Notes under the pieces: model-generated
Databases searched by the model: none
Seen by the model: the letters and a program-made list of their open reading frames with translations, nothing else
Told to the model about the DNA's origin: nothing
IMG/VR virus record: IMGVR_UViG_3300009068_003844
Origin: an uncultured virus (IMG/VR IMGVR_UViG_3300009068_003844)
Lineage: Duplodnaviria > Heunggongvirae > Uroviricota > Caudoviricetes
Reading direction: 5' to 3' (one strand)
Length of the DNA: 60,684 bases
Shown here: positions 1 through 60,684 of the stretch, one piece after another
Position numbering within the stretch: the first letter of the stretch is position 1
Layout of the letters: each line of letters starts with the position of its first letter
Made by a program: the position numbers and the translations under genes

Positions 1-1
1 A

Positions 2-463
2 GATCGAAGCGATGAATATAGCGTGAGTACGAATCCTCGTAGTTGGGGGTATGTCAGCAAGCATTTGTTTGCCGGTAGCAAGAATCTTGCCGATATTCGT
101 GCCTGTGTCGGAAGTCCTGCTACTGAACTTCTGAGTTATCTTGATATTTGCAAGAATCTTCCCAACATGGAAGATCTTATTGCCGGAAAGAGTAAGTGGA
201 AGGAAGATAACAAGAGGATCAGCGTCAGTTATGCTGTTGCTAATAATCTTGCAAGCACCTTGCTTTCTAGCAAGACTCCTGCTAAGATTCTTGATAACTG
301 CATGAAGGTCGTAATTGATATTAGTCCTGAGCCGGGTGCGTTGTTTATTCGTCGTGTTCTGACCAATGATAAGATTCGTGATCTTTGCTACAAGAGCGAT
401 ATGGTGAGTAAGTGGCTTGAAAAGAATCAGGAACTTATTTCCAGTAGCATGATGCTCGCATAA
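2..463 (+). CDS. C-terminal part of a probable MoxR-like AAA+ ATPase (partial, frame open from the window edge)
   Basis: Frame is open from position 2; 'NPRSW' resembles the (S/T)PRSW motif of this ATPase type; it lies directly upstream of a DUF2201/vWA gene, the usual partner. Confidence 0.6.
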   Translation, partial: DRSDEYSVSTNPRSWGYVSKHLFAGSKNLADIRACVGSPATELLSYLDICKNLPNMEDLIAGKSKWKEDNKRISVSYAVANNLASTLLSSKTPAKILDNCMKVVIDISPEPGALFIRRVLTNDKIRDLCYKSDMVSKWLEKNQELISSSMMLA

Positions 464-539
464 AGGAGCAACATACTACAATGATGTCATTACTCGGAAT
501 ACTGAGCGGAATAATCGAAATAATCAGGAAGAAATAACA

Positions 540-1877
540 ATGTCACAAGCACTTGCAAAAAAGAGTAAGGCTAAGAAGGAAGTAGTCGATCTATTCTCCA
601 CAGTCACCAAAGAAGAACAGGATAGTTTCCGAAAGAAACTTGATGTTATTATCTTTGGATTCGCTCATCATTTTCCATTCTTTGGAAGTGTTAGTGAAAG
701 GTGTCGATATAGTTTGACCAAGGATGATAATTTTATCCCTACCGCTGGTATTGATAAGAACGGCCATATCATCTTTAATCTCAATTTCGTCAATTCTCTT
801 GACAATAAGCAATTCTTGTTTCTTGTTGCACATGAGATTGGTCACTTTATTTTTGAACATAGTTCAAGAATTATGAATCGAAATCATGTTCTGTGGAATA
901 AGGCCGCAGACTATGCGATTAATCTTTTCTTGTATTATCAGTTTGGAAGCAAAGAGTATTTTCCAATCATTGATAAGATTTGCTTTGATAAGAATTGGGA
1001 TGTTAATTCATCTGAGAACAAGTATGACAAGATGAATGTTGAGCAAATCTACAATATCATTGAAAAGGAAGCCGATAAACTTCCAAAAATCAAGATTGAT
1101 ATTTTTATTGAATCGTTCGATGAAAATGAAGGCGAAGATAATCAAGATGGTGATGGTGATGGCAAGAAGTATGTAGATATTCGTGAGCGACGAGTTCCTC
1201 TTCCTAAGAAGAACGGTAAGAATAAGGAACAAATTAGTCGTGAAATGAAAGACTATGTACGTCGAGCAGTTTCGGACGCCTTCAACATCAGTAAGAGTCA
1301 GGGTTTGCTTCCTGCTGGTATGGAGCGTATGATTGTCAGTCATCTTCGTCCCAAGATTGATTGGCTTAGTAAGTTGCGTGAGAAACTCAGGTTTGGAACT
1401 GACCGTCTTGCCAAGGCCGATACTAATTGGAGTATGCCTAACAAGCGATTCCTTGATCGTGATTTCGTGTTCCCGAGTTATCACGGGCCTAATCAGCCTA
1501 AGATTGCATACGCCATTGATACAAGTGGCAGCATGAGTGAAGAAGATCTCAAAAATGCTATTTCGGAACTTGATGGTATCCGAAAGCAATTGAATGCTAA
1601 TATTTACTTTATGGACTGCGATGCAGATGTTTACACTGGTCGTTGGATTAATAGCAATCAACCCCTGCCTTGTTTGCAGGGTGGTGGCGGGACTGATTTC
1701 GTTCCGGTGTTCAAGCATCTTGTTGACAAAAAGATTCGCCCTGATTATTGTGTATTTTTCACAGATGGTTATGGGGAATTTGGAGAAGATCCTAAAAAGT
1801 TCAATACATTGTGGGTATTGACCAGTGATGTTAAGCCTCCTTTTGGTGATGTTATTCGATACAATGACTTACAGTAA
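540..1877 (+). CDS. DUF2201-type putative metallopeptidase with C-terminal vWA-like domain
   Basis: HExxH (AHEIGH), 'WNKAADYAIN', acidic linker, MIDAS-like DTSGS, GGGTDF and FTDG motifs. Confidence 0.85.
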   Translation: MSQALAKKSKAKKEVVDLFSTVTKEEQDSFRKKLDVIIFGFAHHFPFFGSVSERCRYSLTKDDNFIPTAGIDKNGHIIFNLNFVNSLDNKQFLFLVAHEIGHFIFEHSSRIMNRNHVLWNKAADYAINLFLYYQFGSKEYFPIIDKICFDKNWDVNSSENKYDKMNVEQIYNIIEKEADKLPKIKIDIFIESFDENEGEDNQDGDGDGKKYVDIRERRVPLPKKNGKNKEQISREMKDYVRRAVSDAFNISKSQGLLPAGMERMIVSHLRPKIDWLSKLREKLRFGTDRLAKADTNWSMPNKRFLDRDFVFPSYHGPNQPKIAYAIDTSGSMSEEDLKNAISELDGIRKQLNANIYFMDCDADVYTGRWINSNQPLPCLQGGGGTDFVPVFKHLVDKKIRPDYCVFFTDGYGEFGEDPKKFNTLWVLTSDVKPPFGDVIRYNDLQ

Positions 1878-1886
1878 GGAAACAAA

Positions 1887-2159
1887 ATGACTGATCCTCA
1901 TAATCCAGATGTTCAACCAGATATTCCATCTGTGATCGAATTAAGCAAAGAAGCTAAAGTTCAATTGCTATTGGAACAATCTAAGATTGTTGAATGGGAA
2001 GATCATCCTAAACAAGTATTGTGGATGATTACAGATAAGAAAAATGTTGGTATTGTGGTTCATTCAGAAGATTCTGATATTAAACTTGGTTCTACTACAA
2101 AATTGGCTAAACTTAAACTGAAGCCTTTTATTGGTAGTTTGACTATTAACTCGAAGTAG
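1887..2159 (+). CDS. hypothetical protein
   Basis: AAGGA RBS, continues the operon. Confidence 0.6.
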   Translation: MTDPHNPDVQPDIPSVIELSKEAKVQLLLEQSKIVEWEDHPKQVLWMITDKKNVGIVVHSEDSDIKLGSTTKLAKLKLKPFIGSLTINSK

Positions 2160-2231
2160 TTTCTTTCTGGTACGGTGGTGCTATGCGGGTGTTCCGTGTA
2201 GCAAGATAAATCATATAGGGATAAAAATACA

Positions 2232-2924
2232 ATGGCTAAGGCTAAGACTTCCGGTAGTGGTTTCGGTGGCGTTGTTGATACTAAGGCGACCAGTGCCGCT
2301 AGTAAGAAGAAGGATTACGAAAAGATTGATTTCAATACTACCAGTAGTGTTGATGGTGTAAATCTTTTCGATAAGGTCAGTGCTTTGAAGCAGGCTAAGG
2401 CCATGCTTGAAAATGAACTCAAGATTTTTGAGGATGAACTCAAGGAGCAGATTCGGGCCAAGTTTGCCGAGATTGGTATTCGTGATGGAGCCAAGCCTGA
2501 AAGTATTGAGGGTCATGGTGATATTGCTACTGCACGATGTGATTGCCGCCGTAGCGTTAGCACTTTGGATCAAGGCACGGTTAGTGATCTTGAATCAATG
2601 GGCATTGATGTTGAGTGCAAGGAGACTGTTAGTTTCAAGAAAAGCGTTCTTGATAATGAGGAAACAGTCCAGAATATTATTGAAGTTCTTCAAGAGCATG
2701 GTGGATTCAATGTTGGTGATCTTCTTGATCGTACGGTTAAGTATACGGCCGGTGAGCGAACCCTTGATGATCTTTTCCGCAAGGTGAGTGATCCGGTTGT
2801 TGTTAATCGTTATTTGGAGAAGGTTAGCACGATTGCTATTGCCAACCCTAGCCTTGGCGATGATCCCACCGCAAGCAAGTTCGCAATTTGCGATATTGTG
2901 AACAAGAGTGGCATCTTCCGTTAA
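2232..2924 (+). CDS. hypothetical protein headed by a GGTACGGT motif and a 5' leader hairpin
   Basis: 230-aa ORF; motif at 2169; hairpin TGCTATGCGG/CCGTGTAGCA; terminator follows. Confidence 0.75.
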   Translation: MAKAKTSGSGFGGVVDTKATSAASKKKDYEKIDFNTTSSVDGVNLFDKVSALKQAKAMLENELKIFEDELKEQIRAKFAEIGIRDGAKPESIEGHGDIATARCDCRRSVSTLDQGTVSDLESMGIDVECKETVSFKKSVLDNEETVQNIIEVLQEHGGFNVGDLLDRTVKYTAGERTLDDLFRKVSDPVVVNRYLEKVSTIAIANPSLGDDPTASKFAICDIVNKSGIFR

Positions 2925-2950
2925 AAAACGGAACTAGTATCCTCATTTCA

Positions 2951-2988
2951 AACCCACTAGGTTCTTAATTGAGCCTAGTGGGTTTTTT
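2951..2988 (+). terminator. intrinsic terminator
   Basis: AAACCCACTAGG...CCTAGTGGGTTT followed by a T run. Confidence 0.75.
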
Positions 2989-3216
2989 TATTTTTATAGA
3001 TGCGTATGAAAAAATAATTGAAATAAAACAAAAAAGTTGGATTATCGGTATCGGTACAGTCACCAATAAATAACCAGAAAATAAAAGACAAACAAACCCC
3101 AGTATATTTCTAATTACTTGAGGAATAAATTCAATTTTGGAAATAAGATAAACAACAGGTCCGCACAATAGTGTGAAAAGTAATACGGCACACGCTAAAA
3201 CAGCTAATGATATCAT
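2965..3216 (-). CDS. small membrane protein
   Basis: About three hydrophobic segments; CTAAATA a few nt upstream of ATG. Confidence 0.6.
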   Translation of the reverse strand: MISLAVLACAVLLFTLLCGPVVYLISKIEFIPQVIRNILGFVCLLFSGYLLVTVPIPIIQLFCFISIIFSYASIKIKKPTRLN

Positions 3217-3251
3217 AATTTATATTTAGTTTTATACTACTATATATTTGA

Positions 3252-4088
3252 ATGATAATATACAAGGCCACTTATGGCGGAAAAGACGTAAAATCAATAC
3301 TTGATTCAAAGATAGCCAATGGAACTTTGAAAGTAAAGGTTAGTAATGATTTATTTGGAGATCCAAGACCTGGTGTGTTCAAACATTTAGAAGTAGAGTC
3401 TAGCCATGGATCTAGAAAAATTCCCGAAAATGCTTACCTATCTTTACCTGATACCAATAATGAAAAATTAGGTATTTTTTACACAAATAATAATGTAAAC
3501 AAAGTTGTAAGTCAAAGTTTAAAATCCCTGGAAAAATTTGAAAATGTTGACATATTAACTTGTGTTTGGCAGCCAATAATGGGCAACAAATTTTATGAGA
3601 CTCAGGCTTTAACAAAAAGCAGCAGTCATTTGAATATCATAATCCAAATTCTACAACTTCTTTATGTTGCCAAGCAAACAGGAAATTATAAATATGTAAG
3701 TTTTTTGGAGCATGATGTCCTATACCCAGATGGTTATTTTGATTACCCAGATTTCGACAATGGTGTAACCACAAATATGAACTATATGGGGATATGCGAT
3801 AGAGGTTTTCAAAAAAAGACAGCCGATCATGAGCCACTTCATCAAATGACCATGATATTTAGTCAAGCAGTAGACCACTTTGAAAGCTTATTTAAAGAAG
3901 CAATCAGAAACGGTGGAGTTCTACTTGAACCAGGAAGAAACAGACAGAAATGGGTTTGCCGTAACCCGGCCATTCATGTGAACCACGGAAAGCACTTCAC
4001 GTCACATTTTAGCATATACAGCAGAGACACATACGATGTGGACGCTTATTGGGGAGAATCCTCTGAGCTAATCAAAAGACTATTTTGA
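3252..4088 (+). CDS. glycosyltransferase-like protein with a lectin-like N-terminal segment
   Basis: 'FGDPRPGVFKHLEVE' resembles the SUEL/galactose-lectin motif; 'FLEHDVLY' is a DxD-like motif. Confidence 0.55.
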   Translation: MIIYKATYGGKDVKSILDSKIANGTLKVKVSNDLFGDPRPGVFKHLEVESSHGSRKIPENAYLSLPDTNNEKLGIFYTNNNVNKVVSQSLKSLEKFENVDILTCVWQPIMGNKFYETQALTKSSSHLNIIIQILQLLYVAKQTGNYKYVSFLEHDVLYPDGYFDYPDFDNGVTTNMNYMGICDRGFQKKTADHEPLHQMTMIFSQAVDHFESLFKEAIRNGGVLLEPGRNRQKWVCRNPAIHVNHGKHFTSHFSIYSRDTYDVDAYWGESSELIKRLF

Positions 4089-4738
4089 TAGTCTTTTTCA
4101 AAGTGTGGATTTAAGAATATCTTGCCTTTTTCAAAAACCAATCTCTTATCAATTTCCTCCTGATTGTTTTCTCTTGAAGCATGATAATAGTTTTTATTCT
4201 CTCTTTTAAACCATCTGTATATTAGATGTATCTTTTCCATCTTGAAAGATTTTACGTTGTTACCAAACGTGATATCAATATCTTCACCGACCATCTTATC
4301 TGGAAATACTATTCTGTCTAAGTATTTCTTACTATAAACATTACCTGTATTGGTTCCTGAGTTAATTTTTTCAAACTCATTGTTAAAAAACAGATAATTA
4401 TAAATTGGTCTGTATAACTCATAATCAGGATTTTTGTTTATTGTTTCCATAGTGTTCGATAACGCAAAGTTCATCATCAAATCATCATCATCTAATCGAA
4501 AGATGTAATCTCCCCTGCATTTTTGGTACGAATACTTTAGTTTATTTCCTATTGAACCAAATCTCTCTTTAGAGTTGATTATTCTTATTCTTGGGTGATC
4601 ATATTCATATTCAACATCAGGGCTATCGTTGACCACAACCATCTCAGATTCTTGTTTATAATCCTGCTGTAAGTAGGAGGAGATTGCTTCTTCTAATAGA
4701 TTTTTTCTTTGATAAGTTAAAGTTAAAACAGATATCAT
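4046..4738 (-). CDS. glycosyltransferase family 2
   Basis: 'ISVLTLTYQR', 'VVVNDS', 'YIFRLDDDD'. Confidence 0.85.
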   Translation of the reverse strand: MISVLTLTYQRKNLLEEAISSYLQQDYKQESEMVVVNDSPDVEYEYDHPRIRIINSKERFGSIGNKLKYSYQKCRGDYIFRLDDDDLMMNFALSNTMETINKNPDYELYRPIYNYLFFNNEFEKINSGTNTGNVYSKKYLDRIVFPDKMVGEDIDITFGNNVKSFKMEKIHLIYRWFKRENKNYYHASRENNQEEIDKRLVFEKGKIFLNPHFEKDYQNSLLISSEDSPQ

Positions 4739-4741
4739 AAA

Positions 4742-5323
4742 TCAAGTCAATCTTTTTAATGCCCAATCATGATCTTCTTCGTTTAATACAAAAAAATTGA
4801 AATTATTTTTGATCACAAATTCATCTACAGCCTCTATGACTCCAAAATCATCAAACCTTGAATAGTCGTGCCCAGCCATTATTCCTTCTTTTTTTAGTTT
4901 ACAAAGATAATCATTCAGATCAGATTTTACGCAATCATATAAATGACAAGAGTCTATGTAAATTAAATCAAAAAAATTATCTGGGAAATTTTTAACCGCA
5001 TCATATGAAAAATTTCTATCTATGATAACTTGTTCTGACTTTATTTCATCGGAGAAGCCTTGAATTACTTGTTGATATTCTCCTTCACCCGAATATGCTG
5101 TGTTCATATTGCCTAAAGCAGACCCATATGTTTCATTTTTTCCATTTTTATCACTTCCGGATAACCATGGATCAACCAAATAAAGTTTACTTGGCTTGAG
5201 TATATTTAAAATCTTTCTTGAGAACTCTCCCTTATAAACACCCAATTCTATACATTGAGGATTTTTGGGCATGTGATGTGAAATTGTTTCTAAAAATTCA
5301 TCTCTATTTTTTGTTTTGATCAT
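4742..5323 (-). CDS. class I SAM-dependent methyltransferase (Methyltransf_24-like)
   Basis: 'IELGVYKGEFS', 'DLIYIDSCHLY', 'GIMAGHDY'; start placed at MIKTK. Confidence 0.85.
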   Translation of the reverse strand: MIKTKNRDEFLETISHHMPKNPQCIELGVYKGEFSRKILNILKPSKLYLVDPWLSGSDKNGKNETYGSALGNMNTAYSGEGEYQQVIQGFSDEIKSEQVIIDRNFSYDAVKNFPDNFFDLIYIDSCHLYDCVKSDLNDYLCKLKKEGIMAGHDYSRFDDFGVIEAVDEFVIKNNFNFFVLNEEDHDWALKRLT

Positions 5324-5366
5324 ATGATATATATATTTGCTAATTTTTATTAATAGATTTAAAATT

Positions 5367-6236
5367 ATGGCAAAAAAATTTATAATTATCACGACACATC
5401 GAAGTGGATCGCAAATGTTATGTGAGTTTTTAACAAATCAAAAAAATATAATATGCGAATATGAGTTGTTACAGCCGGATAAAGAGATAAAATACACATC
5501 ACTACAAAAAAAAGCAGAACTATTTAATAATATAGAGATTCAAAAAAAATTGGCCAATATACTTGGAAACGATCCATCTAAATTCGTAATCAATAGAAAT
5601 AGAAATTTTGAAGAATACTTAAAACTATGGGAAGATGTTGTTCCGTCAAAATACTTTGGATTTAAAGCATTTTTTGAATATCATCTTAAGAATTATTGGC
5701 TACCGCCAGAGGATTCTATCAAACTTGATGATTTTTTAAAATATATAAAAAAAAATAATATAAAAATAATACATTTGACTCGTGATAATATTTTATTAAA
5801 ATATATTTCATGGTTGACAAGTCAAGTCACAAGAGTTAGTTCTTGTTCGTGGGGTAATAAGATCAACAGCGATAAAAATAACATAGTTAGCGTAAATGTA
5901 TCGTATGATAAATACACTAAATATAAAATAAATTTATTAAAAGAAGAAGCTGATGCGGTTTGTTTTTGTTTATTAAACAATATAGAATATCATCGTGTGG
6001 CCTATGAAAATTTAATTGGCGATGATCATGTTGTTTTTTATAAAGATATTATGAAATTTTTAGGGGAAGACCCAGAAGTTTTTATAGATATCAAAGATAC
6101 CGAGAATCAAAATAAAAGAAAAGCAAATGTGTTCTCATTAAGTCAAAAAGTATTAAATCTAGGTGATTTTATAAAAGAAGCAACTATTGCAGATGACAAA
6201 GAGTTGCTAGAAAACATAGAAAAACTTAAACAATAA
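5367..6236 (+). CDS. sulfotransferase (Stf0-like)
   Basis: PAPS-binding-like 'THRSGSQML', 'KIIHLTRDNIL', 'VAYENL'. Confidence 0.7.
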   Translation: MAKKFIIITTHRSGSQMLCEFLTNQKNIICEYELLQPDKEIKYTSLQKKAELFNNIEIQKKLANILGNDPSKFVINRNRNFEEYLKLWEDVVPSKYFGFKAFFEYHLKNYWLPPEDSIKLDDFLKYIKKNNIKIIHLTRDNILLKYISWLTSQVTRVSSCSWGNKINSDKNNIVSVNVSYDKYTKYKINLLKEEADAVCFCLLNNIEYHRVAYENLIGDDHVVFYKDIMKFLGEDPEVFIDIKDTENQNKRKANVFSLSQKVLNLGDFIKEATIADDKELLENIEKLKQ

Positions 6237-6266
6237 TTCAATCGCTCAATTCTACATATTTTTACT

Positions 6267-6758
6267 ATGAAAAAATTCACAAATTGGCTAGAAAATAAAG
6301 AAAATAAACAACTAATACTTATGAGGGGAATATCAGGTTCCGGAAAAAGTACGGTTGCTAAAAAATTAGTTGGAAATGGCAAGATATTTTCCACCGATGA
6401 TTTCTTTATGCAGGATGGAAAATATAATTTTGATGTGACTAAAATAGGTCATTATCATAAACTAAATCAAGAAAGAACTGAAGAGGCCATGAAGAATGGT
6501 TTATCTCCAATAGTTGTTGATAATACTATGACTCAAGCATGGGAAGGTTCAGAGTATGTCAGGCTTGCCGATAAGTACGGTTATTCGGTTAGAATAGAAG
6601 AACTTCCAATTCCGGATATTGATGAATTAATGAAACGTCAAGAAAGTAGAAAAAATATAAACAAAGCTCTTCCAAGAGAAGTTGTTGAAAGAATGATTGG
6701 TAAATTTCAACCAGGATTAACAGTAGATGATATTAGAAAAGGAAAAAAGAGTTCCTAG
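6267..6758 (+). CDS. P-loop polynucleotide-kinase-like protein (AAA_33/N4BP2-like) with capsid-targeting-like N-terminus
   Basis: Walker A GISGSGKST, 'STDDFF', 'VVDNT'; N-terminus MKKFTNWLENKE. Confidence 0.8.
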   Translation: MKKFTNWLENKENKQLILMRGISGSGKSTVAKKLVGNGKIFSTDDFFMQDGKYNFDVTKIGHYHKLNQERTEEAMKNGLSPIVVDNTMTQAWEGSEYVRLADKYGYSVRIEELPIPDIDELMKRQESRKNINKALPREVVERMIGKFQPGLTVDDIRKGKKSS

Positions 6759-7160
6759 AATCTTGAATTATAAAATAAAAGATATATAAAACATCTATTG
6801 CCAAATCTCTTCTAGTTGATATAATAACTTTTTATCAACTGGGAGGGTAAATGAAAAATAAAAAGCCAGGCCCTTATCACAAATTATTGGCAGTAAATAA
6901 CGGCATAGCCAGAGTTAAAAAACACTGTGGTTTTTGCGACCGAACTCACGTGGTAAACTTCCCATTAGATGATATTGGGATTGAAAGACGCATGAATACT
7001 TTTTGCAATGACTGCGAGAGAAACGTAGTCAAGATAAAGAAGAGACAAAATAGAGAAAAGGAAATGTAGACACTCCGTTTCCCTCCGGTACGGTTCTCTG
7101 GTGTTGCGATTAGCAATCGTTTAGGTTGCCGCAACACAAATCTCTACCGGAGGAATCGAA

Positions 7161-7493
7161 ATGGAAATCCAGTATGGTCTGAATCTTTCTACTGGCTGTC
7201 GTGACGTTGATTTTAAGCCTGAATCTAACTTCTATAGCCCCAAGGCTAAGACCAGCGGCCGTAATTACAAGGTTAGTCTGAATCAGTTTATTCATACCAT
7301 CAATGCAGTTTTTGGTAACGGCGGCGACTATTCTGATGTTGCCAAGGAACTTGGCGTCACCAATAGTGCCGTCTATAGCAGGGTCAATAAGTTGAGGGAA
7401 ACAGTCCCAACGCTTCCTAAGATTGATAACCGTTCTAGCGATACTGCTGTTGAGGCGGCTGCTATTCTCGCTAAACTCGGCATCAACCAGTAA
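7161..7493 (+). CDS. small HTH protein, divergent member of the in-window paralog family
   Basis: 'GGDYSDVAKELGVTNSAVYSRVNKLR' and C-terminal 'AAAILAKLGI' match the 27319/32669/37832 proteins; motif at 7087. Confidence 0.8.
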   Translation: MEIQYGLNLSTGCRDVDFKPESNFYSPKAKTSGRNYKVSLNQFIHTINAVFGNGGDYSDVAKELGVTNSAVYSRVNKLRETVPTLPKIDNRSSDTAVEAAAILAKLGINQ

Positions 7494-7725
7494 TAATAGG
7501 GAGATATATCATGGAAGATAAGATTCCGTCTTATATGTTGGAAGATTATTATTCTAATCTCTTGTCTTATATCCGAATGGAATATATGACAGAATACACA
7601 GAGATGACAGAGCCTATGAAAAAATGCTTCTTGCATCTTTGGACTAATAATACTCCGATCCCTAATGCTGCGTTTTATTTTCATAATAGTTTTCGATCTG
7701 ATTATACACTATAAGGGGATATAAA

Positions 7726-8187
7726 ATGAATCGTGAAGAATGTCGTGTTGGTATGAATGTTATTTTCGGTAGTGGCAATGGCGAGAAAACTCGTGGAGTA
7801 GTAGTTAAAGTAAATCCAACTAAAGCCAAGGTTAGAACAACCGAAAGTCGTGGATATAAGCATGATGCAGGTACGATTTGGACTGTTCCTTATCCTCTGC
7901 TCCAAATGGTCGATGATAATGGGACGGTTGTTGAGAAGGAAATTAAATATAATCCATTCACCCATGTTGATAATTTGATTCTTGAGGCTGTTCTTTGTTG
8001 CTATGGAGAACTTAGTCCCGAAAATTTGAGTTGCGATGGGGAAGCCAATTATTATCAAATGATCAATAAAAAGAACAGTATCAGCAAGAAGTTGAAGGGC
8101 TTACTTATGGCCTATGGGATGGAGGTTAGTGAAAAGCAAATATATGATTGGCACGATAGCAAGCGTCAGTATGAAAGGAACAAGTGA
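7726..8187 (+). CDS. hypothetical protein with SH3-like N-terminus
   Basis: 'VGMNVIF..GVVVKVNPTKAKV' beta-barrel pattern. Confidence 0.55.
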   Translation: MNREECRVGMNVIFGSGNGEKTRGVVVKVNPTKAKVRTTESRGYKHDAGTIWTVPYPLLQMVDDNGTVVEKEIKYNPFTHVDNLILEAVLCCYGELSPENLSCDGEANYYQMINKKNSISKKLKGLLMAYGMEVSEKQIYDWHDSKRQYERNK

Positions 8188-8774
8188 TGTGCGATCAAAT
8201 TGATAGGGTATTTGCCTTTGAAGCATATGATATTGCAATTAAGAAGGGAAGGCATCCCGAACTTGAAAAACTGATAGCGATTTCACCAGAATCGAGTGTG
8301 TCTTATGCCATCCATCTTAAAGCCTCGCAAGGCGATAGTTTTAAAGAAGGAGAGGAAAGTATTTCCAAAGACCCTGTTTGCTCTTTGAACTATGCTAAAA
8401 AAGTATTAGAGGGCCGTTTTAAACTTGGCGAACCTGTAATTTCAAAAGATGCCAAAAGTTCTTATGAGTATGCTCTAGACATTATTGGTGGTCGATTTAA
8501 AATGGGAGAGCAAGCAATCTTAGATTCTGCTCGTAGAGGAAAAGATGTTAAACTGGCCGCTCTTTATGCCGCATCTATAATTGGGGGCAGGTGGGAAGAA
8601 GCAGAGCCCTTTATAATGCAGGTTCCAACACTCATTCTTCCTTATGCCAGTGAAGTTATTAAGGGCCGCTGGCATGAGGCAGAGAGTAAGTTGGTAGAAT
8701 ACGGTGAACTTTCAAGAAAATATGCCCAAGAAATGATTAAACTTCAAATCCCAGTTCTTTCTTTTGTTGAATAA
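8184..8774 (+). CDS. helical-repeat hypothetical protein
   Basis: Repeated YAxx(V/I)(L/I)xGR(F/W)xx(G/A)E units. Confidence 0.65.
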   Translation: MMCDQIDRVFAFEAYDIAIKKGRHPELEKLIAISPESSVSYAIHLKASQGDSFKEGEESISKDPVCSLNYAKKVLEGRFKLGEPVISKDAKSSYEYALDIIGGRFKMGEQAILDSARRGKDVKLAALYAASIIGGRWEEAEPFIMQVPTLILPYASEVIKGRWHEAESKLVEYGELSRKYAQEMIKLQIPVLSFVE

Positions 8775-8777
8775 AAA

Positions 8778-9365
8778 ATGAAACTTAAATTTGATCTTGA
8801 TTTGACGGATAATAAGCACCTTCGCAATCATTTGGTAAGGAATGTTCTTTGGTATTTTAAAGATAATATCGACAGAACCAAAGAACTTGATGATTATTTC
8901 TGCACCAGTCCAGCACTTGCCTATAAGTATCTAAAAGTGTTTCTTGAAAAAGGGGATAAAGCCTCTCCTGAGATTGAGAAGGTTCTGAGCAAAAACATTC
9001 ATTATCTTTTTTCTTATTTTCAGCACACCGGAAATCATAAAGTTCAAGACGAAAAGTTGCAGAAAAGACTTGATAAGAAGATCTACAATGATCCCCGCCT
9101 ATCATACTGCTATGCTCGTAGTGTTCTAAAGTCCAGAATACCAGAAGAACATGAAGGCGTTTTCCTCAAAAATTACGACTTTGCATATCGCTATGCTTGC
9201 GAGATAATCGGGGACAAATTCCCAGATAGTATTCACAGAATGCTTATCCTTTCAAGTTTTGAAGAATCTGGAGATAAATATGGTCTTAAAAAGTATATTG
9301 AATGTTGCGAGAAAAAAGAATTTAAATATGTTGGAAGAAATTGGTATGACAAGCATCCATTTTAA
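8778..9365 (+). CDS. helical-repeat hypothetical protein related to the upstream gene
   Basis: 'SYCYARSVLKSRIPE', 'YRYACEIIGDKFP'. Confidence 0.6.
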   Translation: MKLKFDLDLTDNKHLRNHLVRNVLWYFKDNIDRTKELDDYFCTSPALAYKYLKVFLEKGDKASPEIEKVLSKNIHYLFSYFQHTGNHKVQDEKLQKRLDKKIYNDPRLSYCYARSVLKSRIPEEHEGVFLKNYDFAYRYACEIIGDKFPDSIHRMLILSSFEESGDKYGLKKYIECCEKKEFKYVGRNWYDKHPF

Positions 9366-9368
9366 TTG

Positions 9369-10079
9369 TTAATTTAACAAAGAAAATCTAGGTTTCTCAT
9401 CCTTATAACTTTCAAAATCATGCCTATCGGTATAGGGATTAGTTACTATAACGCTCATGGCAACTGCCTTTAAAGGCCTCTTTGTAAAAACCCAAAACTC
9501 TGGGTCGTTATAATCTGGTCCTATTGGTATATCTAATCTCTTAATATGGGATCCTTTAGCCCACCAGAAATTTCCAGAATAATGGGGCGGTGGATTATCG
9601 TCTAAATCACAACTTATTCTACAACTATCCGGAGTGAACTCTCCCCAATAATTTGGGCCAACTAAGTCGTATTCATTTAAAAAATCTAGGCATTCTTGGT
9701 GTTTATCTATAACGAAATATATCAGTTTGTCAGTCCATGACTTTAAAAAGGGATTGTTGATCTTACTTGTTCCTTTTGAGTGAAAGTATAATACTTTATC
9801 CTCGGGCTTAGCCGTCAAATATAGTTTATGAAGGGTGGTTCTTTCTGCTAGGTTTTCATCTGTTAGGTTTATAGTGAACTTGGGAGAAATTCCTCTGATA
9901 TTGTTTGCTACAAACTCTCTAGAAACGCCAGTTATGATTATATTAAAATAATCAAGTCTATCTAAAATCCCAGAATTAACAGTTCTTTCTAGTATAGGCT
10001 TTATCACCCCTAGACTTCTCTCTGACGGTGCGTAAATATGATGAAATGCCAGATTTGACATGAAATAATATAGTTTCAA
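9369..10079 (-). CDS. putative glycosyltransferase-like protein
   Basis: 'LYFHSKGTS' and 'HYSGNFWWAK' motifs of a family found in viral glycan gene clusters. Confidence 0.55.
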   Translation of the reverse strand: MKLYYFMSNLAFHHIYAPSERSLGVIKPILERTVNSGILDRLDYFNIIITGVSREFVANNIRGISPKFTINLTDENLAERTTLHKLYLTAKPEDKVLYFHSKGTSKINNPFLKSWTDKLIYFVIDKHQECLDFLNEYDLVGPNYWGEFTPDSCRISCDLDDNPPPHYSGNFWWAKGSHIKRLDIPIGPDYNDPEFWVFTKRPLKAVAMSVIVTNPYTDRHDFESYKDEKPRFSLLN

Positions 10080-10161
10080 CTAGTAAGGAATAAAAATCAT
10101 TTATAGCAAGCATATATAATATTGGATGGAATAATCCATCCAATTACAAGGAGGTTTATTT

Positions 10162-10374
10162 ATGAACGATTACATTGCTAAGCTCTATGTTACTCCAAAT
10201 GACGGATACACAACCGAAGGTTGCTTAGATTCCAGTGTTTATGGAGGCGTTAGTCTACAAAGAACACTCAACATGATTTCAACACAAGAAGAAATCGTTG
10301 TTGTTGTTAAGGACGGAGCCGGTTTTTCAACAAATGATGCACTAACAGTTACCCCAGGTTTTATCGCTGACTGA
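10162..10374 (+). CDS. hypothetical protein
   Basis: Strong AGGAGG RBS; terminator-like hairpin CACCCATGGGA/TCCTGTGGGTG follows. Confidence 0.65.
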   Translation: MNDYIAKLYVTPNDGYTTEGCLDSSVYGGVSLQRTLNMISTQEEIVVVVKDGAGFSTNDALTVTPGFIAD

Positions 10375-10847
10375 TATTTTTAATTTATAATTTAGATTAT
10401 AAATGCACCCATGGGAGTAAAATCCTGTGGGTGTTTTCTTTTTTTATGATCCATGATATAACCAAGAATCATGAAAATAGAAATGACAGAAGATGATTTA
10501 GTGCTAGCGGCAAATAAAATAAGAAAAAATATTCATAGAAATATGATAAAACAAATAAAATCAGGAAGAAAGGCTAAGGATTTAGTTGGAAAGGTTCAAG
10601 AATATCTTGAAAAAAGCAAATTAGACTCGTTTTTAATGCTTGAAGAAACTGTTCTAATTATGAGAGCCTTCTGCAAAAAGAAAAATGATCTACTAATCAT
10701 AAGCGATGATGAAAAAACAGCAGAGAAAATAGCTAATGATCTTTTCCAAAGAGGTGTAAATAATATATTGAATATTATGGCAAGAGAAGATGTGTTAGAC
10801 TGCAGTTTCGACAATGATACTAATGATTTTCATTTCAATATGAAACA

Positions 10848-11771
10848 ATGAAAAAATATAATTGCTTAATAATGAATAATGAGGTCTGGCTCCTGGAGGC
10901 TAGACTGGAGTATGACTTAAAATACTTTGATTTTATAATTTTAGCCGAAGCAAATTCTACTTTTAGCGGTTTAAGTAAGCCCTTTTTCTATGAAAAATAT
11001 AAAGACATATTTAAAAAATATGAAGATAGGATCTTATATGTTAAACTCGAAAATTTACCAAAACCATACAAGGGTAATTTTTTAGGACATAATAATTTCA
11101 AGGCAAAAGAAAATCGTTGGATAGTTGAATTTTACCATAGAAACTATTTACAAAATGCAATACTGCAGATTGCCAAAGAAGGAGATTTAATTTGCACCCA
11201 GGATATTGATGAGATTCAAAATATAGATTCTTTAAACAAAATCGACAATCTAAATTGCATAAATTATTTATCATACTATGATTTTAGATTCACTATTTTA
11301 GATGATCCGTTATCGAATTCATGGCACAAAGGCTTTGTAACTTCTTTTGAAAATTTACAAAAAATCAATATACACGACTACAGGAATATAAATAAGCATG
11401 ATGATTATTTTTACTTAAGTCATATCACCCCGGCAGATTTTAGATTCGATGATCAAGATCAAAATCACATGGTGTATAATTCATACAGGGCCCCTATCCA
11501 AGACATTAGCATTATTTACTCACCAATTGGTTGGCATGTATCATCTATGTCTTGTCACTCAGATAATAACACAAAAGTAAAATGTTTTGCACATCAAGAA
11601 TTCGCAAACACTTTTGATAAAATTATAGATTTTGACTTAGAAAAAACAACAGAAGATATCGTAAATAAATTCATAGACAAAGATGATAAGAATGAAATTC
11701 ATGCGTTAGCACCACAATTTTTGCAAAATTCAAGATTCACCTCTCTATTCAAACAGCATTTAAAGGAGTAA
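10848..11771 (+). CDS. glycosyltransferase family 17-like (beta-1,4-GlcNAc transferase)
   Basis: 'NEVWLLEARL..FIILAEANSTFSG..KP', 'DIDEI', 'GWHVS'. Confidence 0.75.
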   Translation: MKKYNCLIMNNEVWLLEARLEYDLKYFDFIILAEANSTFSGLSKPFFYEKYKDIFKKYEDRILYVKLENLPKPYKGNFLGHNNFKAKENRWIVEFYHRNYLQNAILQIAKEGDLICTQDIDEIQNIDSLNKIDNLNCINYLSYYDFRFTILDDPLSNSWHKGFVTSFENLQKINIHDYRNINKHDDYFYLSHITPADFRFDDQDQNHMVYNSYRAPIQDISIIYSPIGWHVSSMSCHSDNNTKVKCFAHQEFANTFDKIIDFDLEKTTEDIVNKFIDKDDKNEIHALAPQFLQNSRFTSLFKQHLKE

Positions 11772-14086
11772 AAATGAAAGACGAGATTCACATTGAAGAA
11801 CAAGATCTGTATAGCGAATACGTTGCAATGTCGGAAATAATGTATTGTTATGAATTGGAAGAAATTAATAATAAATTAGCAGAAATTTATATAGAAGAAT
11901 ATCTTGACAAATAGTTTCCCTCCGGTACGGTCTAGGGGTGTTGAGAGAGAAGCCCCAGAGGAAACTATTTAATATGAACGACTTGATTGAAAAAGCCCTC
12001 GTTCGTTTCCCGAAAGCGAAAAGAATCGCCGTAGAGAACTTTACTATGGGCTATGAAAGTCTTAGTAGTGAGGCTCAATCTAATTTGGAGTTGGACGCTA
12101 GACTTTACGATTGGAATAAAGACACAATTAACGCCATTATTAGCATTTTATCTTCAAAGGAAATAGGGAGAGGCTGAAATGGATTCTAATAATTTCATGA
12201 GGATTTTTGACGATAGGAATGAGCATAAACTTAGCATTGTCGCCTGTGGAAATGGCTATGATCTTTGCGGCCCAAGCGGCAAGGTGGTTTACTGCGGGGT
12301 TGATCCAGAACTCGTTGAAGTTCTTGAAGATTATCTTATTGTTAGAGAATTCAATCTTATTGACGTATGACCATGAATATCTTCGATAAATATAGTGCAT
12401 ATGAATTAAGGCAAATATACGCAAGTCCCATTAGTGATTGGCCCGAACCATTTAAGAACTGGATTCACAAAGAAATAGCAGAATCACTTTTGGATTCTTG
12501 GCTTGAGAATGTTGATGACAATGAATATCGTGATCGTGTTCACGAAATTGTAGAGAATATGACATACGGTTATCCAGACAAAAATGGCAACGAAATGCTA
12601 GATTTGCCAATATAATGAGCACATACTTGCATTACCCATACTTGGCGGCTGGCACACCAGTAAAAGCCAACATAAATGGAGAGTGGCTAGTTGGTAAAAA
12701 ATTAGAAACTCCCAAAAAATTTGAAATGCTGGGTAGTTTTTCAGATAATAAAACTATCCTAGTTGAAATAGATGGAAAAGAACTAGCAGTAAACAAAGAT
12801 TTGGTGAAAGTTTTTGAACCTTTGATGGTTGATGACAATGGAAATAAACCTAAACTAGAAGAATTTAAAAAAGATTTTAAGATTCTTGTGATTAATCTAA
12901 GTGACCCAATCAACAAAATTAATATCGACTATAATAAAGCCGAAATTGGCAATGAATTCATCAGAATATATCCAATAATCCAAGAACACGAATACAGATA
13001 TGCTTTTCGAGAATATCCTTGTTGGGCTGTTGAGCAAGTTATTTTGGGAAAAAGAATAATAATTGCAACACCAATTGATACCATGATAGCAGTAAATTTA
13101 TTTATAGACCGGCTTAAGTTTATCAAGTCTCGTTGGTTATTTTAAATATAATAACATATATCACAGCGTGATGAATAAATAACTTTATGGAGAGCAAAAT
13201 CTAATATTTAAAATTTAAGGAGGAATATGTGGGAATGGAATCTCTATATTTTGTTGAAAAGAAATGAATCTTGGGAGATAGTTGAAAAAAATAGTGGCAT
13301 TGCCTCTGGTATTGCCTCTCTATCATTAGGTGCTATACTTGGTTTCTTACTGGCCTGCTTGGTGGGATATTATCTATGAGCGAGATACTAGCACCTAGAT
13401 TCCCTATGGTTGAAACCAATTCAATGGAATCTTATACAATCGAACAAATCAAAGATTCCCCGTATCTTTTGTGCAAATACTCGTTTCAAAAATCAAAAGG
13501 CAAATTGCCAAAAGATTTGCACGATGCAATGACATTACACGGTATGATTAATGCCAAAGATTGGTATGTTAGATTTTATTTTGACCGGATTCTATCCGGA
13601 GAAAATATTGATGATATTCTTCCCTGAGAAATCCAAATGTTAGTCAGCGAAATTAAATCCTGGGCGAAGAAGAATGGCTACATAGTCAAAACTGTAAAGG
13701 GTGTTGGCTATGAATGGAATAAAGAAGGCACAGATGAAAAGAACACCGATGATGACTTGAATGAAATGGCTCGCAAGATTTTCAATAAAATAACGGATAA
13801 CAAATTTATTGATTATCAAGAAGAACAGAAACTAAAGTGATGTTGTTTCCTTCCGGTACGGTTTCCTCAAAGGAGTCTGCTATGTTGTATCTACTTTTCA
13901 CTTTTTATCTTTGGACGATGGGTGTGGTTAATTTCGATAATAATACAGATGATGTAGAAAATATGATCGCTAGGGCCAGATGCCGACAAATATCAGTTGA
14001 CAACAACAACTGCGTCACCGTAAAATTCCTCAACAGGGAAGATGCAGAACTTTTCGCAAAAGACCTCAAACGCCTCACAAAGTAAC

Positions 14087-14473
14087 ATGAAAACTAAACT
14101 TTCTTTTGAAAAACTTGAAAATAAGATTACTCTGAGTTCTATTAATCTTTCTGTTTCCGCCTCTACTCATAGTCGGCCAGAAAAGCAAGAAGTTTATCAC
14201 TTACAGCAAAAACATATAAAGGAAACGAAATTTTCTTCTCAATTGCATAATTGCTTGTGGAAAGAGCATGGCAATTACTTTCAAAATAATTATAATATTA
14301 AAAATCCAAATCAGTCACAAATAATAATCACCAAGTCTGGTCAGATTATAAATTATATTCCACCTACGCCTACTCGGCCTTTCCCGCTTTTTATTGAAAT
14401 AAAGTTTCCTGATAGGCCAATCGGTCGTCCAAGCCCACCTATCCAAATTAACCCACCTATCCATATCAAATGA
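14087..14473 (+). CDS. protein with a planctomycete-like LEPR-XLL N-terminal motif and Pro-rich tail
   Basis: 'KLSFEKLENKITLS' resembles LxxExLExRxLL. Confidence 0.5.
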   Translation: MKTKLSFEKLENKITLSSINLSVSASTHSRPEKQEVYHLQQKHIKETKFSSQLHNCLWKEHGNYFQNNYNIKNPNQSQIIITKSGQIINYIPPTPTRPFPLFIEIKFPDRPIGRPSPPIQINPPIHIK

Positions 14474-15439
14474 CATATCAAGAGAGTGTAGAAAAACTTT
14501 CTGAGATATTTGGAATATCAATCTATAAAGGCAAAAAATCTATAGTAGCATATCCGCCAATCGGAAATGTATTTGATGCTAGTTATCTTCATTTGGCAGA
14601 TGCTCCATTGTATGAAGATGTTGAAAAGACATATAAGATTCTTAAAGATCAAATAGGGACTGGAATTCTTCCTTGTGAAGATCCAAATTGCACTTATTGC
14701 CATGTCTAAATCCAAACTTCTCAATAGTTTTCTTCCATTAGAAATTCAGTTAGAAGATGCTGCTAAAAAAGATCTAAAGTATATTCTCCAAAAGAAAAAA
14801 GATAGTGAAAAACTATCAAATGATTTTTATAAGATATACAATAAATTCGTTAAGGCCAACCCAGATATAACCGATATTATCGAAGTAAACAATGTTGATA
14901 CTACAGGACAATTTCCCGGTATTGCAAGAGATTTGATTTCTGTAGCGAAAGAAATAGTTATTGATAATGATGGATTCGTATTTGATTTTAGTTGGGATGA
15001 ATCAGACTTTGACTTACATGACCGTAATCACATGTCAAATCTATTGGTGTGTTTTTCAAATACATTTAAAGTATTTGAAAAACTTCACCAAAAGAATCAG
15101 TTCTTTACAGTTCAAGTAGAAGATAGAAATGTGACTGTAGATTGGGGATTTGAACAAGGATTCATGTATTATGACTAGCCAGATAAACAAAATCAAAAAA
15201 TATGATCATCACCTTGCTAGTAAAATAGAAGAACAGCATGGGTTTTTAACCTCTGGCGATATTGAGCGATTATCTGATTTTTTACCCGATCATATGGTCT
15301 TAATCCGTTGCGGTAACGGCAGATTTATTACTCGGGCGTCAAGTGCAAACCATTTTGTTGATGTTGTGCGTTGTAGCCATGATTATGTCAGGGATGTATC
15401 TTTACTTGTAGATGATTATAAAGTAAACTAATTCCAATA

Positions 15440-16720
15440 TGGAGAATAACTAATGATTGTCAAAAATGAATCAAAACATTATATTGATAAAACTTATGGA
15501 ATTTATATGGAAATTTTTTCTAATGATGATCTTCACCATGTTTCCTTATACAATGACAAGAAAGAATCTAACGTGTCATTTAGCGTAGACAATGAGGGAA
15601 TCAAGAGGTTGGCCGATTTTCTTTATAAGACCATTGGAGAATAATAATGACTAACGAACTTAAAGAAACTATACAAACTTTTTTGACCACTTATGAAATG
15701 GCTAATGAACTTCCTATTATTAGACCAATGAGTCATGGTCAATGTAGTTATCTTTTGAGTGTTGCTGTTTTTATTTTGCAAAATTTGGAGAAAAAACTAA
15801 TGAATGTTCATGTTGTTGTTGGAACAAAACAAAATGTTTATCAAGATACTATTGGGGGGCCATTTGAACCCCATCCAGACAAAGAAATTGTAAAAATATT
15901 CTCTGACGAAAATAAAGCCAAAAACTTTGTTGAAAATGCCAAATTAGCCAAACCTAAAAAAGAGCGATATGGAGATACTTCTTACTATAAAGGTGGTTAT
16001 GAAGATATGACTATTGAAAGTTGTATCGTAGATTAAAGTTATTATTATATTGGAGAAAAGAAATGAACGAAGATAATCTTATAGAATTGTCCGCACCCGT
16101 TTCTCTCAAGGACTTGACGAGAGAAGCAGAAGATTATTGTGAAGAACTAGGAGTTGAATATAATCCTAGAAAAATAATGATTAGTACAGACTATGGAACC
16201 AAAGTAATTTTGTGGTATGATACTGAGGAGAAAAATAATGACTAACGAACAAAATATGATTACAGCAACATTATCTCTTACTAAAGACCAGTGGGAATCT
16301 ATTATTCGGCATATTGTAAATGATATTGCCATGTTAGAACTAGGGTTATCTCCCCAAATAGGTCGAGATAGAATGAATGTGATTGTAAATAGTGGGCTAG
16401 ACATAGTAAATAAAATTAAAGAGGCCGCTGGTATTGATGTTGATTTATCAGAGTGGAAACTTAGGTATGGAGAATAAATGATGAGATGGATCAGCCCCAA
16501 TTATCGTGATGGTGATACTAGGATACATACGTTTTTTGCATGGTTTCCAGTTAGTATCATAGAAGAAGATATTCGTGAAACAAGATGGTTAACTATGGTA
16601 ACCGTAAAACAACGCTTGTATTGTGGTAGGTACAATCATTGGATTAATAGTGAATTTATTGGAGAATAAATAATGATTGTCAAAAATGAATCAAAACATT
16701 ATATTGATAAAACTTATGGA
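15440..16720 (+). repeat. 61-bp near-identical direct repeat (15440-15500 and 16660-16720) covering RBS plus gene start
   Basis: TGGAGAATAA[C/A]TAATGATTGTCAAAAATGAATCAAAACATTATATTGATAAAACTTATGGA occurs twice. Confidence 0.9.
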
Positions 16721-17174
16721 TAAAGAGTACAACACAATAATCTCCTTAGTCGGTGGCCCATCGTGTGGAAATAGTTTAACTGCTAAAGATGGTAGAATAC
16801 CCTCTGTTGTTCCTATGTTTCACGAAGGTAAGTTTCATAATTATGAACTAATTATTGAACAGGGCGAGTTTTGGACAAATATTCACTATCAATATACTAA
16901 CGAGGTAATTGAAGTGAATAATACTTTGGAGAAAAATAATGATACTAGACGTTAATATCTTTGACCATTATAATTATGAACTATTTGATGCAAATGGTAA
17001 CAGATTAGACTATGTTGTTAGGGCGGATACGGAAACTGGTCAAATAGAAAGATATGTATTAGATGGGTCTGGTAAACCACCTCGAACTATAGAGGGAAAA
17101 CTTCTAACAGAAATAGTATTTGTTCCTTATCCTTTAAAGGCTATTAAACATGATAACTATTTGGAGAATAACTA

Positions 17175-17462
17175 ATGGGAGATAATTACTCTTATATTAA
17201 AATGAAAAAAGGATTTACACTTGTAGAGGCTTTGGTTTGTTTGTTTATTGTTTTAACTCTTATTGGACTATTAGTCCCGGCAATTCAATCTATCAACAAT
17301 AAACGCATAGAGAATGGTGAGAAGTCTACGCCAGATGGTCGGATGTATAACTTTGTTACTGTGAAGCACGACAACCATCTTTTTATAAGAGATGGGCATG
17401 ATATTATTCATCATCCTGATTGTCCTTGTTTCACACTAACTGCCGAAAAGGGAGAAAAATAA
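17175..17462 (+). CDS. prepilin-type N-terminal cleavage/methylation domain protein
   Basis: 'KKGFTLVEALVCLFIVLTLIGLLVPAIQ'. Confidence 0.8.
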   Translation: MGDNYSYIKMKKGFTLVEALVCLFIVLTLIGLLVPAIQSINNKRIENGEKSTPDGRMYNFVTVKHDNHLFIRDGHDIIHHPDCPCFTLTAEKGEK

Positions 17463-17630
17463 TGACTAATGAACTCAAGAATAGAATTAAGGACTTTATC
17501 TCTAGTTGGAATAATACTATAGATTACGAAGTAGATTTATGGGATTGGCCGATATTTTTGGAAACGGCTATTGGTCTACTAGAGGAAACTATTAAGGAAT
17601 AGATCTAAACTAGGATTATTCATCACTGTC

Positions 17631-18302
17631 ATGAAAGATTATTTCTACAAAGCAATAAAAGAAAACGAAAAAGAAAATAATGTTCTTTTTTGGGGATGTG
17701 TTCATCTTGACCATCTATCAGAACATTGGACAATTCCAATTTGGAAGCACAGAGGCTATAATAGCATTGAAGAATATAATCTTGGCCTAGTCAACAACTG
17801 GAACAATAAGGCAAACCATAATACTATCGGATTTCTTCTTGGCGATAGTATCTTCGGACATAATGCCGAAGAAAAATTCATTAAGTTTCTAAAAGACATA
17901 AGTTTTAAGAAACTCTATGTTATGCCTGGAAATCATCAGGGCGGATATAAGCAGATCTTTGAAAGCATTGAAGAAAATGTTTATCTTCCAGAAGAAGATA
18001 AAAAGGTGATCTTTGTTCCTAATTATCTTGAAGCAACCATAGGTGGACAAGAAATTGTAATGAGCCATTATCCTTTGGCAAGTTGGAACCGCCAAAGCAA
18101 AGGTTCATTTATGATCCACAGTCATTGTCACGCAAATCTATACAAAAGCGAAATTGGCAAGATTCTCTATAAAGCCAAAATTATTGATGTTGGTGTAGAG
18201 AATTGCCCATATCCAATATCTCTGGCTGAAGTTAAAAAGAAGTTTAGAGATATGAAAAATGTATCTTTTGATCATCATACAAAAGATACTTTAATGCCAT
18301 AA
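17631..18302 (+). CDS. calcineurin-like metallophosphoesterase
   Basis: 'GCVHLDH', 'LLGD', 'GNH', 'SHYP', 'HSHCH', 'IDVGVE'. Confidence 0.8.
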   Translation: MKDYFYKAIKENEKENNVLFWGCVHLDHLSEHWTIPIWKHRGYNSIEEYNLGLVNNWNNKANHNTIGFLLGDSIFGHNAEEKFIKFLKDISFKKLYVMPGNHQGGYKQIFESIEENVYLPEEDKKVIFVPNYLEATIGGQEIVMSHYPLASWNRQSKGSFMIHSHCHANLYKSEIGKILYKAKIIDVGVENCPYPISLAEVKKKFRDMKNVSFDHHTKDTLMP

Positions 18303-18329
18303 AAAAAGAGTTTGGTTCATATATAATGT

Positions 18330-18545
18330 ATGAATTTTAAGGAATGGCTATTAAGCGAAAAAACAACAAGAGCAGGGACTATGCACTGGGCATATCCCGA
18401 TAGTTATATTCGCTCGCATTACCCCGCAAGTTATTTCACCCCAGTTGCCGCTGACGCTATTCAGAAAATGGGGCCGAAATTAGATGATGATGAAGTAGAT
18501 CATGGTGAAATGAAGTGGAAAAACCACGACAACACAAAAAAGTAA
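18330..18545 (+). CDS. small protein with capsid-targeting-like N-terminus
   Basis: MNFKEWLLSE; TATATAA just upstream; terminator AACCCTGCC/GGCAGGGTT follows. Confidence 0.65.
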   Translation: MNFKEWLLSEKTTRAGTMHWAYPDSYIRSHYPASYFTPVAADAIQKMGPKLDDDEVDHGEMKWKNHDNTKK

Positions 18546-18595
18546 ATTACTAACCCTGCCCAAAAGGCAGGGTTTTTTTATACACTAGGAGGATA

Positions 18596-19267
18596 ATGTG
18601 GAGTCATGATCATCAAGATATTAAATTAGAGGGTAAACTCAAAAATCTTTATATAATAGGGGTGTATGAGAACTTTGAATATTTCTTTTTAGATTATAGT
18701 GAAGAATATTTAAAAGAAATAATAAAAGAGAGGGACACATTTTATCTTAATAAGTGTCCGATATATCATAGACCTTTTAATGATATAAATACCAAAGAAA
18801 AACTATACAGTGTTGCCAAAGTTTCTAAGGCACTATTAACAGACGAAGAAATTCTTCATCCTCATCAATGGAGTGACAGTGCAATATATTCTGTATTCGA
18901 AAGTCTTGTAAATTCTATTAGTTTTGAGATATTTTCAGTAGAACATAAAAGAGAAAAATTTAAATACCGAAAACTAGTCAATGATACATACTCAGACATC
19001 TACAAAACCCCAAAAGTAATTGAAGATAAAAGCAAAGAAGTTGATGCCTGGTATATGATACTAGAGTCATTAAGCGATGAACTGCTTGAGAATAGAATGT
19101 TTGAACACTCTAGGGCCAAAAAGATACTCGATGCAGACCCAGAAAAATCAATTGATTTAAAAATTAAAAATAAGATCCCAATTAATTATTACACTGAAAC
19201 AATTGGTTATATACCAGAAAAAGAATTCAGAGATAGTGTTGATTACCTAATGGAACTTGTAAAATAA
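18596..19267 (+). CDS. hypothetical protein
   Basis: AGGAGG RBS, 223-aa ORF. Confidence 0.6.
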   Translation: MWSHDHQDIKLEGKLKNLYIIGVYENFEYFFLDYSEEYLKEIIKERDTFYLNKCPIYHRPFNDINTKEKLYSVAKVSKALLTDEEILHPHQWSDSAIYSVFESLVNSISFEIFSVEHKREKFKYRKLVNDTYSDIYKTPKVIEDKSKEVDAWYMILESLSDELLENRMFEHSRAKKILDADPEKSIDLKIKNKIPINYYTETIGYIPEKEFRDSVDYLMELVK

Positions 19268-19620
19268 ATTAGATAATCCTATATAGGTATATGACCACCA
19301 ACGAACAAATCGGCCAAAGAGAATATGCTGTAATTGCCAAAGATTATAATGATTTAAATTTAATATATTCTGATCTTGAAAATCATGGATGCGGGGATAA
19401 TAACTGCTGTCCTGAGAGGATTGTGAGTTGCTCCGTAAGAAAACCATTGAGGATTGCAAAAAGACCTTTTGATGTCCCTATTAAACCAAGTTTACACCCA
19501 TACTAATTGGTTGTATAACAGAAAAAGAGCTTATAAATAGTATTAATGGAAATTGTGAATTCACCCCCCAACAGTTTATTCTATATATTTTGACGCTAAT
19601 AGAATATTATATTGTGGATA

Positions 19621-20757
19621 TTAAAGATAATGGTATTTTAACTTTCCTATTTCTACTCTTTGTGCAAGTTCAATTACGATATTAGACAATAATTTTAAAC
19701 GATGTTCATGTATTTCTTCAGATTTCATTTCTATGCTTGTTTTGTCTATTTTTATGAGTTGAACAATAAACTCTGAACCATTTTCGGAGTCATCTTGAAC
19801 TATTTTATTTACCATTAGATCAATAAAACCTAAAACCAACAACTCAAAAAATAAAAGCTTGAAACTGCTGGGTGTGAAAGCCCAATTGTGACAATCAGTA
19901 TGATTTTCAGAAATCAAATTATCTTGGTATAACTTCCATGAAACTTCAAGTTTTTGAGGATAAAGAACAACTTCTTGAGAAGAATGTGGCCTCCAAGCAC
20001 TTTGTTTGTCAGCCCAAGATTGATGATTTATGGAATCTAAGTAGACTTCAGAAGAATGTCTTTTGGTTTTATTGTTATATACCGATAATACTTGACCAAG
20101 AGAGGAAGGATTTCTAAAAAAATCAAAGTTATATCTTAAATCTGGGACTGCCAAGTTAAATACTCCACTCTCTTTAAGCAGGTTAGAGCAAGATTTTAAA
20201 AAATCAAGAATATCAACCACATGTTCTATTGAATGACTACTTATTATATAATCTAAATTGTTACCAACTTTATTTTTTACCGCTTCCTCTAAAGACTCAT
20301 TTTTCCAATCCCACAAAATGTCTATATCTTCTATATTTTTAGACAATCCATGCGACATGATTTCTGGCGATAGTTTTTTGATTAAATCTTCTTTAGAACA
20401 TATATCGACTATTGTTGTTTGCCATCCGTCTTTTTTTGGTGCAATTGGATGATAAAAAGGTCCAATTTCCAATCCTTTATCTGTTTTTGATATGTTTCTA
20501 AGTAATAGTTTATAGCGTTTGTATATTTGAGTGTTTTTTACTAAATACTCAAGTTCATCTTTATTGTGACTGATTTCTGATTCTGATACTATTGGCGTAT
20601 AGGGCGTCACTCTAGATTTCATATCAATATAACAAATTATTTGATATTCATTTTTATCTTTAATGTCGAATATTTTGCCCGCTAGTATTTCGTTGGTTTC
20701 TTTATTGTAAAAATATACTTCTTCGTCTTTTGAAAATCTACTCATTTCTCTGACCAC
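19621..20757 (-). CDS. SAM-dependent methyltransferase (type 11-like)
   Basis: 'GLEIGPFYHP', 'DYIISSHSIEHV', 'LAVPDLRY'. Confidence 0.8.
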   Translation of the reverse strand: MVREMSRFSKDEEVYFYNKETNEILAGKIFDIKDKNEYQIICYIDMKSRVTPYTPIVSESEISHNKDELEYLVKNTQIYKRYKLLLRNISKTDKGLEIGPFYHPIAPKKDGWQTTIVDICSKEDLIKKLSPEIMSHGLSKNIEDIDILWDWKNESLEEAVKNKVGNNLDYIISSHSIEHVVDILDFLKSCSNLLKESGVFNLAVPDLRYNFDFFRNPSSLGQVLSVYNNKTKRHSSEVYLDSINHQSWADKQSAWRPHSSQEVVLYPQKLEVSWKLYQDNLISENHTDCHNWAFTPSSFKLLFFELLVLGFIDLMVNKIVQDDSENGSEFIVQLIKIDKTSIEMKSEEIHEHRLKLLSNIVIELAQRVEIGKLKYHYL

Positions 20758-21563
20758 TCTTCAATTCTTTTCTTTGCTTGTTCTATAGCATCATTCATCC
20801 ATAATTTAGCATTTTGAGCGTATTGTTCAAAATAAATCATAGAACTAGGAAGTGAGCGACAATGATCAATGTTATTATCATTTGTTCTCTCATAGTTCTG
20901 CTCTGAACCTATTAGTAGAGAATTTATACCGTTTTGTTTAAGTTGATAGTTAATTAATAGTTCTGTATCAGGCCAATTTGGACCACATACTGCTGGTTTG
21001 AGTTCTACTCCACGATTATTACATAATCTTCGGAGACCCCAAGTTGCATCAATTTTGTCTAGTGTCATTACATCAAACATAGTGCAAGTATGTCCTAGCA
21101 TCCATTCCCAATCTGGATGTGGCCTAGGACTAAGTTGATAGCCAACTGCTTTATGCAATTCGCACAGTTCAACCATTTCAGCTAATAATTCTTTTCTTTT
21201 AAGAAAACAGTCTGAATGGGTGCAAAACAAGAACCTAGTGTGAACGAATGATAAACTTAAATCCATTGCTGCTGTTACTGGTTCACTTGGATGCCGCCAA
21301 CTATTGGAACGAATAAAATGAATCTCAACATCCTCATCCCTTAAATCTTCAATACTACTAGTATCCTCGCTCCCAGTATCAACGATCACAATATAAGGTC
21401 TTTCAGTTTGTAGTCTGAGAGTTTCAATCACTAATGGTAAACTATCCATAGCATTGATACAAGGTATGACCGCTGTGACCTTATATTCCCAGGGCTTTTT
21501 AATAACTGATCCTTCCCAAGGAGTTGGTAATGATTTATCAGGAGCAATAGATGGTTTTTTCAT
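20742..21563 (-). CDS. glycosyltransferase family 2
   Basis: 'VTAVIP', 'IVIVDTGSED', 'THSDCF'. Confidence 0.8.
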   Translation of the reverse strand: MKKPSIAPDKSLPTPWEGSVIKKPWEYKVTAVIPCINAMDSLPLVIETLRLQTERPYIVIVDTGSEDTSSIEDLRDEDVEIHFIRSNSWRHPSEPVTAAMDLSLSFVHTRFLFCTHSDCFLKRKELLAEMVELCELHKAVGYQLSPRPHPDWEWMLGHTCTMFDVMTLDKIDATWGLRRLCNNRGVELKPAVCGPNWPDTELLINYQLKQNGINSLLIGSEQNYERTNDNNIDHCRSLPSSMIYFEQYAQNAKLWMNDAIEQAKKRIEEWSEK

Positions 21564-21822
21564 TACACTATTATAGTAAATTCAAAAAAATTACCTAATA
21601 GTTAACTCTAGCAATTATTCTCTCCCCTCTCTCTAGATGTTCAACTCTATTTTGAAGATTATTAAACTGCTTTTCTGTTATGATTTCTATCTTTAATAGA
21701 GTTTCAATAGAGTCTTGAGTTAATTTTAAGGTCTTATCATGAACACTGTTACTAGCAAGAATAGATCCTATAGCAAGATAGGATATTAATATTAGAATTA
21801 AATGTGCGTTATTGTTTTTCAT

Positions 21823-21858
21823 AGAGTCTATTATTGCAGAACTCTATACTTTTGTCAA
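21823..21858 (-). promoter_or_regulatory. sigma70-like promoter directly before the 21595-21822 gene (probably leaderless); second copy near 22741-22776
   Basis: Minus strand reads TTGACA-N17-AATAAT-AGACTCT-ATG at both sites. Confidence 0.55.
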
Positions 21859-22089
21859 TTCATATTTAAAAAAACGTTCTGTTTATCTCCCCACAGCAAT
21901 TCTGGACATTTAATCCAAAGTCACAGCATTCTTCTATTGATTTTCTGAGGGCTTTATTTTCATAGACTTCAAATAGATTATCACCTATTCTTTTATCAGG
22001 ATATTCCTGATCCCAGTAGACTAATACTTTTAATATGTAGTTCTAGCACATATTAATATAGAAAATACTTTTCATGCTTATATATTTTT

Positions 22090-22608
22090 ATGAAAACATT
22101 TCAACAATATTTAGAAGATAATATGCTAGATCAAAAACCAGTTGGCGATATAGTTAAATCTGCCGCCAAGGAAATAGGAACGGAAATTGTGGCAAACGCC
22201 GTTCCATATGGTGGTTTAGCCAAGTCTATAATAACAGCTGTTTGGGGTGGAAAAGATGTAGTATCTCAAAATATGCAGAACAGCAACGCTTTAAATAAAG
22301 CAAAACAAACAATAAGACAAAATATAGAACAAGATATTCGTAGTGGTAAAGCAGGCAATAAAGCACTCAGACCAGGACATCTTGAAGCTGAAATAGAATC
22401 TAGAACTGGCTCAACCCCTGAATCTCAAGCTTGTTTAACCGCAGAAGAAAAACAGGGAGTTATAAACTCAATAATTCAAGCTGTTAACAATAATACGATA
22501 GTTCCTGGCTTTGCACAAGAACTAGTAAACGAAATAATAAAACAAAAAATAAGTAAAATGCAGGAAGCTCTACAGAAAAGTCCTATAGTAAGGGTTGCAA
22601 TCAGATGA
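22090..22608 (+). CDS. protein with capsid-targeting-like N-terminus
   Basis: MKTFQQYLED; TATATA just upstream. Confidence 0.7.
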   Translation: MKTFQQYLEDNMLDQKPVGDIVKSAAKEIGTEIVANAVPYGGLAKSIITAVWGGKDVVSQNMQNSNALNKAKQTIRQNIEQDIRSGKAGNKALRPGHLEAEIESRTGSTPESQACLTAEEKQGVINSIIQAVNNNTIVPGFAQELVNEIIKQKISKMQEALQKSPIVRVAIR

Positions 22609-22881
22609 AAACATTCCAACAATTTAGAAGAGAATCATCCAGAAACTATTGAAGAAGGATGGGGCAAAAACTTAATAACGGCTGGACTAATAGGAATGGC
22701 AGGATTAGGAGCCGCTGGTAAAATCAAACCTGTTTTTCATAGAGTCTATTATTGCAGAATATTTGAATTTTGTCAAAGACCTATTGAAAAAATCTATAAT
22801 TTAACTATAAATAACATATCCTCGACAAATGACCTATTGTCTAGGTTCTTTATGCGAACAAAGAACCATCGCTCAAGATGA
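22605..22881 (+). pseudogene. frameshifted and truncated paralog of the 45908-46474 gene
   Basis: MKTFQQ, then after a frameshift LEENHPETIEEGWGKNLITAGLIGMAGLG, matching 'LIDNHPEIMDEG...AGSIAGMGLG'. Confidence 0.65.
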
Positions 22882-22919
22882 GGAATTGAGTATAATTTTT
22901 AGGTTTAAAGGAGGTTCGT

Positions 22920-23801
22920 ATGGTTTATTCAAACAAGTTTGTAATGTGTATTATTATTGACGGTAAAATTCAAAAAGAATTAGCAAATGGAACCGTCATC
23001 ATACCCTTTGGAAGTGAATACACAATCAGGTTTAGAAATAAAAACGACCGCAGAGCAGTCGTTAAATTTAAAATAGACGGTGAAAATGCAAGTGCTGATG
23101 GTTATGTTATAAACGCCAACAGTTTTATAGACATAAAAAGATATGCCCATAAAGATTGTGCATTCAAGTTTGTTTCTTTAGACAGTGAAGAAGCAATAGA
23201 TTTTGGAAAAAACGGAAATAATGATGATAAAGTAAAAGGTTTGATTGAATCTGTTTTTTATTTAGAAAAGCAACTTCCTGTTACTTATACATACAATCCT
23301 TCAATTTGGAATAACAATAAGTGGCCAAATACCTCAAATACCTATTGGATGTCATCAACTACCCCATGTAGTTGGAATGCTACTTGTGATTCACACACAT
23401 ACAATAAACACGCTCCTCGATCCCTACACAGAAATAATAATTCAGATCACTCTGGAATCCAAAATTCATATCCAACCCATGATCTAATTCTTAATAGCGA
23501 TATCAAGGACGGGGCTACAGTTGAAGGCAAACCAACGCAGCAAAATTTTTATGAAGTCTCAATTGATTTAGAATCTGATTTTGTTACTTTAAAATTATTT
23601 TTACAAGGAACAAAGCGTATCAATGGATCTTATCCTGTGCATGTTACATCAGATAAAGAAAATATCAAAATAAAAATAGAAAAAGAAAACGAAGATCTTA
23701 GGAAACAAATAGAAGAACAAAAAAAGCAAAAAGAATTAGATTTTCTTTTAAAAGAAAATCTAAAACTAAAAGAAGAATTAGAAAAATTAAAAAATCAGTA
23801 G
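22920..23801 (+). CDS. hypothetical phage protein with coiled-coil C-terminus
   Basis: AGGAGG RBS, 293 aa; hairpin TGAAGGGTCAAG/CTTGACCCTTCA follows. Confidence 0.7.
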   Translation: MVYSNKFVMCIIIDGKIQKELANGTVIIPFGSEYTIRFRNKNDRRAVVKFKIDGENASADGYVINANSFIDIKRYAHKDCAFKFVSLDSEEAIDFGKNGNNDDKVKGLIESVFYLEKQLPVTYTYNPSIWNNNKWPNTSNTYWMSSTTPCSWNATCDSHTYNKHAPRSLHRNNNSDHSGIQNSYPTHDLILNSDIKDGATVEGKPTQQNFYEVSIDLESDFVTLKLFLQGTKRINGSYPVHVTSDKENIKIKIEKENEDLRKQIEEQKKQKELDFLLKENLKLKEELEKLKNQ

Positions 23802-24086
23802 AATTGGAAGATGGATTAAAGAACATGAAGGGTCAAGTTTTAAAAGGCTTGACCCTTCACTATTTCTCAAACTGATTTTTTAATAATCCTCAGTATATTT
23901 CTGGCTAGACTAGCACTTCCTATCATTCGGCCGTCTGTATAATCATCCAAACCATAGCCACCTTTTTTATTCTTCTCAGTTTGTTTGTTTATTGCACTCT
24001 CACAGAGTTTAATTATCTCCAGAATTTTGTCTTTTTCTTTCATAAAAACTAAACTGTGAAGCGTGATAGACTTTAACAAAAGACTT

Positions 24087-24150
24087 CTTTGTGGGTTATA
24101 GACCCAAAGTCAGAAATATAATGAATAACTTTGTGGGTTATAGGCCCAAA
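24087..24150. repeat. two 22-bp imperfect palindromic direct repeats, 42-bp period
   Basis: CTTTGTGGGTTATAG[A/G]CCCAAA at 24087 and 24129. Confidence 0.8.
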
Positions 24151-24383
24151 ATCAAAAAAAAGATTTTTTCATGTTTGTTTAAAGTGCCTTTTTTTATGGG
24201 CATATAGAAAGAAAATAAAAAGAAAATAAAAAGATGAAAAAGGGTTGGCGTGGCCCCTCCGCTTTATAGCCGCTCTTTATTCCCTCTATTATCTCCATTT
24301 TTAGCTTTTGACGGCTTTTTAATCTTTTTTAATCATCCCATAGCCTGATTTTTAATAAGGCTTTAAACAGCCTCTAATAGGCT

Positions 24384-25112
24384 TTAAACAAGAAACTCTT
24401 TTATACTCTTGCTTAATCCCTGTTTTTCCCAGAGTTCCATATACTTTAATCTGCTATATTCATGTATTGGATCATATCCCCTGTTGTATGTGCTAGGGAG
24501 ACATGTTTCAATGAATAAAGGTACGTTTAAACAAACTCCACTAGTGAATAAAAGATTTTCAACTATGGGCATAAGATCTGTACCCTTGATATCAAACAAA
24601 AATTCATTGTGATTCACCATATAACTCTTTAATAGTTTTTCTGCATAGGTCCTCTTCATCATACAACTTGCACCCCAATCATAACTATCTCGGGTACGAA
24701 TGTTTAATTCTGGCTTATTTGCGTTAATACTATTAATTCTGATTAATTGAACAACTTCCCAATCTTTTGGTAAACTATAGAGGAATTCATTCCAAGTAAA
24801 ATTCCAATAATGACTAGTAATGAAACTGGTATCATCTTCTAGGAATATTCCGTATTCCTCACTTGTTTCATCTAGCCAATTCTTAATGCACCTTAAAAAC
24901 GTTATGTTTGTGCCATGATGATTGACACTTTCAATATAAGGGCCAGTTATTTTGACCAGTTCCTTGTATTCTTCAAATCTTTCTGTAGAGAATCTTTTAT
25001 AATTTGTGATATTATATTCTTTGAATTGATTCTCCATAAACAGAAAGCGATCCTTGCTTTCTTTTAAATTTATATAATTAATTCTTGAACTCTGGTTGAA
25101 CTTGAGACTCAT
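24384..25112 (-). CDS. glycosyltransferase family 25-like
   Basis: 'YINLKESKDR', 'IFLEDD', 'LPKDWEVVQL'. Confidence 0.75.
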   Translation of the reverse strand: MSLKFNQSSRINYINLKESKDRFLFMENQFKEYNITNYKRFSTERFEEYKELVKITGPYIESVNHHGTNITFLRCIKNWLDETSEEYGIFLEDDTSFITSHYWNFTWNEFLYSLPKDWEVVQLIRINSINANKPELNIRTRDSYDWGASCMMKRTYAEKLLKSYMVNHNEFLFDIKGTDLMPIVENLLFTSGVCLNVPLFIETCLPSTYNRGYDPIHEYSRLKYMELWEKQGLSKSIKEFLV

Positions 25113-25498
25113 GCTCCTAACTTAGTATATTTATTATTTTTCAAACGATATCCCGGAACACCACATAAACTGAATAGGAGTGCTTCTTCACCATTCTTTG
25201 TTGAAAAGTCATGGTGGAAATTGTTTACTTTCTCATTTGTGGCTTTAGTTACTATTTTCAATAGTTCACACTCACCAGATTCAATTAAGCTCTTTCGCAT
25301 CTCTTTTGCGATTATATTACCTCTTTCTGTGCTTAGGAGAAGTTTTTCACAATTTGTAAAATTATTCTGTGTGACCACTAGTATATTGTTATCAACTGAA
25401 TGGACTTTAATGTCTTTGGGTCCTCTGCCTAAGAACACAATGTAGAACCTTGAAAAATCCTTACACATCAGTTCTTCTGCTTCACCTTGAGTTTTCAT
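25109..25498 (-). CDS. DUF2294 family protein
   Basis: 'MKTQGEAE..LGRGPKDIKV..HHDFSTKNGEEALLFSL'. Confidence 0.75.
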   Translation of the reverse strand: MKTQGEAEELMCKDFSRFYIVFLGRGPKDIKVHSVDNNILVVTQNNFTNCEKLLLSTERGNIIAKEMRKSLIESGECELLKIVTKATNEKVNNFHHDFSTKNGEEALLFSLCGVPGYRLKNNKYTKLGA

Positions 25499-25704
25499 TC
25501 TTTAGTTCCTCTTCTCACTTCCTTGTGAAACCATCCTCCGCATAAACACTCTATGCTGTCCAAACCCCCTAGTCAAGGTACCACATTTGAGTTATTTTAT
25601 TTTTTTTGTATTAAAAATATAATTTATAAATGTTTCATACCTGCAAGTCTCAACTTTGCCGGACATGATGATGACTATAGTGTTCATAGTTTTTTGAATT
25701 TTTC

Positions 25705-25785
25705 CCTAAGTCTTTTGTTCACAAGGACTTAGGAGAATTGGCTTTTTCCTATTTTCCCTAAGTCCTTATTTCACAAGCATTTAGG
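25705..25785. repeat. two tandem 29-bp palindromic sites (11-7-11), 52-bp period
   Basis: CCTAAGTCTTT-TGTTCAC-AAGGACTTAGG (25705-25733) and CCTAAGTCCTT-ATTTCAC-AAGCATTTAGG (25757-25785). Confidence 0.85.
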
Positions 25786-25899
25786 AGAATTTCTTGGTTT
25801 CTGCTTGAAAAAATGTTTTGCACGTTCTATATAAACTTATGATGTATTATATAACATTTATAGACTTTGTTGACATGCCTGACGAAAGTGAGGAATAAT

Positions 25900-26190
25900 A
25901 TGAAAACATATAAAGAATGGAAAATTAGTGAAGATGTGATGAGCAGATCAGGATTCCTTAGTCATAACAAAATACCTCATGGTGAATATCATCCAAAGAA
26001 CTTTGACAGATACAGTTTCAAACCAGATGAAAAAAAAGTTCAAGACTATCTTTCAAAAATGAAGAATTCAATTCTGAATGATGTTTTAATAGGAAGTGAA
26101 GCATTGAGCGGATTTTATAATAATGATCAAATTGTGAAACTATTAGACAATTATTTGACAGAACTAGCTAATCTTGGAGTCAAGTTTTGA
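25900..26190 (+). CDS. small protein with capsid-targeting-like N-terminus
   Basis: MKTYKEWKISE, GAGGA RBS. Confidence 0.65.
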   Translation: MKTYKEWKISEDVMSRSGFLSHNKIPHGEYHPKNFDRYSFKPDEKKVQDYLSKMKNSILNDVLIGSEALSGFYNNDQIVKLLDNYLTELANLGVKF

Positions 26191-27318
26191 AGGTTTCTTC
26201 TTTTCTTTTTGGTACGGTCTCTTGTCATGGAAACTAGTAAAAACAGTATGCTTGCCAGTTTCGACCAGAAACTCGCTGAATACAAGACTCTCCTAGAGAA
26301 TCACGACTGGTATTACAGTTGGAGCGACGATAATAGGGTCTGGCGTAATGGTGAACAGAACCTCAAGCGTCTGAAAGAAATTGCAGAGTTTGGTGGTTTG
26401 GCTTACCAGATCCTGTTTAACGAGGAATACCAGAAGCATTTTAATGAGGGGTGTTTTAAGACTAGTTTTTCACACACTGGTAATCCCTCTTGTTCAACTC
26501 CTCCTTTTAAAGTCTAGAGTTTCCCTCTGGTACGCTTTTTGACCATGCAAAACATTAGTATCTCCTGCCGACTCTGCGGTGTGAAGAAACTTATTAGTGT
26601 TGATCCCTCCACATATGTGAAGTGGAGTATGGGACAAGGTTTTATTCAAGACTTGTTTCCCCATCTTAGTGCAGATGATCGGGAATTGATGATTAGTCAG
26701 ACTTGTGGAACCTGTTTCGACAACTTGTTTCCACCGGAGAATGATTACGATGAAGATTAATCCTCGTCCTGACTGGATTGAAACTGGCCTTAAAGTGCGT
26801 CCAGATTGTTATCATTATATTCGTAAAGTGAGTCTAGTCACCTCTACTGAAGGTAGCGGTTATTGGAGTGGTGTAGTTAAAGACTTTGTGAAGATAATCG
26901 AACTTGATTTGAACACTTACGAAGGACACGATGATTGTTTTGAATTAAGGGCGTATTTTTCCAAGAAAACTTGGAATGTTGAAAAGCATGGTTTGATTTA
27001 TACCGATAAACTTTGGCTGACTACCTTTAAGAAAAGTCTTATTGATTTAGGTTTCAGTAAAAAGGGACTCAACGCAGTAGACTATAGTGAACAGGGTATG
27101 CAGGGCGAGGATTATGTGAGTATGGATGTATCAGCACCAGGTGAACACGATCAAATTGAAGTTTTCATTAAAGATTACGAAAAAGTTCTTTATAGTGTCA
27201 AAGACAGGTTTTTAGGTAGTTTAAGAAAGAAGTAAGTTTCCTTTTGGTACGGTTGGTGGTTGTTCCCGATTCAACGTGAGTCTGGAAGAAAGGGTTGTTA
27301 AAGAGGGAGTTTAATACT

Positions 27319-27573
27319 ATGGGTCGTGCTAAGGGTCAGGCTGGTGTGTCGCTGGAGCGTTTCCTCACCTGTGTCATCGAGACGCAGCGGGCTGGCGGTA
27401 GTGTTGAAGATGTTGCGAACGAACTGGGCATTGTGGCCGGTTCGGTTTCGGTGCGTCTTTCGCAGTTGCGGAAGAAGCATGGTCTGAATATCCCCCGCTT
27501 TGAGGGTGGTGGTCGGACTAGCAACACCGCTGAACGGGCAGCGGCTATCCTTGCCTCGCTTGGGGTTGAGTGA
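27319..27573 (+). CDS. small HTH DNA-binding protein (paralog family)
   Basis: 'GGSVEDVANELGIVAGSVSVRLSQLRKKHG'; ATG at 27319 after GGGAG; GC-rich. Confidence 0.85.
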   Translation: MGRAKGQAGVSLERFLTCVIETQRAGGSVEDVANELGIVAGSVSVRLSQLRKKHGLNIPRFEGGGRTSNTAERAAAILASLGVE

Positions 27574-27586
27574 AGGATTTAATCTT

Positions 27587-27618
27587 CTCCCCTCCCCCTT
27601 TAATGTGGGGGAGGGGAG
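27587..27618 (+). terminator. GC-rich hairpin after the HTH gene
   Basis: CTCCCCTCCCCC/GGGGGAGGGGAG. Confidence 0.6.
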
Positions 27619-27674
27619 GGGTTGACGAAAAGTTTGTTTCTGGTACGGTAGTGTTTTGTTGTTGATTAAGTCGG

Positions 27675-27747
27675 GCGACCCTAGCTCAATTGGCAGAGCA
27701 CGAAACTTTTAATTTTGGGGTTCTGGGTTCGATTCCCAGGGGTCGCA
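27675..27747 (+). tRNA. tRNA-Lys(UUU)
   Basis: Acceptor GCGACCC/GGGTCGC, D stem GCTC/GAGC, loop CTTTTAA, T arm CTGGG-TTCGATT-CCCAG. Confidence 0.92.
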
Positions 27748-28320
27748 CTCTTTGTTTTTTCTCCAATATCCTCTTGGTGGTTTGGTTAGATTATATTTCT
27801 TTACCCATTTACCAACAGCTTTATCAGATACTCCATATTGTTTAGCAATTTGAATGGTTGGCATTTCCCATACAAGTTTTTTTAGTAATTCTTTTGTGGG
27901 CCATTCAACCTTCCTTGGTCTTTGTTTTTTTATTTTTTCTTTTCTAGGTTTTTGATTCTTTTTGTCAAACTCCCAATGACAATTGGGACAAAGAATTAAA
28001 ATATTAGACTGGTCATTCACCTCAGATATTAAAGTTTCTTCTGGGAATGAGTGGATTGGTTTAATGTGACAAACTTCAACGTGTTTATCGTATCCGCAAA
28101 ATTGACACTTTATATTCCTATATTGAACCCTGGCTCTGTTTCTGACAACATTAAATTTTGCACTTTGTCCATGCAGTGCTGATACCATCGCATCTTTGAT
28201 TGTTAGATATTTTATTTGACCATTATTGCAGCATTTGATACAATGTTTAGACAAGATTGTTTTGTGTTTACCACAGGAACATAAATCATATTGATTTGGG
28301 TATTTTGAAGCAGGATCCAT
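27709..28320 (-). CDS. free-standing HNH endonuclease with C-terminal HTH
   Basis: 'CQFCG..EVCHIKP..NILILCPNCH'; HTH 'IAKQYGVSDKAVGKW'; 3' end overlaps tRNA-Lys in antisense. Confidence 0.85.
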   Translation of the reverse strand: MDPASKYPNQYDLCSCGKHKTILSKHCIKCCNNGQIKYLTIKDAMVSALHGQSAKFNVVRNRARVQYRNIKCQFCGYDKHVEVCHIKPIHSFPEETLISEVNDQSNILILCPNCHWEFDKKNQKPRKEKIKKQRPRKVEWPTKELLKKLVWEMPTIQIAKQYGVSDKAVGKWVKKYNLTKPPRGYWRKNKECDPWESNPEPQN

Positions 28321-29498
28321 ATCCTAAAATAGTAAAAATTTTCTTTCCCTCTGGTACGGTGAGTGAGCATGGAAACAATCCAAAAAGAAAAACTCCTCAC
28401 CAGTTTTGTTGAAGTTAAGAAAATTTATCTTCATGCTCGTCGATGGTTTCAACGCTCTTATGGTAATACCTACCATACCGTTGAAATTTGGGTAAATGAC
28501 CATTTGGTTCATAAGATTCCTTTCACTTATGGGTATGGGGATCAATGGTCATACAATGCCGGTAAGTGGCTTGTTGATAATGGTTATGGACGTTTTAGTG
28601 GATACTATCCCATCAGCAGATATTGCCGAGAAAGTGGAATAGAGTATAATCATACTGTTGAGGATGTTAAAAGAAAGAGGGATCTTTAATGAGTGATCAA
28701 CATTCTAATTGGTGGCACAAATTTGTTAGTGGTATGCCTCCACTTAACAAGATTAGCAAGGACTTTGAAACTTCGACACTTACATTTAGTGAAAAAGTCG
28801 CAGATTTACGATCTAGAATCAAAGAGTTCAAAGAACAAGTTGAATCAGAGACTAAGGCTTTTTATAAGAAGAAGAAAAAAATTCTTCGTCGTGACCCTGC
28901 CCGCCCCTGGTAAAAAGGAAATTTAATTATGACTACCTTGACTAAAATTGAAATGCCAAACGTAGAAGTTCTTCGTAAGACTGGTTATAAGGTTCGTGTT
29001 TATCACGGACGGGTTTATCTCCGTTGTGTTACTCCGGATCATGCTAACTCTCCAGAAATTATTCACGAATATATGAGCAAGCGTGAATATGAACAATTTA
29101 ACAACTTAGTTCAAAGTGTGAACTGGGAACTCAGTTGCAAGGGCGGCTTTACTATTGTGGAGATTACTACTCCTGATGGTCGTGATCTGAGGGGTAAGTT
29201 TAATGTTCCAGCAGGCGGAATGTTTAATCGTAAACTGGGTGTGAAGATTGCTACTAATCGGGCTCTTAAGAGTGGTGTTTAAATGTATTGACCAATATCC
29301 TCTATTAGATTATAATAGAGGTATTATGGAAAAATATACTTGGATTGTTTGGAAGAACAACCGAATAGCAGGGTATGTATCTGCTTATAGCGAATGGGAC
29401 GCAAATAGATTCGCCAGAATGAAGTTTGGTTGTGAAATCTGGGTAGAGAGAACGGTAGAATCTGGTACGGTGTGAGGGTGTCACACGGAGAACTCTAG

Positions 29499-29729
29499 AT
29501 GCTAGACGATATTGACTTTAGTGATTTCATTCTTGGTGGTGAAACTGAAGCCACTCAGAAGAAGAATAAGAGAATCCCCCTTGACGTTTTCCTCAAGAGT
29601 ATTGTAGAAGCCGTTAAGAATGGCGGAAACAGTATTAGTGTTGCAAATGAATTGGGGATCTCTCCTCAAGCAGTAAGGCAGCGTTGTCATAAACTCCGGG
29701 CTAAGGGAGCCCCTGTGCCACAATGGTGA
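29499..29729 (+). CDS. small HTH protein (paralog family)
   Basis: 'PLDVFLKSIVEAVKNGGNSISVANELGISPQAVRQRCHKLR'; motif at 29464. Confidence 0.8.
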   Translation: MLDDIDFSDFILGGETEATQKKNKRIPLDVFLKSIVEAVKNGGNSISVANELGISPQAVRQRCHKLRAKGAPVPQW

Positions 29730-30009
29730 ATCTTATGGATAAGGAACAGGCCATACTCTTTTGCAAGATCGCCAGTAAACTTTCTTATTCAAAGAGTTTA
29801 ACTCAAGATAATATTCTCAAGAATAGTTTAGACGATATTCTCGAGATGATTAGTTTGTATTGTGATACTGCTCCTGATAATCTACTTCGTAATAATATCG
29901 ACGTTGTTATGGAGCATAAGAATTGGCAGATACAAAAGGGTTTGGTACAATAAAAAACCCCAAGAGGTTAGTCTTGGGGTTAACACCGAATGTGTTTTTA
30001 GTTAAATTA

Positions 30010-30465
30010 TTAGTTACTTAGTCTTAAGAAACCATTTCTTACTACAACGTATTGCATGGTGTGTGGATCGCCGTCACCTGAGTGAATAACGAAACCAGCT
30101 AAACCATTGTTCTTCCAGTTATCATAGTTATCGAACTCATCGTCAATACCATACTTGTTATAACGAGTTCCATTGACCTTAACGTATTTTTCAACGTGAG
30201 GGCCGTGGTTTGGTCTTTGACCATTCTCGCCTTGTAAAGCACCTTCTTCGTCGCATTGTGTTAGTATAACACTATACATATCTGGATTTAAAGGTAATAC
30301 TTCTTCTAAATCAACTGTGATCCACCAATTGTTAGTTTGTCCGTCTGATCCTACAGTTCCTGTTCTGGCAATGCCAGCAGCGACAATGTGAGGGCCAGCG
30401 GCTGTTAAACAAACTTGGTTAGGGGCCATTCCTAAACCTGTGCCTTGTGATGTTGTTGCACTCAT
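30010..30465 (-). CDS. hypothetical protein
   Basis: AAGGAG RBS, 151 aa; terminator-like hairpin near 29955-29982. Confidence 0.65.
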   Translation of the reverse strand: MSATTSQGTGLGMAPNQVCLTAAGPHIVAAGIARTGTVGSDGQTNNWWITVDLEEVLPLNPDMYSVILTQCDEEGALQGENGQRPNHGPHVEKYVKVNGTRYNKYGIDDEFDNYDNWKNNGLAGFVIHSGDGDPHTMQYVVVRNGFLRLSN

Positions 30466-30534
30466 AATAAAACTCCTTTTAAAAAAACATGATTAACGTC
30501 ATTGTTAATCTATAGGTATATACTATTCTAAACT

Positions 30535-31002
30535 TTATTTATATCTATTTTTCCTTCCTTTGCCTCTGTTTCTTCCTTTAAAAGTTGCAGTTATTGAATC
30601 GCAATTATTACATATAATTCTCATGTTAGATAAATCATGATTTTCAGCATTACCATCTATATGATCACAAACTAAGGGAATTCTGACTCCTAGCCATTCC
30701 GATAATCCGCACATTATACACTTATGTCCATGTGTTTGTATTAAGTATTTTTTTATTAATTTACGAGCATGATATTCACAAAACGTTTTATATTGTCCAC
30801 TTTCTATTTTTTCTTTTAAACTGGCGGAGGTTATTTCATCAAATTTTTTGCCTTTGTTCCAAGGTATGCAACCTTTTTGAACACCTGCTTTTGGTGATTT
30901 TATTCTTTTGACTCTTTTGGGATTATTTTGACAACATAATTCATGAGATGCAAGAGAGCCTTTATTGTTTATAGTTCTATTGCAATATTTACAGCTATTC
31001 AT
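30535..31002 (-). CDS. free-standing HNH endonuclease
   Basis: 'CIMCG..LVCDHIDGNAENHDLSNMRIICNNCDS'; AAGGAG RBS before MNSCK. Confidence 0.85.
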   Translation of the reverse strand: MNSCKYCNRTINNKGSLASHELCCQNNPKRVKRIKSPKAGVQKGCIPWNKGKKFDEITSASLKEKIESGQYKTFCEYHARKLIKKYLIQTHGHKCIMCGLSEWLGVRIPLVCDHIDGNAENHDLSNMRIICNNCDSITATFKGRNRGKGRKNRYK

Positions 31003-32668
31003 ATATACTCCTTTTGATTTTTGGTTATATGTATTATATATACCAATCAACGCATTAAATCATTCTCTCAACCACATAGTTTCTGGTACGGTTGGAGTTT
31101 CCCGACCTCCCTCTTGAGGAAGAAGATGCGTAAGATTGAACAAGAGATGATTGATAGCATCTTGAACAAGAAGAATCATTCTTGTGGCAACACTAGGGTT
31201 GAAGTTGCCGATGATGTGATTCTTGTCTTTTTGTTTAATAACCTGATTGCTAAAATTACCAACAAGACTGTAGGGATTAATAATCAGGGATACACTACAT
31301 ATGTTACCAAGAGCCGGCTTAATTGTATCCTTCGTAAATTTTGTGAAGGTAGAAATATTTACCAGAAAGATTTCAACTGGTATATTAGTGGCGAGCCCAT
31401 ATTAAACAATAGTTCAGAATACCCCAGTAATGTTTGGAACTACTTTCCAAATGTGGTACTGTTGAAAAGTTTTGAATGAAACAATACATTGTAATCAATA
31501 CAAATAAACCATATGTTGATGGTGAGTATCCTTCCGGTGGTTTTGAAATATATTTACTGAGTGCCTTCCCCGGGTCTGAAAAAGAGTTGTATATTGACTC
31601 TAGTCCTGATTGGGAAAGTGTTTCAAATTTTGTGAAGATGGTTAGTAGAAATTCTACTATTCAGGTTGAATACAGGTCTGCTAAATAATAGTAATGTTTT
31701 ACGTTCACATTTACTATGAACAAGGGCAAATCAAATACGACCCATATGAAAATCCAGAAAAATTACATAATTTTTTGGATAATCTTCCTTATGATGAAAA
31801 TTTAATTGTCATGGAAACAGTTAAGGAAGAAACGGCCCGATAGTTTTTGGTACGGTAGAGTAGTAACGAAAGGATAGAAAAAATGGAACATTATCGTTAT
31901 TATTGCACTGTTAAACTCAACAACATTGAGGACAGGCTCAATATTTATAACTGCGATCCCGGTGATGCCACTATGTGGTACGGCGGAATCTGTGAAGTTA
32001 TGGAAATCTTTGGAGGTACGGTTAGTAACCTTATGGGTGAACCTGTAACTCAGGATCAAATCCTAGAGGAATTTAGGAAGGAAGAAAGTGATGCTAAACT
32101 TAGTTTCTGCCTAGCGACTGGCATGACCCGCCGTGATGCTAGTTCTGTGACGGTTAGTTTCAAACCTTCTGTGAATGAAATTGTTTCTTCTGCGAACCCT
32201 GTAGACGAAAATAATAACAATAGTCCACTAAGGTTTGCAGAATAATATGAGTATGCTACACCCTAAAGTAAAACTTTTCTTATCAAAAGGTTTCGGAAGA
32301 AACTTTATAATCGGTAATCATGTCCGTGGATTTAGGGTTACGGTTAGAGATGGCGATTATGGCGAAGTAACTTTTAGTACAGGCAATGATGTTGAAACTT
32401 TAATGCTTGATTGCATTAAACAGTTTGACAATAGTGTGAAGATTAAAGAAGCCGAAAAGGTTAAGAGACTAGCGAGAAGGAAGAAGGAAATACAGAAGGA
32501 ACTTGAAGAAGTTTCAACTGAGTTAACGAATATAACTCTGAACTCATTCCAGAAATAAAAAGAAATAAACAGAGAAACTTGTCTTTTGGTACGGTTGATG
32601 GACGTTGCGACGGTGAGCCACTTCGGCAAACGGCAACAAAGGGTTGAATAACGCAGGAGATTACTACT

Positions 32669-32923
32669 ATGGGTCGTCAAGTTGGACAGAAGGGTGTCGC
32701 TCTGGAGAAGTTCCTGACCACGGTGGTCGAGACGCAGCGGGCCGGCGGTTCGGTGCAGGACGTTGCCGATGCTCTGGGCATCACGGCCGGTTCGGTGTCG
32801 GTGCGTCTCTCGCAACTGCGGAAGAAGCACGGTGTGAACGTCCCCCGGTTCGAGGGGTCGGGCCGCACCAGCAACACCGCAGAGCGGGCGGCTGAGATTC
32901 TCGCCAGCCTTGGGGTTGGTTGA
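32669..32923 (+). CDS. small HTH DNA-binding protein (paralog family)
   Basis: Near-identical to the 27319 and 37832 proteins; very GC-rich; motif at 32588. Confidence 0.85.
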   Translation: MGRQVGQKGVALEKFLTTVVETQRAGGSVQDVADALGITAGSVSVRLSQLRKKHGVNVPRFEGSGRTSNTAERAAEILASLGVG

Positions 32924-32955
32924 AGTTAAAGGCTGATATAATAATCGGCCATACG

Positions 32956-32990
32956 AACCCCCTCCCGTAAAACGGAGGGGGTTTATTTTT
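32956..32990 (+). terminator. intrinsic terminator
   Basis: AACCCCCTCC/GGAGGGGGTT plus T-rich tail. Confidence 0.75.
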
Positions 32991-33034
32991 TATTTGTTAT
33001 AGACTATATTGTTTTTGGTACGGTAAACAACCAT

Positions 33035-33106
33035 GCCCCGTTCGTATAGAAGTTAGTATACTGGGCTTTCATCTCAGGGACGCCGGAGCGTTACCGGCAC
33101 GGGGTA
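33035..33106 (+). tRNA. tRNA-Glu(UUC) with non-canonical T loop
   Basis: Acceptor GCCCCGT/ACGGGGT, anticodon stem CTGGG/CTCAG, loop CTTTCAT, T arm GCCGG-AGCGTTA-CCGGC. Confidence 0.85.
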
Positions 33107-33644
33107 CTTTTAAACAACATGAAACGATCAAATAACTATTCTGTGAAAGAAGAAGGCCGCTGGTTTGTGGTTTATAAGGATCACAAGCCAGTTACCGATA
33201 AAGGTGATATTCACCAAAAGCCATTTGTAGTTAAATGGCAGAATAAAGAATCAGCCGAGAAGTATATAAAAGAATTAAACAAAAACTTTGACGGTGAAAC
33301 AATCGCCAGTCTGTATTCGGTACGGTAGAAAAACATGAACACATGGAAAAGCAGTCATAACTTCCCTCCAGAAAAGGATCAGGAAGTTTATTACTTCGGC
33401 CCTAATATTGGGATCGGTATTGGCAAATACCATTATGAAGAACGTGAAATAAAGGGGACTAAACTTTGTCCTCATATCTTTGTGAATAATAAGTTCGGAG
33501 TAGTAGACGCTTGTGATGCTCCATTCTGGATGCCTTATGATAATGAAAAGGCTAAAGGTTGGTGTCCAATCATTCCAAAAGAATATACTAAGGGCATATA
33601 CGAGAACGATTGATTTTGGTACGGTGTGGAGTCAACGAGATACA

Positions 33645-33779
33645 AACTGTGTGTCTGCCGACAGTAGAGAGATAGCCCAGCAAACAGCGTCTGCATCTAA
33701 TGGGTGTATGGGGTTGCCGAACTAGGCTATGGTGAGGCTTATGCTGCTCTCTATCCGGGTTGGATTCCCGGCACAGATT
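33645..33779 (+). ncRNA. tRNA-like RNA of about 135 nt with a large structured insert replacing the anticodon arm
   Basis: CTGTG/CACAG acceptor-like stem, T arm CCGGG-TTGGATT-CCCGG, TAGAGAG/CTCTCTA and ATAGCC/GGCTAT helices. Confidence 0.55.
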
Positions 33780-33863
33780 CAATATAAATGCGTCAGGGGT
33801 CGGATAGAAACCTAAATAAGGTTGAATAGTGCGTGATACCGGACACTATTTGTGAAACTATCG

Positions 33864-33942
33864 TGGAGCGTAACTCAACTGGATAGAGTTCCACTTGCTT
33901 TAAAAGCAAGAGGAGTTATGGGTTCAAATCCCATCGTTCCAT
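33864..33942 (+). tRNA. atypical tRNA with UAA anticodon (Leu-reading), extended anticodon stem, no long variable arm
   Basis: Acceptor TGGAGCG/CGTTCCA, D stem ACTC/GAGT, TCC-A-CTTGC[TTTAAAA]GCAAG-A-GGA, T arm ATGGG-TTCAAAT-CCCAT. Confidence 0.7.
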
Positions 33943-34937
33943 AAGTCGATCCATTCTCAGCCGGTATATCAATACAAAAGGAAAATAATGAGAATAACCA
34001 AGAAACAAATAGCAGAGGCTCTTGGTATTGACTGGCCTGTATCGTCAAAGGATACTGCTATTGCACTACGAAATATCGAGACAATCCTTGATAATGTCGC
34101 TGAAAATCTTGAAAATGATTTTGAATCTGCGGCTTTGGGTGACGCTTCTAATCTAATCCAAATGATCAGGGAATGTCTAAAGGATAGTTGATTTTGGTAC
34201 GGTTGTGTGAAAGACAATAAAGGAAGATAACATGAAAACTGTATTTGTTGTTTTTGACCCAGTTCATCCATACACTAACTTCAAGGTTTATCAAAACATT
34301 GAAAATGCTGCGAATGATCTGAGGAACAATGGTTTTACGATTGACTTCTTGCATGAGGAGTTAGACCTCTTAGCCTCTGCCATATTCCTTGCACCCAACT
34401 GGAATCGGGGGCAGGGCTTAGTATACAAAAACAAAAATACCCCTGAACAAAGATTTTTGTATTCTCGCTTGGTAGAAGATTGTGAAGAAAACAAAAACTA
34501 CCTCGCAGATAAAAATGAAGATTTGGCTTGTTAAAGATAGTTGATTTTGGTACGGTTGTGGGTTGTTCCGAAACAAACATTCTTCAAAGGATTAGAAAAT
34601 GTTTTACCTTCAGATTGCCAGTTTAGTTGTTGGATTACTTGTTGCTTGTCTCCAGTGTGGTAAGGAAGCCGCCCCTGTTGTTCATACGATTGTGGAGGCA
34701 AGGAAGTATCATCGTGTTGAACCCCAATACAATGTCTATAGGGGCTATGATAATAACTACCGGTATTGGAGTGATTCTACCGGAACATATTGGTGCAGGG
34801 TCAATCAGCAAGGCTCTATGGAGATTGCTGTGGTAAATCAGTCCTCACAATCTCAGCAGCAGATTATGATTTGTCAGACGCCCAACAACACGATTCGTTG
34901 ATTCTGGTACGGTTCCAACTTACTCAAGGAGAATAAA

Positions 34938-35111
34938 ATGGAAAACTGGACTGTTATCGACGATACTAAACTCCGTCACGTTTGGCGTTGTGCAGATTGT
35001 GATTGTGTTACTCATGTTACTCCGTGGTGGTATGAAGATGCCGGAACCCCGGTATGCGAAAAGTGCGGTGAAGATATGAAGTATCTTAGCACAGAGTTCA
35101 ATAACATCTAG
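34938..35111 (+). CDS. small Zn-ribbon-like protein (below the ORF-track cutoff)
   Basis: MENWTVIDD..CADC..CEKC; AAGGAG RBS; TAG stop overlaps the next motif. Confidence 0.65.
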   Translation: MENWTVIDDTKLRHVWRCADCDCVTHVTPWWYEDAGTPVCEKCGEDMKYLSTEFNNI

Positions 35112-36685
35112 TACGGTTCCACCTTACCCAAGGAGCAAAAGATGAACACTGAACTGGAACAAATCGCACGGGCTATCATCGGCATTAGCGTTGCCGATCT
35201 TACTAACGCCGAAAGAATCATCTATAAGATTCTGGAGAAGCGTAACATCGTTTGTGAACGGGGTCATTATGTTGAACTTACTAATGATCCAGAACTCAAT
35301 GCCCACTATGATGAAATGGAAATATATAGTCAGAGTCAAGAGTGGCCCGAAGATTATCCTTTTTAGTACGGTGAATAAATATGAAAATCATTATTGAAGT
35401 GAACATGGACAACGCTAGTTTTAATGATAACCCCAACGAACTGGGTGAGATTCTAACTCAAATCCCCTCTAACATTAAAGCAGGGGATGATGGGGTTCTC
35501 AAAGACTCTAACGGCAATAAGGTGGGATTCTGGGACGCATTTGAAAGTTTCTAGTACAGGTATCCTATAAGCGGTGGAAGTCAAAAACGCCACTGGACGT
35601 TAGACCAGTATGGATACTTCTAAGGAAAAGAAAATGTATCGTGCTTGTTTTATCTTTTTTGTGTTCATTCTACCGATTCTGAATATTGTATTTTGTCTTG
35701 GATTTCTCGCAGGAAAGTTTTCACAATGAAAAACTGGATTTGCTACAATCTGTTTGGTGAACATCCAGATGATGTTGACACGTTTGGTATGGTTAGTGGT
35801 CTAGGCATTTTGGCTTTCTTGATTTTCTGGACTAGTTATCTTTTTATCTATATTCCTCTTTATTTCTGTCGCTAAAGGATTGAACTAATGGATACCATTG
35901 ATACTCTCAAGATGCTCAGGATTTTTGTGGATACTGCTCCCCTGAATAGTCAGGGTATGGTTGAGCCTGATACTCTCAACTTCATTAGCATGAGGCTGGG
36001 TAGTATTGTTGAAACTCTGGAGCGAGAAAAAACTCTCTCTGATGAACTCCGTCAGATTTTGGTACGGTAAAGATTTGTCCTAACATCACTAAAGAGTAAT
36101 AAAGATGACAACAACAGACATTTTCATCATCGGTATGTATCTGACTAGTCTTGTTGGTATGGTTGTGATCGTAGCGAGTTTCTTTTGGGCGATTGATACT
36201 TTGGTCAATGCACTTTACAAGCCAACCTCTAAGATTAAAACCATGATTGCTGAGGATGGTACTGAATGGCAGGTGGGATATATTGACGAGTTCCCCGGCT
36301 ATAGAGAACTTTTCTAGTACGATCAATCATCAAGGAGAAACACAATGAACGACTTCTACGATGGATTCTATGAAGATTGGTGGGGGACTAAGAACGTGAA
36401 GGGTCACGACGCCCACAAGGGATACAATAAACACGATCTTGCCTCAAGGAAAAACTATCGGGACAAGGTATTAGAATACCTTAGACTGGAGTTTTGTGAT
36501 ATTGGGGATTGGTGGCATCTTCCCGTTAAGGGCGTTAATATCAATAGGGTATTGTTAATCAACCTTATTAACGACTGCCAGAATGATAATATGAAGATCA
36601 ACAACGCCAGCGGTGTTGTCTATGAATGGCTGAAGGGCCGGAATCTGATTTAGTACGGTGAATAGGCAACAGAGGAGAAATAACA

Positions 36686-37006
36686 ATGCAAGAACAAGTC
36701 GAACTTTGGCTCGCTGCTTTGACTGAGAAGTCTAACACCACTGGGGCTGAGACTAAATACATTCTTGAACCGGGGCGAAAGTATACTAGAGTGGTTCGTC
36801 AAGAGCGTTGGCTGGATAGTAACGGGGAACCGCTGTGGGGTGCTAACAAAAGTGTCCATGCCTTTATAGACGAAAATGGGGATATTTATAAGGCAGCAAG
36901 TTGGAAGGCTCCGGCCAAAAATGGAGCAAGATTTAATGTTGTGAACGATATTCAAAGGTTGGTCGAAGTTTGTGATCCCTATGGTAGTTATCTCTACAAG
37001 AGGTAA
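36686..37006 (+). CDS. conserved phage hypothetical protein
   Basis: 'GRKYTRVV..SVHAFID..GDIYKAASWKAPAK' resembles a family common in T4-like myophages. Confidence 0.7.
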   Translation: MQEQVELWLAALTEKSNTTGAETKYILEPGRKYTRVVRQERWLDSNGEPLWGANKSVHAFIDENGDIYKAASWKAPAKNGARFNVVNDIQRLVEVCDPYGSYLYKR

Positions 37007-37831
37007 GATCAGGTAAGATCAGGTACAGTTATCAACCAGAGGAGAATAACAATGCTTTGGCAAAAGAAAAAGAATCGGTATAATACAAAGCCGTATTACG
37101 AAGCAAAAGAGGGAGATATTGTGTATCAACTCCGATATGTTCCCTTCAAGGGTTGGCAAGCATCAAGGCAGGAAGCCAATGTTTGGACGATCCCGGGAAT
37201 AAAGAAGGACATGGCGGAGGCTATGGGCTGGTGTGAGAGTGACTTTTCGGTACGGTAGACTATCGTTCCAATAAAAAAGGAGACGATTGATGCCAGATGA
37301 ACTTGCAAAACCTATTGATGCAATGCGGGAATACGCACTTCATGTTGGGGCCGAACATCCAGAACGTCAATGGATTTTAACTGATTATGATGTTTGGATG
37401 CCAAACCCGTTTTTCAACGGTGTTCCCGGCCCTCACCCCGAAGATTAGTTTTTAGTACGGAGCAGAGATATGGAAAACAGTTTTTACGGTTTCTGGAGAG
37501 AAAAAATGCCAGACGATACAAAAACCAGTAGTGGTCTTGACCGATACACTCTTGGTTTCCTTGAAGATTATTACGCAAGGGAGACTGTGAAGCCGGTTTC
37601 AAGCCTTATCGAAGCCGCTACACAGTTTGAAAAGGAGCCAGAGTTTAAGAACTATCTGGCTATGAGGGATCTTTTTAGGGAGATTGAAGCAAATATGACA
37701 CGGAGAGACGGTTTCCGTTGTCATAATCGGTAAAGGATAAGATTCGGTACGGTTAGGGTTTGTTCCGACAGCAAGCCAATGAGGCAAGCGGGAACCAAAG
37801 GGTTGGTAACTATAAGCAGGAGATGATTACT

Positions 37832-38092
37832 ATGGGTCGCCAAGTTGGTCAGAAGGGTGTTGATCTTGAGACGTTTCTCACCACGGTTATCGAAGTGCAG
37901 CGGGCTGGTGGCAGCGTCGAGGACGTTGCAAGCAAGTTGGGCATCGTTCCGGGTTCGGTGTCGGTGCGTCTGAGCCAGTTGCGGAAGAAGCACGGGCTGA
38001 ATATCCCGAAGTTTGAGGGTGGTGGTCGCACCAGCAATACCAAGGAGCGTGCGACGGAGATTCTCGCCAGCCTTGGCGTCGAGATGCTCTGA
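37832..38092 (+). CDS. small HTH DNA-binding protein (paralog family)
   Basis: MGRQVGQKGVDLETFL..; motif at 37746; hairpin CTCACCCCCCGGCC/GGCCGGGGGGTGAG at 38104-38139 follows. Confidence 0.85.
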   Translation: MGRQVGQKGVDLETFLTTVIEVQRAGGSVEDVASKLGIVPGSVSVRLSQLRKKHGLNIPKFEGGGRTSNTKERATEILASLGVEML

Positions 38093-41000
38093 AGTTAGTC
38101 ACACTCACCCCCCGGCCAAACAATAGGCCGGGGGGTGAGGCCCACGGGGTTTCCCATGGGTACGGTTTCTGGTTCCTGGTCGAAGCCGGGAATCTGACTG
38201 GTTGTGAATACCTGAAGAGTCTTCAAATGATGTGCTTCCTTGGATTGTGTAGCGGTATTATTTCTATTATCATTGATAATAACAACCCACGCTAAACAAT
38301 CTTCGACCGTCCCGTTTGGGGATTCACTAGGTTCAATCCTAGCGGTCGATTTTGGTACGGTAAAGACTTGTGAGCCTTACTTTTACTTTTAATAACTAGG
38401 ATTAAAAATGAGAAGCACAATCGAGGATCATGAGTTTGCTGTTGAACAGTGGAAGAACGACAATGCTTGCTGGCTTGATGGGGAGCCCGCTAAAATCGTG
38501 GGCTTCCTTGAGAAGTTTCCTACTGTGGCTCAGTTGAACGGCCCAAAGAGTTTTCAGTGGAGTTGGGCTGCCGTTAACAGGATTATGAGCAAAGACCGAC
38601 AGTTCAAATCATAAAGATTTGGTACGGTAAAACTTCAAAGGAGAATCCAAATGTGGCTTGCAATGGTCATTCGTGACAGTGTTCCTGAGAGTGTTACCAG
38701 TTTCGACAACTACTATGATGCAGTGGGTTGTGCGGACGATTGGATTATTAAGTTTGACCCGTCAGTAACTCATTCAACCCTCCCCCGATATTCTAGGGGT
38801 GAGAGTTACCATAAGGATGGTTTGAGGGTAGATATTCTAGAAATCAACTAGAATCCGGTACGGTCGGGAGTTGTTACCCGAAACGAAAGGAAATCATGGC
38901 GTTAGAAACCACTATTGATGATCTGGTTCAGCGGTTCGGAGAAGAGCCGTTCCCATGCACCTTCATCCATCGGTTCGACCCCGAAAGGGTGGCGGCATTC
39001 GACCGTGAACGGGCGGTACACTGGCTCATCGGCAAGGTCAATGGACCGAAGATCATGTTATCACTCCTGCCGGATCGTCTTGTATTTGAGGAGTTGATTG
39101 ATTCATTGGATTCCTACGGATGGAATCTGCTGGTCGAGGGCGGCATGAACTATCGAATCAAGAGGCATGACTAGAATCCGGTACGGGTTAGTGTTGTTCC
39201 CTCCACTTCTCAGGAGTTAGAGATGAAAGTTACTAAGACTCGTCGCCTGAAGTTGCTCAAGGACATGGAAGCCTCAAAGGAGATTCACAATCGGGGTCAC
39301 TACACTGTCAACGAGCGGGTTCTGGTCAATGCGATTGTCAACATCATCCAGAATCAGCGTGAAGTTGAAGTTCCGGTCGAGTTCGATCCGGTAATCAACC
39401 CGCTCAACGATGAAGTGCTGAGTGTCATCACGGGTTGATGATCCCTACGGGGATAGTATCTAGTACGGGTTATAGTTGTAACCAACACCACTAAGGAATC
39501 AGACAATGCCGTGGCAAATCGTTGATGAACCCAAGCCAATCAAGTTCTATCCTTTTGAGACAGAAAACGGCACAGAGTTTCGCCGTGTTGGTGGCTTGAT
39601 GGTAAAGGGAACCATCCGACACTCCAAGGCGAGCGAGGATCAAGTCTGGCGGGTTGTTTATACTAATCGGGCCGGAAGAGGCACTTTTAGTATTACGGCT
39701 CCAGATCGCACCGTAGAGCGTCAGAATCACAAACTGGACTTTGTGAAAGTAAAGGCTAAGGCTACGGTCTACAGAGAGGGTAATCGTAAGGGCGGAATGA
39801 CCCCAACCGCATTTCAGCGGGAACTAGCAGAAATGTGTGGGGGCAACTTTGCCGGTAGTTTCTATGGTCAAATGGTCAATGCCGTGAAAGTGGCACTAGG
39901 GGCAGAATAAAGACTCTCCCCCGATCATATTGGTGATTCCACGCTAAGCGTAGAGTTTTCATTATGATCGGGGGATTTTTCTTTTTAGTTTTTGGTACGT
40001 AGATTGGGTGTGAACCATTAACCACGGAGCCAATACCATGCTTACTGAATGGGAAGTTTACTGGCGAGTCGGCGTTGTCGGGTATGTATGGGCTGCTAAC
40101 AAGAGAGAAGCACTGTATCTTGCAGTTAACCTATACGGTGAACTGGCTAGTGTTAAAAGCAACAACCCTAGTTAAATCTAGGGTTAAACTTTATGTTTTT
40201 GGTACGGTAAAAAACCAAAAGGAGAAAAGTGATGACCCCAGAGCAAAAAAACATCATCGACCGGGCTCTTAGCACTCTTATTTGGGAGACTAAGAAGAAT
40301 ATTCTGGATACCCAAAATAGTGGGGAGTATGACTCCGCAGTAAAGAACTTCCTCATTGAACAGAGGAAGTTGCTGGAGGAAGCAACCCTGCTCCGTAAGG
40401 AACTCAGGGAAGATAATCTTTGGAATCCAGTACGGTAAACTCTTGTCTTAACCCTAGCCCAAAGGAAAAAACAATGTTCAAGAACATCAAGTGGTTCGAT
40501 GGTTTGTCTTGGGTCAGTGGTTATATTCTGGAGATCATGTTCAAGGACGGTAAAAAGGGTTATATCAAGAATACTGACCGCAAAAAGATTAGTCATCTTT
40601 TTGAAACTTTGTGGAACGACCATAACATCATCGGTTTGACCGTCTACAATATTGATGAAAAGGTTGAGGACGCTAAGTATCGTTATCTTGGTTGAAATGA
40701 ATCAGGTACGGTAAACTCTTGTTCCATCAACAAAGAGGACTAAAAATGACTACCGTTATCACTGGCCTGAATGTTGAAAAGTATCGTCTGCTCAGTCTCA
40801 AGAGTGCATTGAAGTTGGAGACTAAGGGACTCAAGCACTCAAGGTTCAACGTCAGCCAGATTGTGAAAAGAATCCTTCAGGAAAAGGGAATCAAGCCTAA
40901 GAATAATAAGATTGAACTGCTTGTCCAGTTTGAATCCTACTTGGAGGGGGTCATCTGAGGCTTTCGGTACGGTAAACTCTTGCCGATAACTCTGGGAGTT

Positions 41001-41367
41001 TCATCATGAAGAAGTATGAAGTAACCTGTTGTGACACGGGTAAAACAATAGTCTTGACTCATAAAGAGGCGGTCGAAAAGTTCGGCAAGGTTGAGTTCAA
41101 AGAGATTCTGAAAGGATACCTTCCCCATCTGGTCGCTGTTGAAGTATTCAGTACGGTGGATGGTTGTGAACCCAACACTCAAAGGAGAGTCTAATGGATG
41201 ACTTTGATATGATGCAAGAAACAGTCCTCTGGCCTTGGATTGACGATCCAAGTTATGACAATGAAGATGCAGAGGATGAATGTAACTATGATCCAACGGA
41301 AGAAGAAAACTAGTACGGTAGATTATCGTTGATTGAACCATAACCATAACCATAAGGAACCAAAACC

Positions 41368-41613
41368 ATGAAGCGTCAGACTGTTAGCGTTGAAACGTTC
41401 GTCAATGTCATCATGCGGCATCTCAACAATGGTGGGAACCAAACCAGTGTTGCTAAGGAGTTGGGAATCACTCCGGCAGCGGTTTGCCTCCGTCTCAAGT
41501 ATCTCCGTCAGAACGGTGCTTGTGTTCCCAAGACTAAGAAAGAGTTGAAGTCTCGCCGGAACAAGGCAAGTATCGTGGCCGCTGCCAACAAGGAAATGAA
41601 GGGTTGGAAGTGA
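41368..41613 (+). CDS. small HTH protein (paralog family)
   Basis: 'VSVETFVNVIMRHLNNGGNQTSVAKELGITPAAVCLRLKYLR'; motif at 41312; GC-rich hairpin follows. Confidence 0.8.
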   Translation: MKRQTVSVETFVNVIMRHLNNGGNQTSVAKELGITPAAVCLRLKYLRQNGACVPKTKKELKSRRNKASIVAAANKEMKGWK

Positions 41614-42101
41614 AAAGGGGAGAGGGGGGAGAAACAAAAAACTCCCCCCTCTCCTTCTGGTACGGTTAATGTTTGTAACCTTAACCAAAAGGAAGTTTCA
41701 AATGCGTAAGACTCGTTGTGCTGGCAAGGCGGTTGGAATGAGTTATTGCAAGCATCTTCGCAAGTTTGGCAAGCGGGTCGCTAACAAGGCAACCCGCCGG
41801 GAAAAGTTCTAATCTGGTACGGTTGAGTGTAAGGAACTTCAACCTCTGGAGAAAACAGATGACTCCTGTTGAGATTGCCATTAAGGCCAAAGACTTCTTG
41901 AAGGGTAAAAAGTATCCTTCAGAGAGAATGATCCAAGACGCATTAGAAGCCAGCATGGTTTCTTGTGGTATTGATCCCGAATCGGGTGCGGGGATGTTTC
42001 TTTATGGTCTGTCCTTGAAGTGTCTAATCAAGATGGCAGGGTGATAGTATCTGGTACGATTACTGAGTGTAAGGAACCTTCAACCCTCTGGAGTTTAGAA
42101 G

Positions 42102-42575
42102 ATGAACGACATTCAAATGCTGGCTCTGAGCAAAGTGAAGTTCGACCGGGATAACATTCCGGTTGGGGATCATACGGTTGATTTCACGGTTCGGGTCAGT
42201 GGAACGGTCAAGGTTGGCGACGATTATGAAAGGGACGCTACCACTAGCATCCCTTGGCTGGAATCGGTGGCTCTGTGGCAGGAAACCGCTAGTGCTGCTT
42301 GGGATAGCCTTATCAGTCGCATGGATAAGGGAGAGACTATCACCCGTAGTGATCTGGTTGCCATGCGTAAGACTGGCCCACTTGCCACTGGGGTGCTCGT
42401 AGATTGCATTAGAACGGCGTTGGTCAAGGGGGAGTCTGCGGTAGGGTCTATCCTTGATCGTGTCACAGAAGTCAAAGAGGGCGTCGAGAACGTGAAGCGG
42501 GAGTTGGTGAAACAACTCCCCAAGCAAAGTTGCAAGGGGGCAACCAAGGTAGTCTGCGATTGGCAGATAGTCTAG
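42102..42575 (+). CDS. hypothetical protein, last gene of the motif array
   Basis: GGAG RBS, motif variant at 42053, hairpin AAGGGGGGAG/CTCCCCCCTT follows. Confidence 0.65.
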   Translation: MNDIQMLALSKVKFDRDNIPVGDHTVDFTVRVSGTVKVGDDYERDATTSIPWLESVALWQETASAAWDSLISRMDKGETITRSDLVAMRKTGPLATGVLVDCIRTALVKGESAVGSILDRVTEVKEGVENVKRELVKQLPKQSCKGATKVVCDWQIV

Positions 42576-43128
42576 GTTGTCTAAGGGGGGAGGGGCTAAA
42601 CTCTCCCCCCTTATTACTGGCGGGTAGGATTCTGGTACGGATTCGTGGTATGTGAGAAAGAATCCGGTACGGTTCTTTGAAAAATGAAAACAGTTTTCGG
42701 TACGGTATATTTTTACAAAGTTAAAAACTGAAAAACTAAAACTGAAAAACCCTGGGGGTAGGGTTTGGTACGGGTACCGGTTCAACGCCATTACGCCCTT
42801 TTTCTTTTCCCTTTATATTTCTTTTTCCCAACCCATGAACTTTTTAATGAACTTTAAAGGGGGTTTCTATATTTTTTCAAAGTATATGAGAGTTAACTTT
42901 AAACCCGCCCCACTAAACCTATAATTTTCTAAAAACGGTTTCTAAAAAAATCCGGCGGGTATAATTTTTGAGATACTGTAGGGTTTTTTACAATTCCCCA
43001 TCAGGAGAAGGCTGGAATACATTATAGTCATATGTTAACTCTTCCCCAGCTTTCATTTAATTTTGTTTTAACGTATAGCATATGTTTCTCCAGTATCTAA
43101 TATCTATGATAATTTACTCTCATATGTT

Positions 43129-44433
43129 ATGAGAAATAAAAAAATAAACAAAAAAAGATTAGCATATGGTAATGTGGGGGAAAGAAGATTTCATGAATTC
43201 TTGAAACGAATATGCAAGGAAATGAATCTCAATGTTGTGAGGCATCCACATGGAGTAAATAAAGTGGATTTCATTGTAAGCGATCCAGAATCCGAGAAGG
43301 ATATTCTTATAGAAGTTGAAAGAAGAAAAATAGAAAAGTGGAAAAATAAATTCCCTTATGAGACTGTTGATTTTTATGGAAGAAGAACCATAAGGAAAAA
43401 CTGCTTGGAGATTGTGTTAAATGACCCATGCAATAGATCTTTGATATATTCGCATGACGTGATTGAAAACTATGAAATTGAAAAAAGAAATGGCCCTGGC
43501 GAGCCTTATTATGCTCGCCAGGTAAACACCAAACATTCTAAAGAATTTTCTTTATTGAAAGATGTTGACAAGATTAAAGACATTATTTATAATGCAATGA
43601 ACGGTAGATTAAACAATTTAAATCTAAACAATAAAGGAAAGGTTAATATGTCGAAAGAAACAGAGGAACTTTCTGCTGATCAATGGATTCTAAAGAATAA
43701 GAAAAGTGTTGCAGAGTATATACTTTACTTTGTGAATTTGGATAAGATTAAGTACATTAAGCGCACAAAAAACAAACGTGAAAATAAAAAGAAGGATTCT
43801 AATGGCCAACAAGAAGACCAGCACGACAAGGAAATGGCCGAAAAATCTTTGAGTGATGACGCTCTGATCAAATCTATCAGAGACAAGACTTTTAATTTAT
43901 ACTTGTCCATTCATGGGAATACTTGTGAAAATAAAGAAGGAGATGATAGATTTAGTTTAGTCAAAGACTATATCTATAGCGATGAAGGTGCAGGGCATAT
44001 ATCTGACGGTATTTTGCGAGAGTATGACAAAGTATTTTTTTTGAACAGACAAAAATATGGGATAGTATCCAAGCGAATGGATAGCTCAGATTCATCGATC
44101 AAGTATATTGAACTTCAATCACCAACGGTTCGTGATTGGGTAAAAAAATCAATGGAATCTGAGGATGTATTGAAGTCTATGGTTACGTTCATTGAGAATA
44201 AGTTTGATCCCAATAAAAAGTCAACAAAAAAGACTCCTTCCGGGAGCAGAAGTGATATTCAGGATTCGATTGCTAAAAATTTGAGTAATGAACCAAAGAC
44301 TTTAAGTAATCTTTCTGAGAATGTTGTTTTCGGTGACACTGTTTTTAACTTGATGGAACAACTCGTAGCTCTTCGAAAAAATAATGTGGCTGCTTTCGAT
44401 AAAGCAGCCCGATTGATGAAAGATTTGACTTAA
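43129..44433 (+). CDS. protein with N-terminal PD-(D/E)xK nuclease-like domain
   Basis: 'GERRF..VDFIV..IEVERRK' pattern; C-terminal part unrecognised. Confidence 0.55.
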   Translation: MRNKKINKKRLAYGNVGERRFHEFLKRICKEMNLNVVRHPHGVNKVDFIVSDPESEKDILIEVERRKIEKWKNKFPYETVDFYGRRTIRKNCLEIVLNDPCNRSLIYSHDVIENYEIEKRNGPGEPYYARQVNTKHSKEFSLLKDVDKIKDIIYNAMNGRLNNLNLNNKGKVNMSKETEELSADQWILKNKKSVAEYILYFVNLDKIKYIKRTKNKRENKKKDSNGQQEDQHDKEMAEKSLSDDALIKSIRDKTFNLYLSIHGNTCENKEGDDRFSLVKDYIYSDEGAGHISDGILREYDKVFFLNRQKYGIVSKRMDSSDSSIKYIELQSPTVRDWVKKSMESEDVLKSMVTFIENKFDPNKKSTKKTPSGSRSDIQDSIAKNLSNEPKTLSNLSENVVFGDTVFNLMEQLVALRKNNVAAFDKAARLMKDLT

Positions 44434-44492
44434 AACCTTCCCTTTTAATTTCCGTTCGAGAGGCAAAAGTTTTCGGTTTTTTTGAATGATTG

Positions 44493-44563
44493 GCCCGCAT
44501 AGTATAAAAGCATTACAGTTGACTTGTAATCATCAAATTCTGGTGCGATTCCAGATGTGGGCT
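44493..44563 (+). tRNA. tRNA-Thr(UGU)
   Basis: Acceptor GCCCGCA/TGTGGGC, loop CTTGTAA, T arm TCTGG-TGCGATT-CCAGA. Confidence 0.85.
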
Positions 44564-44575
44564 TAGATTTAATGG

Positions 44576-44849
44576 TCCGAGGTAGTTAAATTGGTATAAC
44601 AGCAGACTTCAAACTGGAGTGCTTAAAGAGAAATCTTTAATGTAGAATCGCTTAAATTCGGTGAAAGCTTTAAAATGCTAATACCGAGCCAAGCCTAGAA
44701 TTTATTTTTAGGAAGGTGTAGAGACTTAACAGGCGACACCTAAAGCCAAGCTATGGTGAAGATAAAGTCCAGACTACAAACAGTAATGGTAGTGAAAACT
44801 ATAGTGGTAAGTGGATCTGCTTTTCTACGTTCGAGTCGTAGCCCCGGAA
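44576..44849 (+). tRNA. tRNA-Gln(UUG) split by a group I intron (exons 44576-44609 and 44812-44849)
   Basis: Acceptor TCCGAGG/CCCCGGA, D stem GTTA/TAAC, anticodon stem GCAGA/TCTGC, spliced loop CTT|TGGA, T arm CTACG-TTCGAGT-CGTAG. Confidence 0.85.
44610..44811 (+). mobile_element. group I intron (trnL/IC3-like core), 202 nt, no internal endonuclease ORF
   Basis: P AAATTCGGTGAAA, Q AATACCGAGC, R GTGTAGAGACT, S AAGATAAAGTCC; P1 ACUU|CA-AAC-UG-GAGU with U.G at the splice site; terminal G. Confidence 0.88.
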
Positions 44850-45508
44850 TTATAATATTTAATCCACTTGTGAACAGCTGTGTCGCTTACACCATGCATC
44901 TTTCCGACCTGAGTTATGGGATATTTTTTAATTAATTCATCTAATTTTTCTTTTGTTGGTCTTTCTACTTTTCTCAACCACAACTTAGGCCCACCTCTAC
45001 CTTTTTTAATTTTTACAGGTTTGTTCTTCTTTCTTCCAGAAAAAGTATCTGTTTGGCTATGACAATTAGGACATAAAAATGTAAGATTTTCTAGACGATT
45101 GTCATTATTTATTCCGTTTTTATGTTCAAGTTGCAGAATAATTTTCTTATTATTCCATGTATCGACTAATCCGCACTCAGAGCATTCATGTTTGATTAAA
45201 TTATTTCTGATGATTCTTTTTTTAATATGATTTCTTTGAGTTGTGGAGTTTTCACAAAAGAACTCATCATCAGATTTTTTATAATTAAATCTTTTTCCTT
45301 TATTAGATCCTTTGCCTAATGTAATGTGAGACATATCAATATTTTCATATTTTATTCTACGTTTAACTGTATCGCTGTTGCCTCCCTTGTTTGTTAATCC
45401 AAAATACTTTAAAATTTGACCTATAGTTGAAGAATTTTTAACTAAATCTTGAAATTCTTCTGACGGGATAGACCATACAATACTTCTTTTTTTTCTTTTC
45501 TTTTGCAT
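44825..45508 (-). CDS. free-standing HNH endonuclease with C-terminal HTH
   Basis: 'CSECG..LQLEHKNGINNDNRLENLTFLCPNCHSQT'; HTH 'VGKMHGVSDTAVHKW'; overlaps tRNA-Gln exon 2 in antisense. Confidence 0.9.
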   Translation of the reverse strand: MQKKRKKRSIVWSIPSEEFQDLVKNSSTIGQILKYFGLTNKGGNSDTVKRRIKYENIDMSHITLGKGSNKGKRFNYKKSDDEFFCENSTTQRNHIKKRIIRNNLIKHECSECGLVDTWNNKKIILQLEHKNGINNDNRLENLTFLCPNCHSQTDTFSGRKKNKPVKIKKGRGGPKLWLRKVERPTKEKLDELIKKYPITQVGKMHGVSDTAVHKWIKYYNSGATTRT

Positions 45509-45907
45509 TAATGAATCCTAAATGGTAGAATAACTTATACGATTATATATTGTTCTACCATTTAAAAATCCCACTCTTTTTTTATCTTTAATCTTTGCTA
45601 TAATATGTTCTCGGAGGCTGATGCTAGTTGAGTAATCTGTATTGAGAAATTAAAATCTTCATTTTTAATTTCCGTTCGAGAGAATAACGTTTTCGCCATG
45701 GAGGGCGATGAGGGCAATTTATGCTTAACCTAGAAAAAATCAGTGACTTTCATTACAAAAGCCTTTATGGATACTTTTTATTTAGAAAGAATGAATCTGA
45801 GTGGGTGTTTCTTCCTTTTGAAAAAGAATTTAATACCGAAGAGTTAATGGAGGTATTTGGTATATTAAAGAGTCTTGATAATCAAAAATTTTCAAATAGT
45901 TGATTCT

Positions 45908-46474
45908 TTATTTCCGTTCGAAAGAAAGACCTTTTCGGCGTATTCTTTCTTCCATGATCTCTGGGTGATTGTTGATTAACCAACTATTAAATGATTCCAC
46001 TGCTCTTCCAAAGTCTGGACTTGATTTTACTCCTGATGGCAATTGTGGTAGTTGTCTTTTTGTTGGATCAAACTTATTAGTGGGAGCTTTAGTTGCTTTT
46101 TGGACACTTTTATTTATTTGAGAAGGATTGGCAACTACCTTGCCCCCTATTATTTGAGCTTTTCCCCTTGAAACAACCACATCTTTTCCATTTACTTTTT
46201 GCGTACTTGTTTTCATGGGAACTTTTTTAGCCATATCCAACATTTCTGCTTTTTCATCTTCAATATCTTGTTCTTCATCTGTAAGTTTGGAAGCTACGGG
46301 TTTTTTAACGGGAGGAGCTGCACTTGCTTTATTTGATATTCCCAAACCCATTCCGGCAATACTTCCTGCCACCAATGCATTTCTTAATAGTTTATTCTTT
46401 CCTAATGAGTCTAAGATTCCTTCATCCATTATCTCTGGGTGATTATCGATTAAGTAATCTTTAAATGTTTTCAT
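45908..46474 (-). CDS. protein with capsid-targeting-like N-terminus, repeated near the C-terminus
   Basis: MKTFKDYLIDNHPEIMDE and ESFNSWLINNHPEIMEE. Confidence 0.7.
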   Translation of the reverse strand: MKTFKDYLIDNHPEIMDEGILDSLGKNKLLRNALVAGSIAGMGLGISNKASAAPPVKKPVASKLTDEEQDIEDEKAEMLDMAKKVPMKTSTQKVNGKDVVVSRGKAQIIGGKVVANPSQINKSVQKATKAPTNKFDPTKRQLPQLPSGVKSSPDFGRAVESFNSWLINNHPEIMEERIRRKGLSFERK

Positions 46475-46477
46475 GTT

Positions 46478-46771
46478 TTATATTTCTATTTGATATTCTG
46501 GGTCTTTGACCATGCTGTTGTATTTATTAACAAAGAGCTTCAAGTCTTCTTCTGCGTCGTGTTCACCATTGGTATGACTATTAAATATTTTTCTCCACTT
46601 TGGAACTAATTGCTTCACATCTTTTTTTAGATCTTCTAATCCTTGTGGGTCATTTTCTTTGCACCATTCAATTTGCTCCAATACATACATGGCTTCCCCG
46701 TATGCTTCATCTTCGGCCCAACCATCATTATTATTTTCTTTAATTTCTAGCCATTCATTAAATGTTTTCAT
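46478..46771 (-). CDS. small protein with capsid-targeting-like N-terminus
   Basis: MKTFNEWLEIKE; TATATAA upstream. Confidence 0.7.
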   Translation of the reverse strand: MKTFNEWLEIKENNNDGWAEDEAYGEAMYVLEQIEWCKENDPQGLEDLKKDVKQLVPKWRKIFNSHTNGEHDAEEDLKLFVNKYNSMVKDPEYQIEI

Positions 46772-47120
46772 GTTTTTATATATGAATCAAATAGTTAGAT
46801 TTTAATTTCCATTCGAAAGACAAAAGTTTTCGGTTTTTGTTTTTCTTGACTTTTTCTCTATTTTTTATTATTATGGTTTCTTAACCTGAGGTATTTTATG
46901 GAAATCAAAACAAGTAAAGAAATAGTTTTATCAGCAGAAGATGTTGAAAACTTAATTATTAAAGGTTTATATCACTCTCAAGGTCTTAGCGGAATATTTA
47001 ATATAAAGTTTAAAGTCGCCCGGGAGTTCTCGGAGAAAGAGGGGGATTATAATTTTGTTTTCGATGGAGCCGAGGTAAAAATTAGTGAAAATATACAAAG
47101 CTAGTAATATATAAATTACT

Positions 47121-47486
47121 ATGAAAACATTTAATGAATGGCTCTCCGGTAAGTTAGAAGAAAATCAAAGTGCTGATGGGTTTAGTTTTAAAAATCATCC
47201 CATAGCAACTCAGCAAATTGCTTCGACAGTTGTTAGTCTAGTTCCAATTGATTTTGAACATAGTCCGAGCTACGGAGAGAGAAGTTCTGATTTTGGGTTA
47301 TTAATCAAAAATCAGCATGGTGAGGCTAAAGCTTATCTGAGTCCAAACAAAAGCGTGGCTATGAATTACTACAATGAATTCATATCAGTCTTTAATCATT
47401 TAGTCACTCAAAGTAGTGAGAATGAGGTCGTTGTTATGCAACCTCATACACTAGATAAATTACTTGCCCACATTGGCGTTAGATAG
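47121..47486 (+). CDS. small protein with capsid-targeting-like N-terminus
   Basis: MKTFNEWLSGKLEE; TATATAAA upstream. Confidence 0.7.
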   Translation: MKTFNEWLSGKLEENQSADGFSFKNHPIATQQIASTVVSLVPIDFEHSPSYGERSSDFGLLIKNQHGEAKAYLSPNKSVAMNYYNEFISVFNHLVTQSSENEVVVMQPHTLDKLLAHIGVR

Positions 47487-48064
47487 TTCACCAGTGATGA
47501 ATAACGTTTGCTATAACAAAAGCACAGGTTATAAAATTCACAAGGACTATAAAGAACTTAATAAAGAAGCTGATTAGTGCTTCTTGCATTGTGAGTATGG
47601 GAATATCTGGGGTATCTGAATCTGTTTTTCCCACTCTATGATCTATTGTTCTTGCCAATACAAGAAAGAATCTGTGTATGGTATTTGATTTACTCATGTT
47701 TTTATTATATAATATTTAACTATGAAAAACAATAAAAAAAATCTAAATCTATATTTGTATGTTTTTAGTTTTGGTATGGCACTATGGGCATATTATAATT
47801 TATACTTATTAGATGGATTTTGGATGGCAGCAAGTGTTTTTATTGCAATATGGGCAAATAACATTCAATGGAATTTAAGAGAAAAATTATAAAATAATTA
47901 ATATCTAATAGCGAAGGAGATTCGCTATGGACATAATACAAATTTGCGCAACAGTACTGATAGTTTCTTTTACAACAGTCTTCAGTGTGGGTTGCTTTTG
48001 CCTCACCTGTGGTATGATGATGGTTTTGTTGGGAAAAGACAAAGATAACTAGTGGCCAACTATC

Positions 48065-48484
48065 GTGTACCCTTTCTCCTCTACAGGTATTGTTGAATAC
48101 TTTGAGGATTATTGCGTACTAAATATAGACCAGGGAATTAGCGACTATTATAGAAGCCTGATACCTAAAAGCTTTTATGTTAAGCCTCAGATGAAAAAAG
48201 CGCACATCACAATAGTGCGAAAAGGAAAAGAAAAAGTAGAATCTTATGAATCTTGGGGGAAATACTCTGGAGAGATTCTAACTTTTAATTATAGTCCAAT
48301 TATTCAAAGTGATAATACTTATTTTTGGCTGGACTCAGTTTGTAGTGAGATAGGAAGCATAAGAAAAGAACTTGGTTTAAACGAATATCGTGATGATACT
48401 TACTTTGGCGGAGTAAAAAGAAATTGTTATCACATAACAATAGGAAATATCAAAGATAAACTTATTAAAGGTCATCATCGGTAA
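48065..48484 (+). CDS. 2H phosphoesterase superfamily protein
   Basis: Two HxT motifs (AHITIV, YHITIG) about 75 aa apart. Confidence 0.7.
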   Translation: MYPFSSTGIVEYFEDYCVLNIDQGISDYYRSLIPKSFYVKPQMKKAHITIVRKGKEKVESYESWGKYSGEILTFNYSPIIQSDNTYFWLDSVCSEIGSIRKELGLNEYRDDTYFGGVKRNCYHITIGNIKDKLIKGHHR

Positions 48485-48716
48485 AAATAATATTTGTCTC
48501 ATATTTATTGTAATAATTATTTTTTGGAATATCTCTTCGAATAATCTTTGTTTCCTTGGGCGTGAAAACAGAATCAAGAATCAAAGATAGAACGCCCAAA
48601 ACAAATAATGATAGAATTATAACTAAAACAATCATTATAATTTTCTCTTTTCTGGTTCTTTGACTCTGGGTCCGTTTGTCAAGGGATATGATTTTACTTT
48701 ATTCATAGTTAACCTT

Positions 48717-49142
48717 TCAGTTTGAGCCTAATATAAAAACTACCATACCAATTACAACTAGTAAAGTTCCAATAGTTGAAATTAAAGATAATTGAAATTG
48801 TCCTGTTGCTAAAAACGCAAATAAAATACAAAATAAAGGATAAGAGATTTCAATTATACTTGCGTGTGTAGCGCTTTTACTTTGTATTGCGTTTATGCAA
48901 AGATAGTTACCTGCTATAGCACTGACAAAGGCCAATATCATCCAAGATATCGACCTGGGAGTAAAGTCGCAATCTATTTTAGTTTTACTGGTCAATAACC
49001 AGATCATCCAAAAAATACAATTAGCGGTGCCGCTTAAAGCTAAATACATTTTTCGGTCTATGCTTTTAAGCACCACTTCGGTGGAACTGTAGGATAGAGC
49101 CCAACAAACGGCGGTAAGTAATGCTGTGATATACCAGGGCAT
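48717..49142 (-). CDS. EamA/DMT family membrane protein
   Basis: About five TM helices; 'ASIIEISYPLF', 'GTLLVVIG'. Confidence 0.75.
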   Translation of the reverse strand: MPWYITALLTAVCWALSYSSTEVVLKSIDRKMYLALSGTANCIFWMIWLLTSKTKIDCDFTPRSISWMILAFVSAIAGNYLCINAIQSKSATHASIIEISYPLFCILFAFLATGQFQLSLISTIGTLLVVIGMVVFILGSN

Positions 49143-49212
49143 AATATTATATTAGTAAAAAGAGACCTAGTGTAGTATATATTTTTATACTAAAATAATT
49201 TAGGAGAAATTA

Positions 49213-52200
49213 ATGCAAACATACACCAGCAATCTTACCTCAATTCCATCTTGGCTCGCAGAATATGGTAATCAAACCGGGAAAACCATAGGTCTCAATT
49301 TTGGTTTCAATTCCGATGGCATGTTTTTTACTGGAAATGCTGGGGATGAGATCCCAGCTTATAGCGTAAGAACCAATTTCAACATATCTGGGCATCAGGC
49401 TTGCGAGGTGATATTTACCGCTGATCACACTAATTTTTGCTCAGATCAAGGCATATGTTTTTACAATGATGGGCAATCTCCCAACTGGCATTGGGATCCA
49501 GATCCTTCAAGAATAGCGTTTCAAATAAATTGTCCAGTTCCACATATTTACGGCACAAACAAGTTTGTAAACAATTCTGGCGAGTATTATGGGGGTTGGA
49601 ATCCGGACAGCGGAAACGGCTCCGATGTTCTAGAAAGTGGCATCTACACATTCAAGGTCACCTACAACCCGGCCGCCAGAACCGTCACTGCCGTCACTTA
49701 CGAAGGCGAAGACACCTCCGGAACCGTGGTTGACACCATAGTGTTGCATGAAAAATTGATGGATGGAGGCCCATACCGAATTGGATTTGATGCCGATAGT
49801 GACGGCAGCGAAGAGCCAGGAGACCCTGGCAATTCCCCTGCGTATTTCAAGAACCTCACGATAAATGTCTATGAAACAAATGGGATATCGGACGACACAG
49901 AGTTGAACAATCAACTCAATAATCTCAAGACAGAATACGCCCAAGTCACAGATCTTGTGGAAGACCTATACCGTTTCTCAGACGATGCCGACGTGGACAT
50001 TAACATGGGAGAAGGCTCGCCAACAGGAGATGGAATAGACTACAATTTTAGTGAATTGGGATTTGGTAGTGAAATATGCATCCAAGACGATGGCAAAATT
50101 GTAGTCGCTGGATATTCTGGAACTAATGATTATTCAAAAAATATCAGAAGAATAGATGTTTCCGGCAAAGAAGATGAATCGTTCACACCGCCAGTTTTCA
50201 ATGGCCCATTAAGTAGCGTTGTTCAGATGAGTGACGGAAGGTTGGTTGTGGGCGGTTTTTTTACTAGTTTTGAAAGATTTGATGGACTATCCAACGGCAC
50301 ATCAATATCACAACCAAGCTGGGATCCCGACATCATATTAGACAATACAGTCATGATTGGGGGAATGGTTTGCTTAAATCCGGACGGATCAATAAGCAAG
50401 AGATATGGCGGAGATATTGGCTTTGAAGACAGGGCTATAAGTGGCATTCCTGTATCTATTTACACCATAAAGTTACTGGACGATGACAGCGTTCTGGTCG
50501 GGGGGCATTTTACTCATTATGACGATGTGGAATCCCCTTATTTGGCAAAAATAGATAGCGATGGAGTTATAGATGGAGTTTTTGCTGCCAATATTTTAGG
50601 CTTGGGCATAAGTTTGAGTGATTCTGTGTCTGCAATTGCTGTTGGTGATAGTGGGAAAATACTAATTGGGGGCGGATTTGATAAAAGCATCATCAGGCTT
50701 AATGGCGATGGATCACTGGACAGTTCGTTTGATTCCGGGGACGGCTTCACCGGCCAGATGGTGAATGGGGTTTTTGCAATACTTCCATTATCAAGCGGAA
50801 AGATATTGGTTGGACATTCTGGCACAGATTATGACGGGTCTAGTTGTAACCGTGGGTTGGTAAGATTGAACAGTGACGGATCTTTGGACAACACATACGC
50901 CCCAGACCTTTACGAGTCTGAGGGCTTTGGATTTGTAGTTGCCATTGCCCAACAAGAAAATGGAAAGTTGCTTGTAGGCGGGGCCTTTGACATTTTAGAG
51001 GGAGGCAGTCTAAACAAAATAGTCCGATTGAACACTGATGGTTCTTTGGACGAAAGCTTCAGCAACGGTTTTGGATTCACTCCTGCCGTTCGTAATTGGC
51101 CACCACAAACAAATGACATTAAATTAGGCCAAGTGGGCAGCATATATGTCGCAGGAAATTTCACCGATTACAACCATGCTGCAAGATTCCAGTATGCTAA
51201 GTTGGATACAAACGGGGCTTTGCAGGAATGGAGCGTCCCACTTGCATTCAAACAAATGGGTATAAATGACGGCACGAACGATATGTATGACGGAGCAAAT
51301 TTTTTAAATACAAATCTCACCCAACCTTATCTTGATATAAAGTGCTATGCCAACGATAATCCTGAGGATATCGAGATCAGTGGTGGCTTAGGAGGATGTA
51401 TTTGTCCGCCTTCGCACATCTGTGGCGAGGACTGTTGTGGACCTAGATTTAGCAAGAGTGTCCCCTCCACTCATACTCAAGCATGGGATGAAGACCCAGA
51501 AGAAGACTTCTATGATCCAGCATTAGATCAATATCGATATCTTCCTGTCTGTGATAGCCATGTTATGGTTGGAGATGGATATTTCGGAGACGGAAGCAGC
51601 TATTTCACAGCCATGTTTCCCGGAATGTTCGTCCTTGTGGCAAACAACATCAATATCACACAGTTCTCAATAGTTGGAAACATAGGGACAGACGGTGATG
51701 GTGTTGATGCAGTTGACATCTATCCGATCAATGTTGGTGGATTGACTTACACTGCGTATTTTAAGACTAATTATGGCGAAGATGATCCCTCCATAAACCA
51801 CATCATAATCGTTGATGGCAATGGAGATGGAATCGATCAGTTTTACGATCCAACTTCTAGGGGTGACGAGCATTGTATCACCGGGCTTGAGGGCAAGACA
51901 AAGCTCTTCTTTCTTTGTTTGAGTAAAGCAGATGCAGTAGCAATGACACCCTCAGAGGCAAAAGACGTTGCAACTAAATTTTTGGATGTTATAGGCTTAA
52001 CCTCTGTTTGCGATCCAATAACGACCACATATGAACTAGATTTGAGTCCGGACCATCCAGAATTATTATCTAATTATAATTACGATGGAGAAGGCAATAT
52101 GGACACTGCCATAATAATCGATCCGGTTAATGGGAAACGTAGATCTATACAGAGAACCTCTTACTTGGAACTCACTGATAATTGCGGAAACAAAAAGGTA

Positions 52201-52707
52201 GTTTCTGCTGATGATGGAAGCTCTCTTAGTGTTAGTTCCAATTTCTTTAATAATCCAAAACCAGTTAGCCAATCTATCAACTATACACAAAGTAGTTTGT
52301 ATAATCCTTTGATGGTTGTTGCAACAAAGGAAACCATGATAAATGGTTCGGCCGCCGAGAGTCTTGCAACAGGCACGGTTTGTGGTGGCTTCGAGTATAT
52401 CCAAATAGATCTCAATGGAGTCTATAGTGTAAGGGGAGTAGTTATTGGATGTGATTGGTTCGGACCTAATCATAGCGATCACTTTGACACAAGTGTTCCC
52501 GGATTAATTGGCGACTGGGGTAAAGAATACACCGAGAATAAGAATGTGGAATACTCCACAGATGGTATTAATTATACATTCTTATTCAATACTGGGACTT
52601 TTGAACAACCTATTCAAACATATAATGTCAATGTTAAGGCAAGATATATAAGAATAGTTGACACAACTGGGAACTGTCTTAGTGTGACCGAGTTCTATGC
52701 GATTTGA
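49213..52707 (+). CDS. large delta-60 repeat (beta-propeller) protein with C-terminal discoidin/F5-8C-like domain; probable virion surface protein
   Basis: Repeated QxDGK(I/L)(L/V)VGG..RLNxDGSLDxSF units; C-terminal 'IQIDL..VEYSTDG..KARYIRI'. Confidence 0.8.
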   Translation: MQTYTSNLTSIPSWLAEYGNQTGKTIGLNFGFNSDGMFFTGNAGDEIPAYSVRTNFNISGHQACEVIFTADHTNFCSDQGICFYNDGQSPNWHWDPDPSRIAFQINCPVPHIYGTNKFVNNSGEYYGGWNPDSGNGSDVLESGIYTFKVTYNPAARTVTAVTYEGEDTSGTVVDTIVLHEKLMDGGPYRIGFDADSDGSEEPGDPGNSPAYFKNLTINVYETNGISDDTELNNQLNNLKTEYAQVTDLVEDLYRFSDDADVDINMGEGSPTGDGIDYNFSELGFGSEICIQDDGKIVVAGYSGTNDYSKNIRRIDVSGKEDESFTPPVFNGPLSSVVQMSDGRLVVGGFFTSFERFDGLSNGTSISQPSWDPDIILDNTVMIGGMVCLNPDGSISKRYGGDIGFEDRAISGIPVSIYTIKLLDDDSVLVGGHFTHYDDVESPYLAKIDSDGVIDGVFAANILGLGISLSDSVSAIAVGDSGKILIGGGFDKSIIRLNGDGSLDSSFDSGDGFTGQMVNGVFAILPLSSGKILVGHSGTDYDGSSCNRGLVRLNSDGSLDNTYAPDLYESEGFGFVVAIAQQENGKLLVGGAFDILEGGSLNKIVRLNTDGSLDESFSNGFGFTPAVRNWPPQTNDIKLGQVGSIYVAGNFTDYNHAARFQYAKLDTNGALQEWSVPLAFKQMGINDGTNDMYDGANFLNTNLTQPYLDIKCYANDNPEDIEISGGLGGCICPPSHICGEDCCGPRFSKSVPSTHTQAWDEDPEEDFYDPALDQYRYLPVCDSHVMVGDGYFGDGSSYFTAMFPGMFVLVANNINITQFSIVGNIGTDGDGVDAVDIYPINVGGLTYTAYFKTNYGEDDPSINHIIIVDGNGDGIDQFYDPTSRGDEHCITGLEGKTKLFFLCLSKADAVAMTPSEAKDVATKFLDVIGLTSVCDPITTTYELDLSPDHPELLSNYNYDGEGNMDTAIIIDPVNGKRRSIQRTSYLELTDNCGNKKVVSADDGSSLSVSSNFFNNPKPVSQSINYTQSSLYNPLMVVATKETMINGSAAESLATGTVCGGFEYIQIDLNGVYSVRGVVIGCDWFGPNHSDHFDTSVPGLIGDWGKEYTENKNVEYSTDGINYTFLFNTGTFEQPIQTYNVNVKARYIRIVDTTGNCLSVTEFYAI

Positions 52708-53906
52708 TTACTTAAAATAAGCTCTAATGTTTTTTTTAATTTATTCATATCGATTTTAAAAGAATCGTGTACACTCAAGCCATCTTGTTGAATAGAATAG
52801 TAATATTCTAAATCTGATATTTGACTTATTTTCCAATACATGTGAGGAACATGATGAATGTTGTTGCTCGAAAATATCTCATATATTTTTGCCCCGGGAT
52901 CACAATAAACTAAATTAGTCAAACCAGACCCATGCGGTGACACGACAACTTTAGCTTTGTTAAAACACCTAGCTTGTTCTGATATTAAAAAATTTTCTAA
53001 GTTTACTTTTACAAATCCATAATTAGATAAAAACTCTAATACTTCTTTTTCATTAATAACTTTTCTCCAAGAAGCATTTTCTCTACTTATGTATATTTTA
53101 TCTCCATGATTACCATCATCGTTATTATTTAAGAAGTTTTCTCTCATGAATTTGCAAGCCCAATGTTCGACACTGCATCCTGAGTCATGTGTGTGCGAAG
53201 GGACTATTAATTCATCTGCTTGTATTATCTTGGTGTTGTTTGCTATTATTATCTTATCCCTTGGTATATTCAATAATTCAAAAGTTTGTTGGCAATAATC
53301 ATACAGACAATTATGAACAATAAAATAATCAATATCTTTTAGATCTATTCCGGCATCCTTAACAAGTTGTAGCCTACAAATACTATCAAAGAACCAGTGA
53401 TAATAAACTTTATGACCCCACTCAGAACAAAGCGAGACCACTCTTCCCTTTAATTTAATTGGTTCTGGCAGTATGGTCACGGATGCCAAATTAATCTGTC
53501 CAGATGACAATTGTTTTACTATCTGTTTTCTTTCATTTAAAACTACGGATGTTACACCATATAACCCTTCTTGACCATTAAAATAATTAACTGGATGAAA
53601 TGGATCGTTCCAAGATATTCCATTTTTAATCACAGATAAATAACTTTCATTGTTTCTGAACGGATAGTCAAACTTATTTGATCTGGTCTGATCTAGCGTG
53701 TAACATTTTTTTGACTCTTTCCATTTTTTATGCAGTTTTATAACTTCGTATTCGTCTAAACTTACTATTTCATTTATTGGCTTATTAAATAATTCCCGAA
53801 ATTCAGGTTTCTCGAAGTTTATATTTTCTGTGAAATTAATCTTTAATTTTTCAATAAGTAAATCTATGTTTTTTTCCATATAATATATTATAGTAATTAA
53901 AGCCAA
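52695..53906 (-). CDS. glycosyltransferase family 61 (DUF563)
   Basis: 'YYHWFFD', 'KIYISRENASWRKVINE', 'VVSPHGSGLTN'. Confidence 0.85.
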   Translation of the reverse strand: MALITIIYYMEKNIDLLIEKLKINFTENINFEKPEFRELFNKPINEIVSLDEYEVIKLHKKWKESKKCYTLDQTRSNKFDYPFRNNESYLSVIKNGISWNDPFHPVNYFNGQEGLYGVTSVVLNERKQIVKQLSSGQINLASVTILPEPIKLKGRVVSLCSEWGHKVYYHWFFDSICRLQLVKDAGIDLKDIDYFIVHNCLYDYCQQTFELLNIPRDKIIIANNTKIIQADELIVPSHTHDSGCSVEHWACKFMRENFLNNNDDGNHGDKIYISRENASWRKVINEKEVLEFLSNYGFVKVNLENFLISEQARCFNKAKVVVSPHGSGLTNLVYCDPGAKIYEIFSSNNIHHVPHMYWKISQISDLEYYYSIQQDGLSVHDSFKIDMNKLKKTLELILSNQIA

Positions 53907-54487
53907 AGGCTAATTGGGCACCAAACCTTATTGCTCAATCCTATTTTTCTGAGACCAATATTAACCCAATTATTGCAGGTGTATATGCAACTATACCTTA
54001 ATGAAGAAGAATAGAAATCTCCTTTTTGATAATATGTTTTAAGTTTTTTAATTTTTTTAAAACTCTTAAATGAAACTAAAACATAGTTTCTCAATATTGA
54101 TAATTGACTTTTATTTATTTTATACTTTTTAATTTTTTTATTTATTGGTAATTCATCAACATACTCTATTCTAATGATACTTGGGTTAAGTCCAAAAAAA
54201 GCTTTTATAAAGTTAATTGGTTTTAATTTATCCCAAGAACTTGTTTCTAAAAATATTTTACGATCTCCCCATCCGATGATTACATATTTCCTATTGGTAT
54301 CAAACAATCCTTTCCAATATTTAGATTCAAAGACAAAATCTGAATGGATATTATCTTTAACGACAAATAGGTTTATATTACCTTTAACATTCTTTAGAAA
54401 AAATGGATAACGCAACAATACAGAAAAAAAACAAAGTATAATGTATATTAAAAAAGGAGTTAAGAATAAAAGAGATATAATAATCAT
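53897..54487 (-). CDS. DUF2459-like protein
   Basis: 'IHSDFV', 'IGWGDRKIFLET', 'YTCNNWVN'. Confidence 0.7.
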   Translation of the reverse strand: MIIISLLFLTPFLIYIILCFFSVLLRYPFFLKNVKGNINLFVVKDNIHSDFVFESKYWKGLFDTNRKYVIIGWGDRKIFLETSSWDKLKPINFIKAFFGLNPSIIRIEYVDELPINKKIKKYKINKSQLSILRNYVLVSFKSFKKIKKLKTYYQKGDFYSSSLRYSCIYTCNNWVNIGLRKIGLSNKVWCPISLWL

Positions 54488-54813
54488 TTATTTTTTGACA
54501 CCCAAAATACAAAGTCGTTGTCCTCATCACTCCAGCAACACTCTATTATTCCCTTGGCTGCTAATTTAGATAATCCTGCGTCCATTATCATTCCTTGTAT
54601 GTCTTCACATGCATCAAACAATCCTTCTTCATCAATTACTGGTTTGTTGTTCTTTACGCTCGATGAGTGCTCTATTATTAAGCCTTTTACTTGATTAATA
54701 GTTATATAACTATCAATATCCTCGGTATCATCTGCTCCCATATTGCGTGCGACTATCTCTCTTATTTCTTTTGCAAACTCATCAAACTCGTTTATGATAT
54801 ATTTTTCTTTCAT
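54484..54813 (-). CDS. hypothetical protein; C-terminus resembles that of the 10471-10851 gene
   Basis: 'LSKLAAKGIIECCWSDEDNDFVF' vs 'LNIMAREDVLDCSFDNDTNDFHF'. Confidence 0.6.
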   Translation of the reverse strand: MKEKYIINEFDEFAKEIREIVARNMGADDTEDIDSYITINQVKGLIIEHSSSVKNNKPVIDEEGLFDACEDIQGMIMDAGLSKLAAKGIIECCWSDEDNDFVFWVSKNK

Positions 54814-54816
54814 TAA

Positions 54817-56100
54817 TTATTTTCTTTTAATAAAAACTCTATTCTCGAGAAATTCAACAAACTTTAAAGCGTCTTCTGCTTGATATTGAGCACTAGGATT
54901 CGAAGATGATCTAAAAACCTTTATATCATCTTTTATCTTTTCTTTAATTTTTTGTATCAAATCTTTAATGTCTTCTACTGGGTCATTAGGATCAGAAGAC
55001 ACCATATCAACGTAATAAAAAAACGTGTAATAAGAACCAGGAGCGTATCCTTTTTTGACTTTAAATTCTATTTTTTTAGTACTTGGATAATAATTGATTA
55101 TGAACTTTGTATTATTTTTATAATTCTTTTCTATTATCCCAGGATATTCTTTGTCGTATTTAAGACCATAAGTATTGGATATAGCTTCCATCTTGCTGTA
55201 ATTATTTGATAATACAGGCTTTCTTTCATTTTTTTCTGTCTTGAGGAAACTTTTAATTTCCTCAATAACTTCAACTAAGTCATCATTATTTTCTATAACA
55301 AATTGTTTTTTAAATTCATCTTTATATCCATATATTGAAACCCAAACATTATTAGGATGTTCTTTGGAGTTGGATAATTCTATTGTTGAATATCTATCTT
55401 TATCTCTAAGTGTTATTTCTGTTCTACCTTCACTTTGCCACCCCCTTGATTTTTTCTTAAATAATTGGTAATCAGGAAAGTTTTTAGCTATAGAATATAA
55501 TATTTTATAATTACCATCATTAGTTATTAAATCTACAACTCTATACGACTTGGGATCTAAATAAACAACTTGATTGGGTTCATTGCTATGAATTACACCC
55601 AACCCAGGATCATATAAAACGTTATACCCAGTCTTTTTAAAGAAACTGTTCCAGGAAGAGTTTCTGGGTAGTCCTTTTTGATTTCTTATTCGTTCCAGAA
55701 CTCCCCAAAAAAGATGACCAGGAGAATCCATGTTTGACTTGTGATAAACCTCATCGCTATCTAAAAGGCTTTTATCTATTCCCATATCACTTAAAAGCTT
55801 CTCGGCGGTAATCCTGTCCATATCGAGATTTAAAACTCTTGCACTTTCTGATGGCTCGATTAAAAACGCATAAGGGTAACTTGCAAACATATTATTTTTA
55901 AACAAACCATGACCCAAGACATAATCTTTTGGGAAAACATAAACTCCTATTGGGTCGAAGTGGCTCGGATTTGGATTTAAACTCAAGAAGTCTGTTTTTG
56001 AAAAATGAACCCCAGAGTACAGTCCTTTTAACTGTTTAACTTTTTCAAATAATGCTGGTGAGGATACTTCGCTTCTTTCAAGCCAAACTTTAAAACTCAT
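54817..56100 (-). CDS. hypothetical protein with capsid-targeting-like N-terminus
   Basis: MSFKVWLERSE; 427 aa. Confidence 0.65.
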   Translation of the reverse strand: MSFKVWLERSEVSSPALFEKVKQLKGLYSGVHFSKTDFLSLNPNPSHFDPIGVYVFPKDYVLGHGLFKNNMFASYPYAFLIEPSESARVLNLDMDRITAEKLLSDMGIDKSLLDSDEVYHKSNMDSPGHLFWGVLERIRNQKGLPRNSSWNSFFKKTGYNVLYDPGLGVIHSNEPNQVVYLDPKSYRVVDLITNDGNYKILYSIAKNFPDYQLFKKKSRGWQSEGRTEITLRDKDRYSTIELSNSKEHPNNVWVSIYGYKDEFKKQFVIENNDDLVEVIEEIKSFLKTEKNERKPVLSNNYSKMEAISNTYGLKYDKEYPGIIEKNYKNNTKFIINYYPSTKKIEFKVKKGYAPGSYYTFFYYVDMVSSDPNDPVEDIKDLIQKIKEKIKDDIKVFRSSSNPSAQYQAEDALKFVEFLENRVFIKRK

Positions 56101-56108
56101 AATACTAT

Positions 56109-57188
56109 TTATGAAACCAGTGATACAAATTCTTCGAATTTATAGTTGGGAAATTCGTCCACATACTTAACATGCACATTTATTGGGGATTCAATCCAAC
56201 TTTTTATGAAATCTTTGAGTTCACTCTCTTTGTTTCCAAGGTTTTCAGAGATTATTTGTATTTCAAGATCCCCCAGGGTGGTTTGTATTATCTTAAACCT
56301 TTTAATTCCAAACTTCTCATAATAGTCTCTGCTTCCTATAAGTGGCCATTTTTTGTCTCCATTTGGAAGAACAAACATATTTCTTACTCTACCGTGGATT
56401 TTTTTGATTGTTTGGAGTTTTCTGCCGCATGTGCATTCTCCAAGTTCTATATGGTCTCCATGCTTATATCTTTTTATGTAAGGATTGGTGGTAGTAGTTA
56501 TTATTATTCCACCATCTTCGTCAACCTCTACAATTTGATTCTCCATCACATGCTGAACAGAGGGGTTGTCTGGGCACTGGATGCTTATTGTTCCGCACTC
56601 CTCGCTGGAGTACATGGACCCTCCCATTTCACTTGTTCCTTTATAATCGATTAAATTTGAAATTTTTGATAAGTCTAACTGGGCGACAATGGATGGAGCA
56701 CAATGCAAGTAATGAGGATTTTTTTCCTCTAACCATTTCTGTAGTTCCGAGACAGAGGAATAGCCTATTTTAAAAGTTTTACCCTGAGTATTTTCTATGT
56801 TCCTTGGTATGCCCCATGAATTCATATCAAGAGTTTTAGAGCCCGGCCTGATAATGGCTATGTTCTTTGACACATCCCATTTTCTCCATTTAATTTCTCT
56901 TATGTTGGTTGCTAAATACCAAATAAAATCCAATGAAGTTTTTGCAATAGTAACAGGCTCGCCGGTCGAACCAGATGTTCTTGTTCGAGACAAGTCTTTT
57001 CTCATCTCCACTTTTCTTAGATCTTCTCTGGTCATAACTTTAAAATTTTTTAAATATTCATAATTAACTTTGTGGTTCCATTGAGATTCTTCGAAAATAT
57101 CAAGTAATTTTTTCACATTATCATAAATTGTTTTGTTCACAGAATCTCCAAATATAAAAAGAGTATTCGTCAAATTTAATATATTCAC
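56109..57188 (-). CDS. phenylacetate-CoA ligase/CapK-like adenylate-forming enzyme
   Basis: 'TSGSTGEP', 'YSSEECG', 'RYKHGD..CTCGR..GRVRN'; true start may be GTG near 57140. Confidence 0.8.
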   Translation of the reverse strand: MNILNLTNTLFIFGDSVNKTIYDNVKKLLDIFEESQWNHKVNYEYLKNFKVMTREDLRKVEMRKDLSRTRTSGSTGEPVTIAKTSLDFIWYLATNIREIKWRKWDVSKNIAIIRPGSKTLDMNSWGIPRNIENTQGKTFKIGYSSVSELQKWLEEKNPHYLHCAPSIVAQLDLSKISNLIDYKGTSEMGGSMYSSEECGTISIQCPDNPSVQHVMENQIVEVDEDGGIIITTTTNPYIKRYKHGDHIELGECTCGRKLQTIKKIHGRVRNMFVLPNGDKKWPLIGSRDYYEKFGIKRFKIIQTTLGDLEIQIISENLGNKESELKDFIKSWIESPINVHVKYVDEFPNYKFEEFVSLVS

Positions 57189-57600
57189 TAGGCTTTATAA
57201 GAAAATCATTTTCGCTTGGGAAGTGATTGGCTATCTTCATTGGTTTCAACTTATAGTTAAAACTTCTTGTTATAAATACATCAGAAAATTTACTACACAT
57301 ATTTAAAACATTGTCGCAAAGTTCTTTTGTAAAATTTAATACACCATCACCAATAATATTGCTGTATTTTTTCTTATTATTAATCCAATTACCGACTATT
57401 ACAGTAGATGAATTATACCAAGGATCAATATCCATTTGATGATCACTAAACTCTATGAGTCTATGTGTGCAGCCGAGAAGTAGAATTTTTCCAGGGATCA
57501 AATGACTTCTATATATTTTCACGTCACCATCTGAGGGCGATAATGGATGAGGCAAAGAAACAGACCAATAATTTTTATTTATTTTTTTATTACTGCGCAC
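57121..57600 (-). CDS. hypothetical protein, possibly methyltransferase-like
   Basis: 'ILLLGCT', 'NIIGDGVLNF'. Confidence 0.45.
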   Translation of the reverse strand: MRSNKKINKNYWSVSLPHPLSPSDGDVKIYRSHLIPGKILLLGCTHRLIEFSDHQMDIDPWYNSSTVIVGNWINNKKKYSNIIGDGVLNFTKELCDNVLNMCSKFSDVFITRSFNYKLKPMKIANHFPSENDFLIKPSEYIKFDEYSFYIWRFCEQNNL

Positions 57601-57630
57601 TAAATAACTGAGTAGATAACAGGAGAAAAA

Positions 57631-58173
57631 ATGAAATTAATTTTACCTAAAAATTGGGAGATAGTCTCAGAAATAATAAATTTTATACCCAATAGCGTGG
57701 TTGCTGGTAGTCTGGTCGATAGAATACATTTGTCTGGTGCCGGCTCATTTTTCGGTGTATTTAAAGATATTGATTTAGAAATAGATAAGCAAGATTATCA
57801 ATTATTGTTGTCTAAGTGCGGAATACCCTACGAAGAGGGAAACTTTGCATCCGAGATAAGTTATCAAGATTTACATATAAAATTAGTTAAATTTGATCTT
57901 CATCCTGAAGTCAAAATATATATTGGTTCATATAAGAAAATGCCAATAGACATATTTGTCTTAGAGAATAAGAGAGCATATCAAGAATCAGTAATAAATG
58001 GTTTTAATATAAGGCATCAAACAGTTGAGTCTAGACAAGAAGTGATAGACAAAATACTGAATATAGGTCCAATGAGATCCCGCAGCAAGTTAATGGAGAA
58101 TCTCTGGCTTTGCCGAAAGAAAACATCGCTTTTGAATAAGAGAAAAGCTTTAAACGCCAAATTCAAGAAATAA
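57631..58173 (+). CDS. nucleotidyltransferase-like protein
   Basis: 'VAGS..DIDLEI..IDIF' polymerase-beta-like pattern. Confidence 0.5.
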   Translation: MKLILPKNWEIVSEIINFIPNSVVAGSLVDRIHLSGAGSFFGVFKDIDLEIDKQDYQLLLSKCGIPYEEGNFASEISYQDLHIKLVKFDLHPEVKIYIGSYKKMPIDIFVLENKRAYQESVINGFNIRHQTVESRQEVIDKILNIGPMRSRSKLMENLWLCRKKTSLLNKRKALNAKFKK

Positions 58174-58182
58174 AGAGGAAAT

Positions 58183-60684
58183 ATGACAAGTATAAATAAA
58201 AATTTATCCAATTTAAACTCAAAATATCACGAAATAACGAATAGTATAGACAACTTATTCTATTTCAGTGACGACCCAGCAGTCAGTGATTTGGGATCGA
58301 CAAATGTTTCATCGATATCTGTCCAATCTGATGGCAAACTAATTTTAGCAGGAGTTTTTGGAGAAGATATAAGAGGAGCGTGGGGGACTACTTTTTTCTT
58401 TGAGCATGGGTATGGAGTTATTAGAATCAACCAAGATGGCACTGTCGATGAAACTTTTCAAGCTCCGCAATTTGGAGATTGGTTCAACTTTGGAGAAGGA
58501 TCCAATGGCGGAGGTGGCGGGGGACAAAGCCTGTCAACAGCGATACAATCTGATGGTAAGATACTCGTAGGAGGCAATTTTGAATTCATCGCTGCATCTG
58601 GTGACGTTGAGCATCGTAATATAGTCAGATTAAACACGGATGGATCTATAGACCCAACATTTTCAGTTTCTTTTGATTACTCAATACATCAATTAAATGT
58701 AACAGAGGATGATTCTATAATTGTAAATAGTTGGGCAGACACTTTTAATACGCATACAAATAATTATGAAAATAATTCTGTCAGTACTCCAGTTGCCTCT
58801 GTTTGCAAAATACTCAGCGATGCAAATGCAGATGTTCCGGGCGAACTAGATATCACCTTTAATAGTAACTTTTTGGATTTATATGACTCAGGTTCAAATT
58901 ATCAATTTAATGAAAATAATACAGAAATAGCAAAGGTTCTAAGTAACGGGAAAATACTAGTTCCAACATACTCAGAATTATTGTCAAAGACAATTTTGAT
59001 TTTAATGAACTCGGACGCAAGCGATGCAGTTGAAATTGATATTTCTATTAATGCAGATGGTCCTTTTCCTGGGATTTTTTGTTTTCACGAAGAATCTAGC
59101 GGAGACGTTTTGATCGGAGGATATTTTAATTTATTAAATGCAGAAGACGGCGATTCACGCTATGATCTAATGCGTTTAAAATCTGATGGGAACGGTGGAT
59201 TCCAAGGATTTGACATGGATTTTGCGCCCGGTTTTGAAATTGGAGACGGTATTGACTGGCTGCCTCGTGGTGTATATGCGATAGACACCCAAGACGATGG
59301 CAAGATATTAGTGGGCGGATTTTTTAATAATCTCCTATACGGCCAGGAATTAATTCCCAGCAGAAATATATGCAGATTAAACACAGATGGCACATTAGAT
59401 AGTTCGTTTGCAACTTCAACTTCTTTTGATTTCGGAGTAACTCAAATAAAATATTTGGGAGACAATAGCATATGGGCTGCCGGACTGTTCTCTAAACCCA
59501 GAAGAAATATTGTAAAATTAAATCATTTAGGTGTTCCCGGCAGCTTTGGATTGCCAATAGAAGTCAACACTCTTGGAATTAAAGATGGGGGAAATGATTT
59601 ATATGATTGGGGAAATTTCATTAACACGGACGTCCATCTATATGTCATCGATGGTAACGAAGAAGTTGTGCCCCCATACAGCGAATTAAAAGAGGGAGGA
59701 ATATTTGGACAAGATTCCTATGAGCCTGGGGTCACTTTTTACGCCACGCCCTCCACTCACACACAAGCAGCCTATCAATCTAATTATGATTTTGATAATA
59801 TTTATTATTACGGTTATAAACCAACAGTATTCGACGGAGAAGTCAAAAGTGGAACAGATTATTTTGGAGAAGGAAGCAGTTATTTCACCAATATGTATCC
59901 AGGATTATTTGTTTTGGTTGCAAGAAATATAAACATGGGAGAATTTTCAATAACTGGTGCTGCGGGCAATGGAGAAAGAACAATATCTGCTGATGTGTTT
60001 GAGGTAAGTTCTAGGGGGAAGGGTTACTCATGTTACCTAAAATGCTCTTTTGATGCGCCCACATCAAATCCTCTTGATGATCCTTCGTTGAGCCATATAA
60101 TTATAGTTCCGGGAAGTCCGGATGGAATAACTCAACTATACGACGAAACGTCAGAATTTGATGACCATTGTCTACAGGGTTTATCTGATAGGAAGGATAT
60201 TTACTATTTAATAGTAAGCCTTGGAAATAATACTGAGCTTACAACAGAAAATGCTACCATAGTGGCCAAAAAATTCTTAGATGTTATCTACGATGAAGTT
60301 GAGCCAAAATCTTGTGGAAGCACAAATTGTGATACAAATATAAGATGTTTAAAACATAATAAAGATTTGAAAATAGGTTCAACTTTAAACTCGTGTGGAT
60401 GCTCTACATGGAAATATGTAGATCCGGGCACAAAGTTAAAAGGATCCCTATCATCTGGGTCATCCCGAAGAGGAGCGTGGATCCCAGCAGTAACGGTATG
60501 CTCACAAGTATTGTATTCATATCCTTCTAAAGTTGTATCTTCGACAACAGTAGCCCCAACTACCACAACAGTAGCCCCAACTACCACAACAGTAGCCCCA
60601 ACTACCACAACAGTAGCCCCAACTACCACAACAGTAGCCCCAACTACCACAACAGTAGCCCCAACTACCACAACAGTAGCCCCA
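58183..60684 (+). CDS. second delta-60 repeat protein (paralog of 49213-52707), runs off the window; absent from the ORF track
   Basis: ATG at 58183 after GAGGA; in-frame at the points I sampled: 'IQSDGKILVGGNF', 'TQDDGKILVGGF', 'YFTNMYPGLFVLVA'; ends in (TTVAPTT)n. Confidence 0.85.
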   Translation, partial: MTSINKNLSNLNSKYHEITNSIDNLFYFSDDPAVSDLGSTNVSSISVQSDGKLILAGVFGEDIRGAWGTTFFFEHGYGVIRINQDGTVDETFQAPQFGDWFNFGEGSNGGGGGGQSLSTAIQSDGKILVGGNFEFIAASGDVEHRNIVRLNTDGSIDPTFSVSFDYSIHQLNVTEDDSIIVNSWADTFNTHTNNYENNSVSTPVASVCKILSDANADVPGELDITFNSNFLDLYDSGSNYQFNENNTEIAKVLSNGKILVPTYSELLSKTILILMNSDASDAVEIDISINADGPFPGIFCFHEESSGDVLIGGYFNLLNAEDGDSRYDLMRLKSDGNGGFQGFDMDFAPGFEIGDGIDWLPRGVYAIDTQDDGKILVGGFFNNLLYGQELIPSRNICRLNTDGTLDSSFATSTSFDFGVTQIKYLGDNSIWAAGLFSKPRRNIVKLNHLGVPGSFGLPIEVNTLGIKDGGNDLYDWGNFINTDVHLYVIDGNEEVVPPYSELKEGGIFGQDSYEPGVTFYATPSTHTQAAYQSNYDFDNIYYYGYKPTVFDGEVKSGTDYFGEGSSYFTNMYPGLFVLVARNINMGEFSITGAAGNGERTISADVFEVSSRGKGYSCYLKCSFDAPTSNPLDDPSLSHIIIVPGSPDGITQLYDETSEFDDHCLQGLSDRKDIYYLIVSLGNNTELTTENATIVAKKFLDVIYDEVEPKSCGSTNCDTNIRCLKHNKDLKIGSTLNSCGCSTWKYVDPGTKLKGSLSSGSSRRGAWIPAVTVCSQVLYSYPSKVVSSTTVAPTTTTVAPTTTTVAPTTTTVAPTTTTVAPTTTTVAPTTTTVAP
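60544..60684 (+). repeat. perfect 21-bp tandem repeat encoding mucin-like TTVAPTT (at least 6.7 copies, cut by the window edge)
   Basis: ACAACAGTAGCCCCAACTACC repeated. Confidence 0.95.

Follow-up and report, generated by a model that had tools for sequence, protein, structure and literature searches.

Phage proteins that are made early and in abundance, and that bind DNA broadly or retune the host RNA polymerase, include T5 D5, SPO1 TF1, phi29 p6, the SPO1 host-takeover module and T4 MotA/AsiA. Systems such as the SPO1 host-takeover module group small genes whose promoters and terminators are strong. Promoter-early stem-loop (PeSL) cassettes have been described in the T4-type phages RB49/phi1, T4/PST and KVP40/nt-1, with promoters that follow the Escherichia coli σ70 consensus (−35 and −10 boxes), polyG/polyC stem-loops and hyperplastic regions, according to the available portions of both reports (PMC2839356, PMC4122927). 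In cluster A mycobacteriophages, a monomeric helix-turn-helix (HTH) repressor binds more than 20 oriented asymmetric sites; in the available portion of that report, the isolated HTH showed no specific binding (PMC9283540).

The 60,684-nt window, meaning the whole stretch of DNA that was analyzed, belongs to the genome of a T4-like huge phage (G000), in which a Gp23 capsid and a T4 portal were found. As far as the available portions of the PeSL reports allow comparison, the two share a T4-like phage background, a repeated early promoter beside a G/C stem-loop terminator, a region of small ORFans, and indels between close relatives at the cassette. Between G000 and its close relative G001, 13 of 28 block ends lie within 20 nt of the motif (background, 9.6%; P = 6e−7), making the cassette boundaries recombination points. 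Unlike the PeSL promoters, the putative promoters of G000 have no conserved −35 box, and eight bases separate their core, GGTACG(G/C/A)T, from a predicted start purine. A multiplied HTH family is a further feature of G000, and none is mentioned in the available portions of PMC2839356 and PMC4122927. The combination of an HTH protein with more than 20 asymmetric sites oriented with transcription (68 in G000) recalls the L5/TipsytheTRex repressor/stoperator system. However, as described in the available portion of PMC9283540, that system uses a single 183-aa two-domain (HTH plus Stoperator) repressor in a temperate phage, whereas the G000 proteins have one HTH each and 76 to 110 aa; stoperator sites stop elongation, whereas the spacing between a G000 site and a start-like step is fixed, in promoter fashion.

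GGTACGG occurs 37 times, always on the plus strand, against 1.70 ± 1.31 expected, and G000 carries 68 same-strand RGTACGG sites in a 105-kb arm, with 6 opposite-strand sites in 251 kb. The consensus is (GTTTC)YYTYYGGTACGGT-N6-YY-R. Across the 68 sites, the ninth base past the motif is a purine in 61 and the base before it a pyrimidine in 57, and the first ATG falls exactly on this ninth position in 8, the commonest distance. When six site sets were pooled, YR was found at the predicted start step in 140 of 170 sites (next best offset, 67); a 5′-terminal stem test of the predicted +1 gave no enrichment (4/170 sites). G003 shows the same geometry (41 sites, none on the opposite strand). The invariant part of the motif would lie at about −16 to −9, with the purine nine bases past the last T as the predicted start site, and the motif would be the core of an early phage promoter driving many short promoter-gene-terminator cassettes that may be exchanged by recombination at the promoter. 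Information content does not exceed 0.14 bit from −50 to −27 of the G000 sites, and TTGACA lies 16 nt upstream of only a few G003 sites. Two promoter subclasses were distinguished: one, which G003 shares, belongs to the sparse arm and is preceded by GTTTC, and the other, in the dense 29- to 43-kb part, lacks this element. Since this geometry, with its fixed spacing to the YR step and to leaderless ATGs, is that of a core promoter, the motif does not appear to be primarily an operator array, and the operator reading offered in the original prediction is disfavored. A σ54 reading was also set aside; the likeness to that consensus extends to the −24 box only, and the leaderless ATGs are too near. 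The same prediction placed the motif ahead of each HTH gene. RGTACGGT does lie 35 to 86 nt upstream of all six, although the gene at 41368 has AGTACGG rather than GGTACGG, and the motif is not peculiar to HTH genes, standing before most small genes and tRNAs of the 26.2- to 42.8-kb array (Table 1).

Table 1. Predicted features of the early region, in window coordinates
Feature	Position	Strand
Putative promoter core (RGTACGGT) preceded by a GTTTCC element; +1 predicted at 7103	7087..7094	+
HTH paralog, 110 aa, with N-terminal extension; operon head, ortholog in G003	7161..7493	+
Putative promoter core; predicted +1 at 27262	27246..27253	+
AAAGGGTTG leader element common to the trio, also at 32638 and 37797; AGGGTTG core in three G002 orthologs	27289..27297	+
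Trio HTH paralog A, 84 aa, GC 0.588	27319..27573	+
G/C-rich terminator-like hairpin, then next promoter and tRNA-Lys	27579..27625	+
Putative promoter core; predicted +1 at 29480	29464..29471	+
HTH paralog, 76 aa, acidic N terminus, without C-terminal helix; operon head	29499..29729	+
Putative promoter core; predicted +1 at 32604	32588..32595	+
Trio HTH paralog B, 84 aa, GC 0.651, GC3 0.75 (top of the ORFs compared)	32669..32923	+
Terminator-like hairpin and T tract, then next promoter and tRNA-Glu	32955..32984	+
Putative promoter core; predicted +1 at 37762	37746..37753	+
Trio HTH paralog C, 86 aa, GC 0.582	37832..38092	+
14-bp G/C terminator-like hairpin	38104..38139	+
AGTACGGT variant of the putative promoter core; predicted +1 at 41328	41312..41319	+
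HTH paralog, 81 aa, net charge +13 (very basic); conserved subfamily, also in L071/L079	41368..41613	+
15-bp terminator-like hairpin	41617..41656	+
Dense putative promoter array: 41 RGTACGG sites, small genes, three tRNAs, terminators; gain/loss versus G001 at the motif	26211..42774	+

This promoter is most likely read by the RNA polymerase of the host, together with a sigma factor of host or phage origin. Phage RNA polymerase (PF00562) was found in none of five records, three of which are fragments, and Sigma70_r2 in none of three. A sigma factor of the G003 type was present in two of five records, namely, G003 and, as a two-piece copy, LR756511.1, a 595-kb relative; because no motif lies within 195 nt upstream of the G003 gene, it is a candidate promoter reader at most. 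G000 probably infects Planctomycetota, of which one Gemmataceae genome has a GC content of 60%. Against this host, the sigma gene sits in G003 and not in G000, and the MpsC protein of G000 is nearest to Bacillota clusters (Atlas); a host scan using the prepilin-like protein gave no match. In 96 planctomycete tRNA upstream regions, the sense/antisense counts were 84/49 for TAnnnT, 12/1 for GGTAnnnT and 3/6 for GTACG. The phage motif appears to differ from these promoters, its full pattern occurred in 1 of 301 genomes, and no leaderless peak was seen among 1,329, 3,165 and 148 candidate starts in planctomycete DNA. Several literature searches returned nothing relevant by title or abstract, those on planctomycete phages found no paper under the phrases used, and the available portions of PMC7162821, bioRxiv 2023.05.30.542503 and PMC12619734 hold nothing on the HTH family, the motif or a planctomycete host.

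All six HTH ORFs first noted in the window are real, and their alignment bears out the proposed common motif (F, GG, VA, LG, V, R, LR and P are invariant). The family is larger than six, as G000 carries eight members, two of them beyond the window, and 6 to 13 single-HTH paralogs of 76 to 143 aa occur across lineages. None of the family libraries searched gives these proteins a name. Pfam returned HTH matches for all six window proteins, every one below threshold, among them weak ones to sigma region 4 and to the DNA-binding domain of GcrA (PF07750 was matched by the 7161 protein alone, at 15.1 bits against a cutoff of 26.9). The best PDB profile matches (E values, 4e−4 to 0.1 over ∼30 residues) were to HTHs of the LysR, Lrp/AsnC, DtxR/IdeR and GcrA DNA-binding-domain types. 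VIA structure matches scored Z 5 to 6, with the best (Z 6.1) reflecting a common arrangement and the weak likeness to sigma region 4 and GcrA at Z 5.4 (rmsd, 2.6; 48 aligned). NCBIfam LysR-type models touched at most 5 of 66 family members, and PADLOC gave only weak CARF-HTH rows (best E value, 3e−4). No match was found with Foldseek against PDB and a viral fold library at an E value of ≤0.001, with PHROGs (0/4 queries) or by tblastn against 50,697 GenBank phage records; 401 Planctomycetota genomes held only three weak matches (30 to 34 bits). No longer or fused form was detected at an E value of ≤1e−8 among 7,999 scored, which is weak evidence. Long tandem-HTH proteins were set aside as generic repeats.

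The predicted structure of the 27319 protein (pLDDT 77) has helices at residues 12 to 24, 29 to 36, 40 to 52 and 70 to 80 and ends one helix past the HTH. The family proteins combine a basic three-helix HTH, an N-terminal Gly-Arg arm (27 of 41 alignment rows) and a C-terminal amphipathic helix, which is conserved in the family. Helix 3 consists mostly of small residues (P33, A27, A34, V40, S30 and R40 of 41 rows). The three-helix core is shared with LysR, Lrp/AsnC, DtxR/IdeR and the GcrA DNA-binding domain; unlike those proteins, the family has no effector, wing or sigma-binding domain and is too short for a LysR or Lrp effector domain. GcrA itself joins an N-terminal HTH to a C-terminal σ70-interacting domain. 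The genes for T5 D5, SPO1 TF1, phi29 p6, the SPO1 host-takeover module and T4 MotA/AsiA are single-copy, whereas this family has been amplified repeatedly, and searches gave it no sequence or significant fold match to them.

The genes at 27319, 32669 and 37832 had been described as near-identical, GC-rich stand-alone units. They are GC-rich (Table 1, against 0.355 ± 0.055 for 359 ORFs; GC3 of 0.57, 0.75 and 0.69 against 0.317 ± 0.09), the comparison set having passed through a greedy filter, which discarded some paralogs in favor of longer antisense frames. They are not near-identical, sharing 81 to 83% of amino acids and 72 to 75% of nucleotides, with 29 to 33 synonymous differences among 68 to 70 same-residue codons. 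The layout proposed for them held for the promoter, the ribosome-binding site (RBS) and the strong terminator hairpins (the 70 nt 3′ of each gene fold at −31.6 to −48.4 kcal/mol), but the hairpins in the leaders are of modest strength (−11 to −13.5 kcal/mol). The genes at 29499 and 41368 have no leader hairpin, and those at 7161 and 29499, each heading an operon, have no strong terminator. The 5.2- to 5.3-kb spacing of the trio is not a regular design, since G001 has 4.6/4.9 kb and G002 has 5.3/4.3 kb instead. The copies are old and maintained under selection, each having one positional ortholog in both G001 and G002. The six leaders of the G000 and G002 trios all preserve AGGGTTG. The promoter, RBS and terminator of each trio gene, the top GC3 and the probable Planctomycetota host give indirect support to highly expressed early proteins fitted to a GC-richer host.

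Our main reading, to which we give a probability of about 45%, is that the HTH family comprises dosage-amplified early DNA-binding proteins of low specificity carried by early-promoter cassettes. FastTree placed the trio of G000, four MAGRI-type copies from L071 and the L077-type copies in separate clades, all well supported, and one subfamily was amplified separately in three lineages; the G003/L071 lineage holds up to 6 + 7 family copies. The HTH genes would be cargo of the promoter cassettes, with one subfamily multiplied separately and given the strongest expression signals, and the protein may therefore be needed in bulk within minutes. It would most likely bind DNA with low sequence specificity, and by coating host or phage DNA it could silence host transcription or shield phage DNA. 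Coating DNA, also offered in the original prediction, fits at least as well as a single system of motif and HTH family. The mild basicity of the trio (net charge, +3 to +4) and the acidic tails of several relatives are weak for a coat, and LysR-type helices with similar small residues read sequence. Its repeated multiplication makes the protein a likely key host-takeover factor. The analysis maps a predicted early promoter class, sets out how cassettes organize the early region and points to a repeatedly multiplied phage protein. Should the family coat DNA, it would offer a candidate tool for use against the condensed nucleoid of planctomycetes or their defenses; should it read the motif, it would represent a new multi-paralog transcription circuit. 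The promoter could double as a strong expression part for planctomycetes, and testing a protein of 84 residues and a motif of 8 bp would cost little.

Sequence-specific reading of the promoter class, in which the amplified subfamily shuts off strong early promoters or paralogs activate one subclass as MotA does, is the main rival but somewhat unlikely. Such a shutoff would require many repressor molecules because there are many sites on many replicating genomes. The polarized motif was found in all 16 family-bearing metagenome loci and upstream of all 41 family genes with enough flank, whereas control loci held 26 sense and 31 antisense copies in 342 kb. The co-occurrence whose absence would have counted against the original prediction was thus observed, and it favors specific reading. 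However, the 16 loci, of which three are copies of the G000 lineage, represent about four lineages and were detected through the pattern of one subfamily; most of their small genes carry the motif, and the co-occurrence is expected because of shared ancestry and because the genes are promoter cargo. LR756511.1 also speaks against one system. There, 128 of 133 AGCTGTAC sites lie in convergent polarized arms, with an ATG 9 to 11 nt past GTAC at 21 of the 128 (G000 spacing, 11), and no family member was detected (best E value, 0.76); arrays of such geometry therefore do not need the family. The GGTACG motif is likewise absent from LR756511.1, and this joint absence suits a specific reader, as does the GGTAC core common to every family-bearing lineage when the family-less relative has a different motif. 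The two promoter subclasses and the AGGGTTG leaders point the same way. So does the trio helix, AGSVSV, which differs in the one lineage with G at motif position −10. Against specific reading, helix 3 takes six different sequences among the eight paralogs of G000, and it stays TPAAVSLR-like across the GGTACGCT, GGTACGAT and GGTACACT lineages, with no change from the C variant of the motif to the A and ACT variants. A motif-less paralog (L013:12712-12978, minus strand) and its G003 ortholog have a TTG-N-TAnnnT-like sequence upstream (read by eye), and this paralog could start a cascade from a host-type promoter. A fuller circuit, which we consider unlikely, would have a clade of huge planctomycete phages run a private early promoter class with 6 to 13 single-HTH paralogs, the host-type-promoter paralog switching it on, diverged paralogs picking subclasses and the amplified subfamily shutting it off by titrating sites. 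The cluster A repressor is a precedent for specific reading, although its isolated HTH was nonspecific in the available portion of the report, and the family proteins are single-HTH (PMC9283540).

Binding of the HTH fold to protein, as a sigma/RNA polymerase appropriator or as a decoy for a host defense or nucleoid protein acting stoichiometrically, is quite unlikely. Dosage amplification suits any stoichiometric inhibitor, and the low trio charge, the acidic tails, the conserved amphipathic last helix and the likeness to sigma region 4 and GcrA would agree with it; the DNA-facing features, namely, an invariant Arg in helix 3, the Leu-Arg next to it and the Gly-Arg arm, speak against it, and neither PHROGs nor the viral fold library gave a known-inhibitor match within the limits stated above. 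That recombination between the repeated promoter cassettes produced the HTH copies as a neutral side effect is highly improbable. The recombination points at cassette boundaries would allow it, but the HTH family alone was multiplied, other pairs being isolated among the 159 early-arm ORFs of G000 and the 355 early ORFs of LR756511.1, and its old copies are intact, codon-adapted and positionally conserved.

All six small helix-turn-helix (HTH) open reading frames (ORFs) of the original prediction were present with their shared residue pattern. The family is larger than the six members proposed, as a profile of these ORFs identified two more paralogs (E values, 8e−22 and 1e−11) outside the window in G000, the 251,265-base virus record that contains it (completeness estimate, 50%). 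The GC-rich trio (genes starting at 27319, 32669, and 37832) shared 81 to 83% of residues but only 72 to 75% of bases. Given this divergence, 29 to 33 synonymous differences, and a positional ortholog of every copy in both G001 and G002 (related phage records), the copies are old and selected. Their GC3 was 2.8 to 4.8 SD over the mean of 359 ORFs; nearby early genes also reached 0.56 to 0.63.

AlphaFold modelled a three-helix HTH with a separate last helix, and fold searches returned generic HTH matches only. No family naming the paralogs was found in Pfam, PHROGs, NCBIfam, or PADLOC, nor was the family or its repeated amplification found in the libraries and literature searched. From the 150 homolog matches listed, 25 short single-domain proteins were kept, the remainder being mostly long tandem repeats; a second search gave 48 short homologs. 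Atlas matches were unnamed clusters in 29 of 30 cases, and the three clusters displayed were 92 to 100% viral. Only three matches, all weak, were identified in 401 Planctomycetota genomes. The long unannotated proteins P0001, P0002, and P0004, with 7 to 12 tandem HTH repeats of ∼50 amino acids, also matched the family profile.

The RGTACGG motif occurred 69 times on one strand of G000 and 6 times on the other, with 68 sites within a single 105-kb arm ending at 42.8 kb. Aligned sites showed GTT at −26 to −24 and, after a run of pyrimidines, GGTACGGT at −16 to −9, with no conserved −35. Eight bases past the motif core lay a pyrimidine-purine step (pyrimidine in 57/68 sites, purine in 61/68), seen in 140/170 sites when G000 was pooled with relatives; in 8/68 the first ATG fell exactly on this start-like purine, with no ribosome binding site by eye. 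A 5′-terminal stem test of the predicted start gave no support. Because of the fixed step and the leaderless ATG geometry, the motif is very probably a core promoter, with some genes leaderless. Since its core keeps TAnnnT, host σ70 is a possible reader; the core spacing is long for σ70. No RNA polymerase beta was found among the five records searched. By eye, host tRNA promoters had a canonical TTG, 17 bases, and a TATA-like box without GTACG. GGTAnnnT was enriched 12 to 1 in 96 host tRNA upstream regions, many of them orthologs, and the complete phage pattern occurred in 1 of 301 host genomes. Four motifs in close succession terminate the array. Behind the final one comes a short element with GCCATTACGCCC and a T run at its end, which is conserved in the G003/L071 lineage and may be a small RNA, an origin, or a signal for the genome end. 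The tRNA-Glu cassette of the dense promoter region recurs in loci L071 and L073.

G000 and G001 differ by cassettes, and 13 of 28 block ends fall at the motif. Coincidence of cassette ends with a promoter element also marks the promoter-early stem-loop cassettes of T4-type phages (PMC2839356; PMC4122927). The cassette architecture is of an already known kind; the promoter sequence is new.

Motif array and HTH family may form one system, as originally proposed. True family members were found in 16 of 52 metagenome loci (about four lineages, three loci being the G000 lineage itself), and all 16 carried polarized RGTACRNT, in agreement with the predicted co-occurrence. The motif lay upstream of all 41 family genes with enough flank; the 36 loci without true members had 26 sense and 31 antisense sites. 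Lineage variants were GGTACGGT, GGTACGCT/GAT, GGTACGCT with GTTGGT, and GGTACACT. In the related phage record G003, 41 RGTACGC sites, all on one strand, showed the geometry of G000; of its six paralogs, four had a motif no more than 260 nt away. L071 overlaps the G003 end (98% over 822 nt) and carries seven further paralogs. Because the G000 trio (support, 0.998), the L071 quartet (0.919), and the L077-type copies (0.984) form separate clades, the family was amplified independently in separate lineages.

No family member was found in LR756511.1, a 595-kb GenBank relative with 128 polarized AGCTGTAC sites at the heads of promoter-gene-terminator units. GC climbs to 0.5 to 0.6, and ATG is commonest 10 to 11 bases after GTAC, the G000 spacing. 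As this array stands without a member, arrays of this design do not need the family; since the LR756511.1 motif differs, the family could still read GGTACG. In this unannotated record, the early promoter AAGCTGTAC (128 sites, polarized) converges on 19 kb within 1 to 110 kb (L278 to L283), and at 5.7 kb a GC-rich gene for 129 amino acids carries RGRP-type repeats that resemble AT-hooks.

That near-equivalent copies have been amplified repeatedly and carry maximal expression signals suggests a stoichiometric job, for which the proteins would be made in bulk. Broad, low-specificity DNA binding is the predicted function we favor (probability, roughly 0.45), because the recognition helix, of small residues, is unchanged over three motif variants, an Arg is invariant, a Gly-Arg N-arm occurs (27 of 41 aligned rows), and the predicted pI is basic (8.7 to 10.8). 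Specific control of the promoter class is a less likely reading, one that the constant helix does not favor; consistent with it are the complete co-occurrence of family and motif, two promoter subclasses, a conserved leader element, one case in which helix and motif change together, and a paralog that lacks the motif and has a host-type promoter. Both orthologous motif-less paralogs have a TTG-N-TAnnnT-like sequence upstream and are candidates for expression by unmodified host polymerase. A third and less likely reading, binding to a protein target, would fit the acidic tails and the low net charge.

Features of G000 and its relatives
Feature	Location	Strand
Motif-less paralogs (orthologous)	L013:12712-12978; G003 59816 (L126 2816)	minus (L013)
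Array end, four motifs	window 42634-42800	
Array-end element in relatives	L071 14150-14230; L079 2460-2530	
tRNA-Lys, -Glu, -Leu in dense promoter region	window 27675-27748, 33035-33107, 33863-33943	
tRNA-Thr, group I intron match (44600-44792, RF00028), HNH endonuclease gene	window 44492-45508	minus (HNH endonuclease gene)
Phage MpsC/DUF2294 gene	window 25109-25498	minus
CsrA, two prepilin N-methyl genes	L010 14213-14392; window 17175-17462; L010 17206-18054	
Planctomycete-type σ70 factor (G003)	L137 796-1662	
Actin-like protein (Pfam Volactin, E 6e-63)	L005 5236-6288	minus
Intein in portal gene	L001 11459-13966	
Two PolyA-polymerase/CCA-type nucleotidyltransferase genes	L007 6707-7909; L008 18307-19617	

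G000 is a T4-like huge phage, as shown by its genes for a Gp23 capsid, T4-type portal, S77 protease, and terminase. Its nearest GenBank capsid is in LR756511.1 (75% identity); 68 of 410 ORFs match that record and 99 match G003. The host is probably a member of the Planctomycetota. G003 carries a 288-amino-acid σ70-family gene whose three taxon-named homologs were Isosphaeraceae, Gemmataceae, and Planctomycetes. Of the 80 loci retrieved with an alignment of 11 homologs, partly circular as its first row is an Isosphaeraceae protein, 73 had planctomycete titles, 3 were unnamed, and 4 had other titles. In G000, CsrA, MpsC, and the pair of prepilin N-methyl genes presumably fit such a host, whereas the Atlas neighbors of MpsC were Bacillota. 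Close homologs of the L137 sigma factor occur on other contigs (35 to 100% identity), and a two-piece copy lies at 190.5 to 191.1 kb in LR756511.1. The actin-like protein, located in the structural region, shares 60% identity with the LR756511.1 copy, and a repeat region of G003 at ∼115 to 117 kb (L129) holds ∼45 same-strand copies of GAGTGAACC.

Follow-up and report, generated by a model that had tools for sequence, protein, structure and literature searches.

The window, the whole 60,684-nt stretch of DNA analysed from an uncultured virus (IMGVR_UViG_3300009068_003844), is part of a 251-kb record, about 50% complete, of a very large freshwater phage. A 16.5-kb interval of it carries 35 exact copies of the octamer RGTACGGT among ORFs of 30-120 aa, mostly without a family match; many large ORFs of the record also match no family. 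Positions within the repeated element are given as an index in which the first G of the core is 0, so that the core spans index 0-7. The closest relative used for comparison, G001, has a capsid protein 97% identical to that of this phage and carries the GGTACGGT word 70 times forward and 2 times reverse. The copies and the features around them are listed below (SD, Shine-Dalgarno site; copy, exact RGTACGGT unless stated).

26211..42774, +, dense end of the array: 35 exact RGTACGGT and six one-mismatch copies, all +
2169..2176, +, GGTACGGT copy; ORF 2232-2924, with a weak SD, begins 55 nt on
6348..6355, +, AGTACGGT copy within ORF 6267-6758, probably non-working
6574..6581, +, AGTACGGT copy within ORF 6267-6758, probably non-working
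7087..7094, +, copy with TAGACA 16 nt upstream of TACGGT; SD-led ORF 7161-7493
11924..11931, +, copy with TTGACA 16 nt upstream of TACGGT; SD-led ORF 11974-12177
13855..13862, +, copy; SD-led ORF 13882-14085 starts 19 nt past the core, the shortest leader
26211..26218, +, copy heading leaderless ORF 26227-26517, ATG at index 16
26529..26536, +, one-mismatch copy GGTACGCT, ATG 8 nt on; G001 counterpart is exact GGTACGGT
27246..27253, +, copy; SD-led ORF 27319-27573
27642..27649, +, copy with TTGACG 16 nt upstream, then tRNA-Lys 27675-27748; G001 homology breaks just past it
27709..28320, -, HNH endonuclease gene interrupting the array; missing in G001 and in strains of runs X10 and X20
28353..28360, +, copy heading leaderless ORF 28369-28689, at the right edge of the strain-variable HNH insertion
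29464..29471, +, copy; SD-led ORF 29499-29729
30535..31050, -, HNH endonuclease gene interrupting the array; missing in G001 and in strains of runs X10, X13 and X20
31085..31092, +, copy just past two minus-strand genes that other strains lack; SD-led ORF 31126-31479
31849..31856, +, copy; SD-led ORF 31883-32245
32015..32022, +, copy within ORF 31883-32245
32588..32595, +, copy; 73-nt leader, then SD-led ORF 32669-32923
32955..32984, +, terminator-like hairpin, the array's strongest, 11 pairs followed by a T run; copy 33017 lies 33 nt on
33017..33024, +, copy; tRNA-Glu 33035-33107 starts at index 18
33319..33326, +, copy heading leaderless ORF 33335-33613
33618..33625, +, copy; 237 nt without a called ORF, then tRNA-Leu 33863-33943
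34196..34203, +, copy; SD-led ORF 34232-34534, cassette missing in G001
34549..34556, +, copy; SD-led ORF 34599-34901, G001 homology returns 8 nt before the copy
34906..34913, +, copy; SD-led ORF 34938-35111
35110..35117, +, AGTACGGT copy, its A the middle base of the TAG stop of ORF 34938-35111; SD-led ORF 35142-35366
35365..35372, +, AGTACGGT copy overlapping the TAG stop of ORF 35142-35366, heading leaderless ORF 35381-35554
36061..36068, +, copy; weak-SD ORF 36105-36317 begins 36 nt on
36652..36659, +, AGTACGGT copy overlapping the TAG stop of ORF 36345-36653; SD-led ORF 36686-37006
37022..37029, +, one-mismatch copy GGTACAGT preceding ORF 37052-37258
37249..37256, +, copy, then a 195-nt gene; G001 counterpart fused straight to a leaderless ATG
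37746..37753, +, copy; 78-nt leader, then SD-led ORF 37832-38092
38159..38166, +, copy, then a 179-nt structured non-coding stretch, 38175-38353
38354..38361, +, copy; cassette 38360-38617 (ORF 38408-38614) missing in G001 and in strains of runs X13 and X20
38621..38628, +, copy at the right edge of cassette 38360-38617; SD-led ORF 38651-38851
38857..38864, +, copy; SD-led ORF 38896-39174
39180..39187, +, one-mismatch copy GGTACGGG preceding ORF 39223-39438
40201..40208, +, copy; SD-led ORF 40229-40438, the G001/X13/X20 deletion ends 11 nt upstream
40429..40436, +, AGTACGGT copy; SD-led ORF 40474-40695
40705..40712, +, copy; SD-led ORF 40746-40958
40966..40973, +, copy; an extra 339 nt in G001 is inserted exactly here
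41150..41157, +, AGTACGGT copy; SD-led ORF 41194-41313
41312..41319, +, AGTACGGT copy overlapping the TAG stop of ORF 41194-41313; SD-led ORF 41368-41613
41659..41666, +, copy with a G/C-rich hairpin directly upstream; SD-led ORF 41702-41812
41816..41823, +, copy; an extra 216 nt in G001, flanked by a motif-containing 37-nt repeat
42053..42060, +, one-mismatch copy GGTACGAT preceding ORF 42102-42575
42634..42774, +, array end: GGTACGGA at 42634, exact copies at 42666 and 42699, GGTACGGG at 42767; no ORF within 400 nt

When both strands are counted, all 41 exact copies in the window lie on the + strand, and 100 dinucleotide shuffles of the window yield a mean of 0.97 copies and a maximum of 4; in the whole record the window strand has 59 and the opposite strand 2. 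The recurrent one-strand motif of the original prediction is therefore real, window-wide and record-wide. That prediction placed about 45 copies between 26211 and 42773: the dense array stands, but the interval holds 35 of the 41 exact window copies and six one-mismatch copies at gene boundaries (26529, 37022, 39180, 42053, 42634 and 42767), a total of about 41. The first of the 59 window-strand copies of the record lies 58 kb ahead of the window and the last at 42699, and the dense array is the end of a sparser series of about 100 kb in all, to which the copies at 2169, 7087, 11924 and 13855, earlier taken as outliers, belong. The abrupt stop is real, since the 146 kb downstream of 42,706 contain no window-strand RGTACGGT, but the array reaches beyond 26-43 kb. 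Downstream of 43 kb, AT-rich TATATAT-type words precede genes instead of the GGTACGGT-type word (ATATATT occurs in 18 of 164 upstream regions there vs 3.5 expected), and the genes of this structural half appear to use a different promoter class.

The copies stand at gene heads, as had been proposed. Among the 35 exact copies in the dense interval, 23 have an SD-led ORF start within 120 nt, 4 have an ATG ORF start exactly 8 nt past the core and 2 precede tRNAs, while the copies at 32015, 33618, 36061, 38159, 42666 and 42699 have none of these features; window-wide, 9 of 41 lack a qualifying downstream feature, 3 of them within ORFs. An SD-led start lies 15-90 nt downstream of 34 of the 59 record copies, compared with 13.5% of 2000 random positions.

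The spacing between copy and gene is fixed to the nucleotide in part of the array. When ATG ORFs of at least 45 aa without an SD are scored by index, the ATG falls exactly at index 16 in 5/59 copies here and 6/70 in G001, and SD-less starts at index 8-15 number one here and none in G001. No ORF starts at index 19-26 in either genome, and SD-led starts first appear at index 27, the limit that an RNA 5' end near index 16 would impose. The tRNA-Glu gene begins at index 18, 2 nt past this predicted start, and the tRNA-Pro, tRNA-Met and tRNA-Glu genes of the related phage G003 each start 2 nt past the equivalent index of that genome. Across genomes the leaderless share is 8-23% of copies; in another relative, G002, there is no sharp leaderless peak, and 7 starts are spread across index 10-19.

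The logo of the 59 copies gives the full element on the coding strand as GTT..S..TYY-GGTACGGT-N6-TYRT, with conserved T/Y positions upstream, an invariant core and a T-Y-R-T step at index 14-17. G occupies index 0 in 51/59 copies and T index -1 in 29/59, and the middle bases CGG of TACGGT are invariant in 59/59, while the -35 region of the logo lacks conservation. The TTGACA-like hexamers 16 nt upstream that had been pointed out are real, but they occur (at least 5/6 matches, spacer 16-18) in just 6/59 copies, compared with 1.8% at random places. Within the 50 nt upstream, 9/59 copies have a strong hairpin (at or below -15 kcal/mol) vs 10/400 controls, an enriched minority, and terminator-like sites are scarce within the array.

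These observations agree with the expectation that nearly every gene has its own non-canonical promoter, supported by the logo and by the start-codon and tRNA register. RNA synthesis would begin at the conserved purine at index 16, the 9th nucleotide past the core, which fits the earlier estimate of a start 6-8 nt after TACGGT. The invariant core would then occupy -16 to -9, with TACGGT at -14 to -9, two positions upstream of the canonical -10 hexamer, in a promoter with no general -35 element. Most transcripts would carry a leader of 10-80 nt with an SD; a minority would be leaderless with AUG first, and some would start 2 nt ahead of a tRNA. As few units have terminators, the transcripts probably overlap.

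The GGTACGGT word is limited to this phage and G001, and relatives at 75-79% capsid identity show no excess of it. Three more distant relatives each have a word of their own, confined to one strand, similarly laid out and in the same kind of place. G003 uses TAGTTGTAC in 101 copies, with Y at 18, R at 19 and an ATG at index 19 in 19/101 (TAGTTGTACC occurs 84 times forward and 3 times reverse), and G011 uses TAGCTGTAC in 111 copies, with an ATG at index 19 in 25/111; these two words differ by one base, a change concerted over about 100 copies in each genome. The word of G002, TGATACCAACTAG, is found 98 times forward and 0 times reverse, and G012 shares it (24 forward, 0 reverse).

From this evidence the copies are probably phage-specific promoters with a start at index 16, read by a phage-specified sigma-family protein, and they would serve as crossover points as well. 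The enzyme most likely consists of the host RNA polymerase core and a phage-specified sigma-family factor whose specificity would shift between phage lineages. This candidate reader is suggested by the relatives: three sigma-70-family ORFs each are found in G002, G003 and LR756511.1, while neither this record, about 50% complete, nor G001 yields a sigma or polymerase gene. One sigma ortholog is shared among relatives. Its identity between G002 and G003 is 32%, against 79% for their capsid proteins; it is 56% between G003 and G011, with words one base apart, and 81% between G002 and G012, with a common word. This correspondence also tracks overall relatedness and so is not independent evidence.

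It is unlikely that the host primary sigma reads the copies as extended -10 promoters (TG-n-TAnnnT) with no phage factor. Promoters of the extended -10 class have TG at -15/-14, variable middle bases and a start 7 +/- 1 nt after the hexamer. The core can be written in that form (Y-G-G-TACGGT as TGnTAnnnT), TAnnnT fits, and the T at index -1 and the G at index 0 occur in 29 and 51 of the 59 copies; the six TTGACA-like hexamers suggest -10 geometry in those copies. Nevertheless, CGG is more constant than a housekeeping sigma demands, the putative start is the 9th nucleotide, and 53/59 copies have no TTGACA-like hexamer at 16-18 spacing. Relatives with 77-79% identical capsid proteins have unrelated words and encode their own sigma factors, and the concerted one-base change points to a factor evolving with the phage. 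Given a core without variation at any of its eight bases, and a word exchanged completely in relatives, host sigma-70 alone, as first suggested, is unlikely to be a full account.

The positional evidence defines an RNA 5' end, whatever makes that end, and an endoribonuclease cutting long early transcripts 8 nt downstream of the motif could also produce it; the few terminators make long polycistronic precursors plausible. This RNA-level reading is very improbable. A conserved pyrimidine-purine step at a 5' end usually marks initiation, promoter spacing shows an excess of -35-like hexamers, and copies return right after minus-strand insertions (28353 and 31085) and right after strong hairpins (33017 and 41659), where a new start is needed. 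We know of no endoribonuclease of such specificity.

There is a similarly slim chance that the copies are promoters of a phage-encoded RNA polymerase from a family too divergent to recognise. Single-subunit and virion-borne phage polymerases have long, near-invariant, lineage-specific promoters, and the element here is likewise long (about 18-28 bp), near-invariant and specific to its lineage; the large ORFs without a family match leave room for such an enzyme. Nevertheless, beta and beta' families were not found in the five genomes searched but were detected in control genomes; a T7-type search also found nothing, but it was silent in every control genome and so is weak. Two near-complete relatives and LR756511.1 lack beta, beta' and T7-type matches and do have sigmas, and the unconserved stretch between core and start looks less like a T7-type promoter than like a sigma-type discriminator.

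The copies mark gene gain and loss from strain to strain. G001 homology is present on one flank only at 16/59 copies, 13 of the 35 dense copies vs 3 of the 24 sparse ones, and of 40 indels within the motif-bearing span, 12 have an edge no more than 30 nt from a copy vs 4.0 +/- 1.9 when randomised, the null being uniform over the whole span. The junction signal comes largely from the dense array, where the effects of motif and boundary are inseparable because almost every gene boundary has a copy. Junction overlaps are 37, 17, 10 and 4 nt. In contigs of other runs, 38350-38618 (14 nt match on both sides) and 39980-40190 are skipped, and 27700-28354 and 33023-33119 are skipped and replaced, which puts contig joints at 38350/38618, 40190, 28354 and 33023. 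Since the same 20-40 bp are repeated at each gene boundary, the copies probably also act as crossover points, at which small genes would be gained, lost or swapped between strains. The junctions once offered as a rival to the promoters are better seen as a second property of the same sites. That the copies serve only for recombination, nicking or protein binding, and take no part in RNA synthesis, is scarcely credible: they coincide with indel edges and T5 nicks are likewise strand-specific, but the single-nucleotide register of ATGs and tRNA 5' ends in four genomes, the gap in starts at index 19-26 and the lack of copies in the structural-gene half would stay unexplained, and nothing favours the T5-like nick raised earlier.

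Several known phage systems resemble the array in part. The PeSL (promoter-early stem-loop) cassettes of T4-type phages are described in hyperplastic regions, with the motif upstream of small genes of unknown function, promoters that follow the sigma-70 consensus of E. coli (-35, -10 and AT-rich DNA further upstream), a stem-loop terminator in each cassette, and encapsidated mini-circles as a class feature (Arbiol et al. 2010, PMC2839356; Comeau et al. 2014, PMC4122927). The earlier analogy holds for behaviour: dozens of repeated motifs precede small genes of unknown function in a hyperplastic region, stop codon, motif, SD and start codon are closely packed, and edges of indels and replacements between close relatives lie at motifs. 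It fails for structure, because the core here is GGTACGGT with invariant CGG and no general -35, and 9/59 copies, not each cassette, have a strong upstream hairpin; the array is known from contigs alone. The phiEco32 gp36 promoters (tAATGTAtA) have a single conserved element, no -35 and starts 6-8 bp downstream; a genome has 6-8 of them, as middle or late promoters ahead of structural genes, and the related phage 7-11 has a counterpart with a divergent sigma and a different consensus (PMC8948821). The array is similar in its single element without -35, its putative start a few bp downstream and its consensus differing between related phages, but each genome has 59-111 copies, which precede tiny accessory genes and tRNAs, the start would be the 9th nt past the core, and no sigma was found in this lineage.

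T4 late promoters, TATAAATA, read through gp55, also have an invariant 8-bp -10-region word without -35, but the words of the array head non-structural genes, and TATATAT-type words occur in the structural half. In T7, T3 and SP6 small base changes switch promoter specificity between related phages, a trait that the words here would share, but no T7-type polymerase was found. Thermus phage phiYS40 has leaderless transcripts starting at the A of the start codon, where the predicted starts of leaderless copies also fall; it belongs to another phage group with another host and promoter sequence, and just 8-23% of copies are leaderless here.

More tentatively, and with real doubt, these phages may form a family of uncultivated freshwater megaphages of about 370-600 kb in which 60-110 genes each stand behind private, mutually orthogonal words, read by a fast-evolving phage sigma or by an unrecognised polymerase. 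The words would change in concert over about 100 copies, by one base between G003 and G011 and entirely further out, the copies would shuffle accessory genes, and up to a quarter would be leaderless. If this is true, the family would offer orthogonal sigma/promoter pairs as a natural series and would exemplify concerted promoter turnover across whole genomes.

The window has 41 copies of the octamer RGTACGGT, every one on the + strand, against 0.97 in shuffled sequences. The whole IMG/VR record (G000) has 59 copies on the window strand and 2 on the opposite strand. These 59 copies span from 58 kb upstream of the window to window position 42699, and the final 146 kb, which carries structural and replication genes, has zero RGTACGGT on the window strand. 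The counts, the bias to one strand and the empty 146 kb therefore indicate that the array is real, polar and abruptly ended, so the polarity and abrupt stop claimed in the original prediction are borne out. The interval 26211-42773 contains 35 exact copies and six one-mismatch copies at gene boundaries; it is the crowded terminus of a series stretching over 100 kb rather than a self-contained 16.5-kb block. A literature search on GGTACGGT gave primers and aptamers only, among the matches listed. A scan of IMG/VR for pairs of copies spaced by 220-250 nt returned at least 116 stretches, single and scattered among the matches listed, which are evidently due to chance.

The source record has 251,265 bp, is about 50% complete by estimate, and contains the window as bases 128446-189129 of its minus strand. 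The phage is a very large myovirus and a distant T4-type relative, with PHROGs and Pfam matches to rIIA, rIIB, T4-type portal, major head protein, baseplate wedge proteins, large terminase, primase and several HNH endonucleases. By capsid protein, the nearest deposited phage is LR756511.1 (75% identity), a metagenomic and unannotated record of 595 kb. The DNA runs that carry the array are freshwater, lake or aquatic metagenomes, and none of the runs carrying 33000-42900 is recorded as RNA.

Counting from the first base of the core as index 0, the logo of the 59 copies reads G(-10) T T. S.. T Y Y [G/A]GTACGGT, followed by six unconserved bases and T14 Y15 R16 T17, and has no conservation at the -35 position. 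TTGACA-like hexamers (at least 5/6 bases) are found 16-18 nt upstream of TACGGT in 6/59 copies versus 1.8% of random places. ORFs were called with a simple caller weighted by Shine-Dalgarno (SD) sequences. Among the 35 copies of the dense interval, 23 are followed within 120 nt by an SD-led ORF start, four by an ATG ORF beginning at index 16 and two by tRNAs; the other six show none of these features. Record-wide, an SD-led start lies 15-90 nt downstream of 34/59 copies versus 13.5% of random positions. Copies with the A variant often overlap the TAG that ends the ORF before them (35110, 35365, 36652 and 41312), which indicates that the units are tightly packed. A strong hairpin lies upstream of 9/59 copies versus 10/400 controls (8/70 in the closest relative G001; 18/103 and 15/101 in the more distant relatives G002 and G003), and a terminator-promoter composite is present in a minority of units only. 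The Rfam search found no family at or downstream of the copies, its matches elsewhere being tRNAs and a group I intron only.

Three paralogous small ORFs on the + strand (27319-27573, 32669-32923 and 37832-38092) have a common coding word, GGTTCGGT. Their leaders, of 65-78 nt, lie 3' of promoter copies, are alike, contain AAAGGGTTG, and may represent a shared leader RNA element. The 179 nt between copies 38159 and 38354 (38175-38353, +) have no ORF and a folding energy of -54.6 kcal/mol; their 3' end resembles a tRNA acceptor and T-arm minihelix, with perfect 7-bp acceptor pairing and a GGTTCAATCC loop, and ARAGORN finds no normal tRNA there.

SD-less ATG ORFs (45 aa or longer) start exactly at index 16 in 5/59 copies of G000 and 6/70 copies of G001. 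Such starts occur once in G000 and never in G001 at index 8-15, and are missing from both at index 19-26; SD-led starts resume at index 27. An RNA with its 5' end at index 16 would predict this register and fits it, as its start codon would be either a leaderless AUG or at least about 11 nt downstream, which leaves room for an SD. The base at index 16 is also a conserved purine directly after a conserved pyrimidine, and pyrimidine-purine is the usual -1/+1 step. The tRNA-Glu starts at index 18. This tRNA-Glu(UUC), located by ARAGORN at 33035-33107 (+), is absent from the Rfam tRNA matches at E ≤1 in the whole-window search. At copy 37249, an extra SD-led gene of 195 nt follows in G000, and the G001 counterpart is fused straight to a leaderless ATG.

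Other readings of the element were considered and dropped. If it were an activator box with a downstream -10, or an ECF-type -35 (GGAAC-like) with a -10 located 16-17 nt downstream, the start would fall past the leaderless ATGs. A sigma-54 promoter (GG-N10-GC) would have a spacing 4 nt too long. A translational enhancer is discarded by the distance from copy to SD-led start, which ranges over 19-78 nt.

Each copy is thus best read as a phage-specific promoter, and related genomes have similar elements. G001 (323 kb), whose capsid protein is 97% identical, has RGTACGGT 70 times forward and twice in reverse. The octamer is not in excess in relatives at 75-79% identity, nor in the fragments G004-G009, from which the region may simply be missing (G006-G009 are uninformative). 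The words of the distant relatives were found by a scan for strand asymmetry of 8-mers. The G002 word is TGATACCAACTAG, with ATACCAACTA found 98 times forward and 0 in reverse, a peak density at 313-359 kb and an abrupt end. The G003 word is (A/T)TA(G/C)CT-TAGTTGTAC-CAA (n=101), with TAGTTGTACC found 84 times forward and three in reverse, and that of G011, another distant relative, is CTTAGCTGTACC (n=111). Between the G003 and G011 words there is a single difference, the T/C swap separating TAGTTGTAC from TAGCTGTAC, which is fixed in essentially all copies of each genome. An (A/G)TAC core is common to all four words. An ATG ORF lies exactly at index 19 in 19/101 copies of G003 and 25/111 of G011, where index 19 is a conserved purine preceded by a pyrimidine, and three G003 tRNAs start 2 nt past it. 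G002 departs from this pattern, with seven short-leader starts spread over index 10-19. Many G003 copies also carry a conserved initial transcribed sequence, CAATTAGGTTGTGATT (index 9-24), and a second peak of start codons lies at index 46 (nine copies), which suggests a common 5' leader.

The protein that reads these promoters would probably be a phage sigma factor. Polymerases of the beta and beta' families are not found in G000-G003 or LR756511.1 by searches that were positive in 14/14 control genomes, and the lack of a T7-type polymerase in the same records says little, as that search was positive in 0 control genomes. G002, G003 and LR756511.1 have three sigma-70-family ORFs each; none is found in G000 or G001, both incomplete, and tblastn of the three G002 ORFs against these two gives no match at E ≤1. 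Searches for related loci returned two with one sigma protein and five with an alignment of three sequences, and the new records have no RGTACGGT excess. The whole family has one sigma in common, which contains regions 2 and 4. Its identity is 32% between G002 and G003 (79% for their capsid proteins), 56% between G003 and G011, with words one base apart, and 81% between G002 and G012, which have the same word. These values are consistent with co-evolution of a sigma and its promoters, although identity also tracks overall relatedness, so they fall short of proof. Two of the G002 sigma ORFs contain only region 2. For gp36 of phiEco32, the missing region 4 is tied by the authors to the missing -35 element (PMC8948821).

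In G003, a 160-aa sigma with regions 2 and 4 (L148:11771-12280) lies downstream of a near-consensus TTGACT-17-TATACT. It is a candidate early gene and, as a speculation, could start a sigma cascade initiated by the host enzyme. Downstream of 43000, on both strands, TATATAT-type words are enriched before structural and replication genes (ATATATT in 18/164 regions versus 3.5 expected), and they probably form a separate, late-like promoter class.

G000 and G001 align collinearly, with nucleotide identity of about 90-98% and many indels between them. The motif-bearing span has 40 indels of 50 nt or more, and 12 of them start or end no further than 30 nt from a copy, versus 4.0 +/- 1.9 expected from uniform randomisation (maximum 11 in 2000 trials). 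For the 59 copies, G001 keeps both flanks in 34, the upstream flank only in seven, the downstream only in nine and neither in seven, with two between thresholds; the 16 copies that keep one flank comprise 13 of the 35 dense copies and three of the 24 sparse ones. Almost all boundaries of the dense array carry a copy, so boundary and motif are inseparable as the cause. Overlaps at junctions that include the motif measure 37, 17, 10 and 4 nt. The same joints recur in contigs of four other runs, from which 38350-38618 (with 14 nt that match either side) and 39980-40190 are missing, and in which 27700-28354, 33023-33119 and 42611-42666 are skipped and replaced. The repeat shared at the joints favours crossover inside copies. 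Contigs of other runs also lack two minus-strand HNH genes.

Endonuclease genes inside and beside the array.
27709-28320, minus strand: HNH endonuclease gene inside the array, absent from G001 and the strains of other runs
30535-31050, minus strand: HNH endonuclease gene inside the array, absent from G001 and the strains of other runs
44825-45508, minus strand: HNH/HTH, homing-endonuclease-like gene beside the array, next to a group I intron

The absence of the first two elsewhere is as expected of mobile homing genes. The group I intron is complete (44600-44792, +; Rfam 68.6 bits, E 2.5e-15) and begins 36 nt past tRNA-Thr 44492-44564. The two incomplete records G000 and G001 end at most about 3 kb apart (window-relative 185940 of G000 aligns to 323260/323267 of G001), and this shared right end may reflect a repeat or the real end of the genome.

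In behaviour, the array is a counterpart of the promoter-early stem-loop (PeSL) cassettes of T4-type phages, but lacks two of their defining features, the sigma-70 consensus promoter and the obligatory stem-loop (PMC2839356, PMC4122927). In mechanism, the closest likeness is to single-element promoters of phage sigmas, such as phiEco32 gp36 (PMC8948821). Neither promoters specific to a phage nor gene cassettes bounded by promoters are new, so the array does not amount to a novel type of system. To our knowledge, hardly any work has addressed transcription in uncultivated phages of very large size, and here sequence alone leads to a precise and testable promoter model that includes the element, the start nucleotide, and leaderless and tRNA targets. 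The four lineage versions make testable how about 100 promoters are rewired at once, which sigma reads them, and whether repeated promoters drive accessory-gene turnover. Matched sigma/promoter pairs could also provide orthogonal expression parts.

Follow-up and report, generated by a model that had tools for sequence, protein, structure and literature searches.

Does a short motif that stands before almost every gene of a phage gene array serve as a recombination site at which genes are exchanged, or does it have another function? The question is raised by a viral stretch of DNA of 60,684 nucleotides (the window), in which about 35 tiny genes are each preceded by the same motif, several genes end inside it and neighbouring copies have flanks in common. 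A preliminary description of the window proposed that units are duplicated, excised or swapped at the motif, resembling an integron in which the stop codon lies in the recombination site.

The window is part of a linear viral contig of 251,265 bases, estimated to be 50% complete, which encodes the gp23 capsid protein, a T4-type portal (gp20), a T4-type terminase, baseplate parts, a primase and ligases; judged from its sequence, the source phage is a T4-like jumbo phage. It was compared with G001 (323 kb) and L052, both about 94% identical to the window, with G002 and L054 (about 75-80%) and with the distant relatives G004 and G005, whose capsid proteins are 77-79% identical. Records of the phage's own lineage are 50-64% complete, and three records of distant relatives are at least 90% complete. 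Runs bearing the array are freshwater or aquatic metagenomes, and no RNA run was listed among them. An assembly artefact was rejected, as run X4 matches the window alleles without differences and the short ones were found again in X6 and X13. The host may be a member of the Planctomycetota, a guess taken from a PF10057 protein and proteins with prepilin leaders; the PF10057 protein as query against host genomes returned nothing. The long motif was discarded as a host signal, its 49 single matches in GTDB genomes falling in unrelated taxa at chance level, none titled Planctomycetota. Most array proteins have no family match, and the Rfam search matched tRNAs and one group I intron, nothing else.

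The motif and its putative role in transcription start

GTACGG occurs 48 times on the plus strand of the window and never on its minus strand (75 and 6 times, respectively, in the whole contig). The array consensus is G-W-T-Y-Y-R GTACGG T, followed by seven free bases, Y at +14 and R at +15 (0 is the G of GTACGG). Thirty-five array copies (29465-42054) were counted, after 31978 and 32377, which lie inside genes, had been dropped by hand and 32016 and 38160 by a pyrimidine filter. Outside the array the motif recurs in a longer form, whose 24 dispersed copies, 16 of them in the contig upstream of the window, head genes across 90 kb upstream of the array. Copies are intergenic, lie upstream of genes and tRNAs and often follow a hairpin. 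G004 and G005 have this layout with different motifs, TRA TACCAACTAG in G004 (102 copies, often with a hairpin) and WTASCTTAGTTGTACCA in G005 (101 copies, 340 of 390 kb covered). A scan with a composite pattern gave mostly single matches, and pattern scans for close kin of the G004 and G005 arrays returned only these two and two single matches. The features of the window are collected in Table 1.

Table 1. Features of the motif array and its surroundings, in window coordinates.
Feature	Position	Strand	Shared sequence
Dispersed copies of the longer form AGTTTCYYTYYG GTACGG T (2170, 7088, 11925, 13856, 26212, 27247, 27643, 28354)	2170..28359	+	
Separate canonical sigma-70-like promoter TTGACC-17-TATAAT before ORF 29326	29288..29316	+	
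Closely packed small genes and RNA genes, in most cases with one motif copy at the head	29465..42773	+	
Two genes (151 aa without assignment; HNH endonuclease), absent from G001 and L052	30010..31050	-	
HTH-type paralog, then hairpin terminator 32955-32984	32669..32923	+	
Motif copy and tRNA-Glu	33018..33107	+	
ORF ending SVR-stop inside copy 33320; next ORF starts at +15 (33335)	33119..33328	+	
Unit 34232-34534 between copies 34197 and 34550	34183..34560	+	25-bp exact repeat
Three units, ORFs ending TAG/TAC (35109, 35364, 35552)	34907..35556	+	
ORF ending LVR-stop in copy 36062	35888..36070	+	
ORF ending at TAG/TACGG	36345..36653	+	
Three units missing in L052, fused in register, window -4..+6	36653..37460	+	10-bp shared run
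Unit 37290-37448, missing in G001 and X6; window +9..+10	37250..37464	+	
HTH-type paralog, 81% identical to 32669, then hairpin	37832..38092	+	
Unit 38408-38614, absent from G001, L052, X6 and X13	38351..38631	+	14-bp repeats
Units 38896-39174 and 39223-39438; copies 38858 and 39181	38847..39468	+	17 bp shared
Unit 40038-40175, after hairpin 39917-39975; absent from G001, L052, X6 and X13	39988..40207	+	12-bp repeats
Three copies; ORF 40232-40438 ends PVR-stop	40430..40982	+	GTACGGTAAACTCTTG
Copies 41817 and 42054	41787..42093	+	related leaders
Array end: hairpin, four close copies (42635, 42667, 42700, 42768), then A/T-tract DNA	42585..43056	+	

A pyrimidine at +14 followed by a purine at +15 was found in 32 of the 35 array copies (background 0.23, p 1e-17), in 26/29 copies of G002, in 29/29 of L054 and in 20/24 dispersed copies, and among offsets 10 to 19 no other step approaches such conservation. 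ATG lies exactly at +15 in four of the 35 array copies, and in G005 25 of 101 copies have ATG on the same kind of step. Since this step stands at a fixed distance and ATG can coincide with it, the picture is that expected of a promoter whose start is fixed and some of whose genes lack a leader; we infer a phage-specific promoter that would start transcription 15 bases past its first G. This role was missing from the preliminary description, and from the signs in the DNA it looks like the motif's first job. The conserved block stops nine bases short of the proposed start, and no -35 signal was found in the array copies at any spacing from 13 to 21. Readings of the motif as a sigma-54 promoter, a canonical sigma-70 promoter or an attC core were rejected, since spacing and conserved positions do not fit their consensus sequences. 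The sigma-70-like promoter at 29288 is a separate element; in relatives a gene of 50 aa directly precedes it, away from the motif. The promoter reading is weakened by two tRNA genes of G001: both start before the proposed transcription start, at +4 and +6 of the motif, and a different promoter would have to serve them.

No sigma factor was found in the phage's own lineage (G000, G001, G002) by tblastn and a two-sequence HMM. G004 and G005 encode sigma-70-family proteins, one of which lies behind a motif copy in each. Searches for RNA polymerase gave no match in five records, and the control of one such search also matched nowhere. The HTH-type family, which has eight members in the contig (32669, 7161, 27319, 29499, 37832, 41368 and two upstream), was considered as a candidate reader of the motif; its model has a pLDDT of 71, it gave weak generic HTH matches only (best E 0.08), and its Atlas matches are viral clusters without names.

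Gain and loss of units between relatives

Alignments with the relatives bear out the proposal that gain, loss and occasional duplication of units take place at the motif, and the same joints recur in contigs of two other studies (37258, 38350-38359 and 39980 in X6 and X13). Of the ends of collinear gaps, 12 of 24 for G001 and 14 of 30 for L052 lie within -15..+19 of a motif, against a background of 0.097, the two pairs sharing events and thus not being independent. As nearly every gene boundary in this region has a motif, a harder null was used, in which both breaks are intergenic and one core stays intact; it predicts in-register fusion at 0.092. In a hand tally over 29.0-42.6 kb, seven of twelve whole-gene indels were in register (p 3e-5), namely those at 34550, 36653-37455, 37250-37455, 38355-38622, 39181-39463, 39995-40202 and 41817; the events are few, most could be read as either gain or loss, and later point changes can shift the crossover windows. 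Of the other five, four break within -15..+19 without keeping the register, and the fifth (29283) is found at the sigma-70 promoter. In L052, 39181-39463 is absent in register and 41817-42054 with a shift of 15 bases out of register. At the tRNA-Glu site G001 has another tRNA-Glu starting at +4.

These gains and losses are probably the work of short-homology recombination and template switching at repeated phage-specific promoters, which would add and remove whole genes in a manner resembling that of PeSL (promoter-early stem-loop) cassettes. Each small early gene would have its own promoter copy, and with tight packing the end of a gene would run into the next copy. No other short repeat of the region is as common as the motif copies, and a promoter-gene unit would stay complete when a break falls in them, so that general recombination would add or remove genes at these places. 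Gain and loss are seen in the alignments; the enzymes would be the general ones of short-homology recombination and template switching. The resident promoter, leader or gene end may be duplicated when two alleles of a site are joined or when a template switch returns slightly upstream; such duplications are present in the relatives, and the route to them is presumed. Small deletions could then pull stops into the core, the indels being observed and their direction presumed. No dedicated recombinase would take part and little reordering would result. RecA is encoded in the near-complete G004 (one of five records) and a RuvB-like gene in G001; for exchange of the RecA type, however, runs of 6-14 shared bases are short.

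The shared flanks reported earlier are present, exact at 34197/34550 (25 bp), 38858/39181 (17 bp) and 40430/40706/40967 (16-17 bp), and with mismatches at 34907/35111, where the leader is common as far as the ribosome site, and at 41817/42054. That neighbours share flanks above chance was confirmed by permutation (mean exact run 4.47 for adjacent copies versus 2.55 for all pairs, p 5e-5, n=35), plain 20-base flank identity of adjacent copies giving a weaker signal (p 0.07 upstream, 0.02 downstream). Neighbour sharing was also obtained for G001, L052 and L054, weakly for G004 and G005, and was not significant in G002 (p 0.12; 0.32-0.38 by a second test). Duplications of 4, 12, 12, 14, 27, 38 and about 90 bases flank extra units. 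The extra G001 gene at 41817, of 51 aa, lies between 38-bp exact repeats, of which 30 bases are the end of the upstream gene; the extra L052 unit at 34550 lies between exact repeats of 27 bp, and a 405-bp gene of L052 is inserted at the tRNA-Glu site with a 12-bp duplication of +8..+19 (at 33026). Repeats of about 90 bases with mismatches surround the extra G001 gene at 27643, and the extra G001 unit at 40963 has a 4-bp duplication. The coding end of a neighbour would not arrive on a foreign circle that has a promoter of its own, which argues for duplication during insertion, presumably by the joining of two alleles or by template switching. Neighbouring flanks would be shared because insertions duplicate the local promoter, leader or gene end.

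The same repeats could mark a dedicated gene-capture process that inserts foreign ORFs at the motif and duplicates its target, in the manner of a loose target-site duplication. Such a process would fit the perfect repeats that enclose single extra genes, the empty tandem duplications (14 bp at 38355 in G001 and X13, where the window carries unit 38408-38614, and 10 bp beside the core at 37005-37021 of the window) and the finding that, on both sides, neighbouring copies match each other best at a rate above chance. However, the duplications vary in position and in length, from 4 to about 90 bases, and direct repeats of at least 10 bases also accompany indels far from any motif (9/21 elsewhere in the contig versus 2/60 random pairs), so that duplication is not peculiar to the motif. 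Events off the motif occur within the array DNA itself, namely a deletion of 35186-36005 with 3-base microhomology and a 45-base tandem duplication at 40225; in addition, a 77-base patch of L052 at 38890 consists of two halves that match the genes at 40474 and 40232, about 1.5 kb downstream. Neither reverse transcriptase nor Cas1 was found in five records each, three of them at least 90% complete but distant. Dedicated capture is thus unlikely.

Equally doubtful is a wider form of this idea, in which a jumbo phage clade would own an integrase-free capture array: a lineage-specific promoter would be read perhaps by a virion-delivered sigma factor or activator, suggested because phage sigma genes lie behind the motif in G004 and G005, and a dedicated process would insert ORFs and copy the local promoter and leader. 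The array would thicken and turn GC-rich toward an A/T-tract boundary, maybe a genome end or origin, and each captured gene would be expressed at once. The A/T-tract DNA at the array end is conserved in G001, G002 and L052.

Alternatively, breaks might fall at random and selection might keep whole promoter-gene units, with no bias in recombination. About half of the gap ends do lie away from the motif, five of the twelve whole-gene indels are out of register, and of the 45 gaps outside the array only 2 reach a motif with one of their ends (13 of the 58 gaps versus G001 fall in the 15 kb of the array). Against this stands the in-register share of seven in twelve, since the null that it exceeds already requires an intact core and intergenic breaks; we consider an absence of bias rather improbable. 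The expectation that breaks between relatives would coincide with the motif and gene order would change there was thus borne out in part: gain and loss are enriched at the motif, but many breaks lie off it and gene order is kept. No motif-to-motif back joint indicating circular forms like the mini-circles of PeSL was found among the contigs listed, and contigs lose rare forms.

Stop codons and crossover positions

TAG/TACG stops start at 35109, 35364, 36315, 36651 and 41311, as reported earlier, and one more, missed at that time, at 35552. The C-termini read from GTA-CGG-TAR, namely SVR-stop (33328), LVR-stop (36070), SVR-stop (37258) and PVR-stop (40438), are likewise all present. The upstream stop lies in or just past the core in 11 of the 35 array copies and within -20..+8 in 26; for five copies no upstream ORF was found. 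An A before the core, which makes TAG, was found in 10/35 array copies versus 0/24 dispersed copies, which ties it to tight packing. Six of eight TAGs before the core serve as stops (p 0.02 versus one frame in three), and stops at +6 are unremarkable (TAR there in 12 copies, used by 4). Stops in the core were found in only 4/29 copies each in G002 and L054. In G004 the stop, TGA or TAA, is formed by the first three motif bases in 35 of 56 array copies, so that overlap is the rule there. The orthologs in G002 have their own stops outside the core, that of gene 36345 stopping seven bases earlier and that of gene 35888 having 15 extra bases and its own stop, which does not support the earlier view of stop-in-site as an integron-like design. 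The best reading is that stops in the core come from tight packing.

The best crossover windows were -14..+13, -4..+6, +9..+10, -4..+10 and, depending on the reference copy, -1..+11 or -9..-5; the crossover of the 39995 event is noisy and the 41817 event is uninformative. Windows -4..+6 and +9..+10 use the same right-hand copy and do not overlap, in agreement with the X6 joint at 37258-37464, indicating that there is no fixed site. Shared genes are collinear in five arrays, with one order change between the distant G002 and L054, and strain-specific units are scattered over 33-42 kb and not gathered at one end. Neither attC hairpins nor an integrase had been seen in the preliminary description, and this held: no conserved hairpin was found at the junctions (2/12 with z <= -1.9 versus shuffles), hairpins precede only a few array copies, tyrosine recombinases (PF00589) were found in 0/11 records, including three near-complete relatives and the own contig at about 50% completeness, and serine recombinases (PF00239) in 0/5. 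The proposed integron logic thus fails on disjoint windows, on kept gene order and on rearrangements off the motif. Although in-register fusions, stops in the core and in the first motif bases of G004, and a half-complete contig beyond which the enzyme could lie are compatible with a motif cut by a site-specific recombinase with stops in the site by design, these results and the promoter-like signal of each unit make such a system very improbable.

Relation to known systems

According to the available text of two papers, PeSL cassettes of the T4-type phages RB49/phi1, T4/PST and KVP40/nt-1 are intergenic promoter repeats in variable regions, with variable crossover points and no integrase (PMC2839356, PMC4122927). 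As far as that text goes, the array resembles them in its T4-like phage, in a variable region whose small genes of unknown function are interspersed with many putative promoter repeats, in the gain and loss of genes between neighbouring repeats, in a crossover position that varies within the repeat, in that no integrase was found and in other rearrangements off the repeat. It differs from PeSL as described there in that it has no -35/-10 sigma-70 boxes and, in most copies, no stem-loop (unlike distant G004, where many copies have one), that its shared sequence spans 6-25 bases instead of being spread over about 100, that stops often lie in the core and some genes appear leaderless, and that the motif differs between the lineages G000, G004 and G005. 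As two defining features of PeSL, sigma-70 boxes and stem-loop, fail, the array is a variant and not a member.

Integrons, in the available text of PMC4792948, depend on an integrase, on an attC that folds and on a crossover at a fixed point. Both they and the array have small genes lined up in one direction between copies of a repeated element, and in both single units come and go (PMC4792948). By that account, the array differs: the searches found no integrase, its sites do not fold like attC, its crossover is not fixed, units do not enter at a single place and are not reordered, and each unit has a promoter-like signal of its own.

Phage-specific single-block promoters, such as those of T7-like, phiKZ and AR9 polymerases, consist of a contiguous block at a fixed distance upstream of a pyrimidine-purine start and differ by lineage. 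The motif resembles them in its one block, its fixed distance to a Y-R start and its lineage specificity; unlike them, it comes with no match to a phage RNA polymerase here, and the relatives encode sigma-70-family proteins. No paper on the motif or the clade was found in the open-access literature, and the array element is not described in the available text of PMC12619734 and 10.1101/2021.09.01.458585. New here are observations at base level that speak against a fixed site, a signature of duplications and a gene order that is conserved.

Taken together, these results offer a base-level view of how a large phage may renew its small early genes without an integrase, with a repeated promoter that would double as a joint and insertions that copy the promoter. 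PeSL-type evolution would thereby be extended to repeats of 6-25 bases without sigma-70 boxes, in three lineages with three motifs. The array marks candidate host-takeover and anti-defence genes, and the reader of the putative motif promoters is a concrete target for study.

Base composition and ends of the array

Third-codon-position GC climbs along the array of small genes (window 29000-42600) from 0.36 through 0.42 to 0.55, compared with 0.29-0.31 elsewhere, and a similar increase toward the array end was found in the distant relatives G004 and G005. Recent arrival was considered as the cause of the GC-rich array end and was rejected, because the GC-rich genes located there are conserved in relatives.

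In all three arrays (window, G004 and G005) the genes stop abruptly at non-coding DNA in which tracts of A and of T occur along with short inverted repeats; this DNA might represent a genome end, a packaging site or an origin. In the relative L054, the array end (L054:14800-16394) consists of a series of repeated non-coding units with many copies of the motif. The final bases of the window (60669-60684) disagree with the genome record at 10 of 16 positions, a site that lies inside a tandem repeat.

Coordinates of the features discussed (L, DNA stretches; C1, contig of the respective relative)
Feature	Location	Strand	
Volactin-family actin-like gene	L004:8233-9237	-	
MscL-like channel gene	L007:6925-7395	-	
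Tad3 anti-Thoeris match	L038:7339-7848 (G001)		
50-aa gene	L028:2570-2722; L010 (G000, ~49.5 kb upstream of window)		
Match to a group I intron; several HNH-type genes	window 44600-44792; 27709-28320; 30535-31050; 44825-45508		
Phage sigma-70-family genes	G004:C1 266969-267826; G005:C1 199740-200753		
Array-end non-coding DNA	window 42780-43056; G004:C1 358800-359100; G005:C1 316700-316950		
Motif-headed non-coding stretches	window 33630-33860, 35570-35620, 38175-38345		
Small HTH-type paralogs (n=8 in G000)	window 7161, 27319, 29499, 32669, 37832, 41368; two upstream		

Group I intron match, HNH-type genes and sigma-70-family genes

The group I intron match and the HNH-type genes adjoin tRNA genes and vary from strain to strain. 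The sigma-70-family genes of G004 and G005 carry the motif of their lineage upstream and are adjoined by AAA/RuvB-like genes.

Conserved, displaced and possibly duplicated units

The three motif-headed non-coding stretches, for which no Rfam match was obtained, are conserved in the close relatives G001 and L052 and partly in G002, and are candidate small RNAs. In G001, the 50-aa gene precedes the sigma-70 promoter at 29288; in G000 it lies ~79 kb from there, a displacement that is a true translocation, off the motif. Near-identical leaders were observed in three of the eight HTH-type paralogs; this is a sign that whole units may have been duplicated.
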